Shown here: positions 1 to 64,000 of the stretch, one piece after another | Position numbering within the stretch: the stretch's first letter is position 1 | How the letters are laid out: each line of letters starts with the position of its first letter | NCBI GenBank assembly: GCA_965243105.1 | Contig: CBDEUC010000003.1 | Span: 2,088,370 to 2,152,369, forward strand | Length of the DNA stretch: 64,000 nt | Reading direction: 5' to 3' | Source: Gammaproteobacteria bacterium | Lineage (GTDB): Bacteria; Pseudomonadota; Gammaproteobacteria; Eutrophobiales; Eutrophobiaceae | The notes under the pieces: model-generated | What the model was told of the DNA's origin: nothing | Seen by the model: the letters and a program-made list of their open reading frames with translations, nothing else | Databases searched by the model: none | Position numbers and translations under genes: made by a program

Positions 1-1009
1 CGCCGTTTGCACCGCGGGCACCAAATGGTGATACCAGGTGAGCAGAGTCCCCTGCAAAGATTACCCTGCCATGCACGAATTTTTTCATACGCCTGCACTG
101 AAAGGTATAAAGACTGACCCAGTCATATTCGAACTCGATATCCGGCCCGAGAAAAGCACGCACCTTGGCATCGATATTTTCCTCTTTCATGACTTCTTCC
201 TTGTCGATGTCCCAGCCCATCTGGAAATCGATCCGCCAGATATCGTCGGCCTGTTTATGGATCAGGGAGGTTTGTCCGGGGTTGAACGGAGGATCAAACC
301 AGAATCGCCGTATAGCAGGAAAGTCAGCTTTCATTTTCACATCCGCAATAAGGAAGTGATCCTCGAAAATACGACCTTCAAAATCCAGGCCCATCATGTT
401 GCGCACCGGGCTCTTGTGTCCATCGGCTGCAATGAGGTAATCACCGCTGATCCGGTATTCGCCAGCGGGTGTTTTCACTACGGCGGTGACCTTGTCTTCA
501 GCAGTCTCAATGGCGATCACTTCGTTTTGCCAGCGAATTTCCGTATCACTGTAATCGCCGGATAACTCGATGAGGTACTCTTCAGCGTAGAATTGCTGGA
601 GGTTGATAAAAGCAGGGTACTTCTGCTCCTTGTCCATGAGCAGGTCAAAACTGTAGATTGGCTCGGGGTCTTCACCGAAATAAACCAGGCCCTGGTCCCA
701 GACCACGCCTTTTTCCACCATGCGATCACCGGTGCCAATACGATCAAGTATTTCCAGCGTGCGCTTGGCCCAGCAAATCGCCCGCGACCCATCACTTACG
801 CTATTGTATTTTTCCAGCACCACCGAGCGAATACCGCGTTGCGCAAGGCTTATAGCGGTGGCCAGGCCGATGGGTCCGGCACCAACGATGACTACAGGGA
901 AATGCAGTACTTCCCCGCTTTCTATTTCCCCGGGCGCAATGAAATCAAAAACCTGCCGCGCCTGCTTGGAGGTATTTTTTGCTTCGCCCAGTTCGCCATA
1001 CTTCGCCAT
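1..1009 (-). CDS. FAD-dependent aromatic-ring monooxygenase (phenol/hydroxyphenylacetate hydroxylase family); partial, 3' end lies beyond the window start
   Basis: Reverse-strand translation from ATG (complement of 1007-1009): MAKYGELGEAKNTSKQARQVFDFIAPGEIESGEVLHFPVVIVGAGPIGLATAISLAQRGIRSVVLEK... The GxGxxG FAD-binding Rossmann motif and, further on, IAADGHKSPVRNMMG and the GD FAD-contact motif (VIFAGDSAHLVSPFGARG, DSAH, class A flavoprotein monooxygenase signature) are present. The ORF runs out of the window. The plus-strand ORFs 38..565 and 593..1039 are shadow ORFs. Confidence 0.8.
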   Translation of the reverse strand, partial: MAKYGELGEAKNTSKQARQVFDFIAPGEIESGEVLHFPVVIVGAGPIGLATAISLAQRGIRSVVLEKYNSVSDGSRAICWAKRTLEILDRIGTGDRMVEKGVVWDQGLVYFGEDPEPIYSFDLLMDKEQKYPAFINLQQFYAEEYLIELSGDYSDTEIRWQNEVIAIETAEDKVTAVVKTPAGEYRISGDYLIAADGHKSPVRNMMGLDFEGRIFEDHFLIADVKMKADFPAIRRFWFDPPFNPGQTSLIHKQADDIWRIDFQMGWDIDKEEVMKEENIDAKVRAFLGPDIEFEYDWVSLYTFQCRRMKKFVHGRVIFAGDSAHLVSPFGARGANG

Positions 1010-1158
1010 TATGTCTTCATACGCAGGTTATCGAGGTGAAATGACAGCATACACGCGTCAGTCAATATTTCCGTCCCCAGATTTAGGGACAGATGAATAT
1101 CTTGCCTGTCCGCAGACATTTAAGTACTGTATTTTGCCTCGACAAAAGGGTGAAAATC

Positions 1159-2589
1159 ATGGGCGATAAAGAAAATTATCATATGGATCTCGAGGAGTTT
1201 CGCAAGAATGGCTACGCTGCCATCGACTGGGTGGTAGATTACCTGGAAAACGTGGAGACCTATCCCGTGTTATCCCAGGTAGCCCCTGGTGATATTCGAG
1301 CGAAATTGCCGGAATCCGCTCCCACAAAGGGTGAGAGCTTTGAAAGCATGTTGAAGGACGTCAACGATATCGTCATGCCGGGCATCACCCACTGGCAATC
1401 GCCAAACTTCTTTGCCTATTTCCCGGGTAACAGCTCCGCACCTGCCATCCTGGGTGAAATCCTCTCTGCTGGACTCAGCGTGCAGGGCATGCTCTGGGCT
1501 ACCAGCCCGGCATGCACCGAGGTGGAAACCCATATTATGGACTGGCTGGTAAAGATGCTGGACCTGCCGGAGAAATTTCTTTCACACACGCAAGGCGGAG
1601 GCGTGATACAGCATTCCGCCTCGGATGCCACGCTCTGTGCGTTGCTCGCTGCGAGGGAGAAAGTGAGTGACGTTAACAAGGTGGGTGGTACAGGCAAGCT
1701 CATTGCCTACACCTCGGCGCAGGCGCACTCTTCAATTGAAAAGGCCTGCATGATTTCCGGAATAGGAACCGAAAACCTGCGTCTCGTTGAAGTAGACGAG
1801 ATGTATCGCATGAAACCGGAGGCACTGGATGCGCAGATCCAGGTGGATATTGATGCCGGCTTGACGCCTTTCTTTGTTTGCACTTGCGTTGGTACGACTT
1901 CATCACTCGCGCTTGACCCGGTTGCTGACATGGCGGCGGTAACAAGAAAGCACAATCTCTGGCTCCACGTGGACGCGGCCATGGCCGGCCCTGCGGCAAT
2001 ATGTCCCGAGTTTCGCTTCATCAATGATGGGGTAGAGGATGCAGACAGCTACACCTTCAATCCACACAAGTGGATGTTTACCAACTTCGATTGTAATGCT
2101 TTTTTTGTTGCTGACAGGGCTGCGCTGATTAATGCGCTGAGCATATTGCCGGAATACCTCAAGAACGAGGCAACAAACGCGGGCGCAGTGTTTGATTACC
2201 GTGACTGGCATATTCCACTGGGCAGACGCTTTCGTGCTTTGAAGCTATGGTTTGTAATCAGGCACTATGGTGTAGAGGGCCTGCAGCATCATATACGTAA
2301 CCATGTGGCCATGGCGCAGGCGTTTAAAAACTGGATTGTTGAAAGCGATGATTTTGAGCTCGTGGTCGATAACCCGCTCAATACCATCTGCTTTCGTCAT
2401 AAAGGTGGTGATGAATTGACCGAGCAAATCATGCAGGACGTGAATGCATCGGGAAAGGCTTACCTGACTCACACGAAGCTTGATGGGAAGTACACGATTC
2501 GTTTTGCCGTGGGACAAACACGCACGGAAATGAGACACGTGGAGAGTGCTTGGGATTTGATCCAGGAAGCAGCGAGATCAGCTCGTTAA
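1159..2589 (+). CDS. Aromatic-L-amino-acid decarboxylase (PLP-dependent group II decarboxylase; tyrosine/DOPA decarboxylase-like)
   Basis: The ORF 1093..2589 has an internal ATG at 1159 preceded by aaaggg (MGDKENYHMDLEEFRKNGY...). The PLP-lysine motif NPHKW and the HWQSPNFFAYFP motif typical of AADC/TDC family enzymes are present. Length is about 476 aa. Confidence 0.85.
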   Translation: MGDKENYHMDLEEFRKNGYAAIDWVVDYLENVETYPVLSQVAPGDIRAKLPESAPTKGESFESMLKDVNDIVMPGITHWQSPNFFAYFPGNSSAPAILGEILSAGLSVQGMLWATSPACTEVETHIMDWLVKMLDLPEKFLSHTQGGGVIQHSASDATLCALLAAREKVSDVNKVGGTGKLIAYTSAQAHSSIEKACMISGIGTENLRLVEVDEMYRMKPEALDAQIQVDIDAGLTPFFVCTCVGTTSSLALDPVADMAAVTRKHNLWLHVDAAMAGPAAICPEFRFINDGVEDADSYTFNPHKWMFTNFDCNAFFVADRAALINALSILPEYLKNEATNAGAVFDYRDWHIPLGRRFRALKLWFVIRHYGVEGLQHHIRNHVAMAQAFKNWIVESDDFELVVDNPLNTICFRHKGGDELTEQIMQDVNASGKAYLTHTKLDGKYTIRFAVGQTRTEMRHVESAWDLIQEAARSAR

Positions 2590-2745
2590 AAACGATAAAG
2601 CCTGGAACCTGGATAAGTACACGTCACGCGGGGGGAAGTGAAGAGGGGTGGTGAGCGCTTTCCTATCCAGCTCCAGATTGCAGACCATTATGTGGTGGCT
2701 TTGTTACATTCCCTTGACGGCGGCATTACCATAATAAGAATTAAA

Positions 2746-3198
2746 TCACTCCAGGCTGTCCGCCTTATCCTGCAGCCTGCCAAGCAAGCCAGATAGTTGA
2801 TCTTTTTCTGCGGCGGTGAGACCGCTTAGCAGCATACCCTCAAAGCGCTCTGCCACAGGCCTTACTTCGCAATAGACTGCGTGTCCCGTTTTCGACAGGC
2901 GAAGTATGGATCGTCGTCGGTCCTCCTTGTCGAATTCCCGTACCAGCAGGTGGCGACCAAGCAGTTTTGCTACGGAGCGGGAGACCACCGATTTCTCTAT
3001 GCGCGTACGCTGGCACACATCGTCAGCTGCGCTGTCGGGGTATTCAGCCAACACCGCCATGATGCGCCACTCGGGCATGCTGATGCCGAACTTGTCCTGG
3101 TAAGTGGCTGCAATTCGACTACTCACGGTATTCGAAAGCAGTGACAAGCGGTATGGAAGAAAATCTTCTAATATCAGTGGCTTATCTTCTTTATTCAT
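2746..3198 (-). CDS. MarR-family transcriptional regulator, divergent from hpd
   Basis: 150-aa protein with a winged-helix MarR architecture (…EWRIMAVLAEYPDSAADDVCQRTRIEKSVVSRSVAKLL…). It is a paralog of the 13758..14225 MarR, sharing LPYRLS, EWRVMAVL, ADEVC and SREDRRRSIL blocks. Confidence 0.85.
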   Translation of the reverse strand: MNKEDKPLILEDFLPYRLSLLSNTVSSRIAATYQDKFGISMPEWRIMAVLAEYPDSAADDVCQRTRIEKSVVSRSVAKLLGRHLLVREFDKEDRRRSILRLSKTGHAVYCEVRPVAERFEGMLLSGLTAAEKDQLSGLLGRLQDKADSLE

Positions 3199-3223
3199 GG
3201 TCAGGCCCTGTGCTGGTTGACAA

Positions 3224-3272
3224 TAGTTGCAATGACAACTAATATTTATTTAGTTGTATTAGCAACTAAATA
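3224..3272. promoter_or_regulatory. Two adjacent palindromic operator-like sites in the marR/hpd divergent promoter region
   Basis: TAGTTGcaatgaCAACTA (3224-3241) has 6-bp perfect inverted arms. TATTTAGTTGtattagCAACTAAATA (3247-3272) has 10-bp perfect inverted arms. Both share the AGTTG/CAACT core. Confidence 0.6.
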
Positions 3273-3319
3273 ATAACCCATGCCGTTCGTAACAACAGCA
3301 CTAAATTTGGAGTTAAATA

Positions 3320-4396
3320 ATGGCCGATCTTTTTGACAATCCCATGGGACTGGATGGATTTGAGTTTGTTGAATTTGCATCACCGAGGCCCGGTGTTCTT
3401 GAACCCCTGTTTGAACTGATGGGCTTTACCCATGTTGCCAGGCATCGCTCCAAGGATGTCAATCTTTACCGGCAGGGAGACATCAACTTCATCATTAATA
3501 ATGAGAAAAAAAATTACACTGCCTACTTTACCGAGGAACATGGTCCCTGTGCCTGTGGCATGGCGTTCAGGGTAAAGGATGCCCATCATGCCTATAACAG
3601 GGCGCTGGAACTGGGCGCGCAGCCCATCGACATTCCAGTGGGGCCCATGGAATTAAGATTACCGGCAATAAAAGGAATTGGCGGTGCACCGCTATACCTC
3701 ATCGATCGCTACCAGCAAGGTGCTTCTATTTATGATATTGATTTTGAATATCTCGAAGGCGTCGAAAAAAATCCGCAGGGCTTTGGCTTCAAGCATATCG
3801 ATCACCTGACGCATAATGTGTATCGCGGCCGCATGGACTACTGGGCTAACTTTTATGAAAAGATTTTTAATTTTCGCGAGCTGCGTTACTTCGACATCAA
3901 GGGCGAATATACCGGTCTCACTTCAAAGGCCATGACCGCGCCGGATGGTCGCATTCGAATACCACTCAACGAAGAGTCGTCCCAGGGTGTGGGGCAAATT
4001 GAAGAATTCCTGATGGCCTATAACGGCGAGGGAATCCAGCATATTGCCCTTGCCACTGACGATCTCATAGCCAGCTGGGACAAGTTGAAAGAAAGCGGCA
4101 TTTTCTTCATGACACCGCCACCGGCTGCATATTATGAAATGCTGGAGGAGCGATTACCCGGGCATGGAGAACCCGTGGAGGAATTGAAAAAGCGCGGTAT
4201 CCTCGTGGATGGCTCCACCGATGGCGAAGAACCACGATTGCTCCTGCAAATATTCTCTGAAACCGTGATTGGCCCGGTGTTTTTTGAATTTATCCAGCGC
4301 AAGCAGGATGAAGGCTTTGGCGAAGGTAATTTCAAGGCTCTGTTTGAATCCATCGAGAGAGACCAGGTACAGCGGGGGGTTGTGCAGGCAGTCTGA
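3320..4396 (+). CDS. hpd: 4-hydroxyphenylpyruvate dioxygenase
   Basis: 358-aa protein [22 protein letters not shown]... with a two-domain VOC fold. It resembles bacterial HPPD (Pseudomonas Hpd) throughout, including the C-terminal [14 protein letters not shown] motif. Confidence 0.93.
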
Positions 4397-4536
4397 TCCA
4401 GCGGTTCATTCCCGTTCCGGGGGATCCTTACTGAAGCAGGATGCCAAATTTTCCTACTCTGGATACAATTAGCGCACGAGCAAGAAGCTGTTTCCTGATA
4501 ATGGCTTCCTGAGCAAAGCGATACCAGGGTAAATCA

Positions 4537-5076
4537 ATGCCGCTAAGCCTAGAAGTTACAATAACAAGCGATCGTCTCCTGTTGCGCCCCGTGGAAAAGG
4601 ACGATCTCGACGACCTCGCCCTGGTAAACGGGGACGAAGAAGTCACGCGCTACTTACCCTATGAAACCTGGCGCTCAAGGCAGGACGCCGAAGCATGGTA
4701 TGACAAGGTCATGGGTCTTGTGAGCCAGGGCAAAACGCTCCAGCTAGTCGTCGTCATGCAGGAAAACCACAGGGTCATTGGTAGCTGTCTTCTTTTTAAC
4801 TATGACGAGTCATCGGGCGTCGCAGAATTAGGCTATGTCACCGGTCGCGAATTCTGGAGACAGGGGCTCACGGAAGAGGCACTTCGTATGTTGATCGCGT
4901 TTGGTTTTGACAAGATCAAGCTACGAAGATTATGCGCGGTTGTTGAGACGGATAACCGGGCATCCATGTCGCTTCTTAGCAAGCTGGGTTTTTCCAGTGA
5001 AGGCAAGGCCAGCCCCGAGCCTGGAGATAACATTGAGCTCATGAAATTCGGCCTGCTTCGACAGGAATGGTGCTGA
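4537..5076 (+). CDS. GNAT-family N-acetyltransferase (RimJ/RimL-like)
   Basis: 179-aa protein with the GNAT acetyl-CoA binding region (…VIGSCLLFNYDESSGVAELGYVTGREFWRQGLTEEALRMLIAFGFD…). Confidence 0.8.
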   Translation: MPLSLEVTITSDRLLLRPVEKDDLDDLALVNGDEEVTRYLPYETWRSRQDAEAWYDKVMGLVSQGKTLQLVVVMQENHRVIGSCLLFNYDESSGVAELGYVTGREFWRQGLTEEALRMLIAFGFDKIKLRRLCAVVETDNRASMSLLSKLGFSSEGKASPEPGDNIELMKFGLLRQEWC

Positions 5077-5088
5077 GAAACATTTGTC

Positions 5089-6084
5089 ATGAACAGGGTT
5101 CCGCAACTGGATGATATCAGGGAAGCTGCTAACCGAATTACAGGCGCTGTTCATCGCACACCGGTTCTTACCTGCCAGGCACTGGATGAGAAGTGCTCCG
5201 CCAGGCTGTTTTTCAAATGCGAGAACCTGCAAAAGGTCGGTGCTTTCAAGGCACGTGGTGCCACCAATGCCACCCTTGGACTGGATGATGCTTCCCTCCA
5301 GAAAGGCGTAGCAACCCATTCTTCCGGAAATCATGCAGCGGCGCTTTCCTATGCTGCGGGCCTGAAAGGAATCCCGGCCTATATCGTCATGCCGGAAAAT
5401 GCACCGCGGGTAAAAGTGGAGGCGGTGCGATCCTACGGGGGCCACATCACCTTTTGTGAACCCACCCTGCAGGCCAGGGAGTCCGGTCTTGAAAGTATTG
5501 TAGCCACGACCGGTGCCAACGTGATCCATCCCTATAATGATTATCGTGTTATTACAGGCCAGGCCACCGCAGCGTTTGAACTGCTTCATGACGTGGAAAA
5601 CCTCGATGTGATCCTGGCTCCTGTTGGTGGCGGAGGATTACTCAGCGGTACCGCGCTAAGTACGGCGTACCTTTCGCCTTCGACCAGGGTCATTGCCTGT
5701 GAACCGGCCGGGGCGGACGATGCCTTTCGTTCCTTTAAAAAGGGGGAAATAGTCCCCTCGGTCAAGCCGAATACCATCGCGGATGGCCTGCTCACATCAC
5801 TGGGTGACCTGACTTTTCCCATTATCCAGGAATACGTGGATGATATCGTGACTGTCAGCGAAAAAGGTATTGTCCAGGCAACACGTATGATCATGGAAAG
5901 AATGAAATGTGTCGTTGAACCCTCGGCGGCGGTGACGCTGGCTGCTATTCTTGAAGGAAAGATTGATGTCGCGGGCAAGAACGTCGGCCTGGTCCTGTCC
6001 GGGGGTAATATAGAGCTGGAAAAATTCCTGCAGCAGGCCGAATCAATAGAGGCCAATTCAACAGGGGCAGGATCAAGTGTCTGA
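5089..6084 (+). CDS. PLP-dependent fold-type II enzyme of the serine/threonine dehydratase / serine racemase family (no regulatory ACT domain)
   Basis: PLP-lysine motif GAFKARGA, glycine-rich loop PVGGGGLLSG, 331 aa. It starts 13 bp after the GNAT stop. Confidence 0.8.
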   Translation: MNRVPQLDDIREAANRITGAVHRTPVLTCQALDEKCSARLFFKCENLQKVGAFKARGATNATLGLDDASLQKGVATHSSGNHAAALSYAAGLKGIPAYIVMPENAPRVKVEAVRSYGGHITFCEPTLQARESGLESIVATTGANVIHPYNDYRVITGQATAAFELLHDVENLDVILAPVGGGGLLSGTALSTAYLSPSTRVIACEPAGADDAFRSFKKGEIVPSVKPNTIADGLLTSLGDLTFPIIQEYVDDIVTVSEKGIVQATRMIMERMKCVVEPSAAVTLAAILEGKIDVAGKNVGLVLSGGNIELEKFLQQAESIEANSTGAGSSV

Positions 6085-6541
6085 ATATACCGCATGTGTA
6101 AAGTGGCAAAGAGGAGAACAGGATTTCACTGACAACAGTTACAGCCGTGGCCATGAATGGATATTTGATGGTGGTCTCAGCGTGCCTGCCTCATCATCTC
6201 CCCATGTTGTGCCCTTGCCAATGTCAGTGGAATATAACGTGGACCCGGAGGAAGCTTACGTTGCGGCCCTTTCCAGTTGCCACATGCTGTTTTTTCTTTC
6301 CATCAGTGCTGCACGGGGCTTCACCGTGGATCAATATGTCGATAACCCCAGGGGTATCATGGAAAAAGATAGTTCCAACAGGGTCAGCGTTACGCGTGTC
6401 GAGCTTTGTCCTGAAACTGATTTCTCTGGCGAGGAACCTACAGGGGATGTCATTCATGAAATGCATGAACTGGCACATAAAAAGTGTTTCCTGGCCAATT
6501 CAGTCAGGTCGGAAATATCCATCAAGCTTGTTAAGGACTGA
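6077..6541 (+). CDS. OsmC/Ohr-family peroxiredoxin-like protein
   Basis: 154-aa protein with OsmC-family architecture and conserved Cys residues (SSCHMLFF…, …HKKCFLANSV). It overlaps the upstream gene by 8 nt, which suggests an operon. Confidence 0.75.
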   Translation: MSEYTACVKWQRGEQDFTDNSYSRGHEWIFDGGLSVPASSSPHVVPLPMSVEYNVDPEEAYVAALSSCHMLFFLSISAARGFTVDQYVDNPRGIMEKDSSNRVSVTRVELCPETDFSGEEPTGDVIHEMHELAHKKCFLANSVRSEISIKLVKD

Positions 6542-6544
6542 AGC

Positions 6545-7360
6545 ATGCCGATCCTGAATTCGGGGCGGATCAAGATTGATTACCTGGATGCCGGTCGAGG
6601 TCCCGTCGTCGTGCTGGTGCACAGCGCAGCCAGCAACTATAAACAATGGCGAAAACTGGTCGATGATTATCAGCACCGTTTTCGTTTCCTGGCGGTTAAT
6701 CTTTATGGTTATGGAGACACCACTCCCTGGCCGGGCTCAAAGGTTCAGTCCATGGAGGACCAGGTAAAGCTGGTTTCGAGTATTTGCCACCTCGTTGACG
6801 AACCGGTATTCCTCGTGGGTCATTCCTTTGGTGCGTCAGTGGCGGCATGGACTGCGAGGGAACTTCGCGAAAAAATAAAAGCCCTGGTTCTACTGGAAGC
6901 CAACCCGTTTCCCTTGCTTGAAAAGGAAAACAACCGGGGTGGCTACGATGAAATCCTGCTGTTAAGGGAAATCATCAAGAGTGAAGGTGATAACGGAAAC
7001 TGGGACATCGTTGCCGAGTACTTTGTCAATTACTGGCTGGGTGATGGTATGTGGAACAAGCTACCGCCTGATCGAAGAGAGGTGTTTACCGCCGCATTAC
7101 CAAATAATTACCACGAGTGGGATTCCATCATGGGTCTACCGGCGAATGACAGCAGCTGGCTCAGTATCGACGCCAACACCCTGTTTGTTCGAGCGCGCCA
7201 GACCGTAAATTCAATTACCGGGATTTACGAGGTGTTTCAGCAAATGTGTCCGCACTGGGAATTTCTCGTGGTTGAGGAAGGTGGCCACATGGCCCCTGTG
7301 ACACATCCGGATGCGATTAATCCGCACATCATTGACTTCCTGGATCAAAATCGTAGCTAG
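6545..7360 (+). CDS. alpha/beta-fold hydrolase
   Basis: Nucleophile elbow GHSFG, an N-terminal HG-type oxyanion region (VVLVHSAASN) and a late His (GGHMAP). 271 aa. It starts 4 bp after the osmC-like stop. Confidence 0.8.
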   Translation: MPILNSGRIKIDYLDAGRGPVVVLVHSAASNYKQWRKLVDDYQHRFRFLAVNLYGYGDTTPWPGSKVQSMEDQVKLVSSICHLVDEPVFLVGHSFGASVAAWTARELREKIKALVLLEANPFPLLEKENNRGGYDEILLLREIIKSEGDNGNWDIVAEYFVNYWLGDGMWNKLPPDRREVFTAALPNNYHEWDSIMGLPANDSSWLSIDANTLFVRARQTVNSITGIYEVFQQMCPHWEFLVVEEGGHMAPVTHPDAINPHIIDFLDQNRS

Positions 7361-8250
7361 TCAGCCGTGGCAGGTTTATAAAGAACAATATAGTTACCCA
7401 CCAGGATCAGCACAAACCCTGCGATAGCAACAAGTGTCCACTGGTAGTTTTCAAATATCGTGGAAATACCGAGGGCCACAACCGGGAACAACACGGCCGC
7501 GTAGGCGGCCTTGTCTGCACCGATTCTACCCACCAGTGTCAGGTAGCTGCCAAAGGCGATTATGGTTCCAAAGAAACTGAGATAAGCCAGCGAAATACTG
7601 TAGGCCCAGGCCGGGTCGTAATTAAACTCGGAACCCTGGATAAGTGCGTAAGTGAGCATGATAAGGGAGCCGTATGTCATTCCCCAGGCATTGGTCTGGA
7701 TGATGGGCAGGTCATTTTTCTGGTTGCGTGCTGAGAGCAGGTTGCCAAGCGACGCCGAGAAGGTTGCAACAAGGCAATACCATAGCCCGGTCAAGCTGGA
7801 TTTATCATTTTCAATTACGCTGACTTCAGACCAGAACACCGAAGCGATCCCGACAATACCGATCAGTGAGCCAATGACCGTGCGAATCTCAACCCGCTGC
7901 CCCATGAAGATCGCGCCATTAACAATATTCATCAGGATTACCGTGGAGAACAACAGGGCGACGACACCAGAAGTTAACAGGCCAGTGGCCCAGTAGAAAA
8001 TCAGGTAGTTAATGCAGTACAGGCAGAGCCCCTGCAAAAACATGAACAGGTGTTCGCGGGGAGAAAATCGCAGGCTTCGTTTTGTAAGAATACAAAATAT
8101 AAAAAGAATGATTGCCGCTGCCACGAAGCGATACACCAGTGAAACTTCCGGCGCCACGACTCCAAGCTGGAACTTGATAGCAAACCAGGTGGTACCCCAG
8201 ATCAGAACCGAGCTGAGGTACAGGGAAGCGGAATGCATAAGAATATTCAT
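7357..8250 (-). CDS. DMT-superfamily (EamA-like) membrane transporter
   Basis: 297-aa protein with about 10 TM segments and duplicated EamA domains (MNILMHSASLYLSSVLIWGTTWFAIKFQL…). Confidence 0.8.
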   Translation of the reverse strand: MNILMHSASLYLSSVLIWGTTWFAIKFQLGVVAPEVSLVYRFVAAAIILFIFCILTKRSLRFSPREHLFMFLQGLCLYCINYLIFYWATGLLTSGVVALLFSTVILMNIVNGAIFMGQRVEIRTVIGSLIGIVGIASVFWSEVSVIENDKSSLTGLWYCLVATFSASLGNLLSARNQKNDLPIIQTNAWGMTYGSLIMLTYALIQGSEFNYDPAWAYSISLAYLSFFGTIIAFGSYLTLVGRIGADKAAYAAVLFPVVALGISTIFENYQWTLVAIAGFVLILVGNYIVLYKPATAD

Positions 8251-8305
8251 AGCGACGGGCCTGGCTTTTTAACACGGCGCAGCGAGAAACTGCGCCCTTC
8301 CTGGT

Positions 8306-8968
8306 CTAGATGGAAACGGACATTTCCGGCACGTTGTCCGGAACGACCAGTTCCCCTGCGGTCAGCTTGACGATTTCTTCAACGCTGACACCAGGCGCCC
8401 TTTCCACGAGGTGAAACTTGCCATCGCTGATTTCCACGTAAGCAAGATCGGTAACAACCTTTTTTATGCAGGCGGCACCGGTCAGCGGCAGGCTGCACGC
8501 TGGCAGTAACTTTGACTCGCCGTGCTTACTGGCATGGGTCATGGTAACGATGATGTTATCCGCACCCGCAACCAGGTCCATGGCACCCCCCATGCCCTTG
8601 ATCAACTTACCCGGGATCATCCACGAGGCGATATTACCCTGTACGTCCACCTCAAAGGCGCCCAGCACGGTGAGATCCACGTGCCCACCCCGGATCATGG
8701 CAAATGAATCGGCGGATGAAAAAATAGATGCACCGGTAATCGCCGTGACAGTTTGCTTTCCTGCATTGATCATGTCGGCGTCCAGTTCTTCCTCGGTAGG
8801 AAACGGTCCCATGCCAAGAAGACCATTCTCGGACTGCATCATGACTTCCATGCCTTCGGGAATGTAATTTGCCACCAGGGTAGGAATACCAATACCCAGG
8901 TTTACGTAGTAACCGTCCTGCAGCTCCTGCGCCACGCGCATTGCCATTTGTTCTCGTGTCAGTGCCAT
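8306..8968 (-). CDS. scoB: 3-oxoacid CoA-transferase subunit B
   Basis: 220-aa protein with the ENGLLGMGPFP motif carrying the catalytic Glu of family I CoA-transferase B subunits. It sits directly downstream of subunit A. Confidence 0.88.
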   Translation of the reverse strand: MALTREQMAMRVAQELQDGYYVNLGIGIPTLVANYIPEGMEVMMQSENGLLGMGPFPTEEELDADMINAGKQTVTAITGASIFSSADSFAMIRGGHVDLTVLGAFEVDVQGNIASWMIPGKLIKGMGGAMDLVAGADNIIVTMTHASKHGESKLLPACSLPLTGAACIKKVVTDLAYVEISDGKFHLVERAPGVSVEEIVKLTAGELVVPDNVPEMSVSI

Positions 8969-8981
8969 TACAGTAATTCCC

Positions 8982-9683
8982 TCATTCTGCTCGAATCGTG
9001 CGCTGCTCTATGCGCTTCTCAAACGTATTCTCGATAAGACGATTAACATATATGCCCGGTGTATGAATCTGTGACGGCTCAAGTTCCCCGGGCTCTACGA
9101 TTTCTTCAACTTCAACCACGGTGATCCTGCCGGCGGTTGCGGCCATTGGGTTAAAGTTCTGCGCCGTGTGACGATAGATCACATTGCCATAACGATCGGC
9201 TTTCCAGCCCCTGACGATGGCAAAGTCGCCGGTGATGGCCTCTTCAAGAATATAATTACGTCCATTAAATTCGCGCACTTCCTTGCCTTCCCCCACCGGA
9301 GTGCCGTAGCCGGTTGCCGTGTAAAATGCCGGGATGCCCGCGCCGCCTGCGCGCATTTTCTCCGCCAGCGTGCCCTGGGGTGTCAGTTCTACTTCAAGTT
9401 CATCACTCAGGAATTGCCGTTCAAACTCCGCGTTTTCCCCAACGTAGGAAGACACCATTTTGCTTATCTGTTTCCCCTGCAGCAGGATCCCCAGGCCAAA
9501 ATCATCTACACCACAGTTATTTGAAACGACGGTAAGATCATTGACGCCCATCTCCTTGATCTGGGCAATGCACCCTTCAGGAATGCCGCACAGGCCAAAG
9601 CCACCAGCAATGATAGTCATGCCACTTTCAAGGCCCGCCATCGCCTCTTCAAAACTGCCTACAACCTTGTCAAAACCTGACAT
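8982..9683 (-). CDS. scoA: 3-oxoacid CoA-transferase subunit A
   Basis: 233-aa protein [36 protein letters not shown]…, typical of CoA-transferase A subunits (ScoA/AtoD). Confidence 0.88.
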
Positions 9684-9779
9684 AAATTACTCCGTGAAAA
9701 TTTTCTTCAGAACGCCAAAATGGCGCTAGCATAGCAATAACAACACGATTTTATAAATCAAATAGCACTTCCGTAGCGG

Positions 9780-9804
9780 CCTGGATAGTCCACGTCAATC
9801 CAGG
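9780..9804. promoter_or_regulatory. Inverted repeat CCTGGAT-N11-ATCCAGG upstream of scoAB
   Basis: 7-bp perfect inverted arms between the hydrolase stop and the scoA start. It is not followed by a T-tract, so it is more likely an operator than a terminator. Confidence 0.3.
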
Positions 9805-9854
9805 TGCCCTGTACAGCCTCGTTTTCGCGCGCTGAGCCTGGATCAGCGTCAATT

Positions 9855-10634
9855 TTATAACCCGTCTACAAAGCCCTGCATTAACTCCAGGCAGGTTTCT
9901 TGCTGGTCCCTGAAGGGAGTGTGCCTGCAGTTGCCCAGCATATGTAAATCCGAAGGGCCGCTGCATTGCGTTGCAATAGCATCCAGCTGTGCCCGGGTGG
10001 CATACTCATCCTCGTTTCCCTGCACCAGGAGCAGGGGGCAGTGCACGTCGGGAAGTATTTCCTCAATGTTCCATTCAAGCACTTCCGGGTTTGCCCAGAA
10101 GTCATACCATCCAAAAAATGCGCCATCCACATCATCATGGTAGGCCGCCAGTTTTTCGCGCAGGCCAGACTCTTTATAGGCATTGAGCACGGGTACCACG
10201 CTACTCCAGGTCTCTTTCTCTACGAAAGTATGGGGTGCCATCAGCACCATGCCCGTAGTAGTGGGCAGCTGGTTTGTTGCCGCGTAAATCAGAGCAATGG
10301 TGGCACCGTCACTGTGTCCAATCAGTACGGGTTCTTCAATTTCCATAGATACCAGCAGGGGTGCAAGCACATCGCAGGCCTCGTAGCTATGGTAGTCATT
10401 TTGCCTGGGCTCACTTAAACGGCTGGATTTGCCGTAGGATTCCCTGCTGTATAAAAAAACGTCCTGGCCGGTGCGCTCATGTAACTTTTGCGGAAAATCC
10501 TTCCAGGCAGAAACCGAACCCAGCCCTTCATGCAACAGGACCAGGGTCTTTGCCGAATTTTCTTCTCCCCGAATCCAGCGATATTCGATACTGGCATCAC
10601 CAAGACTGCATATGCCGTCTTCCTGGTTTGGCAC
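9855..10634 (-). CDS. alpha/beta-fold hydrolase
   Basis: Nucleophile elbow GHSDG and an HEGLGS-type oxyanion region. 259 aa. It is the last gene of the FAH-maiA-hydrolase operon, with a 7-bp gap to maiA. Confidence 0.78.
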   Translation of the reverse strand: MPNQEDGICSLGDASIEYRWIRGEENSAKTLVLLHEGLGSVSAWKDFPQKLHERTGQDVFLYSRESYGKSSRLSEPRQNDYHSYEACDVLAPLLVSMEIEEPVLIGHSDGATIALIYAATNQLPTTTGMVLMAPHTFVEKETWSSVVPVLNAYKESGLREKLAAYHDDVDGAFFGWYDFWANPEVLEWNIEEILPDVHCPLLLVQGNEDEYATRAQLDAIATQCSGPSDLHMLGNCRHTPFRDQQETCLELMQGFVDGL

Positions 10635-10641
10635 GGCGGCT

Positions 10642-11292
10642 TCAGGCTACCGCGTCGGGTTGCGCTTCGGGGATTGCAGCCTGGAATGCCTCGAGCTCAA
10701 GGCAGTTATTTTCTATCTCCAGCAGTGTCGGGAAATCCTCGAGCGGAACGTCAAAACGGTGTGCGTTGTATAACTGCGGAACCAGGCAGATATCGGCGAT
10801 ACTGACTGAATCGCCCATGCAATAGGGGCCTTTCCAGGAAGAAGCGCCGAGAGTTTTTTCCAGCGCATTAAAACCCAGTACTATCCAGTGTACGTACCAC
10901 GCATCTTTTTTACTGTCGTCTACTTTCAATTCATGCTTGAGATACTTGAGGACCCTCAGGTTATCAAGCGGATGAATATCACAGGCTATGCTGAGCGCAA
11001 GCTGCCTGGTCATGGCACGTTGCTCCGCGTCACCAGCTATTAATGGAACCTGGGGATAGCGCTCATCGAGGTATTCCATGATGGCCAGTGACTGGCTTAA
11101 GGACACATCACCATCAACAAGGGTTGGTACAAGACCCTGGGGGTTTATGGCTTTATATTCATCCTTGTGCTGTTCGCCCCCGTCTTTGAGCATGTGAACA
11201 GCAACAGTTTCATATTCCAGCCCTTTCAGGTTTAATGCAATCCGCACCCTGTAGGCCGCAGATGAGCGCCAGTAGCTGTAGAGTTTGATCAT
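10642..11292 (-). CDS. maiA: maleylacetoacetate isomerase (zeta-class GST)
   Basis: MIKLYSYWRSSAAYRVRIALNLKG… has the characteristic SSxxYRVRIAL zeta-GST N-terminus. 216 aa. It overlaps the FAH stop by 4 nt. Confidence 0.9.
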   Translation of the reverse strand: MIKLYSYWRSSAAYRVRIALNLKGLEYETVAVHMLKDGGEQHKDEYKAINPQGLVPTLVDGDVSLSQSLAIMEYLDERYPQVPLIAGDAEQRAMTRQLALSIACDIHPLDNLRVLKYLKHELKVDDSKKDAWYVHWIVLGFNALEKTLGASSWKGPYCMGDSVSIADICLVPQLYNAHRFDVPLEDFPTLLEIENNCLELEAFQAAIPEAQPDAVA

Positions 11293-12281
11293 TCCGCAGG
11301 AGTGTACTGTTTAACTTTCTGATCGATCTTGCCGAAAATGGACTCACCATTTTTATCAAGCATCTCTATTTCAATGCGGTCACCAAACTGCATGAAAGGT
11401 GTTGAAGGCTTGCCGTCGGCAATGGTTTCAAGACAGCGAATTTCTGCCAGGCACGAGGAGCCATCCTTGCTGCCAACATTGGCAATAGTACCGGAGCCGA
11501 TGACTGTTCCAGCCATGAGAGGCCTTGATTTTGCGGCGTGGTTAATGAGCTGGGGAAAATCAAACACCATGTCGACACCGGCATTGGGTGTGCCTACCTT
11601 TTCCCCGTTCAGGGTGCTGTGCAGGGGCAGGTGCACGCGTTTACCATCCCAGGCATCACCAAGTTCGTCGGGTGTGATCGCCACCGGTGTAAAAGAAGTG
11701 TGGGGCTTGGACTGGTAAAAACCAAACTGCTTTGCAAGCTCTGCCGGGATGAGGTTTCTCAGTGAGACATCATTGACGAGCGCAATAAGCTTGATGTGCT
11801 TGCCGGCATTGTCTACCGACACGCCAGCGGGGACATCATCAGTAAAGACGACAACTTCCGATTCAAAATCAATTCCCCAGGCCTCGTCCTGAACCGGGAT
11901 ATCATCATGGGGACCCAGGAAAACATCGGATGCACCCATGTACATCAGGGGATCTGTCCAGAATGATTCCGGAAGCTCTGCGCCCCTGGCCTTTCGCACC
12001 AGTTCCACATGGGTGACATAGGCACTGCCATCTGCCCAGTGGTAAGAGCGGGGCAGGGGAGCTGCAAGTGTGCTGGTATCAAGATCAAAGCTGTCCTCTG
12101 CCGTACCTTCCTGCAGCTGATCAAACACCGCTTCAAGCTGCGGCGCTTTTTCACTCCACTCGTCCATGGCTGCCTGCATCGTGTGCGCTATTGCCGGCAC
12201 TTTTACAGCCCTTGTCATATCACGGTTAACCACGATAAGCGTGCCGTCACGGCCGCCTTCTTTGAGACTCGCTAGTTTCAC
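11289..12281 (-). CDS. fumarylacetoacetate hydrolase (FAH)-family enzyme, probable fumarylacetoacetase of the homogentisate pathway
   Basis: 330-aa FAH-fold protein (…GSGTIANVGSKDGSSCLAEIR…). It is translationally coupled to maiA and divergent from hmgA. The short form differs from the 430-aa HmgB type, so function is assigned by context. Confidence 0.75.
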   Translation of the reverse strand: MKLASLKEGGRDGTLIVVNRDMTRAVKVPAIAHTMQAAMDEWSEKAPQLEAVFDQLQEGTAEDSFDLDTSTLAAPLPRSYHWADGSAYVTHVELVRKARGAELPESFWTDPLMYMGASDVFLGPHDDIPVQDEAWGIDFESEVVVFTDDVPAGVSVDNAGKHIKLIALVNDVSLRNLIPAELAKQFGFYQSKPHTSFTPVAITPDELGDAWDGKRVHLPLHSTLNGEKVGTPNAGVDMVFDFPQLINHAAKSRPLMAGTVIGSGTIANVGSKDGSSCLAEIRCLETIADGKPSTPFMQFGDRIEIEMLDKNGESIFGKIDQKVKQYTPAE

Positions 12282-12364
12282 TTGTTTCTCCCGCTGTAGA
12301 GCAATACCCGGACCTTACCATCATTCTAGCTCCTGGATTGAGCGAATTCCGGATTCTTGAAATT

Positions 12365-12380
12365 AGTTACATTTGTAACT
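12365..12380. promoter_or_regulatory. Palindromic operator-like site in the FAH/hmgA divergent promoter region
   Basis: AGTTACAttTGTAACT has perfect 7-bp inverted arms. Its AGTTRC half-site is related to the hpd-region palindromes. Confidence 0.55.
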
Positions 12381-12420
12381 ATACTGCTTTTATTCTATAC
12401 GTCAAGCAGAGGTTATCGAC

Positions 12421-13752
12421 ATGGCTACCGTGATGAAAACGGATAATGACGCACAAGCGGATGCTGCCGCGGAACTTGAATACCTGAATGGTTTCGGCAA
12501 TGAACATCAATCCGAAGCCCTTGAGGGTGCCTTACCGCGTGGACAATTTTCGCCACAAAAAGTCCCCTACGGGCTGTATGCGGAGAAATTCTCTGGTACA
12601 GCCTTTACCGCACCAAGGGCAAGCAATTTTCGCAACTGGTTTTATCGAATCCGGCCGTCCGTTGTGCAGGGTGATTTTGAGCGCATGGATAATGGCCTTA
12701 TCAGGAGCGGTCCAATCACCGAGATCGAAACACCGCCAAACCAGCTGCGCTGGGATCCCTTTCCTGTTCCAGAGACGTCCACGGATTTTATCGAGGGTTT
12801 AACTACGATTGCAGCCAACGGTAACGTGGGTGTGACCGGGATCGGTATCCACATGTACCTGGCTAACAGCAGCATGGAGAAACGTTTCTTTTATAACAGT
12901 GACGGTGAGTTACTTATCGTACCGCAACAGGGGACATTTCGAGCCCATACTGAATGCGGTGTACTGGATGTTCGACCGGGCGAGATATGCGTGATTCCAC
13001 GGGGTATCAAGTTCCGTGTTGTATTACCGGATGGGCCGAGTCGTGGGTATGTGTGTGAGAACTATGGAGCACAGTTCCAGCTTCCGGAACGTGGCCCGGT
13101 GGGTTCAGACGGTTATGCTAACGACCGGGATTTCCTTGCTCCCGTTGCAAGCTATGAAGACCGGGAAGGCGAATTTGAGCTGGTAAACAAGTTTATGGGT
13201 AACCTGTTTCGCTGTGATATCGGTCATTCACCGCTCGATGTCGTGGCCTGGGTCGGCACCGCGGTTCCCTACAAGTATGATCTTTCACTGTTTAATACCA
13301 TGAACACGGTGAGTTACGATCACCCTGATCCATCCATCTTCACGGTACTTTCATCCCAGCTTGATTCACCGGGCGTGGCTAACGCGGATTTTGTTATTTT
13401 CCCGGCGCGATGGATGGTGGCCGAGGACACGTTTCGCCCACCCTGGTATCACCGTAACCTGATGAGTGAATTCATGGGTTTGATCCATGGTATGTACGAT
13501 GCCAAGCCCGAGGGCTTTGTGCCAGGCGGTGCAAGTTTACACAACAGCATGTCAGCCCATGGGCCTGATGTTGATGCCTTTGAGGGGGCGTCAAATGCTG
13601 AGCTTAAACCACATCGATACGACAATACCCTGGCTTTCATGTTTGAATCGCGCTTTGTTATCCAGCCAACAAGGTATGCACTTGAGTGTGAGCAGCGACA
13701 GGCCAACTACGTACACTGCTGGCAGGGCCTCAACAAGCATTTCGGTAAGTAA
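12421..13752 (+). CDS. hmgA: homogentisate 1,2-dioxygenase
   Basis: 443-aa protein matching HGO across its length (…[46 protein letters not shown]…, …[21 protein letters not shown]…). Confidence 0.93.
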
Positions 13753-13757
13753 GCAAA

Positions 13758-14225
13758 ATGACAAAGTCGGTGCCAGGCATTCTTGACCTGAAGAACTTCC
13801 TGCCTTATCGCCTGTCTGTTGTGACAAACAAGGTCAGCAGTAACCTGGCCAGTATGTATTCGCTCAAGTTTGACCTGAGCATTGCCGAGTGGCGTGTCAT
13901 GGCAGTACTGGGGCAGCAAAGCGATCTGTCGGCAGATGAAGTCTGTCGTGAAACAGAGATGGACAAGGTGACAGTAAGCCGCGCCGTGACAAAATTGCTC
14001 AAGAAGAAACTGTTGCAGCGCAGTTTTTCCAGGGAAGACCGGCGTCGCTCTATTCTTTGCCTGTCCAGCCGCGGCTACTCTACCTACTCGCAGATAATCC
14101 CCATGGCATTGAGCTATGAGGAATCCCTGCTGTCCGCGCTAAGTGAAAAAGAGGCCAGGCAACTGGATGAACTGCTGCTCAAGTTGAACGGGCAGGCACA
14201 GGCGTTGGCTCAATCTGAAGGCTAA
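13758..14225 (+). CDS. MarR-family transcriptional regulator (paralog of 2746..3198)
   Basis: 155-aa protein that starts 5 bp after the hmgA stop. It has strong block similarity to the hpd-linked MarR. Confidence 0.85.
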   Translation: MTKSVPGILDLKNFLPYRLSVVTNKVSSNLASMYSLKFDLSIAEWRVMAVLGQQSDLSADEVCRETEMDKVTVSRAVTKLLKKKLLQRSFSREDRRRSILCLSSRGYSTYSQIIPMALSYEESLLSALSEKEARQLDELLLKLNGQAQALAQSEG

Positions 14226-14260
14226 CAGGCGAATCGGCGCTGGCGTTGGTCGCCTATGCG

Positions 14261-15982
14261 CTACCCACGCCCTGCATCGAGCAGGTTATTTAACTCCTCG
14301 CTGTGGAACCGTGCGCGTTTTCCCGTGGGTTGCAGCTCTTCTTCGTAAAAGAAAGCGGGTAGCTCGTCATCTTTCTCGGTAAACCCGGCAGCCTTGTTAA
14401 ACTCAGTTTCAAGCTCAAGGGTTTTGCGGCCGAGTTTCATAAAGAAAGAACTGTCAAGGTCAGTGCCATGGGCATCGTTGATGGCATTGGCAACCAGTTC
14501 AAGCTCCGCGGTCGTGACACTGCGTCCAAATAAACACAGGCCAAGGGAATCGGTCGCTGCGAATCCAATTTGCGTATCAAGGCTGGCTTCAAGCACCTCC
14601 TTTGCACCTTTGCCGGTCGCATCAAAACGAGGCAGGTTACCCGCGGTGTGATCCGCACCCTGTGCAGAAAGCATCATGGTCACGCCGGTGACTTCGACAA
14701 CACGTGGATCGTATGCACTGATAGCCTGCTTCTTGATAACCGGTACACGTTCAACGCCATAGTGTTCACCTACACGTGCTGTGCCCTGCGCCCAGAGTTT
14801 TCCGTCCTCACTTCCCTTGCGAATTTCTTCCAGCACGCTGATGATAAAATCCAGGTCACCAAACTTGCCGACGCCGGCTTCCATCAGTACGCCAATCATG
14901 GCACCGGTTTCAATGGTGTCAATTCCCAGGTCGTTGGCGATGTAATTGATATGGGCAAGATCGTCAGGATCGGATAATCCGCAATTGGTACCCATGAGAC
15001 CGATGGTTTCATACTCGACTGGTGACACGACTTCGTTACCATCCTTGTCGGCGTAAATATTACTGCACTGGATCAGGCAGCCAGGCATACAGGCATGGGA
15101 AGGATCGCCGCCACGAGCGATGTTCTGCTCGCGGATGAAATCACCACCCATTTTCATGGTCTCCTTATCTGTATCAACCAGCCGACCGTTACTGAAATTA
15201 TTCACCGGCAGGCCTCCGATATGATTCATATAGTCAGCCATCATGGCCGTCCCCAGTTTTCGATAACTGTCCACCATGCTATCGGTCTTTATTTTGCCGG
15301 CATATTCCTTGATCGCGCCGATCACTTTCTTGCGCTCGTGTAGCTCCGGCATCTTGTGCAGTTCCATGACAATTGCCTTCACCCTTTTACTACCCATCAC
15401 CGCCCCGATTCCTCCCCGGGCTGCGAGACGTGAGGGTCGCAGGTCAGTATCACTGATAGCGATACCTGCCAGGAGTCCCTGGTATTCTCCTACGGGGCCG
15501 CACAGGGCAATACTGGTTTTCTTACCGTACTTTTCATGCAGCTGGGCCGCTGTTTCAAAATTCCCCTTGCCCATGTAGGGCCTGGCATCGTCAAAATTTA
15601 TATCGCCTTCTTTTGATATGTGAATAATCACCCACTCATCAGCGACGCCATAGAGATTCAGTCCCGAGATATGTAACTGGCCCATGGCAACACCCAGCGT
15701 GCCTCCCGCATTGGCTTCCTTGATACCACCTGTCAGTGGACTCTTGCAGCCGAAACTGGTGCGGTTGGCATTGGAAAAGTTGGTGCCTGCAAAGGGGCCG
15801 GCTGAAATAATCAAGGGGTTGTCAGCGGACAGGGGATCCACCTTTGCAATATCGTTCTCACAAAGGGTCTTTGCGATAAGATAACGACCGGCAAAGGCGA
15901 CTTCTTCGCCACTGATTTCCTTCTTGTCGATTTCCTTTTTATCCAGGTCTATGTGCAGGTATGAGCGCGAGACATTTGTCAT
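14261..15982 (-). CDS. aldehyde:ferredoxin oxidoreductase (AOR) family, tungsten/molybdopterin-dependent
   Basis: 573-aa protein. It matches Pyrococcus-type AOR motifs: DPLSADNPLIISAGPFAGT…KSPLTGG, AARGGIGAVMGSKRVKAIV, C-x(3)-C in MPGCLIQC, and C-terminal DSLGLCLF. Confidence 0.85.
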   Translation of the reverse strand: MTNVSRSYLHIDLDKKEIDKKEISGEEVAFAGRYLIAKTLCENDIAKVDPLSADNPLIISAGPFAGTNFSNANRTSFGCKSPLTGGIKEANAGGTLGVAMGQLHISGLNLYGVADEWVIIHISKEGDINFDDARPYMGKGNFETAAQLHEKYGKKTSIALCGPVGEYQGLLAGIAISDTDLRPSRLAARGGIGAVMGSKRVKAIVMELHKMPELHERKKVIGAIKEYAGKIKTDSMVDSYRKLGTAMMADYMNHIGGLPVNNFSNGRLVDTDKETMKMGGDFIREQNIARGGDPSHACMPGCLIQCSNIYADKDGNEVVSPVEYETIGLMGTNCGLSDPDDLAHINYIANDLGIDTIETGAMIGVLMEAGVGKFGDLDFIISVLEEIRKGSEDGKLWAQGTARVGEHYGVERVPVIKKQAISAYDPRVVEVTGVTMMLSAQGADHTAGNLPRFDATGKGAKEVLEASLDTQIGFAATDSLGLCLFGRSVTTAELELVANAINDAHGTDLDSSFFMKLGRKTLELETEFNKAAGFTEKDDELPAFFYEEELQPTGKRARFHSEELNNLLDAGRG

Positions 15983-16143
15983 GTATTTATAACTCCAAAT
16001 TCAATGTTAAGCAGTTACGTGGCAAACACTTGCATTGACAGATTAGCGGACCTTCAGCGGCAGGGATGCCGCTGTTGAGCGTACATGGAAGTATTCACAG
16101 CGCGTCCGCGTTCTGTCGATGTAAGTGCATTCCAGCTTTAGTC

Positions 16144-18027
16144 TTACCAGGCAATTCCATAGTCATCACCGTAGTTGCTCGCCGCGCCCCACATGCTACC
16201 GTGTTCGCGGTCAAACCAGATGGCGGTTATCGGGCCTGAGGTTCGTTCCTTCAGTTCGATTCGGTAACCCATTTTTTCAAGTTTTGATTGTACCTCAGCG
16301 GGCGTGTCATCACGAAGCCTGAGTTTACCCGGCTCTGCAGGATGATCCCTGAAGGAGCCGCGCATCTGGAAGCTGTTGATATTTGCTGCCTCCGCTGCTT
16401 CCTGTGGCCCCATGTTCCAGTGCTGCATATTCAACAGGAATTGCAGCAGGTTCTGGTCCTGGGTATCTCCACCCTGCACAGAAAACGCCAGCCAGGGTTC
16501 GCCATTTTTCATGGCTATACCCGGGGTCAGGGTTGCGCGGGGTCGCTTGCCGGGTGTCACGACATTAAAAGGGTTTTCCGCCGGATCCAGAACAAAGCTT
16601 TGCATGCGCTGGGACAGGCCGATGCCGCTTTTACCTGCAACAAAGGCCGGTATCCAGCCACCGCTGGGTGTCACCGAGATTATCCAGCCTTCTGCATCGG
16701 CAGCCTGGATGGACGTGGTGCCCGCCAGGAACGATTCATCAATGGTCTCATCGCCCAGGGTGATGATATGCCCGTCAGCACCTGTTGATTTTTGTTCGTG
16801 CCATTTATCCAGGTAATGCGTGTAGGGATTGGTTTCTCCCTGGAAAGGGTAGGGGTCACCGGGCTTACTGACGGGATCATTTTTTTCCCAGTTGATTTGT
16901 TGAAATCGTTTTTTTGCGTATTCCCTGGACAACAGACCCTTGAGGGGTTCCTCGGGTGGAAAGTAAGGGTCGCCGTAGTAAAAGTCCCGGTCGGCGAAAG
17001 CCAGGTTCATGGCCTGGTACAGGGTATGGATATAGTCGGCGCTGTTATAGCCCATTTTTTCAAGGTCAACATTCTCGAGGATATTCAGGGTCTGCAGCAA
17101 AACAGGTCCCTGCACCCAGGAAGTTAACTTGTAGACATCAATACCCCTGTAGTTAGTCGAAACAGGCTCCTCTATGTAGACCTGCCACTTGTCGAGATCT
17201 GAAAGACTGAGAAGGCCTCCTGCCTCCCTGGTTGACCTGGCAATCTCACGGGCGATATCACCACGGTAGAAACGCTTGTATGCAGTATAGATTGCCTCTT
17301 TTCGAGATTTGCCTTCGGCAAGGGCTTTTGCTTCGCGCTTGACGAGCTTGCGCAGGGTTGATGCGAGGTCCGGCTGGTGGAATATTTCACCGGCGCGGGG
17401 CCCCGGGTTGTCCCTGTCTTCCGGGTGAGTGAAGAATACTTTCCGCGACGCAGGCCAGGACGCAATATCTTCCGCGTACTTTTTTATGCTCTTCGCGGCT
17501 GCGGCCTCCATGGGATAGCCATCCGCCATTTCAATGGCGGGCGCCAGCACCTGGGCCAGGGACAGGTTTCCCCATTCGGCGAGCATGGTCATAAGACCGC
17601 CCGGTGTGCCCGGAACCACCGCGGCAAGCGGACCCTTGTGGGGAGGATAGTTGTAGCCCTTATCCAGGAAAAATTCGGGAGTTGCGCCTGCCGGGGCAGT
17701 ACCAAGGGCATTGATGCCAATGATCCTTTTTTCTCCTGGATGATAAATCAGCGCCTGTGTTTCACCTCCCCAGCCCAGTACGTCCCACATGGTGCTTGTT
17801 GTTGCCAGCATCGCCATGGCGGCATCGATGGCATTTCCGCCTTGCTGGAACATCATCGCACCGCTTGTCGCTGCCAGCGGTTTACCGGTCACGGCCACCC
17901 AGTGCTTGCCATGTAATGCCGGCTTCTGCGTATCTGCCGCCTGTGAGCCGCCAGAGAAAAACAGGCCAAGCAGGACACACGCTTCTACCAGCTGTCTGGT
18001 TAGTGGATATTTGCCCATGATTAACAC
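16144..18027 (-). CDS. ggt: gamma-glutamyltranspeptidase (secreted)
   Basis: 627-aa protein with an N-terminal signal peptide (…LLGLFFSGGSQA), a GGT fold, and the autoprocessing Thr region (…GTTSIQAAD…). The start may be the downstream Met (MGKYP). Confidence 0.85.
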   Translation of the reverse strand: MLIMGKYPLTRQLVEACVLLGLFFSGGSQAADTQKPALHGKHWVAVTGKPLAATSGAMMFQQGGNAIDAAMAMLATTSTMWDVLGWGGETQALIYHPGEKRIIGINALGTAPAGATPEFFLDKGYNYPPHKGPLAAVVPGTPGGLMTMLAEWGNLSLAQVLAPAIEMADGYPMEAAAAKSIKKYAEDIASWPASRKVFFTHPEDRDNPGPRAGEIFHQPDLASTLRKLVKREAKALAEGKSRKEAIYTAYKRFYRGDIAREIARSTREAGGLLSLSDLDKWQVYIEEPVSTNYRGIDVYKLTSWVQGPVLLQTLNILENVDLEKMGYNSADYIHTLYQAMNLAFADRDFYYGDPYFPPEEPLKGLLSREYAKKRFQQINWEKNDPVSKPGDPYPFQGETNPYTHYLDKWHEQKSTGADGHIITLGDETIDESFLAGTTSIQAADAEGWIISVTPSGGWIPAFVAGKSGIGLSQRMQSFVLDPAENPFNVVTPGKRPRATLTPGIAMKNGEPWLAFSVQGGDTQDQNLLQFLLNMQHWNMGPQEAAEAANINSFQMRGSFRDHPAEPGKLRLRDDTPAEVQSKLEKMGYRIELKERTSGPITAIWFDREHGSMWGAASNYGDDYGIAW

Positions 18028-18135
18028 TCTTGATAGTAATCCCGAAGCCTATTATGCACCGACTTTTGTTGCTGGTCGTTGTAATATTAGCCTGGGTAAT
18101 TGATCTACCAGGATACGTTAACTCGAGGCTTCTAG

Positions 18136-18690
18136 ATGTCGAACAGTTTCTGGGAATTTTCCGTAGCGACCTATGGCAAAGATGGTGTGCCCGCGGCCTG
18201 TCTTGGCCTGCAGGATAGCCTGGATGTGGATGTTAATGTCCTGCTGTTTTGTTGCTGGTTTGGACTGACACGTGGTCATATCGAGGAAGAAAGATTTACG
18301 CAACTGCTGGCAGCTTCTGAATTGTGGGCGAGCAGGGTAGTGAGACCTCTTCGAGGAGCCAGGCGCTGGATGAAGGAAGAAGTCTATGAATCTCTCCAGC
18401 TGGATACAGAGAGCGTGTCGAGCCTGCGTGAAAAAATAAAGAGTAACGAGCTTGGTGCAGAGAAAATCCAGCAGGATTTACTACTGGCAATTGTGGAAGA
18501 TCTTGCGGGTAAGCAGATGAACGTGGAAGAGCAGCTGGATGCGGTGCTTGATAATATACGGCGCTACCTCGGTAAAAAGGAAATCCAGGTTGTTGGCGCC
18601 AGCGCCGCTGACCTTTGTCATGTTATCTCGTCTGCCAGTGACGATTTTGATAGCGCTGCCGTGAGAGCAAGGCTTGAACAACACTCCTAG
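18136..18690 (+). CDS. hypothetical protein, DUF2390/TIGR02444-like
   Basis: 184-aa protein MSNSFWEFSVATYGKDGVPAACLGLQD…. Family assignment is from memory. Its stop overlaps the ubiX stop by 4 nt (convergent). Confidence 0.5.
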   Translation: MSNSFWEFSVATYGKDGVPAACLGLQDSLDVDVNVLLFCCWFGLTRGHIEEERFTQLLAASELWASRVVRPLRGARRWMKEEVYESLQLDTESVSSLREKIKSNELGAEKIQQDLLLAIVEDLAGKQMNVEEQLDAVLDNIRRYLGKKEIQVVGASAADLCHVISSASDDFDSAAVRARLEQHS

Positions 18691-19259
18691 TCTTTACGAC
18701 GGTTTCCTTCCCACCGTTTCACAATACCGGAATCCATGGCAAACAGGTCCAGCACGCGTCCTACCGAATGGTTGACGATGTCATCGATAGTTTCCGGCCG
18801 GTTGTAGAAGGCGGGCATGGGAGGTGCCAGCTGGATCCCCATCTGCGCAGCTTCATAAAGTAAGCGGCAATGCCCAACATGAAGCGGTGTCTCCCGGGGC
18901 ATGAGGACGAGCTTGCGTCCTTCCTTGAGAACAACATCTGCTGCGCGCGATAACAGGTCATCAGCATAGGAATTAACGATCGCTGAAAGGGTTTTCATGG
19001 AGCAGGGTGCGACTATCATGCCATCGGTTCTAAAGGAGCCACTGGATATCGTCGCCGCAACGTCGTTAAAGTTATGCTGTACATCGGCCAGTGCTTCAAC
19101 ATCCTTGATTTGCAGGTCAGTCTCAATGGGGATATTCATCTTGGCCGTAGGCGACATGACAAGATGTGTTTCCACGTCCTTCTGTTCTTTCAGTACCTGT
19201 AGCAGGCGAATACCGTATATCACGCCGCTTGAGCCAGAGATGCCTATAATCAGGCGCAT
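18687..19259 (-). CDS. ubiX: flavin prenyltransferase UbiX (prFMN synthase)
   Basis: MRLIIGISGSSGVIYGIRLL… is the canonical UbiX/Pad1 N-terminus. The start is taken at ATG 19259, because the ORF-track extension to 19337 has no homology. About 190 aa. Confidence 0.88.
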   Translation of the reverse strand: MRLIIGISGSSGVIYGIRLLQVLKEQKDVETHLVMSPTAKMNIPIETDLQIKDVEALADVQHNFNDVAATISSGSFRTDGMIVAPCSMKTLSAIVNSYADDLLSRAADVVLKEGRKLVLMPRETPLHVGHCRLLYEAAQMGIQLAPPMPAFYNRPETIDDIVNHSVGRVLDLFAMDSGIVKRWEGNRRKD

Positions 19260-19463
19260 TGCTGTGGTCCTCTTTTCATCACCAGTGGGAGTATAGCAGT
19301 AAGCCCCTGCGCGTTTACAAGGGGCGAAATATTGCAATGCACCAAATCACTTATTTCGCAGACTGGAACCTGTGCTGAATTCATCTTCAAGTCGTCGTGA
19401 CAAAGGTTATACTTTGAAAAATCCCGACCTGTTTCAGTCAATATTTAATAGAAGGTAATCATC

Positions 19464-20828
19464 ATGGATCTTGCCAAACGCAACTTGATAGACATGCAGC
19501 AGTATCTTGCATTCCTCGAAGAAAACGATCACCTGGTACGTGTAAAAAGCGAGGTTGATCCTTACCTCGAACTGGCAGGTATCGCAAAAAAGTATGAGGG
19601 CGGTAAAGCCGTATATTTTGAAAAAGTAAAGGGAAGCGAATTCCCGGTGCTGCTTGGTTTCTATTGGAACCGCGACATATTGGCAAAGCTTTTCAACGTG
19701 GCTTCCGGCGATTTACCCTTCGTTATTGCAGACGACATCAGGGCCTGGCGACAGTCGCCAATGGAGTCACCGGTACTCAAGCAGGGACCGGCCAATGAAG
19801 TGATTGAAGATGAAGTCGATCTTTATGCATTGCCTATCCCGCATCATTCAGAAGGCGATGGCGGTTGCTACCTCACATCCAGCGTCGTGGTGGCAAAGGA
19901 TCCGGACACCGGTGTGCGCAACCTCTCCGTGCATCGCATGATGGTCGTTGGAAAAAACCGCTTTACGCTGCTGCTGGAAGAACTCGGCCACCTGATGGAT
20001 TATTTCAAGCGGGCGGAAGCGAAGGGCGAGGCGCTGGAATTGACAGTGAGTAACGGAATCGATTTTCCAGTCCTGATGGCAGCCGCTGCCCCTGCGTCCG
20101 CCGCACCCATGGAAATGGATGAAGTTGGCATTGCCAGCCAGCTGCGTGGCGAGCCGGTTGAGTTACTGGAATCGCAAACCGTTGGTGTTGAAGGAATTGC
20201 CAATGCCCAGTTTATTATCGAGGGAAAGATCCTTCCCAACATTCGAGAGCCGGAAGGACCGTACGCAGAGGTCACAGGTTATTATGCAGAGAGGGAAGAC
20301 CGCTGGGTATTTGAAGCAACTGCAGTCACGCGCCGTAAAGACCCCGTTTTCCAGTCCATCCTTTCTGGTAAAGAGGTGTATAACGCCTTTGGAATTGGCG
20401 CCAGCGCAGCCGTATTTGACAAGGTCCACTCGGTGGTTCCGGATGTGACCGCAGTACACTTTTCCAATGGCTCTGTGCCCTATCACCTGGTCGTGCAGAT
20501 TGACAAGAAGCATGAAGGTATTCAGCGTAATGCCATGATGGCGGCGTTCGTGTCTCATCCCTTCGTCAAGACGGTGACCCTGGTCGATCCTGACGTGGAC
20601 ATTTACAGCGTCGACGATGTTGAGTGGGCTGTACAAACACGTTGTCGTTTTGACCAGGACGTGATTTTTGCAGATGGCATCGGACACCGGCTCAATCCCA
20701 GCGTGGAGAATGATCACTGGACGCGTATCGGTTTTGACGCCACCGTGCCCTTGCCAAAAGAGGACAAGTTTGTTCGCGCCACTGTCAAGCAGGTAAACCT
20801 CGAAGACTATGAAATTGAAGGCGGCTAG
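19464..20828 (+). CDS. UbiD-family (prFMN-dependent) decarboxylase
   Basis: 454-aa protein. The N-terminus aligns to E. coli UbiD (…VDPYLELAGIAKKYEGGKAVYFEKVKGSEFPVLLGF…). The conserved EGPYAEVTGYY block (E. coli EGPYGDHTGYY) is present. It is divergent from ubiX. Confidence 0.85.
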   Translation: MDLAKRNLIDMQQYLAFLEENDHLVRVKSEVDPYLELAGIAKKYEGGKAVYFEKVKGSEFPVLLGFYWNRDILAKLFNVASGDLPFVIADDIRAWRQSPMESPVLKQGPANEVIEDEVDLYALPIPHHSEGDGGCYLTSSVVVAKDPDTGVRNLSVHRMMVVGKNRFTLLLEELGHLMDYFKRAEAKGEALELTVSNGIDFPVLMAAAAPASAAPMEMDEVGIASQLRGEPVELLESQTVGVEGIANAQFIIEGKILPNIREPEGPYAEVTGYYAEREDRWVFEATAVTRRKDPVFQSILSGKEVYNAFGIGASAAVFDKVHSVVPDVTAVHFSNGSVPYHLVVQIDKKHEGIQRNAMMAAFVSHPFVKTVTLVDPDVDIYSVDDVEWAVQTRCRFDQDVIFADGIGHRLNPSVENDHWTRIGFDATVPLPKEDKFVRATVKQVNLEDYEIEGG

Positions 20829-20904
20829 ACCCTGCAATCCTGGAAAAATAGTCTACACTTATATATGAGTGTTCCTCACTATAAATGCCACCATTCGTGG
20901 CAGT

Positions 20905-20940
20905 AGCCCCCTTGCGCCGGCGATGGGGGCATTTGTGTTC
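20905..20940 (+). terminator. Probable rho-independent terminator after the ubiD-family gene
   Basis: GCCCCCttgcgccggcgatGGGGGC stem followed by ATTTGTGTT. It is preceded by a smaller hairpin TGCCACcattcGTGGCA. Confidence 0.45.
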
Positions 20941-21087
20941 AACTGTTCAAACTGGCCCCCGGGAGGTGTTACCACCAGTCTGGATTCGAACAGATTCCAT
21001 GTATTAAAATTGGAGCCGTATTAAGGTTGTTTTGTCGCATTCATTTTTTCTGTTAATTGCTGGACGACAATCGCGGGGAAGATAATA

Positions 21088-21516
21088 GTGAAAACAATAA
21101 AAGATTTGCTGAGCAACAAGGGCGGCGAGGTCTGGTCCGTGACTTCAACTTCAACGGTGTTTGATGCCATAGCAATGATGGCGGAGAAGGGTGTAGGTGC
21201 CCTGATGGTAGTCGATGACGGCAGGCCGGTAGGCATACTCTCGGAACGAGACTACGCGCGCAAGGTTATTTTGCGGGAACGCTCTTCAAAAGACACCGCC
21301 GTCAGCGAAATCATGACGTCCCCGGTAATACACACCAGCTCAGACAGGAGCGTGCAGGAATGCATGAAGTTGATGACGGACAACAAGATAAGACATCTCC
21401 CTGTAATGGATAATGATGAACTCACAGGAATGGTCTCCATCGGAGACCTGGTCAAGGCGACCATTGACGACCAGCAGGCTACTATAGAGCAGTTGGAAAG
21501 GTATATTTCAGGATAA
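21088..21516 (+). CDS. CBS-pair domain protein
   Basis: 142-aa protein with two CBS motifs (…GALMVVDDGRPVGILSERD… and …HLPVMDNDELTGMVSIGDL…). It has a GTG start. Confidence 0.8.
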   Translation: MKTIKDLLSNKGGEVWSVTSTSTVFDAIAMMAEKGVGALMVVDDGRPVGILSERDYARKVILRERSSKDTAVSEIMTSPVIHTSSDRSVQECMKLMTDNKIRHLPVMDNDELTGMVSIGDLVKATIDDQQATIEQLERYISG

Positions 21517-21683
21517 TTAACCCCGGCTTTTTTGCCCCTTGGCTTCAGCCCATTCCCAGGGAACGGGTTTAAAAATTGCAGTTTGACCCCATTTATATTT
21601 CCTGTGGTCGCAGTTTCATGACCCTGTAATAGGAAATTTCGTCTTAAGTTTGTATTCTGAATAAAAATAAAAAGGAGAACAGT

Positions 21684-22472
21684 ATGCGCTGTCACGAAGT
21701 GGATTATGAAATTATCGGGCATGACATGCAGGTGGTTGAGGTTGAACTTGACCCCGGTGAAACAGTGATTGCAGAAGCCGGTGCCATGACCTACATGGAG
21801 CAGGACATTGATTTTGAAACCCGCATGGGTGATGGCTCAAAAGCCGACGAAGGATTACTTGGAAAGATGTTTAGCGCCGGTAAACGCATGCTCACCGGCG
21901 AGTCTATATTTACTACTCATTTTACCAATCACGGTGAGGGCAAAAAGCGGGTCGCATTCTCCGCGCCTTACCCGGGTTCTATTGAAGCGCTTAACCTGGC
22001 CGAGCTGGGAGAAGGTATAACCTGTCAGAAAGATGCTTTCCTCTGTGCAGCGCTTGGTACCAGTGTTTCTATCACCTTTAACAAGAAGCTGGGTGCCGGC
22101 TTGTTTGGTGGTGAGGGATTTATCCTGCAAAAACTTGAAGGCGATGGTATGGCCTTTATCCAGGCAGGTGGAACCGTGGTCAGGAAAGAATTAAATGGTG
22201 AAACCCTTCGAGTCGATACCGGTTGCCTTGTGGGTTTTACCGAGGGTGTTACCTACGACATTCAACGTGCCGGCAATCTCAAGTCCATGATCTTTGGTGG
22301 TGAGGGCGTCTTCCTCGCAACGCTCACCGGTACAGGCACAGTATGGTTACAAAGCCTGCCGTTCTCGCGCATGGCTGACCGAATACTTGCCCACGCTCCG
22401 TCCGCAGGAGGAGGCGATCAGGGCGAGGGTTCGGTACTCGGTGGAATAGGGCGTATCCTGGACGGGGACTAG
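21684..22472 (+). CDS. AIM24/DUF124 (TIGR00266) family protein
   Basis: 262-aa protein. The [23 protein letters not shown]… and [24 protein letters not shown] blocks are typical of AIM24 family proteins. Confidence 0.7.
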
Positions 22473-22480
22473 TTCCCCGG

Positions 22481-23152
22481 CTATTGGCCTGGTGCGAGAA
22501 GCTCGGCCAGCGAGGCCGGGCTTCCGTCGCCCTGTTTTGCATCAACGAAATTGTCGTAGTCTGCCGGGAATTGCCGCCTACCGCAGGCGTACTGCCTGGT
22601 GACATTTGCCACGTGCTCTCCGTGTAATTCTGCTGTCCTGATGTCACTGGGTGGTGGCGCATGATCCGTATCTTCATCGATATTGGCCTGTGCCATCACA
22701 CCAAGGTAACCCGCCATGCGATTAAGATCTTCCTCGCTTCCCTGGCTGGAGTAATTACCCCCGGTTATACGCATGGGCACCCAGATCATGCCCATTTGCG
22801 AGGCTGATATCACCAGCTGTTGCAGGCACGCAAGCTTGTCGCCGCTACGCCCGGCGGAGACGGTAAATCCTGCCGCGATCTTGTTAAGCCACATGCGCTT
22901 AAGCCACACCTCTCCAGCCAGCTTCTCGATGAATTCCTTGAACCTGGCAGCTACGGACCCGATGTAGGTGGGAGTGCCAAAGATGATGGCATCTGACTCG
23001 TGAAGCCGCTGCCAGCTGGAATCCACCTCTTCCACGCTGAGCATGCGCACATCAGTTCCTTCAACCTTACCAGCACCGCGTACAATTGCCTCAGCCAGTT
23101 TTTCAGTGGCACCTTTAAAATTGCTGTAGTAAACAACTGTTATCACTGTCAT
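22481..23152 (-). CDS. flavodoxin-like fold NAD(P)H-dependent oxidoreductase (WrbA/NQO-type)
   Basis: MTVITVVYYSNFKGATEKLAEAI… and a GTPTYIGS FMN-binding loop. 223 aa. Confidence 0.7.
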   Translation of the reverse strand: MTVITVVYYSNFKGATEKLAEAIVRGAGKVEGTDVRMLSVEEVDSSWQRLHESDAIIFGTPTYIGSVAARFKEFIEKLAGEVWLKRMWLNKIAAGFTVSAGRSGDKLACLQQLVISASQMGMIWVPMRITGGNYSSQGSEEDLNRMAGYLGVMAQANIDEDTDHAPPPSDIRTAELHGEHVANVTRQYACGRRQFPADYDNFVDAKQGDGSPASLAELLAPGQ

Positions 23153-23263
23153 TAACTTGTCCTCGGTCTCGTTTGCGGCATTATCAACAAAAAATAGTGT
23201 ATACGACGCCTCTTATGGAACATAATCAGGCAAGGCTTCAGCAAATAGTGATGGAGAAACACA

Positions 23264-24433
23264 GTGCAGACAAGTGAATTGGAACAAAACCAGCACGACA
23301 TGCTACCCGAAACGAACCATGATGAACTGGCGCGGCAACAGTTCGTGCGCTCATTCAAGGAACACCTCGTTGCAAACGTGCACCCGGGAAATCGATTGGC
23401 CTATGAGCATCGCGTCAAGCCCGAGTACATGAAGCAACATGATCGTGAACCTGCAGATCGATTTGAAGTGCGCGAGGTAATGACCCGGGATCCTCACTAT
23501 AGAATGTTCAGCTCCCTGCTCAGGACAAGCCAGGAGATGATGTGGTCAGCCGCGCAGAAACCGGTGCAACGCAAGCTTGGTTCCCTGGTGCAAAAGGCAG
23601 GTCAGCAGGAAAGCGCCGGTGGCAGCCTGCAACTGGACCCGGAACTGGAAATACCACGCTACCACAGGGCAGTAGACATCCATTGCCAGCCGGGTGGCTA
23701 TCACACCGAGGTGTGTGAAGACGATATTGCGGCAGGGGCTGTTTATGACCGCGCAGTATTCATTTATGCCATGGGACAGATGGGGCCTGATAATGCTGAC
23801 ATGGGTGCCAGTAATGCCGCCTGGATCAGGGAAAACTACCCGGAGTTTAAACCTGAACGCATCCTTGATATGGGTTGCGCCGTTGGGCACAGCACGCTGG
23901 CCATTGCCGACGCATGGCCGGAAGCGGAGGTGCATGCGATTGATGTAGCAGCACCCATACTGCGTTATGCCCATGCGCGTGCAGAGGCAATCGGGACAAG
24001 CGTTCACTATTCACAGCAAAATGCCGAGAACACTAATTTTGAAGATGCGTCTTTTGACCTCGTTGTATCGCATATCCTTCTTCACGAAACTTCCGAGAGT
24101 GCAATTCACAGGATCATTGCTGAGTGTCATCGGCTTTTGAAACCGGGTGGTCTCATGGTGCATGCCGAGACACCGCCCTATAAAAACCTGGAAGCGTTTG
24201 ATGCGTTCATGCTCGACTGGGACACGAGAAATAATAATGAACCATTCTGGTCCCGCTCCCATGAAATCGATTACAGGGAACTGAGTGAGAAAGCCGGGTT
24301 TGATGGCGACAATGTGTTTGAAACCATGGCGCCCAGTGCCTACCAGGTGGCGCAAGCGAAGCGTTCAAAAGTATTCCAGGGCGGCGACTTTGGCGGGGGT
24401 GGCCTTTGGTTTCTCTATGGATGTCAAAAATAG
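23264..24433 (+). CDS. class I SAM-dependent methyltransferase with a roughly 190-aa N-terminal domain of unknown function
   Basis: Motif I ILDMGCAVG, motif II DLVVSHILLHE, motif III LKPGGLMV. The N-terminal half has no recognisable family. Confidence 0.75.
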   Translation: MQTSELEQNQHDMLPETNHDELARQQFVRSFKEHLVANVHPGNRLAYEHRVKPEYMKQHDREPADRFEVREVMTRDPHYRMFSSLLRTSQEMMWSAAQKPVQRKLGSLVQKAGQQESAGGSLQLDPELEIPRYHRAVDIHCQPGGYHTEVCEDDIAAGAVYDRAVFIYAMGQMGPDNADMGASNAAWIRENYPEFKPERILDMGCAVGHSTLAIADAWPEAEVHAIDVAAPILRYAHARAEAIGTSVHYSQQNAENTNFEDASFDLVVSHILLHETSESAIHRIIAECHRLLKPGGLMVHAETPPYKNLEAFDAFMLDWDTRNNNEPFWSRSHEIDYRELSEKAGFDGDNVFETMAPSAYQVAQAKRSKVFQGGDFGGGGLWFLYGCQK

Positions 24434-24442
24434 AGAATTATC

Positions 24443-24802
24443 ATGCCGGAGAATGCAAAACTGAAACGCAGCGCAAAAGGAGAGCGCCCTTATTTCTTTG
24501 ATGATCCTGCTGTTGATAAATTACTGGCCATGCTGATGGGGCTCGCAGGCGAAGTCTCGGTGATGCGCGATCGCATTGATACCATTGAACGCGTCGCCAC
24601 GGAGAAAAAACTTTTGTCCGTCGAGGACATCGAGGCCTATGAGGCGAGCGAGGATGTCCTGAAGGAACGGGCAGAGAGACGCGAAATATTCCTTGGAGAA
24701 ATTACCCGTATCATCAGCGCTGAGCTTGAAGGCCTTGAGGACGAAAGTGAAGCGTACGATGAGGCTATTAAGCTCGTAGAGGAAACTCGAGAGAACAAAT
24801 AA
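24443..24802 (+). CDS. hypothetical small acidic protein
   Basis: 119-aa ORF that starts 10 bp after the methyltransferase stop, which suggests translational coupling. It ends at the bidirectional terminator. No recognisable family. Confidence 0.5.
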   Translation: MPENAKLKRSAKGERPYFFDDPAVDKLLAMLMGLAGEVSVMRDRIDTIERVATEKKLLSVEDIEAYEASEDVLKERAERREIFLGEITRIISAELEGLEDESEAYDEAIKLVEETRENK

Positions 24803-24830
24803 AAAAACCACCCGAAGGTGGTTATTTCAT
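24801..24830. terminator. Bidirectional rho-independent terminator
   Basis: AACCACCcgaaGGTGGTT stem with an A-tract on one side and a T-tract on the other. It terminates the 24443..24802 operon (+) and tmRNA-strand transcription (-). Confidence 0.7.
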
Positions 24831-24850
24831 TTGGTGGAGGCGGCGGGAGT
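24831..24850. repeat. 20-bp direct-repeat copy of the tmRNA 3' end (att-like scar); partner at 25023-25042
   Basis: TTGGTGGAGGCGGCGGGAGT occurs at 24831-24850 and again at 25023-25042, which is the 3' acceptor/T-arm end of ssrA. Confidence 0.7.
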
Positions 24851-25023
24851 GCTCGCAATCCTCGTGAACGGATTGCTCGGCCTGCGTTTCACTTCGGCCC
24901 GTCGGCCTTTGGCCAACGTCCTGCGCATCGCTGGCGCGATGCTGGTCGAACCGCATACGCGTGATCTCTTCCGCACCTCCTTCATAAACGACAAAAGCCA
25001 CAAAAGTGGCTTTAATCGATTAT

Positions 25024-25385
25024 TGGTGGAGGCGGCGGGAGTCGAACCCGCGTCCGCAAGTACTCTGCCTTTGGTTCTACATGCTTAGCCGACTCTATTA
25101 ATTTAACTGGCTGCTACCCGAACGGCAGGGAAAACAATCAGCGAGTTCGTAAAGTTTTAACGAATCATTCCCGAACAAAAGTCATCGCGAGCTTATGTGA
25201 GTCGACGCCTGGAACCGGGCGCATAAGCACACACCGGGCAGACGGCACCCTACTGGGTATTAAGCAGCGAGTGCGTAGTTGTCGTCGTTGGCAACTATAT
25301 AAAGTGCAGCTGGTTTAACGAGGTAATCTGCACCTCGGCATGCCCCTCGGGTTTCGCTACCCACGTCGAAGCCAAGTGCGCCCCC
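25024..25385 (-). ncRNA. ssrA: tmRNA (SsrA), tag peptide ANDDNYALAA
   Basis: Minus-strand 5' GGGGGCGCACUUGGCUUCGACGUGGGUAGCGAAACCCGAGGGGCAUGCCGAGG… and 3' …GGACGCGGGUUCGACUCCCGCCGCCUCCACCA. The tag reading frame is GCCAACGACGACAACUACGCACUCGCUGCUUAA. Length is about 362 nt. A terminator hairpin AAAGCCACttttGTGGCTTTT follows. Confidence 0.92.
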
Positions 25386-25509
25386 AAATACTAACAAGGG
25401 TTTCCGTTGCTTTAACGCATGAGGAACTGTTTTGTGGATGGGAAGTATAGTACAGCCCGTTCCATATTCTCAATATTGGGGCAGGAACGGGTAAAATCAA
25501 CGGCTGGAA

Positions 25510-26337
25510 TCAGGACTGCGGAGGAACAACGACGAGAATATCGTGATCCATGTGATTCAGGAGCTTGTCGACGATGTTGCCAAAAATACGGTTTGCCAGT
25601 GTGCTGCGAGTAGAGAGTCCCACAACAACGACATCAGCATTGATTTTCTCAGCGATCTCGGTAATAACCTCTTCCGGGTCACCAACCGATGCATGCACTT
25701 TTTCCGTGTCAATGTTCAGTCGCTTTGCTATGTCGGTGACATGCTGAAATTCATCCTGTGACGAGTAGGAATACACCGCGTGTAACTCGCAGTTTTCGTA
25801 GGCACTTGAAGCCGCTGTGCCAAAATCGATGATGGTGTCCATGAGCTTCTGGTACTCCTCGTCCTCGCGCCGGGTATCCACGGCCATCAATACGTTTTGA
25901 GGCTGGTCTGGACGATCTGTTGAAACCAGCAGCACTGAACACTGGGCTGAACTCATTAACGCCGTATCAGAGGAAGTCATCAGCAGGCGGCGCGCCGTGG
26001 AGCGACGATGTGTCGACTTGACGATGATATCGCTTTTCTCACGCACAGCTGCAGAGCCCAGTGAGCCGCGCCAGTCATTACTCCAGTCAAGCTCTCCCTC
26101 GATCTCGATGCCTTCATCCCTCACACCCTGCACAATTTGATCCAACCAGGGCTGGTACCTTGCACGTTCCACGCGTTCCAGTGCCTCGGCGTCGTGTGAA
26201 GACAGCGTTGGCGAGATACACAGATAGGCGTGGATCCTGGCGCCGGTAACGCGAGCAATTCCCATGGCACGTTGCAGTGCAATCTGCTTGTCAGTAGCCG
26301 GGTCGATGACGGTGAAAACGGTGTTGATCTCGGGCAT
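25510..26337 (-). CDS. universal stress protein with tandem UspA domains (UspE-like)
   Basis: 275-aa protein with two USP domains (…VVVGLSTRSTLANRIFGNIVDKLLNHMDHDILVV…). Confidence 0.8.
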   Translation of the reverse strand: MPEINTVFTVIDPATDKQIALQRAMGIARVTGARIHAYLCISPTLSSHDAEALERVERARYQPWLDQIVQGVRDEGIEIEGELDWSNDWRGSLGSAAVREKSDIIVKSTHRRSTARRLLMTSSDTALMSSAQCSVLLVSTDRPDQPQNVLMAVDTRREDEEYQKLMDTIIDFGTAASSAYENCELHAVYSYSSQDEFQHVTDIAKRLNIDTEKVHASVGDPEEVITEIAEKINADVVVVGLSTRSTLANRIFGNIVDKLLNHMDHDILVVVPPQS

Positions 26338-26467
26338 CTTCTTATTCCAGTCTTTTATTATTATTTATCGTAATGGCTAATGATAACGTATCTCGGGCTA
26401 TGATCCAGAGCGCGAATGCGTCAAATAGTGCACAAATTTGAGCTATTTTGGCGAAATAAAGGCCTGT

Positions 26468-26944
26468 TCAGCCCCGCTTCATAATGCGTTGTTTTTGCCT
26501 CTGCCAGTCCCTGTCCTTCAGGCTGTCCCGCTTGTCGTGAGCCTGTTTGCCCCTCGCGATACCGATTTCGACCTTGGCCTTACCTCGTTTCCAGTACATC
26601 GCCGTGACCACCAGGGTAAATCCCTTTCGTTCAACGGCACCGGTCAGGCGGTCAATCTCTTTCTTGTGTAGCAGTAATTTTCGACTCCGCCTCGGGTCCG
26701 GCGTGATATGGGTAGATGCCGTGGGAAGAGGTGTAATCAGGGTGCTTTGCAGGAAAATCTCTCCGTTCTTCAGGTGCACATAGTTATCCCGAATCTGGAC
26801 TTTACCCGCGCGCAGGCTTTTAACTTCCCACCCTTCGAGAACGATGCCTGCTTCCAGCCGATCTTCAATAAAGTAGTCATGTCTCGCCTTCTTGTTCAGA
26901 ACGATCGTGTTGGAACCCTGCTTTTGTTTTTTATCTGCTGCCAT
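26468..26944 (-). CDS. smpB: SsrA-binding protein
   Basis: [48 protein letters not shown]… is canonical SmpB. 158 aa. Confidence 0.93.
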
Positions 26945-27050
26945 GCTCTATTTGAAGGAAGTCGATACCCACCGGGAGTTATTGAAGTGAGTATAACAGC
27001 GCAGGGTAGAACACAACATCTACCGGGATACAGTGGGCAACGGGCGCCCT

Positions 27051-29465
27051 TTAGCGCATCTGGCTTTGCTGAATCGCCATGCTGGCCTGGTTTCTCAGTG
27101 TTTTGAAGAAACCAAGCGCATCCATGGAGATGTTCGTCGATGCATCATCCGTATCGGCGTAAATGACGCCGATACAGCGGTTTTTCAAAAATATCGGGTA
27201 CAGCACAACGGTGTGGGGCGCGGTCAGCTTCCTGAGCCAGTAGGGAATGCGATCGCGGTATTCGCTGGAATTACTGTCCAGCACGATAAAGTCCCGGTTC
27301 CGCGTCACCGCCACGCTGACAATGTCATCCGATGATTCTATTCGCCCTCGAAATTTGCCAGCGATCTCATCGATTTGCTTGCCCAGCCCGAACCTGCCGA
27401 CAACCTGGTTATTGCGCCTGTCATAGATACAGAAGAGCACGCGGGTGAAGCCCATACCGGTATAGATATTTTCCAGGATCATGGCGAGCACATCGTTGAG
27501 CTTGAATTCACCGAGCATGACCTCGGTGATCTCCGCGATACCTCTTACCAGCGCATCCTTGTCGCCCACGCTGGGCGCCTGCGCCGTGGTCGTGCCCTGG
27601 CTTGCCTGGACCACCGCGGTTTCATCCTGTCCTGCATGGGCGGTTTCCCCGGTGGCTGGCATGGGCACCTGGGTAATGGTTGCATCTGCATCGGGAAAGA
27701 TTTCCACGTCACTGATGTCTATGTTCAGCGCCTTGCTGAATTCCTTCATTTCCTTTTTTGAGGATTTAACCAGGCTCCTGATATCTTCCTTCTTGATACC
27801 GATGGATTTTCCATACCTCTCCGTCAGTACTTCTATCGCCTCGTCGTTATCTTCCCTGCCATTCATGCCCAGTTCACAAAGCTCGTTTGAAAAGCAGGCG
27901 AGGTGGGAAATGCGCGTATCGAGGTTTTTTGCCTCGCCAACGGGACCTTCAGGCAGGCGCTTCATACTGTTTACGATGACATCAGGTAATTGCCACTCCC
28001 TCGCGATAGCCATGCCGAGGTCATCGTAGGAGACACCGAGGACTGCCAGCGCGGCCTGTGCCTCTTCCATGCCCTTGTTATTTACCAGTCCCTTTATCTC
28101 GCCGTATTCCTCCGGGAAATAGTAAATAGCCAGCTGTTTGCCGAGCTTGTGAAACATGGCGGCAACAAAAGACGTTTCGACATCATCGTTATCAATGTCG
28201 CCCATGAGCTCAGCCTGTTCACGGGATATGATCCCACTCATCAGGGCACCGCACGCAGCCCCTTTTAATTCTGTTGCCTGCTTATTGTTCTGCAGGTGTT
28301 CAAACAGGATGATGCTGAGCGCCGCTGCCCGCACCTGCTCAAAGCCGAGAATAATCACGGCACGGGAAATAGTCGTTATTTCTCCACCGAATTGACCGTA
28401 AAAGGACGCATTAACAAGACGCAGCAGCTTGGTAGTCAGTGCATAGTCCTTGAGTATGATGTTGGCGAGCTCTGAGGCTGAGGAGTTCGTGTCGTGGGAT
28501 GAACGACGGGTTATCTGCGTAATATTGGTAGATATTGCGGGAAAATCCTGCTTGCGCTGCATGCGCCTGAGTAGAAAATCAACCGTGCCGAGGCCGGCAC
28601 TACCACCCTCATCAACAGCGATGCCGGGGTTCTCGGGCTTTGCATAGCTGTCCAGTTCTGCTTTCATTGTCACCGCGGATTCAAAACGCTGCGAGGTGTC
28701 TTTTTGCAGGGCGCCCATGACTATTTCATCCAGCTTCTTTTCAATAGATTTTTCCCGGCTCGATGGTGGCAATATGTTTTCGTTGGTTATCTTGAACATC
28801 ACTGCCATGCTGTTATCCGCGCTGAAGACCTGGTGAGCGGTTAACATTTCATAAAGAATCAGGCCAATGGCAAAGATATCAACGGAAGGTCCAAGCTCCC
28901 CGTTGGAAATTTGTTCCGGCGCCATGTAGTTGACCGTGCCTATTACATCACTGGTTCTCGATTCCGTATCAAGCATGATGGAGATGCCAAAATCCATGAT
29001 ATGCGGCACGTTCTTTGAATCGATCATGATATTGGCCGGGTTGAGATCCCTGTGCACGATACCGTTGCGATGGGCGTAACCCATCGCATCAAGCAGCTGG
29101 CGCGTGATATCCACGGCTTCGAGAGCTTTCAATCGCCCGTTACGTTTCAGCATGTCCCTGAGGGATTCGCCCTCGCACAGCTGGTAAACAAGGTAGGGAT
29201 TATTTTTCTCGACCCCGATCTCGTAGATTGGAATGATATTGAGATGTTCAAGCTTGCTGACATTGCGCGCTTCCTGGATCAGCTGGCTGTGATCGCTGCG
29301 ATGCTTGTCCAGGGTCTTGATTGCCACCTGCCTGTCCAGTTGCGGATCGTGGGCCAGGTAGACCACGCCCTGCGATCCTTTTCCAAGACAGCTCAGAACT
29401 TCAAATCGACCGATAGATTCGGGTAATTGTGCTGCCTGCAGGCTCGCTGATAACGTGGCGCTCAT
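27051..29465 (-). CDS. multidomain signalling protein: Hanks-type Ser/Thr protein kinase + HDOD domain + C-terminal GAF domain
   Basis: The N-terminus has kinase subdomains: GKGSQGVVYLA…VAIK, HRDLNPANIM, DFG, APE. The middle has an HDOD-like region (…ITQITRRSSHDTNSSASELANIILKDYALTTKLLRLVNASFYG…). The C-terminus is a GAF-like domain. 804 aa. Confidence 0.8.
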   Translation of the reverse strand: MSATLSASLQAAQLPESIGRFEVLSCLGKGSQGVVYLAHDPQLDRQVAIKTLDKHRSDHSQLIQEARNVSKLEHLNIIPIYEIGVEKNNPYLVYQLCEGESLRDMLKRNGRLKALEAVDITRQLLDAMGYAHRNGIVHRDLNPANIMIDSKNVPHIMDFGISIMLDTESRTSDVIGTVNYMAPEQISNGELGPSVDIFAIGLILYEMLTAHQVFSADNSMAVMFKITNENILPPSSREKSIEKKLDEIVMGALQKDTSQRFESAVTMKAELDSYAKPENPGIAVDEGGSAGLGTVDFLLRRMQRKQDFPAISTNITQITRRSSHDTNSSASELANIILKDYALTTKLLRLVNASFYGQFGGEITTISRAVIILGFEQVRAAALSIILFEHLQNNKQATELKGAACGALMSGIISREQAELMGDIDNDDVETSFVAAMFHKLGKQLAIYYFPEEYGEIKGLVNNKGMEEAQAALAVLGVSYDDLGMAIAREWQLPDVIVNSMKRLPEGPVGEAKNLDTRISHLACFSNELCELGMNGREDNDEAIEVLTERYGKSIGIKKEDIRSLVKSSKKEMKEFSKALNIDISDVEIFPDADATITQVPMPATGETAHAGQDETAVVQASQGTTTAQAPSVGDKDALVRGIAEITEVMLGEFKLNDVLAMILENIYTGMGFTRVLFCIYDRRNNQVVGRFGLGKQIDEIAGKFRGRIESSDDIVSVAVTRNRDFIVLDSNSSEYRDRIPYWLRKLTAPHTVVLYPIFLKNRCIGVIYADTDDASTNISMDALGFFKTLRNQASMAIQQSQMR

Positions 29466-29660
29466 GGATTTTTTAACTCTGTAATGCTTTCCCGGTATTC
29501 GTTTTGGCAGGTAGATTTACGCATGCTAAATCACCGTAATATCTATAGAATATAGCGACCGTTCCGGCCCGATCTTAAGTACGAAAAAGGCCGTGAAAAC
29601 AGGCTTCAGGAGTATGGGGGAAGCCGTAAATAACTAAAAAATAAAGAAACAGGAATATTT

Positions 29661-31061
29661 ATGGCTACTAACAGAACGTCAATTCATGGTCAGTGGTCTT
29701 CCCGCTGGGCATTTATCCTGGCTGCCACCGGCTCGGCCGTCGGTCTCGGCAATATCTGGCGATTTCCTTACCTCACCGGTGAAAACGGCGGGGGAATATT
29801 TGTCCTGTTGTACCTAGTGTGCGTATTGCTCGTTGGCATACCTATCCTCATCGCGGAAATCATGCTTGGTCGGCGCGGCAGGCAAAGCCCGATCAATACC
29901 ATGAAAGCACTGGCATCGGATGAAAACCGCAGCCAGGGTTGGCAGGTCATCGGCTGGATTGGAATGTTGACCGGGTTTCTTATCATTTCGTTTTACAGCG
30001 TGATCGCAGGCTGGACGCTCGCTTACATCGTCAGGACTGCCAGCGGGTCATTTGTGGGTGCTGAAGCCTCGGTGGTAACGAGTACCTTTAACGAACTTAT
30101 CAGTGACCCGGAAAGACTTCTCGCCTGGCACACGATTTTCATGATGATGGTTATCATTGTTGTCTCTCGAGGTGTGAAAAGCGGTCTTGAGACCGCGGTC
30201 AAGTACCTCATGCCGGCACTCTTTATTTTGCTCCTTGTAATGGTGGGCTACGCCATGACGACAGAGAAATTCATGGAAGGAATGCGCTACCTCTTTGTGC
30301 CTGATTTTGACGTGATCAGGCAGAAAATACAGGATGGCCAGTTTTTTGGTGACGTTGTGCTTAACGCCCTGGGCCAGGCGTTTTTCAGTCTTAGTCTTGG
30401 CATGGGAGCGATCATGGTCTACGGCTCTTACCTGTCATCACAGTCATCCATTCCACGAACGGCAGTCATCATTGCCCTGGCCGACACCAGCGTGGCACTG
30501 CTGGCCGGTATTGCCATCTTCCCGGTAGTTTTCACATTCGGCATGGAGCCTTCAAGCGGCCCGGGCCTGATATTCGTCACCCTGACCGTGGCATTTGGAC
30601 AAATGGATGGTGGCGCATTTTTTGGCACCCTGTTTTTTTTCCTGTTGATGTTTGCCGCGTGGACTTCGGGAATTTCCATTCTTGAACCCGCGGTGGCGTG
30701 GCTGGTGGAGTATCGCAACATGACGCGAGTACGTGCTGCAGCTTTTGCCGGTTTTGGCGCCTGGTTACTGGGTGTGGGCACGGTGTTATCGTTTAACCAC
30801 TGGGCCTTTAGTTTTACCTTTGCCGGGCAGGAAAAAACATCAGGGCTTTTTGATGTGTTCGATACCCTGACGGCAAATGTGCTGCTACCGGTGGGAGGAT
30901 TGTTGATTGCTATTTTCGCCGCGTGGATCCTGTCCCGGGATGCCGCTGCCGAAGAGCTGGGTATAAGTGACAGGGTTTTTGCCGCCTGGCAGTTTGCAGC
31001 ACGATTTATCGCGCCGGCCGGCGTCATCCTGATTTTCCTGAATGCAATTGGCGTAGTTTAA
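29661..31061 (+). CDS. sodium-dependent transporter, NSS (SNF) family
   Basis: WSSRWAFILAATGSAVGLGNIWRFPYLTGENGGG is the NSS signature. 466 aa, about 12 TM segments. Confidence 0.88.
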   Translation: MATNRTSIHGQWSSRWAFILAATGSAVGLGNIWRFPYLTGENGGGIFVLLYLVCVLLVGIPILIAEIMLGRRGRQSPINTMKALASDENRSQGWQVIGWIGMLTGFLIISFYSVIAGWTLAYIVRTASGSFVGAEASVVTSTFNELISDPERLLAWHTIFMMMVIIVVSRGVKSGLETAVKYLMPALFILLLVMVGYAMTTEKFMEGMRYLFVPDFDVIRQKIQDGQFFGDVVLNALGQAFFSLSLGMGAIMVYGSYLSSQSSIPRTAVIIALADTSVALLAGIAIFPVVFTFGMEPSSGPGLIFVTLTVAFGQMDGGAFFGTLFFFLLMFAAWTSGISILEPAVAWLVEYRNMTRVRAAAFAGFGAWLLGVGTVLSFNHWAFSFTFAGQEKTSGLFDVFDTLTANVLLPVGGLLIAIFAAWILSRDAAAEELGISDRVFAAWQFAARFIAPAGVILIFLNAIGVV

Positions 31062-31089
31062 GCGCCGCAGTCTTGTTGGAGAGCATTTA

Positions 31090-31527
31090 GTGGAGTCCAT
31101 TACAAAGTCAGTGGTGGTGCCGTATACCGCGGAGCAGATGTATGAACTCGTCAATAATGTAAGTGCTTATCCCGAATTTTTACCCTGGTGCAGTGCTTCA
31201 CAGGTTCATGAGCAAAATGAACACTACATGAAGGCCTCGGTTTCACTTGCCTCCGGTGCGGTGAAGCAGACCTTTACCACCGCAAATACCTTGACGCCGG
31301 GAGAAAGAATAGAGGTGGCACTGGTGTCAGGCCCCTTTAAGCAGCTCAATGGATACTGGTCTTTTGAACAAGCCGGTGACGACATGAGCAAGATCGATTT
31401 CAGGATGAGCTACGAATATAAAAACCGGATCATCAAGCTTGCGCTCAACAAAATATTTACTCGCATCGGTGATACGCTCGTCAGCAGCTTCGTAGAGCGT
31501 GCACACAAGCTGTATGGACAGAAGTAA
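31090..31527 (+). CDS. ratA: SRPBCC-fold ribosome-association toxin RatA (YfjG) family
   Basis: 145-aa protein with a GTG start and YPEFLPWC, a motif conserved in RatA/YfjG-family proteins. It is followed by an overlapping rnfH, the conserved ratA-rnfH pairing near smpB. Confidence 0.8.
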   Translation: MESITKSVVVPYTAEQMYELVNNVSAYPEFLPWCSASQVHEQNEHYMKASVSLASGAVKQTFTTANTLTPGERIEVALVSGPFKQLNGYWSFEQAGDDMSKIDFRMSYEYKNRIIKLALNKIFTRIGDTLVSSFVERAHKLYGQK

Positions 31528-31861
31528 GCCGGTGATAACGATCGAAGTTGCCTACGTGAGAGAGGGTTGTTCCTACCTGCTGCCTGTCACACTTTCCCAA
31601 GCCGAGACGGTAAGGGAAGTGATAGACAGGTCGGGTGTCCTGCAGCAATGCCCGGAAATTGACCTGCTGACAAACAAGGTCGGAATTCATGGAAAGGTAT
31701 GTGCACTGGATGACATGGTTGTCGATGGAAATCGAATAGAAATTTATCGACCCCTGCGGGCAGACCCAAAGGACAGCAGGCGCAGGCGAGCAGAGAAACA
31801 AAAAAAATCTGCCCGGCCTCCAGGTCCCGCAGGGGAAGCATCCACGAAGCTTCGAAACTGA
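31514..31861 (+). CDS. rnfH: RnfH-family ubiquitin-like protein (YfjF/UPF0125)
   Basis: MDRSKPVITIEVAYVREG…IEIYRPLRADPKD is the RnfH fold. The start is taken at ATG 31514, which overlaps the ratA 3' end. Confidence 0.75.
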   Translation: MDRSKPVITIEVAYVREGCSYLLPVTLSQAETVREVIDRSGVLQQCPEIDLLTNKVGIHGKVCALDDMVVDGNRIEIYRPLRADPKDSRRRRAEKQKKSARPPGPAGEASTKLRN

Positions 31862-31877
31862 AGAGTGTTGGGCCTGC

Positions 31878-32849
31878 ATGCCACGATTTATTCTTATCCC
31901 TTTAATCCTGCTGGTTTTATGTGGCCTGTCACTGGGATACTCCCTGGCCAGCGGTAGTATTGATATCAGCCTCGGGGAACTTGTTTCAATCCTCCTTGGA
32001 GACAGGGACAGTCACAATGCCCGCGTTGTGATGGAACTCAGGTTACCGCGGGTTATCTCGGGCTTCGTGGTTGGTGGCCTGCTTGCCCTTGCCGGGGCAC
32101 TGATGCAGGTATTGCTAAAGAACCCACTTGCGGAGCCCTACGTACTGGGCGTATCCGGTGGCGCGTCTGTTTTTGCACTTGTTACCATGATGCTGGGTGT
32201 TGCCGGTGCGTGGTTGAATATCTCTGCCGCAGTTGGTGCACTGTTCTCGATTTTCCTTGTGTTTGGCCTGGCCCAGTCTGCGCGTAACTGGAACCCGCTC
32301 AGGGTGTTGTTAACGGGTGTAGTCGTTGCAGCCGGGTGGGGGGCGCTGGTGAGTTTTCTATTGGCCACGAGTCGTGCATCACAGTTGCATGGCATGTTGT
32401 TCTGGCTAATGGGTGACCTGGAATATGCCCGCAGCTATCACCTCGCTGGTGTGACCCTGCTGGCAGGTACACTCATTAGCATGGCAATGGCGAGGGGACT
32501 AAATTTACTTGCCATGGGTGAGGACCAGGCCTTGACCCTGGGAGTCAATGTAAGCCAGCTACGCTACCTGGTTTATTTCCTCGCCTCGCTGCTCACTGCC
32601 GTGGCAGTAACCCAGGCCGGGAACATCGGCTTTGTTGGTTTAATCGTGCCGCACCTGGTTCGCCTGCTGATCGGTAGTGACCACCGGATTCTTTTACCCG
32701 TTGCAGTGCTGGCAGGCGGTTGCCTGCTTGTCGTTGCTGATGGGCTTGCGAGAACCATAATTGCACCTGAGCAACTTCCAGTCGGGGTATTAACGGCCAT
32801 GATAGGCGTACCGCTTTTCCTGGTTCTTCTACACAGGATGACGAGATGA
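31878..32849 (+). CDS. ABC transporter permease, FecCD/BtuC family
   Basis: 323-aa protein with the FecCD signature region (…RLPRVISGFVVGGLLALAGALMQVLLKNPLAEPYVLGVSGGAS…). Confidence 0.85.
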   Translation: MPRFILIPLILLVLCGLSLGYSLASGSIDISLGELVSILLGDRDSHNARVVMELRLPRVISGFVVGGLLALAGALMQVLLKNPLAEPYVLGVSGGASVFALVTMMLGVAGAWLNISAAVGALFSIFLVFGLAQSARNWNPLRVLLTGVVVAAGWGALVSFLLATSRASQLHGMLFWLMGDLEYARSYHLAGVTLLAGTLISMAMARGLNLLAMGEDQALTLGVNVSQLRYLVYFLASLLTAVAVTQAGNIGFVGLIVPHLVRLLIGSDHRILLPVAVLAGGCLLVVADGLARTIIAPEQLPVGVLTAMIGVPLFLVLLHRMTR

Positions 32850-33625
32850 ACGCCAGCCCGGAGCTACTTCAAACCCGCTCATTGCGCGTGGATATTGCCG
32901 GCCGCACAATTTGCGATCAGTTGAATTTCAAGCTGAAGCGGGGAGAGTGCTGGGGAATACTGGGTGGTAATGGCATCGGCAAGACAACCCTGCTTAGAAC
33001 CCTGGCCGGCTTACGTTCCGACTGGCACGGGGAAATCCTGGTCGAAGGACAGGATCTGCGTCGATGGAAGCGTAAACCGCTGGCCCAACGCCTGGGCATG
33101 CTATTCCAGGACAGCATGGATGTCTTTCCTGTCACGGTGCTGGAGACCGTATTATCGGGGCGTTATCCATACATCCCGGCTTTTGCCATGGAAGGAAAGG
33201 AAGACAGGAAAATTGCCATGCAGGCACTTTCGGCAGTGGAACTTGACCAGATGCAGCACAGGCAGGTTGACTCCCTGTCAGGTGGAGAAAGAAGACGACT
33301 GGCTATAGCAACGCTCATCGTGCAGGACCCGGATATCTGGCTACTTGATGAGCCGACCAACCATCTTGATTTACATCACCAGGTCACCCTGCTTGAGCAG
33401 GTGTTGCAAAGGGTGAGTGAACACAATGGTGCGGTGATGATGGTGATGCACGACATCAACCTGCTGACTCGTTTTTGTAGCCACGCGATGCTGATGGTTA
33501 ATCAGGAAAATATTATATGCGGTGACCTTGATACGGTTTTAACCACGGAGAACCTGAGTGCCCTGTACAGGCACCCGGTAAAGAGAATAACGCAGGGGAA
33601 TGATGCGTTTTTTTACCCGGCCTGA
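32846..33625 (+). CDS. ABC transporter ATP-binding protein, FecE/BtuD-like
   Basis: Walker A GGNGIGKTT, signature LSGGERRR, Walker B IWLLDEPT. It overlaps the permease stop by 4 nt. Confidence 0.88.
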   Translation: MNASPELLQTRSLRVDIAGRTICDQLNFKLKRGECWGILGGNGIGKTTLLRTLAGLRSDWHGEILVEGQDLRRWKRKPLAQRLGMLFQDSMDVFPVTVLETVLSGRYPYIPAFAMEGKEDRKIAMQALSAVELDQMQHRQVDSLSGGERRRLAIATLIVQDPDIWLLDEPTNHLDLHHQVTLLEQVLQRVSEHNGAVMMVMHDINLLTRFCSHAMLMVNQENIICGDLDTVLTTENLSALYRHPVKRITQGNDAFFYPA

Positions 33626-33634
33626 AAACCGGGT

Positions 33635-34210
33635 CTACGGCGTTTCAGCGACTTCTTCCACGCTTTCGTCGCTAGCGGCTGTATCTTCTTCCTCATCTTC
33701 CTTGTAGGTGTCGTCATTTTCGTCGGACTTTTCTATGCGCTTTGGTTCGTCGTCACCGACAAAGGGAATAACATTAACAAGCTTGCTGAAAAAGCCTTCT
33801 TTCTTTCTTTTTGACCTGTCTGGAACATCGACGGTCTTTCTTTCCTTGCGATAATTCTCGGGTGGCTTTCGAATACCCTGCACAATACTGCCGTCCAGGT
33901 AGGCAAGCTTGTCGTCCTCAAAAAATATGGTGATATGGCGCTGCTGTCGTCTTTTGCCGCCTTTTGAAAATGTGTAGATGTATTCCCACCGGTCCTGGCG
34001 AAAAGGGTCCACGATGGTTGGTGTCCCCATGATGAAATGCACCTGGTCCTTGGCCATACCGGGTTTTAGTTTATCCAGCATCTCCTGCTCGATAACATTT
34101 CCCTGCTGAATATCGATACGATAGACACCCGGCAGTTTTCGCGTGCCTTCCCCGCTACAGCCCTGAAGAGCGACAAGAAAAATGGTGAGAAAAATAAAAC
34201 GATTAGACAT
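33635..34210 (-). CDS. bamE: outer-membrane assembly lipoprotein BamE (SmpA/OmlA) with an extended acidic C-terminal tail
   Basis: Signal peptide plus lipobox LQGCS, then the BamE core (…LKPGMAKDQVHFIMGTPTIVDPF…WEYIY…). It carries about 70 extra C-terminal residues rich in D/E/K. It is divergent from fur, as in Pseudomonas omlA-fur. Confidence 0.8.
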   Translation of the reverse strand: MSNRFIFLTIFLVALQGCSGEGTRKLPGVYRIDIQQGNVIEQEMLDKLKPGMAKDQVHFIMGTPTIVDPFRQDRWEYIYTFSKGGKRRQQRHITIFFEDDKLAYLDGSIVQGIRKPPENYRKERKTVDVPDRSKRKKEGFFSKLVNVIPFVGDDEPKRIEKSDENDDTYKEDEEEDTAASDESVEEVAETP

Positions 34211-34379
34211 ATCAACAACTTAATTCTGTTACCTTGATTCACTATTGTAGCCCAACATATGAATAATCACACCTTCCTTTGAAAGTGGTGCGACAGGGGT
34301 TGCGCTATTGGTTATACTTTTTACCTTCAATGCCCGGCTCGTACCGGGGCCAACAAAAGCAGGATAATCGTAAGACAAG

Positions 34380-34781
34380 ATGCAACCCAGCGAGTTAAAA
34401 CAGGCAGGCCTCAAGGCGACATTGCCGCGAATTCGAATTCTCGAGATTCTCGAGGCTTCGGACCAGAAACACATGAGCGCGGAGGATGTTTACAAGGCCC
34501 TGATAGGGGCTGGAGAAGATGTTGGCCTGGCGACTGTGTATCGCGTTCTCACGCAGTTTGAAACCGCCAACCTCGTCAAGCGTCACAACTTCGATTCAGG
34601 TCACTCAGTTTTTGAGCTGGATAAAGGCGAACATCATGACCACATGGTTTGCCTGGAAACAGACAAGGTTATCGAGTTTCATAATGAAGAGATTGAACAA
34701 CTTCAAAAGAAGATAGCGGAAGAGCATGGCTACCAGTTACAGGACCATAGCCTTGTTCTCTACGTGACCCCCAAAAAGTAG
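34380..34781 (+). CDS. fur: ferric uptake regulator
   Basis: 133-aa protein LKATLPRIRILEILE…MSAEDVYKAL…ATVYRVLTQFE…HHDHMVCL, canonical Fur. Confidence 0.93.
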   Translation: MQPSELKQAGLKATLPRIRILEILEASDQKHMSAEDVYKALIGAGEDVGLATVYRVLTQFETANLVKRHNFDSGHSVFELDKGEHHDHMVCLETDKVIEFHNEEIEQLQKKIAEEHGYQLQDHSLVLYVTPKK

Positions 34782-34785
34782 CGAA

Positions 34786-36450
34786 TCAGTGTAGTAGCAT
34801 TTCCCTGGCGTGTTCACGGCTTTGTTCGGTGATCTGTATTCCACCAAGCATACGCGCGATTTCTTCAATTCGTTCACTTTCGTCCAGTTCTGAAACTTCA
34901 GTCACGGTGCTGTCTGCAGAACTGGATTTTTGCACCTGCAGGTGGTTATTGGCGAGTGACGCAACCTGCGCAAGATGGGTGACACAAAATACCTGGTGAC
35001 GTGGCGCCAGGCTTTGCAACAGCTTGCCGACAATTTCCGCAGTAGCTCCGCCTATTCCTGCATCAACTTCGTCAAAGACCAGCGTCGGGATCAGCCTTGA
35101 ATTATTGCTGATAACCTGGATGGCCAGGCTGATACGGGATAACTCACCACCTGAGGCGACTTTACGAAGGGCCTGTGGGGCCTGCCCCGGGTTAGCAGAG
35201 ACCAGGAAATCGATGTCGTCACTTCCGTTTTGCAGGGGTTTCTCAATGGACAGTTTTTCAACGTTAACGACAAAACTGCTGCCGGGCATGCCCAGATCGG
35301 CAAGTGAGGCTGTCACGCTTGCTGATATTTTTTTGGCCGCCTTCAGCCTGCATTCATGTAATTCAGTAGAAGCCTGCCTGTACTCTTCCATGCAGGCGTC
35401 ACGCTTTTGCAGCAACTCTTCCAGCAGCCCTTCGCTTTGATTCAGCTGCGACAGCTGTTGCTGCAATTCCTGCAGTAGTTCGTAGACCTGGGATGATGGG
35501 ATGTCATGTTTCCTGGCCACGTCATGGAAACTACCAAGACGCTGCTCCACGTTTTGCAGGCGTTCGGGGTCACTATCCACCTGGTCAAGGTAGTGACGTA
35601 TTTCATCACCGGCTTCACTGAGCTGGATTACAGCGTTGTCGACCAACTCAACAGCGTTGGCCAGGCCTTCATCAAACTGCAGTGCCTCCTGTAAATCATT
35701 TACCGTGGCTGCCAGCATGTTCCCCGCGGAGTATTCATCCTCCCTGATGACCTGCAGGGATTTTTGCACCAGTTCGATAATACGGCTTGCATTATCCAGG
35801 CGCCGAAATTCATCATTCAGGGCTTCGTATTCATTTTCCTCGGGAGCCAGGTTTTCCAGTTCCTCTACCTGGTAAGCAAGCAGGTTTTGCCGCGCCCTGT
35901 GGTCTTCAGTATTACCACTGAGCTGGCTGATACTATCCTGTAGTTCATGCCATTCCCGGCAGGCCCTGTTGACCCGCTCCAGCTCACTGGCATGACCGCC
36001 GAAGTCATCCAGCAGGACTCGCTGCGCATCCCGCTTCATCAATGACTGGTGAGCATGTTGGCCATGGATATCTACGAGGTGTTCCCCGAGTTGACGCAGC
36101 AGGCTGGCCGGTACAGGCGTGCCATTAACAAAGGCACGAGAGCGCCCGTCACTGTTTACCACTCGTCGAAGCATCAGCTCGTTGTCCTCGAGGCTGATAG
36201 CCTGCTCCTCCAGCACTTCACGCAGCTCAGGGATATCAGGTGTATCAAAACTGGCGCTGATCTCCGTTCTCTCGCTGCCATCACGAATGATCCCGCTATC
36301 GGCACGATCTCCCAGTACCAGGCCAAGTGCATCGACCAGGATTGATTTGCCCGCGCCGGTTTCCCCGGTAAACACGGTCATGCCGTTTGAAAAACCCAGT
36401 TCCAGTTCTTCAATCACCGCGAGGTTGCGAATCATCAGCTGCTTAAGCAT
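34786..36450 (-). CDS. recN: DNA repair protein RecN
   Basis: 554-aa protein MLKQLMIRNLAVIEELELGF…FTGETGAGKSIL, an SMC-like coiled coil with a C-terminal signature. It is convergent with fur. Confidence 0.93.
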   Translation of the reverse strand: MLKQLMIRNLAVIEELELGFSNGMTVFTGETGAGKSILVDALGLVLGDRADSGIIRDGSERTEISASFDTPDIPELREVLEEQAISLEDNELMLRRVVNSDGRSRAFVNGTPVPASLLRQLGEHLVDIHGQHAHQSLMKRDAQRVLLDDFGGHASELERVNRACREWHELQDSISQLSGNTEDHRARQNLLAYQVEELENLAPEENEYEALNDEFRRLDNASRIIELVQKSLQVIREDEYSAGNMLAATVNDLQEALQFDEGLANAVELVDNAVIQLSEAGDEIRHYLDQVDSDPERLQNVEQRLGSFHDVARKHDIPSSQVYELLQELQQQLSQLNQSEGLLEELLQKRDACMEEYRQASTELHECRLKAAKKISASVTASLADLGMPGSSFVVNVEKLSIEKPLQNGSDDIDFLVSANPGQAPQALRKVASGGELSRISLAIQVISNNSRLIPTLVFDEVDAGIGGATAEIVGKLLQSLAPRHQVFCVTHLAQVASLANNHLQVQKSSSADSTVTEVSELDESERIEEIARMLGGIQITEQSREHAREMLLH

Positions 36451-36453
36451 GTA

Positions 36454-37314
36454 CTAGCCCCAGTGCAACTTGTTTCTAAGGGTGTTGAAGTGATTGTGGT
36501 GGGCAGGGTGAATCAGGCGCACCATCCTGTCCTTCTTGCGAATTCGAACCCGGTCTGCGGCCATTAATTCGAGTACGATCTCGCCGTCGCAACTCAGCCG
36601 GGCATGGTCTATTTCCGGCGTGCCGACAACGAGATCGACAATGCTGTTGCCATCGATCACGATAGGCCTGTTGCTCAGGCTATGCGGGCATATGGGAACC
36701 AGTACCAGCGCGTCGAGGGAAGGGTGCAGGATTGGTCCCCCCCCCGAAAGCGCGTACGCAGTGGAGCCGGTCGGCGTGGATACGATCATGCCATCCGCTC
36801 GCTGGTTGTGGACGAGGGTGCCGTTAACATGGGTTTCGAGTTCAATCAGCTTTGCGATATTCCATTTCTGGATGATGACGTCATTGAACGCGTCATTCTC
36901 CATGATCACTTCACCGTTTCGATTCACCTCGCAATGCAGCTGGAAGCGAACATCCTCGACAAAATTACCATCGAGGATTTCCCCGAGCTGCTCCTCGACG
37001 CTGTCAGCAGGCACGTCAGTGAGGAAGCCCAGCCGGCCCAGGTTGATTCCCAGCAGCGGTACATCATGGTCAACAAGCAGGCTGGCGGCGCGAAGCATGG
37101 TGCCATCCCCACCTATGGCAATTGCCAGGTCACATTCCTGTGACAGTTTTTGCATATTTGCCTTTTTGAGGCCAGAATCCGGTACCAATTCCGCGCAATA
37201 TTCGTCTAATATTGGGGAAATGCCCCGCGACCCGAGGAAGCGCACCACCGTTTCAACCGTGGCCGCAATGCTGCTGGTGTCGTTGTTGGCAATTAGTATT
37301 ATTTTTTCGAACAT
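36454..37314 (-). CDS. nadK: NAD kinase
   Basis: GGDGTML motif and NE/D short motif. The start is taken at MFEKIILIANN (ATG complement of 37312-37314), because the ORF-track extension to 37389 is not conserved. Confidence 0.88.
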   Translation of the reverse strand: MFEKIILIANNDTSSIAATVETVVRFLGSRGISPILDEYCAELVPDSGLKKANMQKLSQECDLAIAIGGDGTMLRAASLLVDHDVPLLGINLGRLGFLTDVPADSVEEQLGEILDGNFVEDVRFQLHCEVNRNGEVIMENDAFNDVIIQKWNIAKLIELETHVNGTLVHNQRADGMIVSTPTGSTAYALSGGGPILHPSLDALVLVPICPHSLSNRPIVIDGNSIVDLVVGTPEIDHARLSCDGEIVLELMAADRVRIRKKDRMVRLIHPAHHNHFNTLRNKLHWG

Positions 37315-37419
37315 AAGTCGATAATATAGCGACTTGCCGGTCGAAACTAGCCCGTTTCCGGGAATCGGCCAGGTCAGGGTAATATTCAAATTAGCAGGAT
37401 TTAAGTAATAGTAACGAGT

Positions 37420-38484
37420 ATGGCTACACGGTCGATCAATGACTCAACCCAGCTGTCTGAGCGCAGCCTGAGCCTGTTCAAGGCCCTGGTGGAACATTTT
37501 ATCAAGGATGGACAACCGGTTGGCTCCCGCACCCTGGCGAGGGACAGCCGTATGCAGCTGAGCCCGGCGACCATTCGCAATACCATGGCGGATCTTGAGG
37601 ATCTCGGGCTTCTCTACTCCGCCCACACTTCTGCCGGACGTGTTCCGACCGTAAAGGGATATCGGCTTTTTATCGACTCGCTTCTCAGGGTAGGCAGCGT
37701 CAATGACCACGAGATGCGCAGGATTGCCGAGGAGCTGGACTCGCCGCAAAGCACTGACCAACTCATGGAGAGGGTGTCCTCGACCCTGTCAGAGGTCACC
37801 CGGCTTGCAGGAGTTGTGACCTTGCCGCGGGTAGAGCACAAGGCGCTCAAGCAGGTGGAGTTTGTGTCCCTCTCGCAAAACCAGGTGCTGGTTATCCTGG
37901 TGGTGAGCGACCAGGAAATTCAAAACCGCATCATTCATACCGCCCGCCAGTACACGCCTTCCGAGTTACAGCAGGCAGCGAACTTTTTAAACCATACTTT
38001 TGCAGGAAAGGACCTGCCCACGGTGAAAAAAGACCTGGTGAGCGAACTGGAGAACATGAAGTCCAACGTCAACCAGATGATGCAGACTGCAATAGAGATT
38101 GCGCAGCAGGCATTTGCCAGCGGCAATTCCGTCAATGAAAAGGACTACGTCATCTCAGGTGAAACAAACCTGATGGAAGTTGCCGAGCTCGGAGATATCG
38201 AAAAACTGAAAAAGCTCTTCGAGACATTTAACCAGAAGAAGGATGTGCTTCACCTTCTCGAGCAGGCCATCAATGCCAATGGCGTGCAAATATTTATCGG
38301 GGAAGAATCCGGCTATGACGTGTTTGATGATTGCAGTGTCGTCACATCCCCCTACGAGGTGAATGGCGAAATCATCGGTGTCCTGGGTGTCATCGGACCG
38401 ACGCGAATGAATTATGAAAAGGTCATCCCAATCGTCGATGTCACGGCGAAAATGCTGGGCTCGGCCTTGAATTCTCCGAACTGA
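37420..38484 (+). CDS. hrcA: heat-inducible transcriptional repressor HrcA
   Basis: 354-aa protein. The N-terminal winged helix (…LFKALVEHFIKDGQPVGSRTLAR…) and overall length match HrcA. It is divergent from nadK. Confidence 0.88.
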   Translation: MATRSINDSTQLSERSLSLFKALVEHFIKDGQPVGSRTLARDSRMQLSPATIRNTMADLEDLGLLYSAHTSAGRVPTVKGYRLFIDSLLRVGSVNDHEMRRIAEELDSPQSTDQLMERVSSTLSEVTRLAGVVTLPRVEHKALKQVEFVSLSQNQVLVILVVSDQEIQNRIIHTARQYTPSELQQAANFLNHTFAGKDLPTVKKDLVSELENMKSNVNQMMQTAIEIAQQAFASGNSVNEKDYVISGETNLMEVAELGDIEKLKKLFETFNQKKDVLHLLEQAINANGVQIFIGEESGYDVFDDCSVVTSPYEVNGEIIGVLGVIGPTRMNYEKVIPIVDVTAKMLGSALNSPN

Positions 38485-38564
38485 TCCCAACCTAGCTTGG
38501 GGGCATGTTTTAATGCCCAGGCAGGCCTTTTGTTCAAAGAAAACTCTTATGTCGAGGTAAACTC

Positions 38565-39152
38565 ATGGCTGTGATGCAGGAAAATGAGATGGAAAATAGT
38601 GAGGCTGAGGAAGCCCAGGCGCCTGGTGCGGCGGTAGCGGACGAGGAAGCCGTGGTGCAGGAAGAGCCGCTCGGCGAAGAAATCGGGCAGCTTGAAGAGT
38701 TGCAGCAAAAAATTGAGATACTTGAGAAGCAGTCCAGGGAAAGTATGGATACGGCGCTGAGGGCACAGGCCGAGCTCGACAATGTTCGAAAGCGTAGTAC
38801 CCGTGATATCGAGAATGCACACAAGTATGCCCTTGAGAAGCTTGCCGTGGATGTGTTGCCGGTACTGGACAGCATGGAACTTGGGGTAAGCTCGATTGAA
38901 GAATCAGTGGATAATCCCACCCTGAAAGAGGGCATGGAACTAACCCTGAAGCTGTTTCGCGACGTACTTGAAAAATACGGCATCGAGCAGGTCGAGACCG
39001 ATGGCCAGAAATTTGATCCGGAGAAGCATGAAGCCGTGTCCATGCAGGAAAAGGATGACAGTGAATCCGGGGAAATCATCTCCGTATTTCAGAAGGGCTA
39101 TACCCTCAATGGCAGGTTAATTCGTCCTGCCATGGTCGTGGTAGCCAAATAA
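38565..39152 (+). CDS. grpE: nucleotide exchange factor GrpE
   Basis: 195-aa protein with an acidic N-terminus and coiled coil. The C-terminus …ISVFQKGYTLNGRLIRPAMVVVAK is canonical. Confidence 0.93.
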   Translation: MAVMQENEMENSEAEEAQAPGAAVADEEAVVQEEPLGEEIGQLEELQQKIEILEKQSRESMDTALRAQAELDNVRKRSTRDIENAHKYALEKLAVDVLPVLDSMELGVSSIEESVDNPTLKEGMELTLKLFRDVLEKYGIEQVETDGQKFDPEKHEAVSMQEKDDSESGEIISVFQKGYTLNGRLIRPAMVVVAK

Positions 39153-39261
39153 ATAATTAAAAAACAATCACTTGTGAGATACCCGGCACATCCGCCGGGT
39201 GAGATGCGGTGCCGGGACATGGCGCTTCGGCCACCCGGTCCGATTAATTACCGTGCTGGCT

Positions 39262-39290
39262 CTTGAAATCCCGGTAGCCCACCCAAATAT
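39262..39290 (+). promoter_or_regulatory. Putative sigma-32 (RpoH) heat-shock promoter for dnaK
   Basis: CTTGAAA-N13-CCCAAATAT matches the sigma-32 consensus CTTGAAA-N13/14-CCCCATNT. It lies about 100 bp upstream of the dnaK ATG. Confidence 0.5.
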
Positions 39291-39397
39291 AGGCTGTCAC
39301 CAGTTTTTTTATTTTTGAATCAACGTTATGGGAAAACCGGGCTGATGTTTCAATGAACATCAAATCGGCCCCAGATTAGTAACCCTGGAGAGACATT

Positions 39398-41329
39398 ATG
39401 GGAAAGATAATTGGAATTGACCTTGGAACGACCAACTCCTGTGTAGCACTACTGGAAGGTGGCCAGGCCAAGGTTATAGAAAACAGCGAAGGAGGCAGGA
39501 CTACCCCGTCTATCGTGGCATTTTCTGACGATGACGAAGTGCTTGTTGGAATGTCTGCCAAGCGTCAGGCCGTGACAAACCCGGCGAATACCCTTTTCGC
39601 TGTCAAGCGACTGGTCGGTCGACGCTTTGAAGATGATGTTGTGCAAAAAGACATCAACATGGTGCCTTATTCCATTATCAAGGCTGACAACGGCGATGCC
39701 TGGGTGGAAGCCCGTGGCAAGAAGATGGCGCCACCGGAAGTTTCCGCCAGGGTGCTGCAAAAGATGAAGAAGACTGCCGAGGACTACCTTGGAGAGGACG
39801 TCACTGAGGCCGTTATTACCGTTCCTGCCTATTTTAATGACTCCCAGCGCCAGGCTACCAAGGACGCCGGTCGTATTGCCGGGCTTGATGTTCGCAGGAT
39901 CATCAATGAGCCTACAGCGGCCGCACTTGCCTACGGCATGGACAAGAAGCATGGTGATTCCAAGATCGCAGTCTATGACCTCGGTGGTGGTACCTTTGAT
40001 ATCTCTATCATTGAAATTGCCGAGATTGACGGCGAGCACCAGTTCGAAGTGCTTTCCACCAACGGCGACACCTTCCTTGGTGGCGAGGACTTTGACCTCA
40101 GGATCATTGATTTTCTCTGTGATGAATTTAAGAAAGAGCAGGGTGTTGACCTGCACAATGATCCGCTGGCCTTGCAGCGTTTAAAGGAAGCTGCGGAAAA
40201 GGCCAAGATTGAGCTTTCCTCGTCACAGCAGACGGATATCAACCTGCCGTATGTAACAGCAGATGCAAGCGGTCCAAAGCACCTGAATATCAAGTTGAGC
40301 CGTGCCAAGCTGGAATCCCTGGTCGAAGACCTGGTAGAGCGAACCGTCGCTCCCTGTGAAACGGCCTTGAAGGATGCCGGACTTTCCAAGTCGGACATCA
40401 CGGATGTGATCCTGGTGGGTGGACAGACACGTATGCCCAAGGTACAGGAAACCGTTGAAAAGTTGTTTGGCAAGGAGCCCCGCAAGGACGTTAACCCTGA
40501 TGAGGCAGTTGCCTCGGGTGCAGCTATCCAGGCCGGCGTGCTTGGCGGTGATGTGAAAGACGTCCTGTTGCTTGATGTGACACCGCTGTCACTGGGTATT
40601 GAAACCCTTGGTGGCGTGATGACCAAGCTCATCGAGAAGAACACGACGATTCCGACAAAGGCGCAGCAGGTATTTTCCACCGCTGACGATGGACAAACTG
40701 CCGTCACGGTTCACGTGCTGCAGGGTGAGCGTGAAATGGCCGAAGGGAACAAGTCCCTGGGACGTTTTGACCTGGCCGATATACCACCGGCTCCGAGGGG
40801 TGTACCCCAGATCGAGGTTGCCTTTGATATTGATGCTAACGGTATTCTTAACGTGTCTGCCACCGATAAGGCGACGGGCAAGGAACAGTCCATTGTCATC
40901 AAGGCCTCCAGTGGTCTCTCGGATGAAGAAATCGACAAGATGGTGAAGGATGCCGAGACTCATGCTGAAGAGGATCGCAAGGCCAGGGAAATGGTGGAAA
41001 CCCGTAACATGGCCGAGCAGATGATCCATGCGACCAACAAGTCACTGGAAGATCTTGGTGACCAGGTTGAAGAGCAGGAGAAAAAGGACATCGAGGCGGC
41101 CATCGCCGAGCTTGAAGAAGCGGTGAAAGGCGATGACAAGGAAGCCATCGAGGAAAAAACAAAGGCCCTCACTGAAGTGGCCGGCAAGCTGGCCGAGCGT
41201 GCCTATGCCCAGGCGAATGAGCAGCAGGGTGCTGCTGGTCCCGAGGCAGCCGCGGAAGCCGGTGATGCCCCCGCGGATGACAATGTCGTTGATGCCGAGT
41301 TCGAGGAGGTTGATGACGATAAGAAGTAA
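39398..41329 (+). CDS. dnaK: molecular chaperone DnaK (Hsp70)
   Basis: [17 protein letters not shown]…, 643 aa, canonical. Confidence 0.97.
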
Positions 41330-41472
41330 CTGATACTGGAACTGCTTTTCACCAGGCAGTTCCAGTTGTTTTTATTGCCACCCGGGTGAGAGAACGCGTG
41401 GCGAAGTATGTTCATGGCCTGGCAGGCTGAACCCCTGCCAGGCTTGTTTGCGACTAGAGAAGTGAAATAAGC

Positions 41473-42603
41473 ATGGCAAAAAAAGACTACTACGAGGTCC
41501 TTGGTGTTTCAAAGAACGCCACTGACGATGAATTGAAAAAGGCTTATCGTCGCCTTGCGATGAAGTATCACCCTGATCGCAACCCCGATGACAAGAGCGC
41601 CGAAGAGAAGTTTAAAGAAGCCAAGGAGGCGCACGACATACTGTCCGATTCGCAGAAACGAGCCGCCTACGACCAGTTTGGCCATGCAGGTGTTGATGGT
41701 GGCATGGGCGGTATGGGTGGCGGCGCCGGTGCTGCTGGTTTCGGGGACATCTTTGACAGTGTTTTTGGTGATATTTTTGGCGGAGGTGCACGCGGTGGTG
41801 AAAGAGTTTATCGCGGTGCGGACCTGCGCTATGAACTCGGACTGACGCTGGAGGAGGCGGTTGCCGGGACGACGGTTAAAATCCGCGTTCCAAAGCACGT
41901 GGAGTGTGGCACCTGCGAAGGTAGCGGCGCAAAAAAGGGAACCGAACCGGTAAATTGCACTACGTGTAACGGCATCGGACAGGTACGAATGCAGCAGGGT
42001 TTTTTCTCAGTCCAGCAAACCTGTCCACAGTGCAAGGGTACGGGAAAAATGATCAGCGATCCCTGTACAACCTGCAGGGGCCAGGGAAGAGTTCGTGATA
42101 ACAAGACCATATCTGTAAAAGTCCCACCCGGAGTAGATACTGGTGATCGCATTCGACTTTCCGGTGAAGGTGAAGCCGGGCAAAACCGCGGTCCGTCCGG
42201 CGATCTTTACGTGGATGTCTCGGTCAAGGATCATCCAATATTTGTCAGGGATGGCTCAAACCTGCACTGTGATGTGCCTGTAAGCTTTGCTACGGCGACC
42301 CTGGGCGGCGAGTTTGAAGTGCCAACCCTGGACGGCCGGGTCAAGTTGAAAATCCCGCCGGAGAGCCAGACGGGCAAACTTTTTCGGCTTCGAGGCAAGG
42401 GCGTGAAATCCGTTCGAGCATCCAGCAAGGGAGACTTGCTTTGTCGCATCGTGGTAGAGACGCCGGTCAACCTGAACAAGAAGCAAAAGGATCTGCTACG
42501 TCAATTTGAGCAGGCGATGGATGAAGATAGCAAGGAGCACCGCCCGCAGGCCAGTTCCTGGCTCGATGGAGTAAAGAATTTTTTTGACAATATGACCCAG
42601 TAA
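41473..42603 (+). CDS. dnaJ: co-chaperone DnaJ
   Basis: J-domain with HPD (YHPDRNP), a G/F region, and four CxxCxGxG zinc-finger repeats. 376 aa. Confidence 0.95.
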
Positions 42604-42677
42604 ACCAGGCCGGGCTGGAATACTGGCAAGAATCGCATTAGTCTTTGGGTCATATTCCACACGGGAAGAAAACAAAA

Positions 42678-43478
42678 ATGGTAAGAGTAGGGGTTTGTGG
42701 CGCTGCTGGCAGAATGGGAAAAACCATTATCGAAGTGTGTGACGCCAGTGACGGAGTCAAGCTGGGCGCAGCAATTGAGCACCCCGACTCGCCCGCCCTG
42801 GGCCAGGATGCCGGGCTGCTTGCCGGGACAGGTGAATGTGGTGTCAATATTGTTGCTGACATTGAAGAGGTTGCTGACGATTTTGATGTCCTGATTGACT
42901 TCACTTTTGCTGATGCAACCATTGGAAATCTTCTTAAATGCCGCGCTCTGAAAAAGCGCATGGTCATAGGTACAACCGGACTCAACCAGGAACAGCAGGA
43001 CGAGATCGCAAGCGCGGCCGAAGACTGTGCTGTGGTTTTTGCTCCGAATATGAGTATCGGTGTGAACCTGTGTTTTAAATTAATTGAACTTGCGGCACAG
43101 ATAATTGGTGAGGATACCGATATCGAGATTATCGAGGCCCACCATAATCAGAAAAAAGATGCACCTTCCGGCACCGCGGTGAAGATGGGTGAAATTGTCG
43201 CCGAAGCGCTGGGTCGCAATTTGAAAGAATGCGCGGTGTACGGCAGGGAAGGCATTGGGGATGTTCGGGACCGCAAGACCATCGGCTTTGAGACAATTCG
43301 AGCCGGCGATATCGTGGGGGATCATACCGTGATGTTTGCCTCGGCTGGAGAAAGGGTTGAGATCACTCACAAGGCATCAAGCCGAAAAACATTTGCCAGT
43401 GGCGCAGTGCGCGCAGCCAGGTGGATCGTGCAGCATGACTCCGGGTTGTTTGATATGCAGGATGTGCTGGGCCTGTGA
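42678..43478 (+). CDS. dapB: 4-hydroxy-tetrahydrodipicolinate reductase
   Basis: [18 protein letters not shown]… is a Rossmann N-terminus, and [15 protein letters not shown] is the DapB signature. The start is taken at ATG 42678 (RBS GGAAG). dnaJ-dapB linkage as in Pseudomonas. Confidence 0.9.
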
Positions 43479-43972
43479 CGACTGATGCGCCACTAAAACT
43501 TCATTCGGAAACCATTCTCCCTGGCTGGATAGATTACAACGGTCACATGAACGTGGCCTATTATGTACTGGTATTTGACCACGCCACCGACGCTTTCCTG
43601 GATTATATCGGCCTGACCGATAGCCACCGTGCACAAAACCAGTCCTCCACTTTTGCGGCAGAGCTTCACGTCAACTACATTCGCGAAGTCCGGGAAGGTG
43701 ACGAGGTCGAGGTGACGACACAACTTCTCGGGTACGACGAAAAACGTTTCCACTATTTTCACCAGATGTATCACAAGGGCGAAGGATGGCTATCAGCGAG
43801 CAACGAGGTGATGAGCCTGCACATGGATATGTCCGTGCGCAGGGTAGCGCCGATGCCCGGGGACATCCTGGAGAAGCTGGCAGATATTGCGAATGCCCAT
43901 GATAAATTACCCATACCGGAAAACGTCGGAAGGAAAATGGCAATAAAGTCCCGGCCCAATCAGCAAGGCTAA
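43475..43972 (+). CDS. hotdog-fold acyl-CoA thioesterase (4HBT/YbgC-like)
   Basis: 165-aa protein …[24 protein letters not shown]…, a 4HBT-family pattern. It overlaps the dapB stop by 4 nt. Confidence 0.7.
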
Positions 43973-44018
43973 TTCTCATCACGCACCCGGGCTTATCTCT
44001 TCGCATGGCTGAAAAACT

Positions 44019-44576
44019 ATGGAACAGGTACAAGAGCTGAGTTCGTCGGAGTCCCTTCAACATGTCCTTGCCAGGTGCCATTCGCAACTGGACGAATTAT
44101 TCCTGCAACACCAGGAATCCCTGCTGCAGGGAAAACTCGAGGAAGCCCTGTTTTTGCTTGAAATATACTGGTCCTGTCATTCTCTTCATTCCGAGTTTGA
44201 AGATGAGGAAATATTTCCCGTTTATCGGGAATTACCCCGCCCGGGTCGCTGGGATGCAACTTTATATGATAAGGAACATCAAAAAATTAACGATCTTTAC
44301 GAGACACTGCGAAGCTCAATTACTACACTGTTAGATAGGGCCTTGAAAGGCTCTGAATTGAGACGCGGTATCATCCAGTTGATGGACAGGGAAAAGAGTT
44401 TTAAAGGCCTTTGTGAACATCACCAGGAAAGAGAGGAGCAGTCACTGCTTGTGGAGCTCGATACCCAGGCTGACAGTGACTGGAAGATGAATACGATAGG
44501 AAAATTTTCAGATCTGTGGGAAGCGCATTTTGCAGAAAGTGTCCGTTTGATTAATCGTGGAGCAGGTGGTGAATAA
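44019..44576 (+). CDS. hypothetical protein, hemerythrin-like (HHE cation-binding motif pattern)
   Basis: 185-aa protein with spaced H…HxxE and H…HxxxE pairs: H21/H31/E33, H54/H57/E61, and a C-terminal HHQEREE. It is the first gene of a five-gene coupled operon. Confidence 0.4.
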   Translation: MEQVQELSSSESLQHVLARCHSQLDELFLQHQESLLQGKLEEALFLLEIYWSCHSLHSEFEDEEIFPVYRELPRPGRWDATLYDKEHQKINDLYETLRSSITTLLDRALKGSELRRGIIQLMDREKSFKGLCEHHQEREEQSLLVELDTQADSDWKMNTIGKFSDLWEAHFAESVRLINRGAGGE

Positions 44577-45343
44577 TGCTTTATAAAGTAGAAGCGAAAC
44601 TCTCGTTGAGTAGTTACAAATATGCTTTGAAACTGTTCGGACTAATTTCCATTCTCCTGTTTTCCAATGCACAGGCCATGGAAAAAGACTGGAGTGAGGA
44701 CGCCTGTTCCCTTGATTCATCCGAACAGTTCAATCACCAGGATTTTGTTCCGGATTCCTGGTTTGCCTCCTCGGCTGCCAGCGAGGCGGAACTGCAATCC
44801 GAAGTGAGTAGCATTGAGTCCGAGGACGGGGTTTACAGCCCTCGACTCGTGCCCACGCTAATCAGCATGGGTGCCCTGGCCCAGGAGAACAGTAATCACA
44901 CCCAGGCTGCGCAAAACTATGAGCGAGCACTATATATCGTACGTGCCAATGATGGCCTTTACAGCACGCAGCAGCTACCCATCCTGGACAGGATGATAGA
45001 GAGTAATACGGCCAGCGGAAACTGGAAAAGTGTCGCCAATTCCTACGACATGATGAACTGGCTTTACAAGCGAAATTTCAGCGAAACCGATCCGCGTCAG
45101 CTGAAAAGTCTCAAGCGCATCAGGCGCTGGTACATGGAAGCTTACAACAAGGATATTGATCGTACACTGGAAGTGCTGTTTCGAAGTGCAGAGGAAACCT
45201 ACGACAGGGGTATTAAGATCATGTGGGAGTGTACCAATGGTGATTCTGCAAAGTCTCTTTGCCTGTGGCATAAGTCGTGCTGCGCAAGCGGAGATGATGG
45301 CCAGGATGTTTGCCCGCTGGATGTGAAGCTAGAGCGCAGGTAA
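44576..45343 (+). CDS. hypothetical secreted protein, Cys-rich C-terminus
   Basis: 255-aa protein with an N-terminal hydrophobic signal-like segment (…LFGLISILLFSNAQA) and a C-terminal CTNGDSAKSLCLWHKSCCASGDDGQDVCP. It overlaps the upstream stop by 1 nt. Confidence 0.45.
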   Translation: MLYKVEAKLSLSSYKYALKLFGLISILLFSNAQAMEKDWSEDACSLDSSEQFNHQDFVPDSWFASSAASEAELQSEVSSIESEDGVYSPRLVPTLISMGALAQENSNHTQAAQNYERALYIVRANDGLYSTQQLPILDRMIESNTASGNWKSVANSYDMMNWLYKRNFSETDPRQLKSLKRIRRWYMEAYNKDIDRTLEVLFRSAEETYDRGIKIMWECTNGDSAKSLCLWHKSCCASGDDGQDVCPLDVKLERR

Positions 45344-45370
45344 TGAGTAGCAATATTTAATACCGAAGCA

Positions 45371-45946
45371 ATGACGATAAAAGCAAAACTTGTCGTAGTG
45401 ATTTTTCTTGGCTTGTACTTGTCTTCTACTCACGCCGAAGAGGAATCTTTTGTGGATGCCCAGTGGAAGGTTTACCAGGCAACCATGCACTACGCCTCTG
45501 AATTTTCCTTTTACAACTGCGAGGCCATGGAAAGCAAGTTGAGAAAGCTACTGGTCCTGCTTGGGGCGCGCTACGACGTGAGGGTTGAGACAGAGTGTTT
45601 GAATAACATGGTTCGAGGAAGAGTCTCACCCCTGGGGCAGCGATTCCATTTTGTCAGACTGGCCTTTGCATTACCTGTTCCTGCAGACAAGGAAGACCTG
45701 TCACGGGAAGTGTTTCCAGCACGTTGGCAAGACGCTCGAATCAGTGGAACCCAGGCCAGGTATCTGAATGGTGGAGACTGTGAATTGGTCAGGACGTTTA
45801 TTGATCAAATATTGCCTTTTCTTAAGGTGCGAAACAAGAGTGGTGCCATGGAATGTTTTGCCGTGCAACGCACCGCATCAAGGCTCAGGTCGCGAATGCA
45901 TGCACTGATACCGCTTAATGAAGAAGATCGACAGGTAATAAAGTGA
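45371..45946 (+). CDS. hypothetical secreted protein, paralog A of a tandem pair with four conserved Cys
   Basis: 191-aa protein with signal peptide MTIKAKLVVVIFLGLYLSSTHA. It shares AQWKVYQ, LRKLLVLLGARYDVRVE, FALPVP, EVFPARWQDARISG and GGDCELV blocks with the next gene. Confidence 0.5.
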   Translation: MTIKAKLVVVIFLGLYLSSTHAEEESFVDAQWKVYQATMHYASEFSFYNCEAMESKLRKLLVLLGARYDVRVETECLNNMVRGRVSPLGQRFHFVRLAFALPVPADKEDLSREVFPARWQDARISGTQARYLNGGDCELVRTFIDQILPFLKVRNKSGAMECFAVQRTASRLRSRMHALIPLNEEDRQVIK

Positions 45947-46563
45947 TGGCAAATATCCAACGTGGTGTTCCATCGTCTGTAACATGGAGGATAATGATCT
46001 TATCGCTGGTCATCAGCGCAATGCCGGGGCCAGGTTCCGTGCTGGCTGAAGCAGCACCGGTAGAAGCACAGTGGGAAGTTTACCAGGTGAGATTTCGCTA
46101 TACCGGCATGTCTTCTCATTATACTTGCCAGGGTATGGAGAATACCCTGAAAAGATTGCTGAGGTTGATTGGCGCCAGGGATGACATGCGGGTCGAGGCC
46201 AGGTGCTCTTCTTTCAGTCGCATAGAGCGTTTCCAGCGTGTAAACATGGCATTCGCCCTGCCGGTACCCCGGGATACAACGGATATTTCTGATGAAGTAT
46301 TTCCTGCTGAGTGGCAGGAGGTGAGAGTGTCCGGGGTTTCCAGTCGTTACCTTGACGATGGCGATTGTGAGTTACTTGAGGAATTCGAAAGACAGGTAAT
46401 GCCAAAACTCAATATAGAAAATACAGGTAGAAAAATACGCTGTGTGCCCTTTAAGCGAGAATTTAATCGTGTCAATTTACGCGTAAAGGCACTTATAGCC
46501 CAGGAACAACCTGAGCTGGAAGAAAGACCCCCACTGGATATAACAGAAGACGATAAAGAATAA
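45943..46563 (+). CDS. hypothetical secreted protein, paralog B of the tandem pair
   Basis: 206-aa protein with a signal peptide. It overlaps the paralog A stop by 4 nt. It shares the blocks AQWEVYQ, LKRLLRLIGARDDMRVE, FALPVP, EVFPAEWQEVRVSG and DGDCELL. Confidence 0.5.
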   Translation: MMANIQRGVPSSVTWRIMILSLVISAMPGPGSVLAEAAPVEAQWEVYQVRFRYTGMSSHYTCQGMENTLKRLLRLIGARDDMRVEARCSSFSRIERFQRVNMAFALPVPRDTTDISDEVFPAEWQEVRVSGVSSRYLDDGDCELLEEFERQVMPKLNIENTGRKIRCVPFKREFNRVNLRVKALIAQEQPELEERPPLDITEDDKE

Positions 46564-47286
46564 ATGAAAACAGCAATTATCGCCGGCGTTGGACCGGTGG
46601 AGGGGCTGGGTGCGCAGCTTTGCCTGCGTTTTGCCAAGCAAGGTTTACATGTGGCGGTTGCCGGTAGAACCAGTGAAAAACTGGACCTTGTTGTCAGTGA
46701 GATTGAAAAGGCGGGTGGCCAGGCTACTGCGGCTATCTGCGACACTAGACATGAAAGCGATGTCACGCGCCTGTTCGAAGAGACAGCCAGGCTCGGGGAT
46801 ATATCACTGGCCGTATTCAACGTGGGAAATAATTATCCCGGTACCATCGTTGATATGGAGTCCGACTACTTTGAAAACGCCTGGCGCACGGTTTGCCTCG
46901 GTGGTTTTTATTTTGGTCGCGAGGCGGCAAAGCGCATGCTGGATCAAGGACAGGGTACGATCCTTTTTACGGGTGCCAGTGCCTCCCTTCGCGGCAAGGC
47001 CAATTTTGGTGCATTCAATTCCTCCAAGGCAGCACTGAGAACTTTTGCCCAGGCACTTGCTAAGGAGGTTGGGCCCGGTGGTGTACACGTGGGACATGTC
47101 GTCGTTGATGGCCCCATCAACGGGGACAAAATCAAGACCCGTTTTCCTGACTGGGCTGAAAGGGTGGGTGAGCAGGGAATGATCAGTATCGAAGGGATAG
47201 TGGATGCCTACGACTACCTCTATCAGCAGGATAAAACTGCCTGGAGTTTTGAACTGGATTTACGCACTGCCGTTGAAAATTGGTAA
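46564..47286 (+). CDS. short-chain dehydrogenase/reductase (SDR) family oxidoreductase
   Basis: N-terminal cofactor-binding glycine motif with GxGxxG spacing (AGVGPVEGLG, a non-canonical variant of the SDR TGxxxGxG) and a catalytic S…Y…K arrangement (SSKAALRTFAQALAKE). Its start is immediately adjacent to the upstream stop. Confidence 0.75.
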   Translation: MKTAIIAGVGPVEGLGAQLCLRFAKQGLHVAVAGRTSEKLDLVVSEIEKAGGQATAAICDTRHESDVTRLFEETARLGDISLAVFNVGNNYPGTIVDMESDYFENAWRTVCLGGFYFGREAAKRMLDQGQGTILFTGASASLRGKANFGAFNSSKAALRTFAQALAKEVGPGGVHVGHVVVDGPINGDKIKTRFPDWAERVGEQGMISIEGIVDAYDYLYQQDKTAWSFELDLRTAVENW

Positions 47287-47306
47287 GTGGATACTGACTG
47301 CTCATT

Positions 47307-47879
47307 TCAGGGAAATAAAAACTCTACGATACCAGGGATCCATTTTTCAAAACCCTGGAAAGAATGGTCACCCCCTTTTTCCACCAGTTGCCTGCAAGCT
47401 GCATATTTTTCAGTAGCCAGCCGGTAGTCCAGGGTTTCATCGCCGGTCTGAACCATCAGCCAGTAGTTTTCTGTTAGGCTGATTTCTGCAACTTCATGCT
47501 CAAGTAAATCGTGGACATGATGCTCGCGAAGCACGTAGCTCTCATTGGTATGATAGTTATGTAATTCTACGTCGACATAGTCGGGCTTCAATATGGAAGG
47601 CCTGACCGCGGGGTTGATAAGCACAGCGCGTAAATTGTAGGTTTCCACGAGCCAGGTTGCCCAGTAGCCGCCGAGGGAACTGCCAACCAGCCCGATGTTG
47701 CCAGGTAACAGGTTTTCTACGATGCCCTGCAGCGTGTCCCGGGTATCGGCAGCGTAGGGCGTCAACGCCGGGCAATGATACTGAATGTCGGAGCGATTAT
47801 TCCTGAGCCACTCCTTTACCAGTACAGCTTTATGGGACCTCGGAGAGCTGAGGAATCCATGAATATATAGCAGGTGCAT
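47307..47879 (-). CDS. esterase YqiA family (UPF0227)
   Basis: MHLLYIHGFLSSPRSHKA…LVGSSLGGYWATWL is the YqiA pattern. 190 aa. Confidence 0.7.
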   Translation of the reverse strand: MHLLYIHGFLSSPRSHKAVLVKEWLRNNRSDIQYHCPALTPYAADTRDTLQGIVENLLPGNIGLVGSSLGGYWATWLVETYNLRAVLINPAVRPSILKPDYVDVELHNYHTNESYVLREHHVHDLLEHEVAEISLTENYWLMVQTGDETLDYRLATEKYAACRQLVEKGGDHSFQGFEKWIPGIVEFLFP

Positions 47880-47886
47880 TGCACGC

Positions 47887-48534
47887 TTACTTTCCTGCCT
47901 GGAATTCGGTCAGTGCGGCCTGCCAGTCGGCATCAACAGTTTTACAGTGCTCGCGTGCTGAAATAAGCTCGCGTGATTCAGCAAGGCCCTTCACATCAGC
48001 GATGATATCCCAGTCGTAAAATGCCTGCGCGACGTTAGCGGGATAAATAAATGACTGGTAAACAAGAATGTCGGCAAAGGTGAATTCTGAACCCGTGATA
48101 AAGGGATCAAAGTTGGCCAGCTGGTTCAGGGCACGGATTCCTTTTTCCATGATTGGTTTCACTTCCGCAACTGCCGTTTCGTTAATCGCATCGCCAAAGA
48201 ACAGGTGGCTGTAGTGACGACGCGCGCTTAATTCAATATACAATTCGCATACATGCATGATCTCCCTGGCCTTCGCCCGTGCAAGGGGATCTGCGGGAAG
48301 TAAAGGTTGGGCTGGAAACGCATCTTCAAGATAATCCAGGATCACCACGGTTTCGCAAAGGAAAGTGCCATCCACTTCGATGCTGGGTACTTTTCCCATC
48401 GGGCTTTTTGCCAGGTATCCCGGGTCCTGGCTGGGCATGGTGTGTACTTCTTCGAATTCAATACCCTTTTCCAGCATTGCCCACCTGAGCATGTTGTAGT
48501 AATTGCTAACCCTGAACCCATAAAGCTTGATCAT
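47887..48534 (-). CDS. glutathione S-transferase family protein
   Basis: 215-aa protein with an N-terminal thioredoxin-like GST domain (MIKLYGFRVSNYYNMLRWAMLEKGIEFEEV…SPMGKVP) and a C-terminal helical domain. Confidence 0.8.
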   Translation of the reverse strand: MIKLYGFRVSNYYNMLRWAMLEKGIEFEEVHTMPSQDPGYLAKSPMGKVPSIEVDGTFLCETVVILDYLEDAFPAQPLLPADPLARAKAREIMHVCELYIELSARRHYSHLFFGDAINETAVAEVKPIMEKGIRALNQLANFDPFITGSEFTFADILVYQSFIYPANVAQAFYDWDIIADVKGLAESRELISAREHCKTVDADWQAALTEFQAGK

Positions 48535-48650
48535 TTTCGGTCTCCGTGCTTGAGCATTAGAAATATAAATAATAACGCTGCCTGGTTGATGTGATAAATC
48601 TCTCTTGCTTACTTAATTATAATGCTGATATATGCCTCGCTTACTATCAC

Positions 48651-50186
48651 TTATTCCCTGGTATGTTCCAGCCGGTAGAATATACCTACAGCAAAATCAT
48701 TTTTACCGTGGGCCAAGGTCGAAGATTGAAAAATTTCTTCAAAGGACAAAGCTGAATTTTTCATCTGCTTCGGGGAAATATAAAATTTAGCGGATGGAAT
48801 TGAATAATAATACTTGCATCTAATACTTCCACTATCAAGTAACTGATCCTGTCCCCAGTCTGGTAGAAAAGACGGTAACAGCGCATTTGCAGCCACGATT
48901 GAGGCAAAATTACTATAGACACAAGACCCTGGTTCGACGGTATCCTTGATGGTGGAAATATCAAGCATTACCTGTTTTATCACGGAGACCCTTGATATTG
49001 CATCATCTTCGTTCGGAATCCTTGTCCATTCCCGCGTTCGTGAAAGTTCCATGCTTTCAATTCGGGGGGCATTTAGCAATCTCCCAACAGTCCGGCCGAT
49101 GCCATTTTCAAAATTAGTTGCAAGGAAAAAAAGTGTTATTGTGAACAATACCGGGTAACGATACCTGTCAATCTTGAGAACTTGAATAGCGGAAAACATT
49201 GCCACCAATAATGCCGGTAGCAATGCCCAGAGAAGCCTTGGATATTGCCCCGGAAAAGGCCAGGCGGCTATCAGGACGAGGGAAAAAATTGCATACCAGG
49301 CATCCACACGGTTCTTTAACAGTCGTAGATACAGGCCCGGTATTACCAGAATACCAGCTACCAGGCTTGTCGGTATGTTGTCCCACAACCCGATCCATCC
49401 ATTAATAAGCGAGCCGGCTTGTGAAAAAATATAGCTAACTCCGGACGCTTCTATTTCCTGCATGAAAATGGAAATGTAGCCAGGACTTGAGGGGAGACCA
49501 AGGCTGAGATAAAACATCAGCAGCAGACCAGTAACCAGGCCTGGCAGGTAATAAAGGAAGTTATGGAAATTGCGGCCCGCAGCCAGGGCGCAGGGGATAG
49601 CAAGGGCGAGCATCCAGCCTGTACTTCGCGTAGCTATACATAAACCTGTCAAGGCGCCGATTAGCATCCATTTATATGAACTTGTGCTGTCACAACGACA
49701 CAGAAGCAGGACCAGCGTTGTCAGCAACAAAAACAGGTATTCAGAAAGAAGGTAGGCAAGCTGGTCAAGGGCTACAGGTAGAAATATCAGCAGCGACGAA
49801 GCGAGGAACGCTGCGAAAACAGGGACTTTTTCACGAATCAGCCAGGCCATGGAAAGGCTTGCTGCCATTCCGAGAAACACCGCGTTTAGCATCGCGGCCG
49901 AATCCGCATTTACCAGTACATCGCCTGCAAACGAGAGTATGAACGGATATAGAGGAGGATATTGTCTCGACTGCAGCATCAACTGGAGAAAGTCATCCTG
50001 CTCGCCCCGGTTTGAGTACCATTCAGCCATTAGCGCATACCAGGCATCATCCCAGTAGAGACCCAGTGGAGGAGAAGGCAGCATTAGCCATGCACACAGC
50101 AAAGAGAAAGCGGTAAAGGCGACGATCACAACGACAACAGTCCGGCCCGCGGCCGGTTTTGAACCCTGCCTGTATGCTAGTTCCAT
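48651..50186 (-). CDS. polytopic integral membrane protein, possible GT-C-fold glycosyltransferase (ArnT/PMT-like)
   Basis: 511-aa protein with at least 10 predicted TM helices and a C-terminal soluble domain. There is an N-terminal DD/W-rich loop (YWDDAWYALMAEWY). Assignment is from architecture only. Confidence 0.45.
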   Translation of the reverse strand: MELAYRQGSKPAAGRTVVVVIVAFTAFSLLCAWLMLPSPPLGLYWDDAWYALMAEWYSNRGEQDDFLQLMLQSRQYPPLYPFILSFAGDVLVNADSAAMLNAVFLGMAASLSMAWLIREKVPVFAAFLASSLLIFLPVALDQLAYLLSEYLFLLLTTLVLLLCRCDSTSSYKWMLIGALTGLCIATRSTGWMLALAIPCALAAGRNFHNFLYYLPGLVTGLLLMFYLSLGLPSSPGYISIFMQEIEASGVSYIFSQAGSLINGWIGLWDNIPTSLVAGILVIPGLYLRLLKNRVDAWYAIFSLVLIAAWPFPGQYPRLLWALLPALLVAMFSAIQVLKIDRYRYPVLFTITLFFLATNFENGIGRTVGRLLNAPRIESMELSRTREWTRIPNEDDAISRVSVIKQVMLDISTIKDTVEPGSCVYSNFASIVAANALLPSFLPDWGQDQLLDSGSIRCKYYYSIPSAKFYISPKQMKNSALSFEEIFQSSTLAHGKNDFAVGIFYRLEHTRE

Positions 50187-50254
50187 ATTGTGCGAGGCCG
50201 GGCACTGGATTGGCGTGTAAAGACAATCACGGTCGCAATTGAAAAAGGTAAAAA

Positions 50255-53200
50255 CTAATTGGATTTACTCTTGTTAAAGTTCGGGTTGCTGTAGGGGGTA
50301 CGCGGACGTATGTATCCGGCCGGGTTGCGTTTCCTGGTAAGTACGTTATTGATTTGCCATTGCTGGGTTTCACTGACCTCACCAAGGTAATGGATATCAC
50401 CATTAAGTTGTTTCGCTAGTGGTAAGCCATTGCTGAACAAAATTCGGTTTGTGTGAAGTGCCGGGATACGTTCACCGGGTAATATGATACCGACAAGGTT
50501 GAGTGGGTCCGTCGCAGAAATAACGCAATCGGGTAGCCTGGAGTTATTGTTACGTTGTTTTCGCAGGAGTCCGACGGCTTCAGGCAGGGCAAATTGCTCT
50601 CCTCCAAAACCATCTACAAAGCGTCCGCCCCTGATTTCACCGCGGGCTTCCATGCGACGGTAAACATAGAGTAGCTCTCGCCAGGGCGGAAGATTGCTTT
50701 CCCGTTCCAGTACTTTCCTGAAGACCACGCCGTATCTCTTTAACAGGCAATAGGCAACATGGTTCAGGGTTTCTTCATCAGTCTTTATCCACGCGGAGGT
50801 CGATGCAGCGGTAACGTCATTATCGCTGCCCGCTATAATGGACCATCGTCCCGCGTTGTCGATGCCGAAGGTTGCATTGGCTCCACGTCGGCGCCTGTGC
50901 TGTCGGCCGAAAGCCGGTCGCTTGTTGACCGGCGTGATTAAAGCTCGAAGACCGGCGAAACTATCCGAGGTAACAAGTCCGCTGGCAGCCAGCTCGGCCA
51001 GGCCTTCCTCAACATGGGTTCTAAGCATGCCGGTGTGGCCGACGATATCTACAAAGAAACTGGCGCCCTGCTTTTCAAGACACTCAAGTATTGCTTTCGC
51101 CCCTGAAGAGAGCGATACGCGCATGCTGTCGCCGGACTCCTGCAGAGATTGCCAGTCGGAAACATCCTGTCGATCAAGCAGCGTTACCGGGCTGTTTCTC
51201 AGCAGGTTGGCCTTGTTACCAGTCGTTTCGGCATTCCGTTGCCTGTGCAGCCGTGTCCAGATGATTCGGCCACTGCTACAAAGCTGGTCAAGACTGGACG
51301 AAACATAGCCCCTTATTCGAGTCGGTAGAATGTCCTGTTCCCATGCAGCTGCTGCAATGGGAAATCCCTGCAGGCGGTCGATTGCATTGGCCAGCGCTTC
51401 ATCCCCTTCCGGCCTGGTATCACCCATACCGTGCCACTGGAACAGGAAGCGCATGTAGTCTGCGGTCGTCACTGCCTGGATTTCCCTGCGCAGTGATTTG
51501 ATCGTGTAACGATGCATACGTGCCAGCAGTCCGCGTTCGCACCATTCGATATCCTCCGTCGAATTGGTATATTGCCCCTGCATGGCATAGCCTTCATTTT
51601 CCAGCGTCAGCATCGCCTGTCTTAACTCCCCTTGTGAACATTCAAAAAGTTCGGCAAGTGCATTTTCACGAACGGGCCCCGAGCATTCCAGGCGAGCCCG
51701 GGCCAGCTCCACCAGGGCCGGTTCCCTGTCCCAGCTTACAGCTGAACTGGAGCCTGCGGGTTCAATATGCGGGTTCATACTATGATCACTGAACACGGCT
51801 TTCACCTGCGCAAGCCGTTCAGCACAGACCCAGAGCAACTGCTTGCCAGTGTTAACTTGCGTGACTCGGCTGTCACGGGTCAAGGGCTCCAGGAAAGGGT
51901 GATAATTCATCCCGGCCGGGTTGTTTCCCACAAGTTCATCATCAGTGAGAACACCAAGCACCATGATTGCATCATGTAATTCTTCTACACTGCTGACCGA
52001 TGGCCACGCTTCCCTGCAAACCTCGCGTATGGCATCAGCGTCGAGCTTTGCAATTTCTGATGCTTCAGCCGGACTCATGAATCGCCGTGCTGCCACGGCT
52101 CGCGTTCTTCTTTCTTCAGCGGGTGCATCATCGAGAAAGGCATAGGGTCGTGCTGTAAGTATTTCCTGCGCAAGCGGTGAGGGGCTACTCAGGTCGCGGC
52201 AATGGACCGTGATTTCCCGGGCTTCAATCTTTCTAAGGATGCCCTTCAGGGACTCGATATCCATTAATTCATTCAGGCAGTCGTCAACTGTTTGATCCAC
52301 CAGTGGGTGTTCAGGTATTTCCCGTTCACCGGCAATGTTGTCCTGGCAGGCCAACTGGTCAGGGAACACCAGGGCCAGTAAGTCCTCGGAATCAGAGCGC
52401 TGAAAAACCGGGGGAACCTTGCTTCCGGCATAATTCCGTTTTACTGCAAGTGAAATCGTGGCGTTCCAGCGCCAGTGGGTAGGAAACATGGGAGCGCCCA
52501 GCATGGCCTGGCTTACAACCTCCTCGATGCTGTTGGAATGCACAAAACGGATGGCGTCTTCCAGGGGGAAACTGTGCGTCGCTCCAAGTGATATCACGAT
52601 ACTGTCTTCCAGCGCAGCCGCCTGCAGTTCAAAATTAAACTGCTTGCAAAAGCGCTTGCGCATACCAAGCCCCCAGGCCTTGTTCACCCTTGACCCGTAT
52701 GGAGAGTGAATAACCAGGTGCTGATCGCCGGCTTCATCAAAAAAACGCTCAAATACGATGTCTTTCTGAGTAGGTATACAGCCCAGCGCGGCCTGTGTTG
52801 TGGCAAGGTAAGAAACCAGCTGGTCTGCTGCAGCCGTATCCAGCCGCAGTTCGTTTACCAACCATGCCTGTGCAGTTTGCATACCCTGTTCAAGCTGCTC
52901 GCCGACATTTTGCCGAAGCCGGGAAACTGCGTGGCTCAGGGCATCTGAGCGCCCAGGTGCTTCGCCAAACCAGAACGGGATATTGGGTGGCTGGCCCTGG
53001 GCATCCTGTACGCGCACTTTCCCCTGTTCGACCCGAAGAATACGATAGGAGGTATTACCAAGCTGAAAAATATCGCCAGGTAAAGACTCAAAGGCAAAGT
53101 CTTCATTGAGTGTGCCAACAAAATGTCCTTCCGGTTCCATGAATACGTCATAGTCAAACTGGTCTGGAATCGCACCACCATTTGTTACTGCGGTGAGTTT

Positions 53201-54760
53201 TGCCCCTTTACGCGCGCTTACACGGTGATTGACCGCGTCGTGATGAAGGTATCGGCTTCGCCTGCCGCGGCTGGTCGCAAAACCCTGTGACAACATCTCG
53301 ATGATTTCATCAAACTTTTCTCTTGCCAGGTCGCGATAAGGATAGGCCAGCTTGATGTGCGAAAATAATTCAGAAAGTGACCATTCCTCGCAGGCCACCT
53401 CGGCTATGATCTGCTGGCAGAGTACATCCAGGTGACCCTTCGGCACGCTTAGCTGATCCAGCTCATCGCGTCGCACCGCATCGAGGATGGCGCAGCATTC
53501 AACCAGGTCATCACGACTGAGAGGAAAGAGACGAGCCCTGGGTATTGCGTTTACACTGTGCCCGGCGCGACCCGCGCGCTGTAGAAAGGCGGAAATGGAT
53601 TTGGGAGAGCCAAGTTGGCAGACCAGGTCTATGTCACCAATGTCGATACCAAGTTCCAGGGATGCTGTCGCCACCAGCGCCTTCAGTTCACCCCGTTTTA
53701 GTCGTTTCTCAGCCTGTAGACGGTGTTCCCGCGCCAGGCTGCCATGATGGGCCGTGACGTATTCTTCTCCGATTCTCTCGGCGAGGAATCTTGCTGCCCG
53801 TTCAGCAAGACGTCGCGTGTTTACAAATATGAGAGTCGTCCGGTGATTTTCAATGAGTTCTTCCAGCCGTGTATAAATTTCCTGCCAGATCTCACCCGAC
53901 ATGACCGCCTCCAGCGGTGAGCCGGGTATTTCGAGGGCCAGGTCCCTTTCCCGGGAGTGACCGCTATCAATAATATGACAGCTTTCCTCGCGCGCACCGA
54001 CTAGAAAGCGGGCAACTTCCTCTATGGGGCTTTGTGTTGCAGACAAACCGATACGGGTAAATGGATCCTTGCATAGCGCCTGCAGGCGTTCCAGGGACAG
54101 CGAGAGATGTGTTCCGCGCTTGTTGGTGGCGAGGGCATGGATTTCATCGACGATGACGGTCCTGACTGATTTCAACATGTCCCTGCCGGAATCACTTGTA
54201 AGCAGGATGAACAATGATTCGGGCGTGGTCACCAGGATATGCGGCGGGGTCTGTCGCATCCTGGTACGTTCACTTTGCGGTGTGTCACCGCTTCGAACTG
54301 CAGTACGAATATTTACCGCTGGCAGACCAAGCTCCAGCAAATTGTCCGCGATACCATCCAGGGGCTCCTGCAAGTTGATCTGGATATCATTGGAAAGTGC
54401 TTTAAGGGGCGAGACGTATAGTACATAGGTCTGGTTTGACAGGCCCTTTTCGAGTCCCTCAATGACAAGGTCGTCAATCGCGGAGAGAAACGCGGCCAGT
54501 GTTTTACCACTACCGGTTGGTGCAGCAATGAGTGTATGTCCACCTTTCTTTATTGCCGGCCATGCTTGTTCCTGGGAAACCGTGGCGGAACCAAAGGTAC
54601 TGTGAAGCCAGTTTTGAACTGCAGGATGAAACAGGGCTTTTGACATCATTGAATAATACACCAATACTCGCTCTCCATCGCGGTCATAAATCGAAGCTCT
54701 GCTATCAGGAACAGGAATAACAGGAATGAGTGCCTGGGATAAATTCAGCATTAACGACAA
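50255..54760 (-). CDS. lhr: large ATP-dependent helicase Lhr (DEAD/DEAH box, superfamily 2)
   Basis: About 1500-aa protein. It has Walker A APTGSGKT, DEIH in motif II, conserved C-terminal Lhr extension domains, and size parity with E. coli Lhr (1538 aa). The true start may be the downstream Met (MMSKALF…). Confidence 0.88.
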   Translation of the reverse strand: MSLMLNLSQALIPVIPVPDSRASIYDRDGERVLVYYSMMSKALFHPAVQNWLHSTFGSATVSQEQAWPAIKKGGHTLIAAPTGSGKTLAAFLSAIDDLVIEGLEKGLSNQTYVLYVSPLKALSNDIQINLQEPLDGIADNLLELGLPAVNIRTAVRSGDTPQSERTRMRQTPPHILVTTPESLFILLTSDSGRDMLKSVRTVIVDEIHALATNKRGTHLSLSLERLQALCKDPFTRIGLSATQSPIEEVARFLVGAREESCHIIDSGHSRERDLALEIPGSPLEAVMSGEIWQEIYTRLEELIENHRTTLIFVNTRRLAERAARFLAERIGEEYVTAHHGSLAREHRLQAEKRLKRGELKALVATASLELGIDIGDIDLVCQLGSPKSISAFLQRAGRAGHSVNAIPRARLFPLSRDDLVECCAILDAVRRDELDQLSVPKGHLDVLCQQIIAEVACEEWSLSELFSHIKLAYPYRDLAREKFDEIIEMLSQGFATSRGRRSRYLHHDAVNHRVSARKGAKLTAVTNGGAIPDQFDYDVFMEPEGHFVGTLNEDFAFESLPGDIFQLGNTSYRILRVEQGKVRVQDAQGQPPNIPFWFGEAPGRSDALSHAVSRLRQNVGEQLEQGMQTAQAWLVNELRLDTAAADQLVSYLATTQAALGCIPTQKDIVFERFFDEAGDQHLVIHSPYGSRVNKAWGLGMRKRFCKQFNFELQAAALEDSIVISLGATHSFPLEDAIRFVHSNSIEEVVSQAMLGAPMFPTHWRWNATISLAVKRNYAGSKVPPVFQRSDSEDLLALVFPDQLACQDNIAGEREIPEHPLVDQTVDDCLNELMDIESLKGILRKIEAREITVHCRDLSSPSPLAQEILTARPYAFLDDAPAEERRTRAVAARRFMSPAEASEIAKLDADAIREVCREAWPSVSSVEELHDAIMVLGVLTDDELVGNNPAGMNYHPFLEPLTRDSRVTQVNTGKQLLWVCAERLAQVKAVFSDHSMNPHIEPAGSSSAVSWDREPALVELARARLECSGPVRENALAELFECSQGELRQAMLTLENEGYAMQGQYTNSTEDIEWCERGLLARMHRYTIKSLRREIQAVTTADYMRFLFQWHGMGDTRPEGDEALANAIDRLQGFPIAAAAWEQDILPTRIRGYVSSSLDQLCSSGRIIWTRLHRQRNAETTGNKANLLRNSPVTLLDRQDVSDWQSLQESGDSMRVSLSSGAKAILECLEKQGASFFVDIVGHTGMLRTHVEEGLAELAASGLVTSDSFAGLRALITPVNKRPAFGRQHRRRRGANATFGIDNAGRWSIIAGSDNDVTAASTSAWIKTDEETLNHVAYCLLKRYGVVFRKVLERESNLPPWRELLYVYRRMEARGEIRGGRFVDGFGGEQFALPEAVGLLRKQRNNNSRLPDCVISATDPLNLVGIILPGERIPALHTNRILFSNGLPLAKQLNGDIHYLGEVSETQQWQINNVLTRKRNPAGYIRPRTPYSNPNFNKSKSN

Positions 54761-55346
54761 GCAAAACTGGATATTTGACCTTGATGGAACACTGACGGTG
54801 AGTGTGCACGACTTTGACTATGTTCGGGCTGAGCTCGGGCTGGATGATGATGTGCCAATTCTCGAGGAACTTCGAGCCATGCCTGAAGAGCAGGCGGCGC
54901 CGCTCTGGGAGCGGCTGAACGAGATTGAATTCTACTACGCCAGTAAGGCCAGGGTCACGGACGGTAGCGTCGCCCTGCTGGAACGCCTGGCGCAGCGGGG
55001 CGCCAGGCTGGGAATTTTCACAAGGAACATGATGCCGGTCGTGCAGGAAACCCTGCGAGCCTGTGGTATTGACCACCTTTTTTCCGCAGAGGTTATCGTG
55101 GATCGCGATACCTGTACGCCGAAACCCTCTCCCGAGGGTATCTACCATCTACTGGATCTATGGCAAGGTAATACGCAGCAAACCGTTATGGTAGGGGATT
55201 ACCTGTATGACCTGCAGTCCGGAAGAAAAGCCGGGGTGACTACCATTCACGTCGATAACGATCGCGGCGAAAAATGGCCGGAATACACTGACATATATAT
55301 TCGAAATTTTGCCGAAATTACCGAGGTGCTTGGAAAACCTTCCTGA
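54726..55346 (+). CDS. HAD-superfamily hydrolase (phosphatase)
   Basis: Motif I FDLDGTL, motif III K…, motif IV GDYLYD. 206 aa. Confidence 0.8.
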   Translation: MSAWDKFSINDKQNWIFDLDGTLTVSVHDFDYVRAELGLDDDVPILEELRAMPEEQAAPLWERLNEIEFYYASKARVTDGSVALLERLAQRGARLGIFTRNMMPVVQETLRACGIDHLFSAEVIVDRDTCTPKPSPEGIYHLLDLWQGNTQQTVMVGDYLYDLQSGRKAGVTTIHVDNDRGEKWPEYTDIYIRNFAEITEVLGKPS

Positions 55347-55365
55347 GGTCGGGTTACCGGGGCGC

Positions 55366-55878
55366 TTATTTCTTCGCAAATTCAACCAGGCTGGCATGGG
55401 AGAACATGTAATCCTGGCCCTCAAGTGGCACGTGGCAGGCTGCGCACTCGAGGTCGTTCTTTTTCACTGAACCATCGGTATTGTAAATGGCGAAACCCCA
55501 GCCGCCGGCACGATGTTCACCGCCAAAAGACTCATCCCAGCTATCGCGTTTTTCCATGACAGCGATTGCTGCGAACTTGCCTTTTTCAAAGAGACCGTTG
55601 CTGTCCATCATGGCATTGCCGCTTTCGTCCATTTTTGTCTTGTAAATTTCCATAACGATAACGGAACCATCGGCGAGGGTACCACCTGCAGCTGAATCAA
55701 CAGCGGTTTTGTTGGCATAGAGAACCGCGAGCTGCTTGCCATTTCCGCGATTACGTACGTCGTAGTTTGAGAAGCCTGACAGGTAATCACCCGGGAAGCT
55801 GACAAATTCTGGATTACCGCCAGCGAAAGCGGCGATAGCAACTGGTATAAGGGTCATGATTAACAGTGTTCTTTTCAT
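55366..55878 (-). CDS. cytochrome P460 family protein
   Basis: Signal peptide MKRTLLIMTLIPVAIAAFA and a single CxxCH heme motif (CAACH) near the C-terminus. The size of about 170 aa matches P460. The start is taken at ATG 55878 with RBS GAGAGGA. Confidence 0.7.
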   Translation of the reverse strand: MKRTLLIMTLIPVAIAAFAGGNPEFVSFPGDYLSGFSNYDVRNRGNGKQLAVLYANKTAVDSAAGGTLADGSVIVMEIYKTKMDESGNAMMDSNGLFEKGKFAAIAVMEKRDSWDESFGGEHRAGGWGFAIYNTDGSVKKNDLECAACHVPLEGQDYMFSHASLVEFAKK

Positions 55879-55983
55879 TTCAGATCCTCTCAAATATAAA
55901 AATGCTTCGTGCACGAAATATTGTAAAAGCGAGTATAGTGAAGCTAAAATTCAAACACAATCATTTAGTGTACGAAATAAATC

Positions 55984-56427
55984 ATGAGCAAAGCAGACCT
56001 AAGGGCTCCACGTCTCGGGGAACAAGTATGTTACGCGCTTTATTCAACTTCAAGGGAGATCACCCGCGCCTACAAGCCCCTGTTATCGCCATTGAGCCTG
56101 ACATACCCCCAATACGTGGTCATGATGGCCCTGTGGAAGAACGACAACATCATGATTAGCCAGCTTTCAGAGGCGACCGGGATCGGTAATGCCACGCTTA
56201 CGCCGCTGCTTAGAAGACTGGAAACTACCGGGTATATTGAGCGACAGTTCAAGGCAGCTGATGAGCGCCAGAAATTACTCAAACTGACCTCAAAGGGCGA
56301 GGCACTGGCGAAAAAAGCAAAAAAGGCAAGCGAAGCGGCTCTTTGCGCGACAGGTCTCAGCGAGGGGCAGGCCAGGAAACTTTTGTCCCTTTGCGATGCC
56401 ATAAAAGACCGTCTGCACGCAACATAA
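55984..56427 (+). CDS. MarR-family regulator, OhrR-like (reactive-Cys organic-peroxide sensor type)
   Basis: 147-aa protein. N-terminal LGEQVCYALYSTSR matches the OhrR Cys-containing motif (LxxQLCFALY). It has a winged-helix core. Confidence 0.7.
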   Translation: MSKADLRAPRLGEQVCYALYSTSREITRAYKPLLSPLSLTYPQYVVMMALWKNDNIMISQLSEATGIGNATLTPLLRRLETTGYIERQFKAADERQKLLKLTSKGEALAKKAKKASEAALCATGLSEGQARKLLSLCDAIKDRLHAT

Positions 56428-56484
56428 CTTGCGGCCAGGCTGAACCTGTCGCCCTGGTCAACATATCAAAGCTGGAGGAAATCA

Positions 56485-57246
56485 ATGCGTCTTGTATCGT
56501 GGAATGTGAATGGAATTCGAGCGGTGCTAAAAAAGGACTTCGCGTCTTCACTTGCGAGTATGGATACTGACATACTCTGCCTGCAGGAAACCAAGGCACA
56601 GGATGACCAGGTCGCGCAGGCACTGGAACAGCTTGAAGGTTATTACCTGTATTCAAATTCTGCGGAACGAAAGGGATATTCAGGTACTGCCATCCTGAGC
56701 AGGAAAGAGCCGCTGGCGGTGGATTACGACATAGGTGCTAAGGAGCATGATAGCGAGGGCAGGGTCATCGCAGCGGAGTATCCTGACTATATTCTCGTGA
56801 CGGTGTATACGCCAAACTCGGGCAGTGAGCTGAAGCGCCTGGCTTACCGGCAAACCTGGGACAAGGCATTTCTGAAGTACATAAAAAAGCTGGAGAAACA
56901 AAAGCCGGTCATCGTCTGTGGCGATCTCAACGTGGCACACAGGGAAATAGACCTTGCCCGGCCAAAACAGAATTACAACAAGAGTGCCGGGTACATGCAG
57001 GAAGAAATTGATGGCATGGACAACATCATCGCCAGTGGTTTTGTCGATAGTTTTCGTGAGATCAGGGCCGAAGAGATCAAGTACAGCTGGTGGAGCTACC
57101 GCGCAGGTGCCCGGGCGAGGAACATCGGCTGGAGGATCGATTACTTCCTCTGCTCACCTTCCCTGGCAGGAAACATCACCGGGGCAGATATCCTGAATGA
57201 CGTGATGGGCTCCGATCATTGCCCGGTTCAGCTGGACTTAAAATAA
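56485..57246 (+). CDS. xthA: exodeoxyribonuclease III
   Basis: MRLVSWNVNGIRA…LCLQETK…GDLNVAH…SDHCPV is canonical ExoIII/APE. 253 aa. Confidence 0.93.
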   Translation: MRLVSWNVNGIRAVLKKDFASSLASMDTDILCLQETKAQDDQVAQALEQLEGYYLYSNSAERKGYSGTAILSRKEPLAVDYDIGAKEHDSEGRVIAAEYPDYILVTVYTPNSGSELKRLAYRQTWDKAFLKYIKKLEKQKPVIVCGDLNVAHREIDLARPKQNYNKSAGYMQEEIDGMDNIIASGFVDSFREIRAEEIKYSWWSYRAGARARNIGWRIDYFLCSPSLAGNITGADILNDVMGSDHCPVQLDLK

Positions 57247-57294
57247 GCGAGTCATAATGATTAAGGTATAAAAGCCGGCATATTTCCCGGCTTA

Positions 57295-57564
57295 CTATCC
57301 CTTATGTTTTGATTTCCTTGCCAGCAGGAAAACAACAACCCCGGTGGCGGCGGCAATTGTGCCTCCGAACAGCTGGGCTATCGGCCACATTGTCGCACCA
57401 CCGCCAGCGTAGGGTGTGAAGTAAACGGTATAAAGAATAGCCAGCAGAAGGCCAAACCAGGGAACTGCACCAGCAAGGTAGATAGCCCACGGCTTTTCAA
57501 TCAGTAATGCCGTGAGAAGACCTGAGAGTCCGGAAAGCCCGAGTAACAGTAGCCAGGTCAGCAT
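57295..57564 (-). CDS. small hypothetical membrane protein (about 3 TM)
   Basis: 89-aa hydrophobic ORF. It starts 11 bp downstream of the carboxyltransferase gene on the same strand. Confidence 0.4.
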   Translation of the reverse strand: MLTWLLLLGLSGLSGLLTALLIEKPWAIYLAGAVPWFGLLLAILYTVYFTPYAGGGATMWPIAQLFGGTIAAATGVVVFLLARKSKHKG

Positions 57565-57575
57565 TGAAGCGAAGT

Positions 57576-59000
57576 CTAGTTAGGCGCCGCCTCCAGCTCT
57601 TCTTCCTCGGGCTCCGTTTTCCTTACATTGACCTTTGAGTTACCCAGCAGGAAGTCCAGGCCCTTATCACCACAGCTTGCGATGATGAATAGATTTTCAT
57701 CAGTCGTTTCAAGATTGTTTTCCTCGAGTATCTTTGTGGCTGCCGGGATTCCATCTTCGGGTAAATCCAGCGGATCGCCATCATACCTGGGCTTCTTGCG
57801 CTGTTTTTCAGCTTTCTTGATAACCTCGGGGTCGGCAGGTACTGGTGTGCGACCGAAATAACCAAGCACCATGTCACCGTAGTCCGGGGTGATACGTTTC
57901 CATTGACCCATTGCGACATTGGCATAGGCCTGCTGAAAGTAAAATTGCGATACCGGTGTTACCGAGGTACCAAAGCCGCCTTTTCTTACCACCTCCGGCA
58001 TTTCCTTTAATACCTTTGGAAACAGGTGCAGCGTATTGATGTCGCGCATCATCATCGTGTTTGCCGTCAGGGCACCACCTGGCATGGGAGCAATAGCGAC
58101 CAGCGGCGTGACCTGTTTCGCTTCAGGAGGTACGTAGTAGTCTTTCATGCAATCTTCCAGTACTTCCGCGGCAACGATAACTTTTTCATAATCAATATCG
58201 AGTTTGAAATCAGTACCTTTCAATGCATGCCACATGCTGATCATGTCTGCCTGCGAGGTGCCACCGGAGACAGGACTCTTGGCCAGGTCAATTCCATCGG
58301 CGCCGGCTTCGATGGCCGCAAGATAGGAAGGAATACCACAGCCCACGGTGTCATGGGTGTGAAGGCGGATATGGGTTCCCTCGGGAAGTAGCTTTCGAGC
58401 GCCCTTGATGGTGTCGTAAATTTTCCTGGGATTTGAACTACCGGTTGCATCCTTGAAACAAAAGGAATCAAAAGGCACGTCCATATCAAGGATCATCCTG
58501 ATACGCTCGTGGTAAAACTCCGGAGTGTGAGCACCTTCGCAACCGGGCGGCAAATCCATTATCGCCACGACCACCTCGTGATTTAGTCCATGATGCTTAA
58601 TTCTCTCTGCGCTGTACTGCAGGTTACGTATGTCATTCAGGGCGTCGAAATTACGTATCGTGGTTATGCCATGCTTTTTGAATAATTTTGCGTGAAGGTC
58701 AATGATGTCACGGGGTTGCTGGTTCAGTGCAACAACGTTAATGCCTCTTGCCAGTGTCTGAAGATTGGCGTCGGGCCCGGTGGTTTCTCGAAATGCGTCC
58801 ATCATGTCAAACGCACTTTCATTGCAGTAAAAAAACAGGCTTTGAAAGCGTGCGCCGCCACCTGCCTCGAAATGGGTAATTCCTGCTTCCACGCTGGCTT
58901 CCAGGGCGGGGAGAAAATCTTTCGTCAGGACGCGAGCTCCGTAAACAGACTGGAAACCATCACGAAATGACGTATCCATTACCTTAATTTCTTTGGCCAA
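57576..59000 (-). CDS. carboxyltransferase 5S-subunit-like protein (oxaloacetate decarboxylase alpha / pyruvate carboxylase subunit B family) lacking a biotinyl domain
   Basis: MAKEIKVMDTSFRDGFQS… is the PYC/OadA TIM-barrel N-terminus, and a conserved carboxyltransferase C-domain follows. The protein ends at 474 aa with an acidic tail and no AMKM biotin-attachment motif. Confidence 0.75.
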   Translation of the reverse strand: MAKEIKVMDTSFRDGFQSVYGARVLTKDFLPALEASVEAGITHFEAGGGARFQSLFFYCNESAFDMMDAFRETTGPDANLQTLARGINVVALNQQPRDIIDLHAKLFKKHGITTIRNFDALNDIRNLQYSAERIKHHGLNHEVVVAIMDLPPGCEGAHTPEFYHERIRMILDMDVPFDSFCFKDATGSSNPRKIYDTIKGARKLLPEGTHIRLHTHDTVGCGIPSYLAAIEAGADGIDLAKSPVSGGTSQADMISMWHALKGTDFKLDIDYEKVIVAAEVLEDCMKDYYVPPEAKQVTPLVAIAPMPGGALTANTMMMRDINTLHLFPKVLKEMPEVVRKGGFGTSVTPVSQFYFQQAYANVAMGQWKRITPDYGDMVLGYFGRTPVPADPEVIKKAEKQRKKPRYDGDPLDLPEDGIPAATKILEENNLETTDENLFIIASCGDKGLDFLLGNSKVNVRKTEPEEEELEAAPN

Positions 59001-59132
59001 ATCAATTTCTCCTTCGCTGGGTATTTATGTTCGTATTTCGCATTGTCTGTAGCGGGGGCGAAGCTTTCGGATTGTTCTTTATCGTGCTTCCGTTATCATT
59101 GCCCCGAATCTCGCCCAAATAGCGGGGAATAA

Positions 59133-59149
59133 ACTCTTTAATAAAGAGT
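59133..59149. promoter_or_regulatory. Perfect palindrome ACTCTTTAaTAAAGAGT in a divergent intergenic region
   Basis: 8-bp perfect inverted arms between the carboxyltransferase gene (-) and the AGCS transporter (+). Confidence 0.4.
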
Positions 59150-59292
59150 CATGACTTGTTTGAAAGTTATTATTCGAAATACCGTGACCAGAGAAAGAAT
59201 TGTAATACGGATATTGCCACCATTACCACACGCATGGTCGTTATTCGGCCAGGCGAAACAACCTTGTTTGGCAGGGTGAAACGCATTCCAGC

Positions 59293-60645
59293 ATGAGTAA
59301 TTTCAATACATTCTGGTCCCAGTTTGTCAGTCTTGTCTGGGGTATGCCACTGGTCATCCTGTTGACGGGCGCCGGCCTGTATTTCACCATTGTCACGCGT
59401 TTTTTACCATTTAGAAGTTTTTTCCATGCCCTGCAGATCATCAGTGGCAAGTATGACAGGACTGACGATCCCGGTGAGATATCACATTTCCAGGCCTTGA
59501 GTTCAGCACTCTCGGCGACCGTTGGTATGGGAAATATCGCCGGGGTTGCTGTTGCCGTGGCAGTGGGTGGCCCCGGGGCTGTTTTCTGGATGTGGATCTC
59601 AGGCCTGGTGGGAATGACGACAAAATTCTTCACCTGCTCGTTGGCCTGCATGTATCGAAAGGATGATGAAGATGGAATCGCCCAGGGTGGACCGATGTAT
59701 TTTATAGAGGTAGGGCTTGGACGCCGCTACAGGTTCCTGGCGGTATTTTTTTCCATATGTGGCATGGTAGGTACTCTCAGCCTGTTCCAGTCCAACCAGC
59801 TTGCCAACCTGCTGCGACAGGAATGGGGGGTACCACCATTATTTACCGGTAGCGTAGCCATGGTACTGGTTGCCGCCGTGGTACTGGGCGGAATTACGCG
59901 AATCGGGAAGGCGACGTCACGTATCGTCCCAGCCATGTGCCTGCTGTATTTTTTTTCCTGTTGCTGGATTGTCATACTCAACATTGAGCTGGTACCCGGA
60001 TTATTGCTGAGCATCGTAACGAATGGCCTGGGACTGGAAGCACTGGCGGGCGGTGCCGCGGGCCTTGCCTTGCGTGAAGTCATGGTCACCGGCATTCAGC
60101 GTGCCGCTTTTTCCAATGAAGCCGGAATAGGAACGGCCCCCATGGCTCATGGTGCGGCAAAAACCAGCGAGCCGGTACGAGAAGGCCTGGTTGCAATGGT
60201 TGGTCCCTTTATCGACACTCACGTGATTTGTACCCTGACGGCACTTGTTATCCTCATTACCGGTGTAACAAGCGAGTCCGGCGGGATCACCATGACCGCG
60301 GCAGCTTTCGAAACGGCAATGCCGGTTTATGGAAAGATCATACTCAGCCTGGTAGTCGTAATGTTCGCCGTCTCCTCGATGATTTCCCTGTCTTACTATG
60401 GATTGAAATGTGCGCGTTACCTGTTTGGCAAAAAGCGCGGCTGGAACTACATTTATATTTACCTGTTATCAATATTGCTGGCAGCGGTATGGAGCCAGGG
60501 GGTTGTGCTGGACATAGTAGACTCCGCTTATGGCCTCATGGCCATCCCGACCGTGATATCGACGCTTATCCTTTCCCCTAAAGTCGTGAGGGCATTAAAG
60601 GATTACCTGCAACGAATGAAGCTGGCCGATCAGGAATTGCAATAA
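59293..60645 (+). CDS. alanine/glycine:cation symporter (AGCS family)
   Basis: 450-aa protein with the AGCS N-terminal pattern …LLTGAGLYFT…, …ALSATVGMGNIAGVAVAV…GGPGA…. Confidence 0.85.
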   Translation: MSNFNTFWSQFVSLVWGMPLVILLTGAGLYFTIVTRFLPFRSFFHALQIISGKYDRTDDPGEISHFQALSSALSATVGMGNIAGVAVAVAVGGPGAVFWMWISGLVGMTTKFFTCSLACMYRKDDEDGIAQGGPMYFIEVGLGRRYRFLAVFFSICGMVGTLSLFQSNQLANLLRQEWGVPPLFTGSVAMVLVAAVVLGGITRIGKATSRIVPAMCLLYFFSCCWIVILNIELVPGLLLSIVTNGLGLEALAGGAAGLALREVMVTGIQRAAFSNEAGIGTAPMAHGAAKTSEPVREGLVAMVGPFIDTHVICTLTALVILITGVTSESGGITMTAAAFETAMPVYGKIILSLVVVMFAVSSMISLSYYGLKCARYLFGKKRGWNYIYIYLLSILLAAVWSQGVVLDIVDSAYGLMAIPTVISTLILSPKVVRALKDYLQRMKLADQELQ

Positions 60646-60656
60646 TGTGCTGCCCG

Positions 60657-62045
60657 TCAGGCTGCATTTCCCCCAAGCAGGCTGAAAACAAATACGCTGA
60701 GGATGGCGATAGGTGCGATGAATTTAACCACGACAATTACAGCTTTGAACAGGAAGTGATCCACAGGTAACTCGAGTTCACTGGCGAATGAATCCTGGGA
60801 AATAACCCAGCCTGTAAACAGCGCCAGGATCAAGCCACCAACAGGGATGAATACGTTGGCAACAAAAAAGTCCATCAAATCAAAAATGGTTTTCCCCTCG
60901 AGCAGGGCCAACTGCGTGACAGGTTTAAAATCTGCGAGAATGTTGAAAGACAACAGTGAGGGTAATCCGCAAAGCCAGATAATAATGCCCATACCCATGG
61001 CCAACTGGGCCCGGGAGAATCTCTGTTTTTCTTCAAGGTAGGAAACTACAGGCTCGAGCATACTGAGTGCAGAGGTCAGTGCAGCAACGGTCATTAATAC
61101 AAAAAACAGGATCCCAAACAGGATGCCAGCCGGCATCTGGCCAAAGGCCACGGGCAGGGTGATAAATACCAGCCCCGGTCCCTCTCCCGCAGTCAGGCCG
61201 TAAGAAAACACAAGTGGAAAAATGATTAAGCCCATCATGAGCGCCACGCCCGTGTCCGCCAGGACTATCACTGCTGATACGCGCGGAATTGAGATATGAC
61301 CGGGCATGTAGGCGCCATAGGTAATGAGAGCACCTGCGGCAACATTGACTGAAAAAAATGCCTGCCCGACGGCCATGATCAGGGTTTCACCGGTGACCTG
61401 TGAAAAATCCGGGGTAAAAAGAAATTTTGTGGCACCGATGAAGTCGGCAGTAACAGCAGAATATACGAGCAACACCAGCAGTAGAAAAAATAGTCCCGGC
61501 ATCAGGAAGCTTATCGCTTTTTCCAGCCCCTTTCGCACACCCTGGGAGACTATCGCTACTGTAATTGTAATGAACAGCGTATGCCAGAACACAAGGCGAA
61601 GCGGGTTCGATACAAGTGATGAAAAGTTACTGGCGGAGTCTTCGGGGTTTATCTCGTGGAGTTTACCCAGGAGACCAGAGACAGCGTAATCCATGGTCCA
61701 TCCTGCGACAATACTGTAATACATCAGCCCGATAGTCGGGGCAATGATGGCCAACCAGCCAAAGCTCTGCCAGAAGGGTCCGGCGTTTTCCTCTTTTGCT
61801 ACTTTCCTGACAGTAGCCACCGGGCTTTCGCCGCCGCGTCGACCCAGTGCGATCTCAGCCATCACAAGTGGCAGGACAATAATTACTATGCAGGCGCAAT
61901 AGATTAAGACAAACGCACCGCCGCCGTTAACTCCAGTTATGTAGGGAAATCGCCAGATATTACCAAGGCCGATTGCGCTTCCTATGGCGGCCAGCAGGAA
62001 TGCCCGGCGCGAGGACCATTTTTCATGTACAAATTGCTCTGACAT
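60657..62045 (-). CDS. sodium-dependent transporter, NSS (SNF) family; paralog of 29661..31061
   Basis: WSSRRAFLLAAIGSAIGLGNIWRFPYITGVNGGGAF is the NSS signature. 462 aa. Confidence 0.88.
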   Translation of the reverse strand: MSEQFVHEKWSSRRAFLLAAIGSAIGLGNIWRFPYITGVNGGGAFVLIYCACIVIIVLPLVMAEIALGRRGGESPVATVRKVAKEENAGPFWQSFGWLAIIAPTIGLMYYSIVAGWTMDYAVSGLLGKLHEINPEDSASNFSSLVSNPLRLVFWHTLFITITVAIVSQGVRKGLEKAISFLMPGLFFLLLVLLVYSAVTADFIGATKFLFTPDFSQVTGETLIMAVGQAFFSVNVAAGALITYGAYMPGHISIPRVSAVIVLADTGVALMMGLIIFPLVFSYGLTAGEGPGLVFITLPVAFGQMPAGILFGILFFVLMTVAALTSALSMLEPVVSYLEEKQRFSRAQLAMGMGIIIWLCGLPSLLSFNILADFKPVTQLALLEGKTIFDLMDFFVANVFIPVGGLILALFTGWVISQDSFASELELPVDHFLFKAVIVVVKFIAPIAILSVFVFSLLGGNAA

Positions 62046-62182
62046 ATATCCCGGTGCCTGTCTGAAACAGCAATGCTTCGCTTGAAATATTTAAATACTA
62101 CCATGTCACTGTCTAAGCGAATAATATAACCTCTGAACCTGGGCTGCGAAGCGGCGACCAGGACAAGCAAGAGGTCAACGAC

Positions 62183-62692
62183 GTGATACTTGAACTGGAA
62201 GAAAACAACGAACCGGGCAGGGGATACGTGGTCATGCCAAACCAGGCAATGCCCTGGCGGCAGTTGCTGCGCTGGTACCTGCTAATATCAATGATTTCAC
62301 TGGGTATCGGTGTCTATTTTTTCTCCAGGGGTATGATCCTGGTTTTGCCATTTTCGGGCCTGGAGGTACTGGCACTGGGATTTGCGCTTTACGTCAGTGC
62401 CTGGAAAAGTAATGAAAGACAGGTAATCAGGATTGGTAATGACAAGGTCGAAATTGAGACCGGTTTCCTGGCACCCCAGAGAAGTCAAAACTTTCAAAGA
62501 GGCTGGACCCGGGTCATCCTGCAACCCCCGGTTCATCCATGGTACCCGAGTCGCCTGGTCATCGGTTCACACGGTTCCCACGTTGAAATTGGCGCTTTCC
62601 TGAATGAACAGGAAAGACAGGGCCTTGCGCTCGAACTGAAACGTGCCCTGTCACAACGGGATTATCCCGGATCGGCTATTAGTTCACCCTGA
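62183..62692 (+). CDS. hypothetical integral membrane protein (DUF2244-like)
   Basis: 169-aa protein with two TM segments followed by a soluble domain. Family is assigned from memory only. The alternative start is Met18. Confidence 0.4.
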   Translation: MILELEENNEPGRGYVVMPNQAMPWRQLLRWYLLISMISLGIGVYFFSRGMILVLPFSGLEVLALGFALYVSAWKSNERQVIRIGNDKVEIETGFLAPQRSQNFQRGWTRVILQPPVHPWYPSRLVIGSHGSHVEIGAFLNEQERQGLALELKRALSQRDYPGSAISSP

Positions 62693-62708
62693 TAGATGGA
62701 GAAGAATA

Positions 62709-63254
62709 TTGCCTGGAATTTATTTGCCTTCTCGGGCCTGCCTGTGCCTGTGCGTGCTGCTCATGTGGCCATTTAGTTCAAGTTCTGCTGATGCCCTTGC
62801 AGAAGGTGATGTGGCGCCTTCCTTTGATCTTGTCGATCAATACATGAAGCAACATAAATTGAGTGATTACCAGGGAAAGTGGGTAGTCCTCTACTTTTAC
62901 CCCAAGGATGATACGCCGGGATGCACAACAGAGGCGTGCAACTTTCGTGATGATATTTACAAGATAAGGGAATTAAATGCCGAGGTACTGGGAGTCAGCC
63001 TTGACAGTGCCGAGAGCCACGCAAAATTTGCTGAAAAGCATGGATTGCCTTTCCCGCTGCTTTCTGATGCCAACGCTGACGTTGCGAAGGGATATGGGTG
63101 CTACTCGTCACTTGGCCCATTGAAGTTTGCCAGGCGACAAACCTTCATCATTGCTCCGGATGGCAGGCTGGCGAGGATTTATCGAAAGGTAACACCGGCC
63201 AGTCATTCCGAAGAGATCATACAGGAACTGCAGCGGCTACAGGCTGATAGTTGA
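62709..63254 (+). CDS. bcp: thiol peroxidase Bcp/PrxQ-type peroxiredoxin (AhpC/TSA family), probably exported
   Basis: The core aligns to E. coli Bcp: AEGDVAPSFDL…GKWVVLYFYPKDDTPGCTTEAC (peroxidatic Cys in TPGCT). The frame is open from 62643. The proposed start is TTG 62709, which has GGAG 7 nt upstream and gives a signal-peptide-like N-terminus (…ACLCLCVLLMWPFSSSSA|DA). An alternative is ATG 62763 (cytoplasmic form). The start is uncertain. Confidence 0.7.
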   Translation: MPGIYLPSRACLCLCVLLMWPFSSSSADALAEGDVAPSFDLVDQYMKQHKLSDYQGKWVVLYFYPKDDTPGCTTEACNFRDDIYKIRELNAEVLGVSLDSAESHAKFAEKHGLPFPLLSDANADVAKGYGCYSSLGPLKFARRQTFIIAPDGRLARIYRKVTPASHSEEIIQELQRLQADS

Positions 63255-63800
63255 TTCGGCCTCGGGCTTTTTTTGTTTGTATAGCCATTTAACTGGCAGA
63301 CCACGGTCCCGAATATAGTGGGCGACGACCATGCTGTGGGCACTGAAAAAATCGTTTAGCACTATTTCCTGTACGTTTCCGTCAAGTCTTTCAAACTTCC
63401 AGGTGACATAGTCGTCACCGATCAGGTTACTCACCAGGTAGTTATGCTTGTCGCGTCTAAGCTCATGCAAGTTACCCAGGGACACCACCGTTTTAGAAGG
63501 CATGAACCAGCGACCGGTATCAATCGTAATTTGCTCACGGCTTACATGAATATACTCGTCTCCCAGCGACGGCATGATGAGCAGTGGTAATACCAGGGAT
63601 GACACCAGCAAGCCCAGGGATATTTTTCGAATGAACCCACGCCTGGCGATCAACATGGCCAGGATGCTGAACGCGGCCACAAAGCAAAAGACCATACCCC
63701 AGGCCAGCATTCTTTCACGGCTGCTGCTGATCAACATTGAGCCATCGACACCGACACTTATCGTCGCGGCGTAAAACTTGTGTAGTAATATATCGTTCAA
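63237..63800 (-). CDS. hypothetical membrane-associated protein
   Basis: 187-aa ORF with two N-terminal TM segments and no recognisable family. Its stop overlaps the bcp 3' end. Confidence 0.4.
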   Translation of the reverse strand: MNDILLHKFYAATISVGVDGSMLISSSRERMLAWGMVFCFVAAFSILAMLIARRGFIRKISLGLLVSSLVLPLLIMPSLGDEYIHVSREQITIDTGRWFMPSKTVVSLGNLHELRRDKHNYLVSNLIGDDYVTWKFERLDGNVQEIVLNDFFSAHSMVVAHYIRDRGLPVKWLYKQKKPEAESTISL

Positions 63801-64000
63801 TGTTCTGTTTGTTTGAGGACCTTCAAAACAAGCATAGCTTGAAAAAAATACCCTGTTAATTCATCTTTTGGTGAATTTTTGTGTGCAGGCCTGTCTACCT
63901 CAATAGCAGTGAAAAAAACTGGATATATTGTGACTGAGAAACACTACAAGATTTTCTGCCTCGTCCTGCTTCTCGTACTGGCGATCATGGGCGCAACTCT

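Follow-up and report, generated by a model that had tools for sequence, protein, structure and literature searches.

Genes for tyrosine catabolism through homogentisate lie, in DNA of an uncultured gammaproteobacterium, beside genes for an aromatic L-amino-acid decarboxylase (AADC), a class A flavin hydroxylase, and an AOR-family aldehyde oxidoreductase. Do these neighbors constitute a second route to homogentisate, running from tyrosine through tyramine, as an initial annotation proposed? We analyzed the whole 64,000-nucleotide stretch (here, the window). All of the genes named earlier were recovered at or near their expected positions as open reading frames (ORFs), in translations, and in Pfam and NCBIfam searches, and the family assignments hold; the AOR-family gene is located just beyond positions 1 to 14225. 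We favor, with moderate confidence, reading the region as a central-pathway island for homogentisate with a peripheral hydroxylase/decarboxylase module. The proposed tyramine route into the hydroxylase at the window edge is partly supported: the entry of hydroxyphenylacetate through the flavin hydroxylase stands on family context, whereas the four-step chain as a whole is not established.

The homogentisate island

Tyrosine catabolism via homogentisate is encoded here by an ordinary bacterial gene island (Table 1). The hpd, hmgA, and maiA products passed the curated cut-offs of equivalog models, and both CoA-transferase subunits, to which acetoacetate activation had been ascribed, exceeded those of subfamily-level models. 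The FAH-family hydrolase was also present but is of the short type, and its identification as a canonical fahA product was rejected; it scored 423 bits against 3LZK, an FAH-family structure from S. meliloti. As predicted from these matches, it is the enzyme that fills the fumarylacetoacetase position and, with ScoAB, completes the pathway to acetoacetyl-CoA. Hpd would convert 4-hydroxyphenylpyruvate to homogentisate, HmgA would open the ring, MaiA would isomerize maleylacetoacetate, the short hydrolase would cleave fumarylacetoacetate, and ScoAB would turn acetoacetate into acetoacetyl-CoA. The same gene arrangement is retained in three related loci (L028, L032, and L033) at 77 to 88% protein identity, so the clustering is not due to chance.

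Table 1. Features identified in the window
Feature	Coordinates	Strand	Family match or sequence element
Class A FAD monooxygenase (PRK08132, MhaA-like), window-edge fragment	1-1009	-	PF01494; NF006002, 485 bits
Divergent hydroxylase/decarboxylase intergenic region	1010-1158		CTGTCCC(T/C)AAATCTG element, no MarR box
Aromatic L-amino-acid decarboxylase, group II PLP, 476 aa	1159-2589	+	PF00282, 398 bits
MarR-family regulator 1, divergent from hpd	2746-3198	-	PF12802
hpd promoter-like site and two palindromes (putative MarR operators)	3217-3268		TTGACA-17-TAATAT
hpd, 4-hydroxyphenylpyruvate dioxygenase	3320-4396	+	TIGR01263, 408 bits (cut-off 277)
GNAT acetyltransferase	4537-5076	+	Pfam/NCBIfam
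Fold-type II PLP serine-racemase/dehydratase-like PALP enzyme	5089-6084	+	Pfam/NCBIfam
OsmC-like protein	6077-6541	+	Pfam/NCBIfam
Alpha/beta hydrolase	6545-7360	+	Pfam/NCBIfam
EamA-family (DMT) transporter	7357-8250	-	PF00892
scoB, 3-oxoacid CoA-transferase subunit	8306-8968	-	TIGR02428, 328 bits (cut-off 244)
scoA, 3-oxoacid CoA-transferase subunit	8982-9683	-	TIGR02429, 244 bits (cut-off 129)
Alpha/beta hydrolase between maiA and scoA	9855-10634	-	PF00561
maiA, maleylacetoacetate isomerase	10642-11292	-	TIGR01262, 296 bits (cut-off 171)
FAH-family hydrolase, short, 330 aa	11289-12281	-	PF01557 + PF18288
Divergent hmgA and FAH promoter-like sites over one palindrome	12357-12405
hmgA, homogentisate 1,2-dioxygenase	12421-13752	+	TIGR01015, 662 bits (cut-off 511)
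MarR-family regulator 2, directly downstream of hmgA	13758-14225	+	PF12802
AOR-family aldehyde oxidoreductase, 573 aa	14261-15982	-	PF02730 + PF01314
Gamma-glutamyltransferase (GGT) homologue, immediately 5' of the AOR gene	16144-18027	-	PF01019

Several passenger genes are found inside the island. The GNAT, PALP, OsmC-like, and alpha/beta hydrolase genes are tightly packed 3' of hpd (4537 to 7360), and all four are kept in L028 and L032; among solved structures, the PALP enzyme is closest to serine racemases. The second alpha/beta hydrolase gene also follows maiA in L033. These five genes, the EamA transporter, the two MarR regulators, and the GGT gene had been less stressed previously.

Putative MarR operators

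The two MarR-family regulators are 49% identical to each other. MarR1 shows 35% identity to MarR genes of the Microbulbifer and Sphingobium hmg clusters, and MarR2 shows 41% identity to the Microbulbifer hmg-cluster regulator. The perfect palindrome TAGTTG-N6-CAACTA occurs twice over the hpd promoter-like site (3224 to 3241 and 3251 to 3268), and TAGTTA-N6-TAACTA occurs once at the hmgA/FAH promoters (12364 to 12381). These are the only three perfect TAGTTR-N6-YAACTA sequences in the 64 kb, and all of them overlap the best sigma-70-like sites. The palindromes upstream of hpd are conserved in L019 and L028, and the hmgA/FAH palindrome is conserved in L032 and L033. Such confinement to the core promoters, together with conservation in relatives, indicates a MarR-controlled core. 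While the genes themselves are identified by their family matches, we infer that the core is most likely under MarR control via these putative operators: two paralogous repressors would bind over the promoters and govern the hpd operon together with the hmgA unit and its divergent neighbor, the FAH-maiA-scoAB unit.

The palindrome search of the 64 kb revealed no MarR box in the hydroxylase/AADC intergenic region or upstream of the AOR gene; the former region carries an element (Table 1) common to L001 and L019. That all three accessory genes stand outside the MarR boxes is in line with an unlikely, though not negligible, alternative, namely, that a functional link joins the homogentisate core to the hydroxylase only, the decarboxylase and the AOR-like enzyme being neighbors by descent. 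The decarboxylase would then make a biogenic amine for another use, e.g., an arylalkylamine acetylated by the GNAT enzyme or a host signal, and the presence of the GNAT gene in the hpd operon is in keeping with this.

The proposed hydroxylase and decarboxylase module

The window includes the N-terminal 336 of the 557 hydroxylase residues. The full-length protein (P0001), 100% identical over that part, scored 767 bits against NF006002/PRK08132 (cut-off 416). An MhpA identity was rejected, as every MhpA model remained below its cut-off and identity to Escherichia coli MhpA was 24%. In the tree, the protein did not group with MhpA but with hydroxylases of hmg clusters, to which it is 49 to 53% identical. 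This clade includes plasmid homologues ordered as MBL hydrolase, hydroxylase, and a small ORF of DUF2783 size (60 to 70 aa; labeled DUF2783 in seven of eight records). Of the eight plasmids sampled, which derive from cultured alpha-, beta-, and gammaproteobacteria, seven carry the trio within or adjacent to an hmgA/fahA/maiA cluster. In relatives, the hydroxylase gene is accompanied by genes whose products make or sense arylacetyl compounds, namely, those for a nitrilase and an AraC regulator of the FeaR-like type, for an aldoxime dehydratase in L023, and for a PQQ dehydrogenase in L002.

For the decarboxylase, the start at 1159 was favored over an upstream ATG at 1093 because the relatives are 476 to 477 aa long. 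Its best solved relatives are the plant Tyr/DOPA/Trp decarboxylases and animal DDC (411 to 511 bits, versus at most 164 bits for nonaromatic group II enzymes), and the catalytic Lys, the small-loop His, and the large-loop Tyr are retained. Judged by its sequence, the protein is a genuine decarboxylase of aromatic L-amino acids and has a putative catabolic role; it would convert an aromatic amino acid to an arylethylamine, and the amine-to-aldehyde step is not encoded by the window ORFs scanned. A Gly occupies the position of CrTDC residue 370, at which plant enzymes for indolic and for phenolic substrates differ, and therefore tyrosine cannot be named as the substrate.

The AADC gene adjoins the hydroxylase gene in four related metagenome-assembled loci (L001, L002, L019, and L028). 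In L019, the hpd-AADC-hydroxylase trio persists apart from the remaining hmg island, which speaks against mere neighborhood by descent. However, part of this conservation is accounted for by common descent, as these relatives are close (75 to 96% identity), and one contig (P0008) has a hydroxylase of 87% identity with neither AADC nor hpd beside it. AADC homologues of 45% identity are found within the homoprotocatechuate (hpa) operons of the cultured alphaproteobacteria Ruegeria and Shinella. Such decarboxylases thus recur in arylacetate catabolic clusters, again at odds with the descent alternative.

Since the hydroxylase is not MhpA and the decarboxylase is of the aromatic type, neither check refuting the earlier proposal, a second entry for hydroxyphenylacetate is well supported by family context. 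The edge hydroxylase is most likely this entry and would convert hydroxyphenylacetate to homogentisate; the precedent is 3-hydroxyphenylacetate (3-HPA), with 4-hydroxyphenylacetate (4-HPA) and a substituted analogue as further possibilities.

The AOR-like gene

The AOR-like protein belongs to a family of tungsto- or molybdo-pterin, Fe-S enzymes, its subfamily being uncharacterized. It scored 188 bits against Pyrococcus furiosus AOR and keeps the equivalents of Glu313 and His448 and the Cx3Cx3C...C cysteines, motifs conserved in all 120 homologues compared. The gene converges on hmgA-MarR2 and comes after the GGT gene; L032 and L033 retain these two as a GGT-AOR pair, with 36 and 89 nt between them. 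By eye, the N terminus of the GGT homologue resembles a signal peptide. In more distant relatives (~72% identity), the AOR gene is part of a MarR-amidase-AOR-boxC-boxB operon. Together with the GGT gene, the AOR-like gene probably constitutes a unit of its own, and its tie to the homogentisate pathway is weak. The enzyme could oxidize an arylacetaldehyde to an arylacetate, but the separate GGT unit is more probable. If the gene is a neighbor by descent, its product would work with the GGT or amidase product or with the Box-pathway enzymes; against this, AOR and hydroxylase genes lie at most 10 kb apart in 11 of 28 related loci, with differing intervening genes.

The proposed tyramine chain

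The full chain would comprise tyrosine decarboxylation to tyramine by AADC, conversion to 4-hydroxyphenylacetaldehyde by an enzyme encoded elsewhere, oxidation to 4-HPA by the AOR-like enzyme, and formation of homogentisate by the hydroxylase, which would work as a 4-HPA 1-hydroxylase and shift the side chain. In favor of the chain, all three enzyme families are genuinely represented by intact members, the hydroxylase comes from a family associated with homogentisate clusters, and Pseudomonas acidovorans and Azoarcus evansii are reported to degrade 4-HPA through homogentisate (PMC3053370). Full-text literature searches turned up no publication that names the gene of a 4-HPA 1-hydroxylase, and the PRK08132-type family therefore remains a candidate.

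The chain is nevertheless improbable, and it would duplicate the Hpd route, which already handles this substrate. As noted earlier for amine oxidases and transaminases, none of the 41 window ORFs scanned, a set that leaves out ~23 shorter ORFs (at least 110 aa) beyond 19 kb, encodes an amine oxidase, amine dehydrogenase, transaminase, or NAD-dependent aldehyde dehydrogenase. The same enzymes were absent from the related gammaproteobacterial neighborhoods fetched. No amine-to-aldehyde enzyme was seen in the plasmid neighborhoods inspected, where the only aldehyde dehydrogenase gene is in the Shinella hpa locus. The four-step chain is not established because of this missing step, which also suits the descent alternative, because of the genomic setting of the AOR gene, because the decarboxylase Gly does not indicate tyrosine, and because MhaAB is reported to be highly specific for 3-HPA and not 4-HPA (PMC3053370), the product that tyrosine would give.

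That specificity and the wide type of decarboxylase pocket, with Gly at the 370 position, would agree with a module bringing Hpd-inaccessible amino acids to homogentisate via a 3-HPA-type intermediate, candidates being m-tyrosine and tyrosines that carry halogens or other modifications and stem from an animal host. So would the resemblance of several related genome names to sponge metagenome bins and the genes for nitrilase, aldoxime dehydratase, and amidase that accompany the hydroxylase gene in relatives, which suit arylacetate derivatives of the oxime, nitrile, and amide kinds. This reading is very improbable: the substrates are conjectural, the habitat is read from isolate names only, and the missing amine-to-aldehyde step applies equally.

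Comparison with known systems

In our preferred reading, a hydroxylase/decarboxylase module beside a homogentisate island, the hydroxylase has a characterized precedent in MhaAB, the 3-HPA 6-hydroxylase, in which a 566-aa flavoprotein and a 60-aa coupling protein convert 3-HPA to homogentisate, and homologues of which adjoin hmgA1B1C1 in strain LB400 (PMC3053370). By published gene layout and sizes, MhaAB has the same organization as the PRK08132 plasmid loci. In contrast to those loci, the hydroxylase gene of the window lineage has no adjoining MBL and DUF2783 partners; a DUF2783 gene was not found in the window or L028 and lies 7 kb from the hydroxylase gene in L019. In the core, the Sinorhizobium fredii hmg operon likewise holds a short FAH-family gene (~338 aa) in the slot corresponding to that of the short hydrolase described here.

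Homogentisate gene core and its putative MarR boxes

The window carries an apparently complete, MarR-associated homogentisate island, and the gene content named in the initial annotation was borne out by the ORF map, the translations, and profile searches against Pfam and NCBIfam (see the table). The genes scoA and scoB are adjacent and encode the A and B subunits of the 3-oxoacid CoA-transferase ScoAB. The gene for the FAH-family hydrolase is placed between maiA and hmgA and overlaps maiA by four bases. No curated fumarylacetoacetase model matched this hydrolase in the profile search; because it is a short protein (330 aa) whose closest solved relative, 3LZK (423 bits), is an uncharacterized S. 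meliloti protein, we infer a fumarylacetoacetase role from its gene position. In the hmg operon of S. fredii, a short FAH-family gene (~338 aa) occupies the equivalent position. Two MarR genes and genes for an EamA transporter and two alpha/beta hydrolases are also present.

Features of the homogentisate island and of other regions of the window
Feature	Coordinates	Strand	Assignment
Class A flavin monooxygenase (full protein P0001, 557 aa)	1-1009, cut by window edge	-	PF01494; NF006002/PRK08132
Group II PLP decarboxylase (AADC)	1159-2589	+	PF00282
MarR1	2746-3198	-	
hpd (4-hydroxyphenylpyruvate dioxygenase)	3320-4396	+	TIGR01263 equivalog, 408 bits (cutoff 277)
Four genes after hpd	4537-7360	+	RimJ/RimL-type GNAT; serine-racemase/dehydratase-like PLP enzyme; OsmC-like protein; alpha/beta hydrolase
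scoB	8306-8968	-	TIGR02428, above cutoff, subfamily level
scoA	8982-9683	-	TIGR02429, above cutoff, subfamily level
maiA (maleylacetoacetate isomerase)	10642-11292	-	TIGR01262 equivalog, 296 bits (cutoff 171)
FAH-family hydrolase	11289-12281	-	PF01557 + PF18288
hmgA (homogentisate 1,2-dioxygenase)	12421-13752	+	TIGR01015 equivalog, 662 bits (cutoff 511)
MarR2	13758-14225	+	
Aldehyde oxidoreductase (AOR) family gene	14261-15982	-	PF02730, 181 bits; PF01314, 205 bits
Gamma-glutamyltransferase (GGT) gene	16144-18027	-	
Block adjoining GGT-AOR	18136-22472		DUF2390; UbiX flavin prenyltransferase; UbiD-family (de)carboxylase; unannotated 156-aa ORF; AIM24-family gene
Ser/Thr protein kinase fused to HDOD domain	27051-29465		
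SNF-family sodium symporter	29661-31061		
511-aa ORF	48651-50186		No Pfam match
SNF-family sodium symporter	60657-62045		

The spacer between hpd and the divergent MarR1 gene contains two perfect TAGTTG-N6-CAACTA palindromes, and that between the FAH-family gene and hmgA contains one perfect TAGTTA-N6-TAACTA palindrome. The 64 kb contain no other perfect match. All three overlap the region's best sigma-70-like sites, and such palindromes are found at equivalent places in four related loci (L019, L028, L032, and L033). A search of the spacer between the hydroxylase and AADC genes and of the region upstream of the AOR gene revealed no MarR box, and a MarR operator shared by these three genes was therefore rejected. 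Perfect boxes at the core promoters and none at the accessory genes suggest that the core is probably one MarR regulon, with the accessory genes outside it. MarR1 and MarR2 share 49% identity; their identity to the MarR proteins of the Microbulbifer and Sphingobium hmg clusters is 35 to 41%.

Conservation of the island and other genes of the window

All close relatives of the window are uncultured Gammaproteobacteria MAGs, several of which, judged by their isolate names alone, look like sponge metagenome bins. The arrangement of UbiD/UbiX, GGT-AOR, MarR-hmgA, FAH-maiA-scoAB, the hpd operon, AADC, and the hydroxylase is kept in one relative (loci L028 and L032; 77 to 88% protein identity) and partly in another locus, L033. 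The four genes behind hpd, which are tightly packed or overlapping, are also kept in L028 and L032. Among their products, the serine-racemase/dehydratase-like enzyme scored 337 bits to 6LUT and 443 bits on the BhcB model, under the cutoff of 550. The block with the UbiX and UbiD genes is mostly conserved in L032 and L033 and may encode an aromatic acid decarboxylase system that depends on prenyl-FMN. Two SNF-family sodium symporters are encoded further along the window; the cargo of bacterial SNF symporters is often aromatic or branched-chain amino acids.

An MhaA-like flavin hydroxylase

The full-length hydroxylase, P0001, scored 767 bits on NF006002/PRK08132 (cutoff, 416). On the point raised by the initial annotation, it does not group with MhpA: P0001 fell under all MhpA models (best, 220 bits against a cutoff of 390; equivalogs, at most 213 bits against at least 546) and is 24% identical to E. 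coli MhpA, so identity as MhpA was rejected. P0001 is 49 to 53% identical to plasmid-borne homologues of cultured bacteria and is nested among them in a neighbor-joining tree; no Pseudomonas, Paraburkholderia, or Cupriavidus homologues were present among the plasmid matches. In all eight plasmid loci examined (Microbulbifer, Ralstonia, Sphingobium, Sulfitobacter, Dinoroseobacter, Paracoccus, Sphaerotilus, and Sinorhizobium), the gene order is MBL-fold hydrolase, hydroxylase, and then an ORF of 60 to 75 aa, labeled DUF2783 in seven of them. Seven of the eight have the hydroxylase gene directly beside or inside a cluster of hmgA, fahA, and maiA. The window copy is separated from hpd by 2.3 kb and from hmgA by 11 kb.

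MhaAB is a two-component 3-hydroxyphenylacetate (3-HPA) 6-hydroxylase consisting of a 566-aa flavoprotein and a 60-aa coupling protein, and its homologues in LB400 adjoin hmgA1B1C1 (PMC3053370). The PRK08132 "FAD-dependent oxidoreductase" gene, together with DUF2783 and the MBL-fold hydrolase gene, is a consistent part of homogentisate clusters across Proteobacteria, which supports its annotation as an MhaAB-like, homogentisate-forming hydroxylase. From architecture and context, we infer that P0001 belongs with MhaAB. The window enzyme is thus predicted, with fair confidence, to convert a hydroxyphenylacetate to homogentisate. P. putida U and LB400 already provide examples of hydroxylases of this family beside hmg genes.

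When the window was searched for a DUF2783/MhaB-like ORF, only chance-level matches emerged, the downstream side of the hydroxylase gene falling outside it. Exact-sequence look-ups of the AADC, Hpd, and P0001 gave no match, and for the DNA to the left of the window, the loci of relatives were used in place of direct reading. No DUF2783 homologue was found in L028, and none adjoins the hydroxylase gene in L002. L019 has a DUF2783/MBL pair 7 kb downstream of the hydroxylase gene, and in L023, L024, and L026 a small ORF follows directly downstream. A second, paralogous hydroxylase (564 aa; 37 to 41% identical) followed by a 62-aa ORF is encoded ~5 kb downstream of the first in L003 (positions 6747 to 8644) and in the contig of P0008, a relative whose hydroxylase is 87% identical. 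In the window genome, such a paralogue may follow just past the left edge.

In more distant relatives, the hydroxylase neighbors are makers or sensors of arylacetyl compounds. A nitrilase gene and a gene for a FeaR-like AraC regulator (132 bits, under the cutoff of 199) each occur near the hydroxylase in eight or nine loci. A Woeseiaceae MAG locus (L023; 1703 to 11887) contains, in order, genes for a TonB receptor, a nitrilase, a FeaR-like AraC regulator, an aldoxime dehydratase (PF13816), a PaaK-like ligase, an MBL hydrolase, the hydroxylase, and DUF2783, and looks like an aldoxime-nitrile-arylacetate route joined to an MhaAB-like module.

A true aromatic amino acid decarboxylase

The best solved relatives of the AADC are plant tyrosine, DOPA, and tryptophan decarboxylases and animal DDC (411 to 511 bits), compared with at most 164 bits for nonaromatic group II enzymes; the protein thus groups with the aromatic enzymes, the other point on which the early reading of this region depended. 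It keeps the PLP lysine, the small-loop His, and the large-loop Tyr, and the motifs PEYLKN and AQAHSS are intact, as they are in four relatives. In plant enzymes, these catalytic residues tell decarboxylases from aldehyde synthases (10.1101/404970). An aldehyde synthase would need no amine oxidase; this possibility was rejected because the catalytic Tyr and His are intact, and the retained residues suggest that the AADC should release the amine and not the aldehyde. The closest plasmid-borne homologue, from Nostoc sp. UHCC 0302 (L040, 7001 to 8422; 60% identity), has Phe for the catalytic large-loop Tyr and by the plant signature looks like an aldehyde synthase, a change that the window AADC does not have. 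The selectivity position is occupied by Gly, as in indole-preferring plant enzymes, whereas phenol-preferring ones have Ser; tyrosine is therefore not singled out as the substrate.

The AADC gene adjoins the hydroxylase gene in L001, L002, L019, and L028. In L019, the hpd-AADC-hydroxylase trio is separated from the other island genes and has a Cas12a locus as its neighbor; in a related MAG (L029, OZ000552.1; 435 to 6170), a Cas12a-Cas4-Cas1-Cas2 locus is directly beside this trio. Both AADC and hpd are absent from the corresponding position in the P0008 contig, and the AADC-hydroxylase linkage is therefore not universal. In L002, a gene for a PQQ-dependent dehydrogenase (PF01011; 8132 to 9901) is located between the AADC and hydroxylase genes, and multicopper oxidase and cytochrome c genes are upstream of the AADC gene.

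Plasmids of Ruegeria sp. TM1040 and Shinella (L041, 2390 to 9856, and L042, 1658 to 9914) encode AADC homologues that are 45% identical, with Tyr and His intact, and that are embedded in homoprotocatechuate meta-cleavage operons (hpaD/E/H/I), providing independent support for a catabolic role. No amine oxidase gene adjoins the decarboxylase gene in these two hpa operons. That the window AADC feeds a hydroxyphenylacetate or related arylacetate route is plausible, at somewhat less than even chances.

An AOR-like protein with an altered cysteine motif

The AOR-family gene lies just beyond the range of the initial annotation. Its product is a genuine but distant family member, scoring 188 bits against the P. 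furiosus AOR (1AOR). Alignment to 1AOR shows that the protein retains four cysteines, both pterin-binding DxxGxD/C motifs, and counterparts of Glu313 and His448, which lie near the metal site. The first cluster Cys aligns to Ser, and a further Cys is found four residues on, giving Cx3Cx3C and not the canonical Cx2Cx3C; this motif and the distal Cys are conserved in all 120 of the close homologues (120/120).

The AOR gene is convergent to hmgA-MarR2 and is preceded, on its own strand, by the GGT gene; the GGT-AOR pair is retained in L032 and L033. In relatives at ~72% identity, AOR is part of a MarR-amidase-AOR-boxC-boxB operon, with BoxC and BoxB assigned at the equivalog level (L037, 7911 to 14966; also L005, L007, L008, L012, L014, and L017). 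This operon is located 6 to 8 kb from the hydroxylase gene and is divergent from genes for a Fer2/MoCoBD/FAD_binding_5 molybdenum hydroxylase, a PaaK-like CoA ligase, and an SNF transporter. These loci showed neither a boxA- nor a boxD-like gene, so one may speculate that AOR stands in for the BoxD aldehyde dehydrogenase. A 56%-identical copy on megaplasmid pTT27 of the aerobe Thermus thermophilus HB27 (L039, 7932 to 9644) is beside a type III-B CRISPR module, and its neighbors give no metabolic clue.

The AOR and hydroxylase genes are close together in 11 of 28 related loci. This proximity was rejected as independent evidence of coupling, with boxCB, AraC, nitrilase, and TonB receptor genes lying between the two; in L018 and L027, these intervening genes are absent, apparently through loss, and AOR abuts the hydroxylase gene. 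The proximity is best read as one ancestral aromatic catabolism island and not as repeated independent recruitment, and it was therefore counted only weakly. The AOR family is known mostly from anaerobes, and the AOR of Aromatoleum aromaticum reportedly oxidizes phenylacetaldehyde. We consider it unlikely that the AOR-like enzyme supplies the aldehyde oxidation step here, for which the evidence is weak.

Assessment of the side entry route

The initial annotation proposed a branch parallel to the Hpd route, in which tyrosine is decarboxylated to tyramine by the AADC, tyramine is converted to 4-hydroxyphenylacetaldehyde and then, by AOR, to 4-hydroxyphenylacetate (4-HPA), and 4-HPA is hydroxylated to homogentisate. 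Of this second entry, the hydroxyphenylacetate-to-homogentisate hydroxylase is well supported. The wording in terms of tyrosine, tyramine, and 4-HPA is the least supported part, because MhaAB, the sole characterized member of the hydroxylase family, prefers 3-HPA (PMC3053370) and because Hpd already handles tyrosine carbon.

The statement that the window has no amine oxidase or transaminase held among the 41 ORFs scanned with Pfam. Elsewhere in the window, a Pfam scan that covered 20 of the larger ORFs, but not ~23 shorter ones beyond 19 kb, likewise turned up neither an amine oxidase or transaminase nor an aldehyde dehydrogenase. Nor did the related gammaproteobacterial loci inspected contain an amine oxidase, a transaminase, or an arylacetaldehyde dehydrogenase, and no candidate for the amine-to-aldehyde step was seen in the scanned ORFs or in any related neighborhood.

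In the most inclusive reading, the AADC, the AOR-like enzyme, and the partnerless MhaA-like hydroxylase would form one funnel into homogentisate, fed by aromatic amino acids or by arylethylamines and arylacetaldehydes from a host, with an amine-to-aldehyde enzyme of a type not yet recognized in these genomes. The place of the usual NAD-dependent aldehyde dehydrogenase would then be taken by a pterin/Fe-S aldehyde oxidoreductase from a separate subfamily (Cx3Cx3C) that is compatible with oxygen. We regard this combination as improbable.

Significance

The homogentisate core is already known, being textbook tyrosine catabolism, and alone would carry little weight; the value lies in the three side results. 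The PRK08132 hydroxylase is a testable candidate for the 4-HPA 1-hydroxylase, for which a full-text literature search found no cloned enzyme or assigned gene. True aromatic amino acid decarboxylases recur in arylacetate catabolic clusters, with homogentisate genes here and in hpa operons in Ruegeria and Shinella, raising the question of how the amine becomes an aldehyde; no description of a decarboxylase within hpa or hmg clusters was found in the literature search. Gammaproteobacteria rich in oxygenases widely carry the AOR subfamily with the altered cysteine motif, a surprising distribution for a mostly anaerobe-associated family. Searches on DUF2783 and on AOR together with box genes returned nothing usable. 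The divergent pairing of a partnerless hydroxylase with a true aromatic amino acid decarboxylase, the broader recurrence of such enzymes within arylacetate clusters, and the oxygenase-associated AOR subfamily all appear to be undescribed in the papers searched.

Comparison with known systems

Like the hpd/hmgA-hmgB(fahA)-hmgC(maiA) clusters of P. putida and Paraburkholderia xenovorans LB400, the window has hpd, hmgA, and maiA at the equivalog level, a hydrolase in the fumarylacetoacetase position, a dedicated regulator, and, at its edge, a peripheral hydroxylase. However, its hydrolase is the short, 3LZK-related FAH-family type and not a canonical fahA product, scoAB for acetoacetate activation is integrated in the FAH-maiA unit, and four unrelated-looking genes stand behind hpd.

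With MhaAB (P. putida U; BxeA2727 and BxeA2726 in LB400), the window shares a large class A flavoprotein of ~560 aa beside homogentisate genes, and the PRK08132 genes of cultured bacteria and of L023, L024, and L026 are similarly followed by an ORF of 60 to 70 aa, mostly labeled DUF2783. In the window lineage, in contrast, the hydroxylase gene has no adjoining DUF2783 or MBL hydrolase gene and is paired divergently with the AADC gene instead.

The AADC has the PLP lysine, small-loop His, and large-loop Tyr in common with CrTDC, PsTyDC, and human and pig DDC (411 to 494 bits), but it is bacterial, is encoded within a catabolic island, and has Gly in place of the Ser of plant tyrosine/DOPA enzymes. 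The AOR-like protein resembles the P. furiosus AOR in both AOR domains, the metal-site Glu and His, and the pterin motifs; it differs in the displaced first cluster Cys, in having no adjoining genes for a ferredoxin-like or FAD subunit, and in belonging to a subfamily that occurs in oxygenase-rich genomes.

The proposed chemistry, from arylethylamine via arylacetaldehyde to arylacetate, is that of the E. coli TynA/FeaB/FeaR pathway for tyramine and phenylethylamine, and a FeaR-like AraC regulator is encoded near the hydroxylase in relatives. Unlike in E. coli, the window has no TynA-type or FeaB-type enzyme, the amine would come from an intracellular decarboxylase and not from uptake, and the route would end at homogentisate, not at homoprotocatechuate or phenylacetyl-CoA.

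Follow-up and report, generated by a model that had tools for sequence, protein, structure and literature searches.

A predicted Class I AOR/WOR-family aldehyde oxidoreductase of a bacterial subfamily, encoded next to the homogentisate genes of a marine gammaproteobacterium

The AOR gene and its neighbours

The window, by which we mean the whole 64-kb stretch of DNA analysed, carries on its minus strand a gene for a single-subunit aldehyde oxidoreductase of the AOR/WOR family (hereafter, the AOR gene), located between a GGT gene and the hmgA-marR unit. For this gene we computed the family, fold, residue conservation, clade, composition and synteny, together with the absence of a shared operator and of partner genes. 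The features of the locus are as follows.

14261–15982, minus strand: AOR/WOR-family (WorL-type) single-subunit aldehyde oxidoreductase gene, an ATG-started ORF of 573 aa
15365–15961, minus strand: AOR N-terminal domain, residues 8–206, the bis-pyranopterin-carrying base (Pfam PF02730, 3.8e-53)
14276–15313, minus strand: AOR domains 2 and 3, residues 224–569 (Pfam PF01314, 2.8e-60)
15993–15996, minus strand: Shine-Dalgarno-like GGAG, 10 nt 5′ of the AOR ATG, read from the sequence
16055–16074, minus strand: GC-rich hairpin with an 8-bp stem, a 4-nt loop and no T-run, from a palindrome scan
12421–14225, plus strand: hmgA and marR unit (hmgA 12421–13752, TIGR01015, 661.9 bits; marR 13758–14225, Pfam MarR_2)
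12364–12381, no strand assigned: MarR-type operator TAGTTACATTTGTAACTA in the FAH/hmgA divergent promoter region, exact match
3224–3241 and 3251–3268: two further copies of the MarR-type operator before HPPD, exact matches

Both members of the AOR/WOR domain pair, AFOR_N (PF02730/IPR013983) and AFOR_C (PF01314/IPR001203), are present at full length, and the top-scoring solved relative is PfAOR (1aor, 2e-54), confirming the initial annotation of the ORF as encoding an AOR-family protein. The AlphaFold2 model of the protein (pLDDT 90.7, pTM 0.92) matches 1aor, 9mqx, 9g7j, 1b25 and 8c0z in Foldseek with TM scores of 0.87–0.89 (E 1e-33 to 1e-39), indicating a full-length member of the AOR/WOR family with a predicted three-domain AOR fold. 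In addition, the gene is under purifying selection, as are its neighbours (pN 0.14–0.15, with synonymous sites saturated; hmgA pN 0.11–0.13). In a promoter scan of the AOR gene, sigma-70-like matches are weak and at chance level only.

The AOR gene was initially described as adjoining the O2-requiring hmgA-marR unit, a placement that invites the idea of a functional tie. The two do abut, with 35 bp between their stop codons, but they are convergent on opposite strands, an orientation that the description had omitted. The motif TAGTT-N8-AACTA has exactly three matches in the 64 kb, all exact and confined to the HPPD and hmgA/FAH promoters, and the operator at hmgA/FAH is conserved in related loci L001–L003. 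Upstream of AOR or GGT we found no TAGTT-N8-AACTA, even with one mismatch allowed. Judged from these sequences, the AOR gene appears to lie outside the MarR/homogentisate regulon of the source genome though it adjoins that regulon, and the functional tie is not supported, because the genes are convergent and the operator is absent from AOR.

On the other side, GGT lies on the same strand as AOR, with gaps of ~25 to 161 bp in relatives. The hairpin at 16055–16074 follows the GGT stop codon and precedes the AOR start, and possibly separates the two transcription units. A functional link through co-transcription is not proposed, since GGT carries a signal peptide and the hairpin stands between the genes.

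Pfam scans of all non-overlapping ORFs of at least 150 aa in the 64 kb, plus a 142-aa CBS ORF, revealed no ferredoxin, Moco-biosynthesis, ModABC/TupABC or ThiS/MoaD gene, although a MoaD-sized gene (~80 aa) could escape such a scan. Moreover, a regex scan of ORF segments of at least 40 aa found no genuine ferredoxin motif, and an Rfam search found no Moco riboswitch in the window. The earlier remark that ferredoxin, tungstate transporter and pterin-maturation genes are not adjacent is thereby extended across the 64 kb. No WorS or other subunit genes are adjacent, so AOR is a Class I WOR (WorL only; class per PMC13328260).

Cofactor residues and position in the family

Residue conservation was read from a MAFFT alignment of 197 relatives with PfAOR; a wider comparison included 98 superclade sequences and six references. 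The alignment defines the following elements.

15065–15091, minus strand: [4Fe-4S] motif C298-MPG-C302-LIQ-C306 (C-x3-C-x3-C), invariant in 197 of 197 aligned sequences
14534–14551, minus strand: D478-S-L-G-L-C483, second pterin motif and fourth cluster cysteine, with D478 and C483 invariant

Specifically, C298, C302 and C306 correspond to PfAOR C288, C291 and C295, and D478 and C483 to PfAOR D489 and C494; the four [4Fe-4S] cysteines are invariant in all 197 relatives. The C-x(3)-C cluster region and the DSxGxC motif noted at the outset are thus retained, in the exact form C298-x3-C302-x3-C306 and D478-S-L-G-L-C483. The cluster loop is one residue longer than the usual spacing: C-x3-C-x3-C occurs in ~85 of the 98 sampled superclade sequences, versus C-x2-C-x3-C in six of six references. 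N-terminal domain residues R74, N91 and R185, which correspond to PfAOR R76, N93 and R182, are invariant or nearly so, and the pterin motif in domains 2/3, N350-D-L-G-I-D355-T, keeps G353, D355 and T356 of the PfAOR-type pterin/Mg motif in the 197-sequence alignment. PfAOR D338 is replaced by an invariant N, and K450 by A or T in the clade (A447 in the AOR protein), so cofactor binding could differ from that in PfAOR.

The second shell, T245, Y324/E325, Y424 and H445, comprises four positions that are invariant in the 197 sequences. T245, E325, Y424 and H445 correspond to PfAOR T243, E313, Y427 and H448, and the same four positions are conserved in aldehyde-oxidising WORs (PMC13328260, PMC12096430). 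Both the cofactor ligands and the second-shell residues are also retained across the superclade. This conservation, together with purifying selection like that on neighbouring genes, bears out the suggestion that the gene looks functional. The invariant C334 was considered as a metal ligand of the YdhV/BamB type and rejected, as YdhV C336 aligns to V318; C334 is also present in CaAOR and the bifurcating AOR. With its second shell present and no Cys metal ligand, the AOR protein is best assigned to the aldehyde-oxidising WOR type, not to the YdhV/BamB type.

In an NJ tree of 98 representatives and six references (PfAOR, CaAOR, bifurcating AOR, HvWOR83, FOR and YdhV, with no GAPOR, WOR4 or GOR), the AOR protein falls in a bacterial superclade of ~570-aa proteins, which splits from the references with a bootstrap of 100/100 and is distinguished by the C-x3-C-x3-C spacing of its cluster cysteines and by having lost Lys450. 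Within it, a tight clade around the AOR protein (at least 59 % identity to it) is likewise supported at 100/100. C79 and C161, both in the N-terminal domain, are invariant in the tight clade only; as a co-varying pair across the superclade they were rejected, as no co-variation was found. The AOR protein is 29–31 % identical to PfAOR, bacterial AORs, FOR and the clade-83 WOR, and archaeal AOR and FOR are as distant from it as bacterial AORs are, which removes the grounds for the initial label "archaeal-type".

Members of the PfAOR subfamily (clade 87) are ~50 % identical to one another (PMC6365974). At 29–31 % identity and in a different superclade relative to the six references, the AOR protein does not group with them; in place of PfAOR-type motifs it has C-x3-C-x3-C, A447, and the clade-variable H344/I381 for E332/H383. 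Membership of WOR clade 83 is not found either: 9q1t scores 142 bits at 29 % identity and does not join the superclade in the NJ tree, compared with 300–420 bits for superclade members. None of the host genera of the tight clade was found in the supplements of PMC13328260. Altogether, the superclade appears to be an uncharacterised bacterial AOR/WOR subfamily known from sequence.

Hosts, related loci and proposed function

The tight clade spans Gamma-, Alpha- and Betaproteobacteria, Chloroflexota and Methylomirabilota at 59–78 % identity. Its hosts are Granulosicoccaceae, Halioglobus, Rhodospirillales, Rhizobiaceae, MarineAlpha, TMED and AG-series surface-ocean single cells and, according to record titles, sponge and coral symbionts. 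This distribution indicates a subclade resident in oxygen-respiring marine bacteria, whether free-living, on algal surfaces or associated with sponges and corals, many of which are MAGs with inferred physiology and some of which, the sponge symbionts, meet periodic anoxia. A mention of "tungsten" in a Congregibacter paper concerns a lamp, not an enzyme.

We surveyed 77 related loci, with ~20 kb seen per genome, by clustering, a ferredoxin-motif regex and Pfam tallies of 249 neighbours. No recurring partner (ferredoxin, WorS, ThiS/MoaD, TupA or Moco genes) was found across these loci, in which the only ferredoxin-type ORF within 5 kb by motif regex is GlcF of glycolate oxidase. None of the top neighbour families dominates (amidase 10, GlcF 7, OmpA 7, thymidine kinase 6, BoxC-type ECH 6). 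The order amidase>AOR>boxC>boxB occurs on the same strand in about 9–11 loci, where both BoxC and BoxB were verified as equivalogs, and glcDEF>AOR occurs in 7; of 80 loci, only 2 have an Aldedh-family gene at a distance of 10 kb or less. The view that AOR enzymes are confined to anaerobes is dated: BmWOR works in air (PMC9424855), and the present clade recurs beside O2-dependent pathways in further lineages.

We consider it probable that the AOR gene encodes a functional cytoplasmic Class I AOR/WOR enzyme of the uncharacterised ~570-aa subfamily, resident in marine aerobes and with a broad role on aldehydes. The protein would bind one metal-bis-pyranopterin and one [4Fe-4S] cluster; by family precedent the metal would be tungsten, with molybdenum possible. 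At the metal centre, aldehydes would be oxidised to carboxylic acids, with Glu325 and His445 potentially serving as acid and base in the manner of PfAOR; the cluster would then hand the two electrons on to a ferredoxin or flavodoxin as small soluble carrier, whose gene would be at another site in the genome. In the cell, the enzyme probably oxidises or detoxifies a broad set of aldehydes, and the acids formed would enter aerobic catabolic pathways; here, the aldehyde substrates, the electron carrier, the metal and the activity with O2 are what we infer. A WOR that tolerates O2 is already known from an obligate aerobe, which gives the clade a precedent (PMC9424855). O2 tolerance is not a given for the family, because the sister branch of the tight clade is carried mainly by Anaerolineae/Chloroflexi MAGs.

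That sister branch fits an alternative that we find doubtful, in which the enzyme is O2-sensitive and serves anoxic or microoxic episodes in sponge tissue, biofilms or particles, its aerobic-gene setting being incidental. Air inactivates most characterised WORs within minutes (PMC9424855), several of the hosts live in symbiosis with sponges or corals or attached to surfaces, and the regulation of AOR is separate from that of hmgA. However, the clade is also present in surface-ocean single-cell genomes and TMED/MarineAlpha MAGs, ~10 genomes have AOR between an amidase and the O2-needing boxC-boxB with no BoxD-type dehydrogenase nearby, and the restriction of invariant C79 and C161 to the tight clade hints at adaptation. 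A microoxic aldehyde-scavenging role, as initially proposed, is possible. Tentatively, the tight clade may instead constitute a second, independent O2-compatible AOR lineage, far wider than clade 83 and routine in marine aerobes and symbionts, where it would replace NAD(P)-dependent aldehyde dehydrogenases, perhaps with Mo, and with C-x3-C-x3-C, Cys79 and Cys161 as adaptation. If so, AOR could be the missing BoxD step in the amidase>AOR>boxC>boxB clusters.

The gene content of the window suggests a more specialised function, namely a dedicated step of aromatic amino-acid catabolism in which (4-hydroxy)phenylacetaldehyde, derived from tyramine or phenylethylamine made via AADC (1093–2589), is converted to arylacetates feeding the adjacent homogentisate pathway. 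A complete tyrosine island (AADC, HPPD, hmgA, maiA, FAH and ScoAB) is present in the window, the AOR-hmgA adjacency is kept in L001–L003, a FeaR-like regulator lies near the AOR homologue in one further locus (L007), and phenylacetaldehyde is oxidised by PfAOR and by Aromatoleum AOR, the latter phenylalanine-induced (PMC13328260, PMC6365974). We nevertheless regard a dedicated step as rather unlikely, given that AOR is convergent with hmgA-marR and lacks the operator present at both pathway promoters, that the adjacency is confined to the closest relatives while 72–78 % identical proteins occur in box, glc and unrelated contexts, and that neither an amine oxidase nor an arylacetate hydroxylase was found in the window.

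Oxic seawater is poor in tungsten. The clade might use molybdenum, in a Mo-bis-pyranopterin as in E. coli YdhV, as an adaptation to Mo-rich, W-poor oxic seawater, and YdhV shows that the AOR fold can prefer Mo (PMC12096430). Consistent with such a change, the superclade carries changes at pterin-contacting positions (K450 to A, D338 to N), XdhC-type Moco chaperone genes lie directly downstream in 4 loci and XDH-family molybdoenzyme genes nearby in ~12, and a tungstate transporter was seen in no locus, with ~20 kb covered per genome, so that tupABC could lie elsewhere. On the other hand, every characterised aldehyde oxidiser of the family with the T/E/Y/H shell has an obligate need for W (PMC12096430), the YdhV type combines the lack of a second shell with an added Cys ligand, neither of which holds for the AOR protein, and aerobes that use W are already known (PMC9424855, PMC13197769). 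We think molybdenum use rather improbable.

That the gene was recently acquired by horizontal transfer from archaea or strict anaerobes, an alternative raised initially, is very improbable: the spread of the tight clade over several phyla at 59–78 % identity implies lateral transfer at some point, and Chloroflexi carry its sister branch, but the composition and codon usage of the gene are indistinguishable from those of its flanks (GC3 z = −0.11; codon-usage distance 0.515, among the lowest in the window), a 13-gene neighbourhood is syntenic with three relatives in which the AOR identity of 77–78 % is mid-range among neighbours, Pfam scans of the window ORFs found no flanking mobile-element genes, and the protein is no closer to archaeal than to bacterial enzymes. 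AOR is a native, vertically inherited stand-alone unit in the source genome. For the gene itself, then, the initial annotation correctly recognised a member of a known family, and "archaeal", "acquired" and "linked to hmgA" do not hold.

The broader interest lies in the clade. AOR/WOR enzymes are to this day presented as signature enzymes of anaerobes, in contrast with a strongly conserved, uncharacterised clade in oxygen-respiring marine bacteria that is found repeatedly beside O2-dependent aromatic (homogentisate, benzoyl-CoA epoxidase) and glycolate pathways. The clade points to overlooked pterin/Fe-S aldehyde oxidation in oxic oceans, and raises the question of the W/Mo trace-metal demand.

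Comparison with known systems

PfAOR (1aor, WOR clade 87, Class I) resembles the AOR protein in its three-domain fold (TM 0.87), single subunit, four-Cys [4Fe-4S] site, R76/N93/R182, DSxGLC motif and T243/E313/Y427/H448 shell, and its chemistry, from aldehyde to acid with a ferredoxin-type acceptor, is most likely the same in the AOR protein. The AOR protein differs in being 29–31 % identical and ~30 residues shorter, in having C-x3-C-x3-C instead of C-x2-C-x3-C, N for D338 and A for K450, and in not conserving the dimer-bridging Fe ligands E332 and H383. Whereas the host of PfAOR is a hyperthermophilic anaerobic archaeon, that of the AOR protein is a mesophilic marine bacterium.

E. coli YdhV and Geobacter BamB (clades 41 and 62) have the superfamily fold in common with the AOR protein (TM ~0.8 to BamB). 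They have a Cys metal ligand and no second shell, whereas the AOR protein has Val318 at that position and an intact shell; YdhV is 19 % identical to it, and the WorS-type partner is absent beside the AOR gene.

The three-subunit, Class III AorABC of Aromatoleum aromaticum (8c0z) is akin in fold (TM 0.88), and is a proteobacterial, mesophilic and relatively O2-tolerant enzyme tied to phenylalanine and aromatic aldehyde metabolism (PMC6365974). Sequence similarity to the AOR protein is 140.6 bits at 27 % identity, and genes for AorA (polyferredoxin) and AorC (FAD) are found neither beside the AOR gene nor in the 77 related loci.

BmWOR of Brevibacillus massiliensis and the Haloferax volcanii WOR83 (9q1t), both of clade 83, are single-subunit WORs of aerobes. 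Clade 83 keeps C-x2-C-x3-C and has Arg at the K450 position, and the AOR protein, 29 % identical, belongs to another clade; BmWOR is O2-tolerant, a property that the AOR clade may share. BmWOR comes from an obligate aerobe and functions in air with ferredoxin; its preferred substrates are aromatic aldehydes on their way into aerobic aromatic degradation (PMC9424855), which makes it the closest functional analogy to the AOR protein.

An AOR-family gene beside a homogentisate island

The ORF at 14261..15982 (AOR gene) has an ATG start with GGAG 10 nt 5′ of it, and the Pfam domains AFOR_N (3.8e-53) and AFOR_C (2.8e-60) span the full length of its product (AOR protein). No NCBIfam equivalog model is reached, and partial N-terminal matches to YdhV-type and GAPOR models are far under the cut-offs. 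The top solved relative is Pyrococcus furiosus AOR (PfAOR; 2e-54, 188 bits), and the further best are C. autoethanogenum AOR (CaAOR), the bifurcating AOR, Haloferax WOR83 (HvWOR83) and FOR. An AlphaFold2 model (58 homologues; pLDDT 90.7, pTM 0.92) gives TM 0.87-0.89 against five solved tungsten AOR/FOR structures. ORF, domains and predicted fold together confirm the AOR-family homologue reported in the initial annotation.

Features of the window
1093-13752: tyrosine/homogentisate island
2746-3198: MarR-type regulator
3224-3241 and 3251-3268: TAGTT-N8-AACTA, in front of HPPD (MarR/HPPD divergent promoter region)
12364-12381: TAGTT-N8-AACTA, between FAH and hmgA (divergent promoter region)
13758-14225: MarR-type regulator
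14261..15982, minus: AOR gene, 573 aa
14979-14981, 15498-15500 and 15744-15746: codons for C334, C161 and C79 of the AOR protein
18687-20828: divergent pair, UbiX flavin prenyltransferase and UbiD-family decarboxylase, with a DUF2390 gene alongside
25024-25385, minus, and 26468-26944, minus: tmRNA gene (tag ANDDNYALAA) near smpB
27051-29465, minus: 804-aa protein with Ser/Thr protein kinase and HDOD domains
44019-46563 and 48651-50186: five ORFs (185-511 aa) without Pfam match

A complete island of tyrosine/homogentisate catabolism, with catabolic genes through hmgA, lies around the AOR gene and comprises genes for a PLP-dependent aromatic amino-acid decarboxylase, a MarR, HPPD, ketoacid CoA-transferase A and B, an alpha/beta hydrolase, maleylacetoacetate isomerase (maiA, GST-zeta type), fumarylacetoacetase (FAH), HmgA and a second MarR. 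The 64 kb contain exactly three copies of the perfect palindrome TAGTT-N8-AACTA, which is kept at hmgA/FAH in three relatives. It is likely a binding site for one or both of the tabulated MarR-type regulators, and delimits a putative homogentisate regulon. The UbiX/UbiD pair, syntenic in relatives and with VdcB/VdcC-like scores under cut-off, probably serves to decarboxylate aromatic acids.

The AOR gene had been tied to the adjacent hmgA-marR unit. The adjacency stands, but the AOR gene lies on the opposite strand, which had gone unmentioned, and converges with marR, the stop codons being 35 bp apart. In addition, TAGTT-N8-AACTA is lacking, even allowing one mismatch, in front of both the AOR gene and GGT, which precedes it on the same strand, and a GC hairpin separates these two genes. 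Because of the missing operator and the convergent orientation, we conclude that the AOR gene is a neighbour, not a member, of the homogentisate regulon and not a component of the pathway.

Cofactor ligands and subfamily

Alignment of 197 clade members with PfAOR shows that the cluster cysteines C298, C302, C306 and C483 (PfAOR C288, C291, C295 and C494) are invariant, in accordance with the earlier claim that the cluster cysteines and DSxGxC motif are retained. Residues R74, N91 and R185, motifs G353-x-D355-T356 and D478-S-x-G-x-C483, and second-shell residues T245, E325, Y424 and H445 are invariant or nearly so; the four second-shell positions are described as characteristic of WORs that oxidise aldehydes (PMC13328260, PMC12096430). 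The protein is predicted to be of the aldehyde-oxidising type because the metal-ligating cysteine of YdhV/BamB aligns to Val318.

A word-indexed search retrieves thousands of homologues, of which the best 120 are all ~570 aa and 67-100 % identical. An exhaustive search of 50 %-identity representatives adds a far broader set of ~570-aa proteins, 27-41 % identical to the query and scoring ~205-420 bits, in most cases clearly more than PfAOR (188 bits). In a bootstrapped neighbour-joining tree with a small set of six references, this bacterial superclade separates from PfAOR, CaAOR, bifurcating AOR, HvWOR83, FOR and YdhV in 100/100 replicates, as does, within it, the tight marine clade of the AOR protein (at least 59 % identity; 100/100). 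Identity is 29-31 % to the references, much as published for pairs of recognised AOR subfamilies (PMC6365974), and 19 % to YdhV. The label "archaeal-type" is unsupported because of this separation and this identity level. The protein is outside both clade 83 and clade 87, and belongs to an uncharacterised subfamily, one probably catalogued already.

Hosts, origin and gene context of the relatives

Tight-clade hosts include Granulosicoccaceae, Halioglobus, Rhodospirillales and Thalassospiraceae, Rhizobiaceae, unclassified gammaproteobacterial MAGs (several bearing sponge- or coral-type isolate names), MarineAlpha and TMED MAGs, AG-series single-cell genomes, and a few Chloroflexota and Methylomirabilota. 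The closest outgroup branch is mainly in Anaerolineae/Chloroflexi MAGs, which suggests that a lineage from a largely anaerobe-associated superclade spread among oxygen-respiring marine bacteria. One Chloroflexi-branch WOR of the superclade (P0371, a relative of P0136) carries a fused ThiS/MoaD domain (PF02597), recalling the ThiS-like "WorX" gene beside some Class I WORs.

Recent horizontal acquisition is unsupported. GC3 of the AOR gene is 0.563, and the mean for the window is 0.568 (z = -0.11). At 0.515, the distance of its codon usage from that of the remaining window is one of the smallest in the set of 56 genes. Synteny extends over thirteen neighbouring genes in the three closest genomes, where AOR identity (77-78 %) falls within the neighbours' range (43-90 %). 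With synonymous sites saturated, pN is 0.14-0.15 versus 0.11-0.13 for hmgA; judged from these comparisons, the gene is under purifying selection, as are its neighbours. It is not an archaeal import. The window's compositionally most atypical genes are the tabulated ORFs without Pfam match, four of five having low GC3 (z -1.4 to -2.4) and the 255-aa ORF at 44576-45343 being normal (z +0.31).

Across 77 related loci there is no universal neighbour. The closest relatives have the order GGT>AOR<marR<hmgA. In ~9-11 gammaproteobacterial MAGs (L004-L015, e.g., L007:8435-15000), amidase>AOR>boxC>boxB lie on one strand, BoxC and BoxB pass equivalog cut-offs, and no BoxD-type aldehyde dehydrogenase lies within 10 kb; here the AOR homologue may stand in for BoxD of the aerobic benzoyl-CoA pathway. 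Further genes in box-type loci encode MarR, a 4-hydroxybenzoyl-CoA-reductase-like enzyme of the XDH family, a FeaR-like regulator and a nitrilase. Seven loci (L020, L023, L034, L039, L049, L065 and L066; Granulosicoccus- and Halioglobus-type) have same-strand glcD>glcE>glcF>AOR, glcDEF encoding glycolate oxidase, an order that suggests oxidation of glycolaldehyde or a glyoxylate-related aldehyde. In four Granulosicoccaceae loci (L016-L019), the next same-strand gene is xdhC, encoding an XdhC/CoxI-family Moco-insertion chaperone. Aldedh genes are almost absent (2/80 loci), and GlcF is the only ferredoxin-type ORF nearby. These contexts are consistent with a stand-alone aldehyde oxidoreductase, probably of broad range, recurrently placed beside aerobic catabolic genes.

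Partner genes and comparison with characterised enzymes

Among the non-overlapping ORFs of at least 150 aa in the window and a 142-aa CBS ORF, Pfam scans detect no gene for ferredoxin, ThiS/MoaD, ModABC/TupABC or Moco biosynthesis; searching smaller ORFs by motif yields no genuine ferredoxin motif, and the window has no Moco riboswitch. These scans bear out the reported lack of adjacent ferredoxin, tungstate-transporter and pterin-maturation genes. Because partner genes are absent from the window, the enzyme is assigned by gene content to Class I (WorL-only) of the published scheme; Class I WORs use ferredoxin encoded elsewhere (PMC13328260). Judged by sequence, the metal of the AOR protein may be either W or Mo.

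The AOR protein differs from PfAOR in several respects. Its cluster spacing is C-x3-C-x3-C, whereas PfAOR and the other five references have C-x2-C-x3-C; nearly all 98 superclade sequences aligned with these references have C-x3-C-x3-C-S-N and lack Lys450. In the AOR clade, PfAOR D338 is replaced by an invariant Asn and K450 by Ala or Thr, the dimer Fe-bridge residues are not kept, and C79, C161 and C334 are extra invariant cysteines. C79 and C161 (PfAOR T81 and I163) are marine-clade-specific, and each lies at one end of a predicted beta-strand of domain 1.

As first noted, an enzyme of anaerobe type does lie among dioxygenase genes, a placement that is real and recurs in the clade, but it is neither an archaeal import nor a homogentisate-pathway enzyme. 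A comparative-genomics survey records a relative enrichment of AOR and TupABC among aquatic bacteria (PMC6147048), and one characterised WOR, Brevibacillus massiliensis WOR (clade 83), works in an obligate aerobe; with ferredoxin, it oxidises aromatic aldehydes in air (PMC9424855).

Follow-up and report, generated by a model that had tools for sequence, protein, structure and literature searches.

We examined a 64,000-nucleotide stretch of DNA (the window) in which a ubiX gene lies beside a gene for a 454-aa UbiD-family protein, and probably this protein is a UbiX-supplied prFMN enzyme of the InD supergroup that decarboxylates a soluble (hetero)aromatic acid, and not the UbiD of ubiquinone synthesis. 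The core of the initial annotation thus stands: an aromatic-acid (de)carboxylase that depends on prFMN, has a UbiX of its own and lies outside ubiquinone synthesis. This reading is upheld by the low score against the canonical-UbiD model, the grouping with the indole-3-carboxylate decarboxylase AnInD and the contexts of the orthologues, while two arguments offered for it, a C-terminal truncation and a tie to aromatic genes upstream, both fail. Family models confirmed the three genes of the locus, and the divergent orientation of ubiX and the UbiD-like gene as well as the overlap of the DUF2390 gene with the ubiX stop (positions 18687-18690) were also as described (Table 1).

Table 1. Features of the ubiX/UbiD-like locus, in positions of the window.
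Feature	Position	Strand	Remarks
DUF2390/TIGR02444 gene	18136..18690	+	184 aa; convergent with ubiX, overlap 4 bp
ubiX, predicted flavin prenyltransferase making prFMNH2	18687..19259	-	190 aa from the probable start, ATG 19259
Divergent intergenic region	19260..19463	.	204 bp; presumably carries the promoters of the two flanking genes
UbiD-family gene, predicted prFMN-dependent decarboxylase of the InD supergroup	19464..20828	+	454 aa
Terminator-like GC-rich hairpin	20906..20940	+	GCCCCC...GGGGGC then ATTTGTGTT; 3' of the UbiD-like gene

The protein has the full-length three-domain UbiD architecture (UbiD_N PF20695, 7e-18; UbiD PF01977, 4.5e-55; UbiD_C PF20696, 1.2e-23), and its 284.5 bits against TIGR00148 (cut-off 244.85) place it in the UbiD family. 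However, it reached only 143.3 bits with the canonical-UbiD equivalog NF008175, for which the cut-off is 788 bits, and it shares 27% identity (130 bits) with E. coli UbiD. Its nearest solved relative is AnInD of Arthrobacter nicotianae (PDB 7P9Q; E 1e-100, 341 bits, 41% identity over the full length; PMC8988006), followed by PtHmfF (PDB 6H6V; E 2e-91, 310 bits, 40% identity). A phylogeny with characterised members of the family, which the initial annotation had called for, was run by neighbour-joining only and on a limited sample; in it the clade of the window protein was monophyletic (100/100 bootstraps) and grouped with the sequence P0167 and the AnInD clade in 99/100, in the InD/HmfF-type part of the tree, outside the HmfF branch and apart from the ubiquinone UbiD lineage. 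Judged by its sequence, then, the enzyme belongs to the InD supergroup and is not the ubiquinone-pathway UbiD. With AnInD it shares the sub-branch and a similar length (454 versus 461 aa), but at 41% identity it represents a separate, tightly conserved lineage of marine gammaproteobacteria. Long homologues in the AnInD clade (594-809 aa) contained no extra Pfam domains. Many members of the clade carry the JGI name '2,5-furandicarboxylate decarboxylase 1'.

The protein had been described as lacking about 40 C-terminal residues of UbiD, which proved wrong, as its alignment with E. coli UbiD runs from residue 1 to the C-terminus. The 43-residue difference in length stems mainly from an internal insertion of ~21 residues in E. 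coli UbiD, near residue 100, that is missing from the window protein, and the rest from small indels and ~12 residues at the C-terminus. Moreover, 454 aa is a usual length in the InD/HmfF branch, AnInD (461 aa) and PtHmfF (448 aa) both matching over nearly their full length.

Alignment placed the residues of UbiD-type catalysis at the expected positions. The network R158/E264/E269 corresponds to R155/E261/E266 of AnInD and R180/E285/D290 of E. coli UbiD, L410 is the conserved equivalent of AnInD L409, and N153, H176 and E220 align with N175, H196 and E241 of E. coli UbiD, positions that, after the Fdc1 and UbiD structures, we take to be the Mn2+/K+ ligands. Across 120 orthologues these ligands, the triad and the leucine are either invariant or conserved to at least 98%, and the subclade of the window protein departs from the other orthologues only at conservative positions outside the motifs. 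A further pair of residues, Glu172-Glu173, is invariant in the clade, where the AnInD clade has Asp-Ala (Asp169-Ala170 in AnInD) and E. coli UbiD Leu-Ser. Glu172 thereby aligns with AnInD Asp169, being likewise acidic and one methylene longer; in AnInD, for which the roles of D169, R155 and E266 have been described, Asp169 hydrogen-bonds the indole NH (PMC8988006). In HmfF the histidine H296/H297 sets the specificity for furans (PMC7976604). This His296/297 is replaced in the window protein by Val305, and Arg304 of HmfF by Ala313, both invariant in the clade, whereas the HmfF-like branch keeps the His and an Arg/Lys; the valine is common to the window protein and AnInD.

The mechanical open reading frame of ubiX (18687-19337, minus strand) extends upstream to a TTG at 19337. 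Since the Pfam match begins only at its residue 27 and an AGAGGA ribosome site lies 8 nt upstream of ATG 19259, translation probably starts at this ATG, which gives the length of the protein and the divergent spacer listed in Table 1. Scores of 266.8 bits with NF004685 (cut-off 188) and 228 bits with TIGR00421 (cut-off 108.9) identify the product as a UbiX-family flavin prenyltransferase. Its closest match is Pad1 of E. coli O157 (1SBZ; 230 bits over residues 1-185), its identity to E. coli K-12 UbiX is 59%, and it almost reaches the VdcB-specific model, which it misses with 254 versus 290 bits. Its automatic name is '4-hydroxy-3-polyprenylbenzoate decarboxylase'. E. coli UbiD and UbiX belong to these two families and share the logic of the cofactor, but there, as the initial annotation held for gammaproteobacteria in general, the genes are unlinked (~1.6 Mb apart in K-12), and here they are linked. 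In this the locus resembles the EcdB/Pad1 and VdcB/VdcC/VdcD systems, where prenyltransferase and decarboxylase genes are also linked, and HmfF/HmfG, where a catabolic UbiD-type decarboxylase of ~450 aa is encoded together with HmfG, its UbiX-like flavin prenyltransferase partner. Unlike the Vdc-type systems, however, the genes in the window are divergent and do not form one operon, and the decarboxylase is not a VdcC (247.1 bits with NF041204, cut-off 650); no candidate for a small subunit resembling VdcD was noticed next to it. Linked pairs of this type for aromatic-acid decarboxylation are already well known, so that the main finding is of a familiar kind.

A TATACT -10-like element of the divergent spacer is seen again in relatives, and alignment with them showed that only this TATAC/AT-like element and the ribosome site are conserved. 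As a candidate operator the spacer offered one 8-nt inverted repeat (19324-19359), which we rejected, as it is not kept beyond the nearest relative; an Rfam search around the gene pair returned no riboswitch or other RNA family. The hairpin behind the UbiD-like gene was read straight from the sequence, an automatic scan reporting further hairpins at 20886-20907, and it suggests a monocistronic transcript.

Next to the pair, the window has no transporter, regulator or downstream catabolic gene, and the partners typical of orthologues (aromatic-acid MFS transporter, gamma-CA, TPP decarboxylase, aldehyde dehydrogenase) are absent from its whole length; the argument from gene context thus comes from orthologues at 61-79% identity. 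The aromatic genes upstream, to which the pair had been tied, make up an ordinary tyrosine/homogentisate pathway with its own MarR. GGT and AFOR (aldehyde:ferredoxin oxidoreductase) genes, the latter 3.5 kb away, lie between them and the pair, and the synteny is confined to the closest relatives (L002, L004), while L066, whose UbiX is 84% identical, differs upstream. We also considered a genomic island at the tmRNA gene nearby and rejected it, for the window contains no second ssrA 3' end and its GC content is even. Megablast of the window against E. coli genomes returned no match, so that the DNA is not from E. coli, and exact look-ups of its UbiD-like and DUF2390 proteins returned no record.

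More than 800 homologues were found at E<=1e-30, and we compared 62 genomic loci with orthologues of 61-99% identity, mostly from marine gammaproteobacterial MAGs; cultured carriers are Marinobacterium lutimaris DSM 22012 and M. mangrovicola DSM 27697 (loci L021 and L042). An aromatic-acid/H+ symporter gene stands beside the decarboxylase gene in 25 of them, a gamma-CA-like gene directly upstream in 17, and ubiX directly downstream in several. Loci of Halieaceae add an IpdC-like TPP decarboxylase, an aldehyde dehydrogenase and an FAD oxidase, and others HpaG-like hydrolases, an HpcH aldolase, an amidase, an amidohydrolase and a three-subunit molybdenum hydroxylase. The distribution is patchy and the contexts vary; one MAG has two copies (L002, L049), as would suit a family of catabolic genes. 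The isolate names of some of the MAGs resemble those of bins from sponge and coral microbiomes, a possible source. The clade as a whole is large (>100 clusters at 61-99% identity) and tightly conserved; it is widespread in uncultured marine Gammaproteobacteria and sister to the only known indole-3-carboxylate decarboxylases.

By analogy with the biochemistry of AnInD, HmfF and Fdc1, UbiX would form prFMNH2 by prenylating reduced FMN from dimethylallyl phosphate, the 454-aa protein would bind the cofactor through the Mn2+/K+ ligands N153, H176 and E220 and mature it oxidatively, and the R158-E264-E269 network would then carry out a reversible, non-oxidative decarboxylation by covalent prFMN catalysis. 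Both the direction of the reaction and the class of substrate are what we infer from such comparisons: decarboxylation of a (hetero)aromatic acid is the most likely function, and since Glu172 occupies the site from which AnInD Asp169 bonds the indole NH, the most likely substrate is an acid bearing N-H or O-H, similar to indole-3-carboxylate and probably not identical with it. The substrate, once found, would bring a new specificity to a family prized for fixing CO2 reversibly and for activating C-H bonds, and would also correct the two automatic names given above.

The narrower case nested within this explanation, a true indole-3-carboxylate decarboxylase with the substrate of AnInD, we regard as possible and rather unlikely. 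No characterised enzyme is closer than AnInD, a member of the same supergroup, in both proteins valine stands where HmfF has its histidine and position 169 (AnInD numbering) is acidic, and Halieaceae clusters contain a gene of the indolepyruvate decarboxylase family (IpdC-like) together with an aldehyde dehydrogenase. However, 41% identity does not fix the substrate, the clade is a lineage of its own, and Glu-Glu replaces Asp-Ala at 172-173; the change from Asp to Glu may shift specificity, because AnInD is reportedly strictly specific and its D169 variants are severely impaired (PMC8988006). The molybdenum hydroxylase, amidase and amidohydrolase contexts point instead to other N-heteroaromatic acids.

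Decarboxylation also has to be weighed against the reverse reaction, a physiological carboxylase that fixes CO2 onto a heteroarene, pulled for example by the nearby AFOR and helped in relatives by the gamma-CA-like protein. UbiD reactions are reversible, AnInD coupled to a carboxylic acid reductase made an aldehyde from indole and CO2 (PMC8988006), an AFOR gene also occurs within 10 kb of some orthologues in other arrangements (L015, L017, L018, L029), and the gamma-CA-like gene directly precedes the decarboxylase gene in the 17 loci mentioned. Nevertheless we consider this improbable, as the equilibrium at ambient conditions favours decarboxylation (PMC8988006), the AFOR gene is not kept beside the pair even in near relatives such as L066 and its product might just as well generate the acid from an aldehyde, and the uptake-type aromatic-acid symporters argue for consumption of the acid.

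A housekeeping role, in which the protein would be a non-orthologous stand-in for UbiD in the ubiquinone pathway, paired with the only UbiX of the genome, appears highly unlikely. It could draw on the membership in the UbiD family, the adjoining UbiX with its 59% identity to the housekeeping enzyme of E. coli K-12, and the fact that neither a canonical ubiD nor any second UbiD homologue is present within the 64-kb window. The 498-aa ORF at 1093-2589, which has the size of a canonical UbiD, actually encodes a PLP-dependent decarboxylase. Nor did the orthologue loci contain a canonical ubiD, the best candidate being 30% identical to E. coli UbiD, and a UbiD paralogue of 503-512 aa adjoining UbiX in relatives was rejected at 173-198 bits versus the 788 of the equivalog. 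Against the housekeeping role stand the distance from this equivalog and from E. coli UbiD, the polar Glu172-Glu173 in place of Leu-Ser, the patchy distribution with variable contexts and paralogues in one MAG, and the linkage to aromatic-acid transporters and catabolic genes. The hmf clusters contain a three-subunit molybdenum hydroxylase. Although such a hydroxylase in some orthologue loci, the JGI name and the 40% identity to PtHmfF could suggest an HmfF, a 2,5-furandicarboxylate decarboxylase, there is very little chance of this given Val305 and Ala313 in place of the specificity residues and a clade that groups with AnInD.

Thus, our preferred reading remains a prFMN-dependent decarboxylase supplied by its own UbiX, and the third gene of the locus may bear on the same cofactor system. 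Together with the small 2Fe-2S ferredoxin that often precedes it, the DUF2390 protein might conceivably be an unrecognised accessory factor of UbiX/prFMN, an idea that we put forward as speculative; it may act in prFMN maturation or delivery, in electron transfer (FMN reduction, prFMN oxidation) or in the supply of the prenyl donor. We raise it because the pairing with UbiX recurs across gene arrangements and UbiD partners, and because further, so far unidentified prFMN helper proteins are explicitly expected (PMC10865409), for which the association of DUF2390 (and the ferredoxin) with UbiX offers a concrete candidate. Known accessories of UbiX/UbiD are LpdD, a prFMNH2 chaperone, and PhdC/YclD, a prFMN maturase (PMC10865409, PMC13040415). 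Like DUF2390, these are small proteins whose genes repeatedly adjoin ubiX, but LpdD is a beta-sandwich and PhdC has an HpaC-like flavin reductase fold, whereas DUF2390 is predicted to be all-alpha, with a fold that matches no solved structure in the PDB. The literature on DUF2390 held nothing on its function. The gene product was assigned by Pfam PF09523 (1.3e-27, 96.6 bits, cut-off 25) and TIGR02444 (90 bits, cut-off 48.3), and an alignment of 36 homologues contained 23 invariant columns. In related marine bacteria the gene, often with the ferredoxin gene in front, recurs beside ubiX both in convergent, overlapping and in divergent order, and this pair adjoins either of two different UbiD-family enzymes, or no such enzyme at all.

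The initial annotation paired ubiX with a UbiD-like gene outside ubiquinone synthesis, and there is good support for reading the pair as a prFMN-dependent decarboxylase of aromatic acids, not of the ubiquinone pathway, together with the enzyme that makes its cofactor, since the decarboxylase fails the UbiD equivalog model (143 bits versus 788), ruling out canonical UbiD, and joins the supergroup of AnInD, the indole-3-carboxylate decarboxylase of Arthrobacter nicotianae (7P9Q). VdcC was also ruled out (247 bits versus 650), and the protein scored below the cut-offs of the menaquinone and phenylphosphate carboxylase models. It is 41% identical to AnInD, 40% to PtHmfF, a 2,5-furandicarboxylate decarboxylase (6H6V), and 27% to E. 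coli UbiD. The claim that it is short by about 40 C-terminal residues did not hold: its residues 1-435 align with 1-464 of E. coli UbiD, from residue 1 to the C-terminus, and the 43-residue gap comprises an internal insertion of about 21 residues near residue 100 of E. coli UbiD, small indels and about 12 C-terminal residues. Because this alignment runs end to end and the nearly full-length matches AnInD (E 1e-100) and PtHmfF (E 2e-91) have 461 and 448 amino acids, the protein has the length usual in its InD/HmfF branch and is not a truncated UbiD.

A search of 1.84 billion representatives returned 640 proteins at a threshold of E<=1e-30; beyond the query's own clade, even the nearest clusters reach only 42-50% identity. 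In a neighbour-joining tree built from 50 sequences with 100 bootstraps, the query clade was monophyletic in 100/100 replicates and, in line with the non-ubiquinone assignment, grouped with the AnInD clade and the homologue P0167 in 99/100, with HmfF-like sequences apart. Alignment equated R158/E264/E269 with AnInD R155/E261/E266, N153/H176/E220 with E. coli UbiD N175/H196/E241 and L410 with AnInD L409, and across 120 orthologues all these residues are invariant or almost invariant. AnInD Asp169, the proposed hydrogen-bond partner of the indole NH, whose variants are severely impaired (PMC8988006), corresponds to Glu172, which, like Glu173, is invariant, where members of the AnInD clade carry Asp-Ala. 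Thus, although AnInD is the nearest known enzyme, we do not name the query an indole-3-carboxylate decarboxylase, since its own clade, marked by a Glu-Glu signature, is distinct and uncharacterised. The histidine conferring furan specificity on HmfF (PMC7976604) is replaced by Val305, as in AnInD, and HmfF Arg304 by Ala313; given these positions and the tree, the JGI name of many clade members, '2,5-furandicarboxylate decarboxylase 1', is unsupported. Public automatic names seem wrong for UbiX homologues too ('4-hydroxy-3-polyprenylbenzoate decarboxylase').

Coordinates of features in the window and in loci of decarboxylase orthologues (L002-L023) or UbiX/DUF2390 relatives (L066-L082)
Feature	Coordinates	Strand	Remark
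PLP-dependent decarboxylase	1093-2589		aromatic amino acid decarboxylase-like
MarR	2746-3198
HPPD	3320-4396
CoA transferase A/B subunits	8306-9683
GST	10642-11292		maleylacetoacetate-isomerase-like
Fumarylacetoacetase	11289-12281
hmgA	12421-13752
Second MarR	13758-14225		49% identical to first MarR
AFOR	14261-15982	-	tungsten/molybdenum-pterin type; 3.5 kb from UbiX/UbiD-like pair
GGT-family protein	16144-18027
ORF	17789-18103	+	antisense shadow of GGT 5' end
DUF2390/TIGR02444	18136-18690	+	Pfam, NCBIfam
UbiX-family flavin prenyltransferase ORF	18687-19337	-	NF004685, 267 bits vs 188-bit cut-off
UbiD-family protein	19464-20828	+	all three domains; TIGR00148, 284.5 bits vs 244.85
ORF	20163-20837	-	antisense shadow of UbiD-like gene
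Hairpin and T-rich tail	~20906-20940
tmRNA	25024-25385	-	tag ANDDNYALAA
smpB	26468-26944	-
804-aa protein	27051-29465	-	Ser/Thr protein kinase and HDOD domains
ORFs without Pfam match	38534-39079; 44576-45343; 45371-45946; 48651-50186		181, 255, 191 and 511 aa
Lhr-type helicase	50255-54760		1501 aa
DUF2390	L002 8678-9232; L003 4051-4605; L004 8325-8879
Gamma-carbonic-anhydrase-like	L017 9450-9983; L023 9435-9980
AFOR	L017 16052-17764; L018 15777-17537
DUF2390 beside UbiX	L066 4666-6132; L073 4653-6051; L076 3257-4549; L078 4678-6213; L080 4650-6111; L082 5001-6124
503-512-aa UbiD paralogue	L066 6407-7918; L073 6137-7675; L078 6356-7867; L080 6237-7754
MarR after paralogue	L066 7923-8396; L078 7884-8342; L080 7768-8235

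Scanning one genome per species yielded 62 orthologue loci (61-99% identity), nearly all from uncultured marine Gammaproteobacteria (Halieaceae, Halioglobus, Pseudomonadales, unclassified gammaproteobacterial MAGs); Marinobacterium lutimaris, M. mangrovicola and Elongatibacter sediminis are cultured carriers. The divergent layout with UbiX and DUF2390 is confined to the closest relatives (L001-L004, 87-99%), UbiX lies directly 3' of the decarboxylase on the same strand in L024, L026, L028, L037, L045, L050 and L062, and the other loci have no UbiX within 10 kb. An aromatic-acid/H+ symporter (TIGR00895, PcaK-like) adjoins the decarboxylase in 25 loci, and in 17 a gamma-carbonic-anhydrase-like hexapeptide-repeat protein is encoded immediately 5' on the same strand. 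Halieaceae loci contain a 3-hydroxyacyl-CoA-dehydrogenase-like gene, an FAD oxidase, an aldehyde dehydrogenase, an indolepyruvate/phenylpyruvate-decarboxylase-like TPP enzyme, a second MFS transporter and a TonB receptor, and another group has HpaG-like hydrolases, an HpcH aldolase, an amidase beside aldehyde:ferredoxin oxidoreductase (AFOR), an amidohydrolase and a three-subunit molybdenum hydroxylase. These neighbourhoods are catabolic, (hetero)aromatic-acid contexts, and since all differences between the window's subclade and the others are conservative and lie outside the motifs, the same role may reasonably be carried over to the window's enzyme. Two copies in one MAG (L002, 89%, and L049, 67%) and a second, tandem UbiD paralogue at several loci (L005, L020, L049) fit a substrate-diversified catabolic family. 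The typical partner genes occur nowhere in the 64-kb window, nor does a second UbiD homologue. In the loci with the gamma-carbonic-anhydrase-like gene, which is absent from the window, an enzyme that releases CO2 is accompanied by one that may act on CO2/bicarbonate.

Pfam and NCBIfam identities confirmed the three annotated ORFs at their reported coordinates in this window of about 51% GC, and the proposed arrangement stands, with DUF2390 and ubiX convergent and overlapping by 4 bp and ubiX divergent from the decarboxylase gene. Since the UbiX domain match starts at residue 27 of the mechanical ORF and an AGAGGA ribosome site lies 8 nt 5' of the ATG at 19259, UbiX most likely starts there and has 190 amino acids, leaving a divergent spacer of 204 bp. 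The decarboxylase stop codon is followed by a GC-rich hairpin with a T-rich tail, which suggests a single-gene transcript; Rfam gave no family match in the region. UbiX scored 230 bits against E. coli O157 Pad1 (1SBZ) and 108 bits against P. aeruginosa UbiX, and it shares 59% identity with the housekeeping UbiX of E. coli K-12 as well, so its type appears compatible with either a dedicated partner or a general cellular prFMN source and cannot tell them apart. Its identity to the UbiX proteins encoded next to orthologous decarboxylases at other loci is 66-71%.

The pair had also been tied to aromatic catabolic genes farther 5'. That block is an ordinary tyrosine/homogentisate pathway, and the tie finds no support, because hmgA-block synteny is limited to L002 and L004 and other genes lie 5' in L066, where UbiX is 84% identical. 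AFOR, not conserved in L066, turns up again, in other layouts, within 10 kb of orthologues (L017, L018; about +10.1 to +10.4 kb in L015/L029), preceded in these four by an amidase gene. On the 3' side lie genes for a CBS-pair protein, an AIM24-family protein, a WrbA-like flavoprotein and a methyltransferase, then tmRNA, smpB and the housekeeping genes recN, nadK, hrcA, dnaK, dnaJ and dapB. The window holds no second copy of the tmRNA 3' end and thus no sign of an island integrated there. The 511-aa ORF without a Pfam match adjoins the Lhr-type helicase gene.

The pair itself is a known kind of system from an uncharacterised clade; the association of DUF2390 (and ferredoxin) with UbiX is a further lead. 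In a metagenome scan and eight homologue look-ups, a small sample of one DUF2390 subfamily picked solely for long contigs, DUF2390 repeatedly adjoined UbiX, convergently in L066-L068, L070-L074, L078, L080 and L082 and divergently in L076; L076 and L082 have no nearby UbiD gene, and L077, L079 and L081 lack UbiX within 4-5 kb. The DUF2390 and UbiX homologue lists share 11 exact contig sizes, several below 10 kb. A 105-aa 2Fe-2S ferredoxin gene, missing from the window, lies directly 5' of DUF2390 in L004, L066, L071, L073/L074, L077, L078 and L080; its place is taken here by ORF 17789-18103, which is nevertheless unrelated to ferredoxin. Compared with L002-L004, the window's DUF2390 is 39-43% identical, whereas its flanks are far more conserved (UbiX 78-85%, decarboxylase 87-89%), and its invariant positions fall mostly in the N-terminal ~115 residues. 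Since its structure model resembles neither LpdD, a beta-sandwich prFMN chaperone (PMC10865409), nor PhdC, an HpaC-like prFMN maturase (PMC13040415), and a literature search on its function came back empty, gene neighbourhood alone points to a possible part for it in the prFMN system. Divergent from UbiX in L066, L073/L074, L078 and L080 is another, uncharacterised UbiD paralogue of 503-512 aa, followed by MarR, which is not canonical UbiD (173-198 bits versus 788); in L066, an InD-like gene comes right after them.
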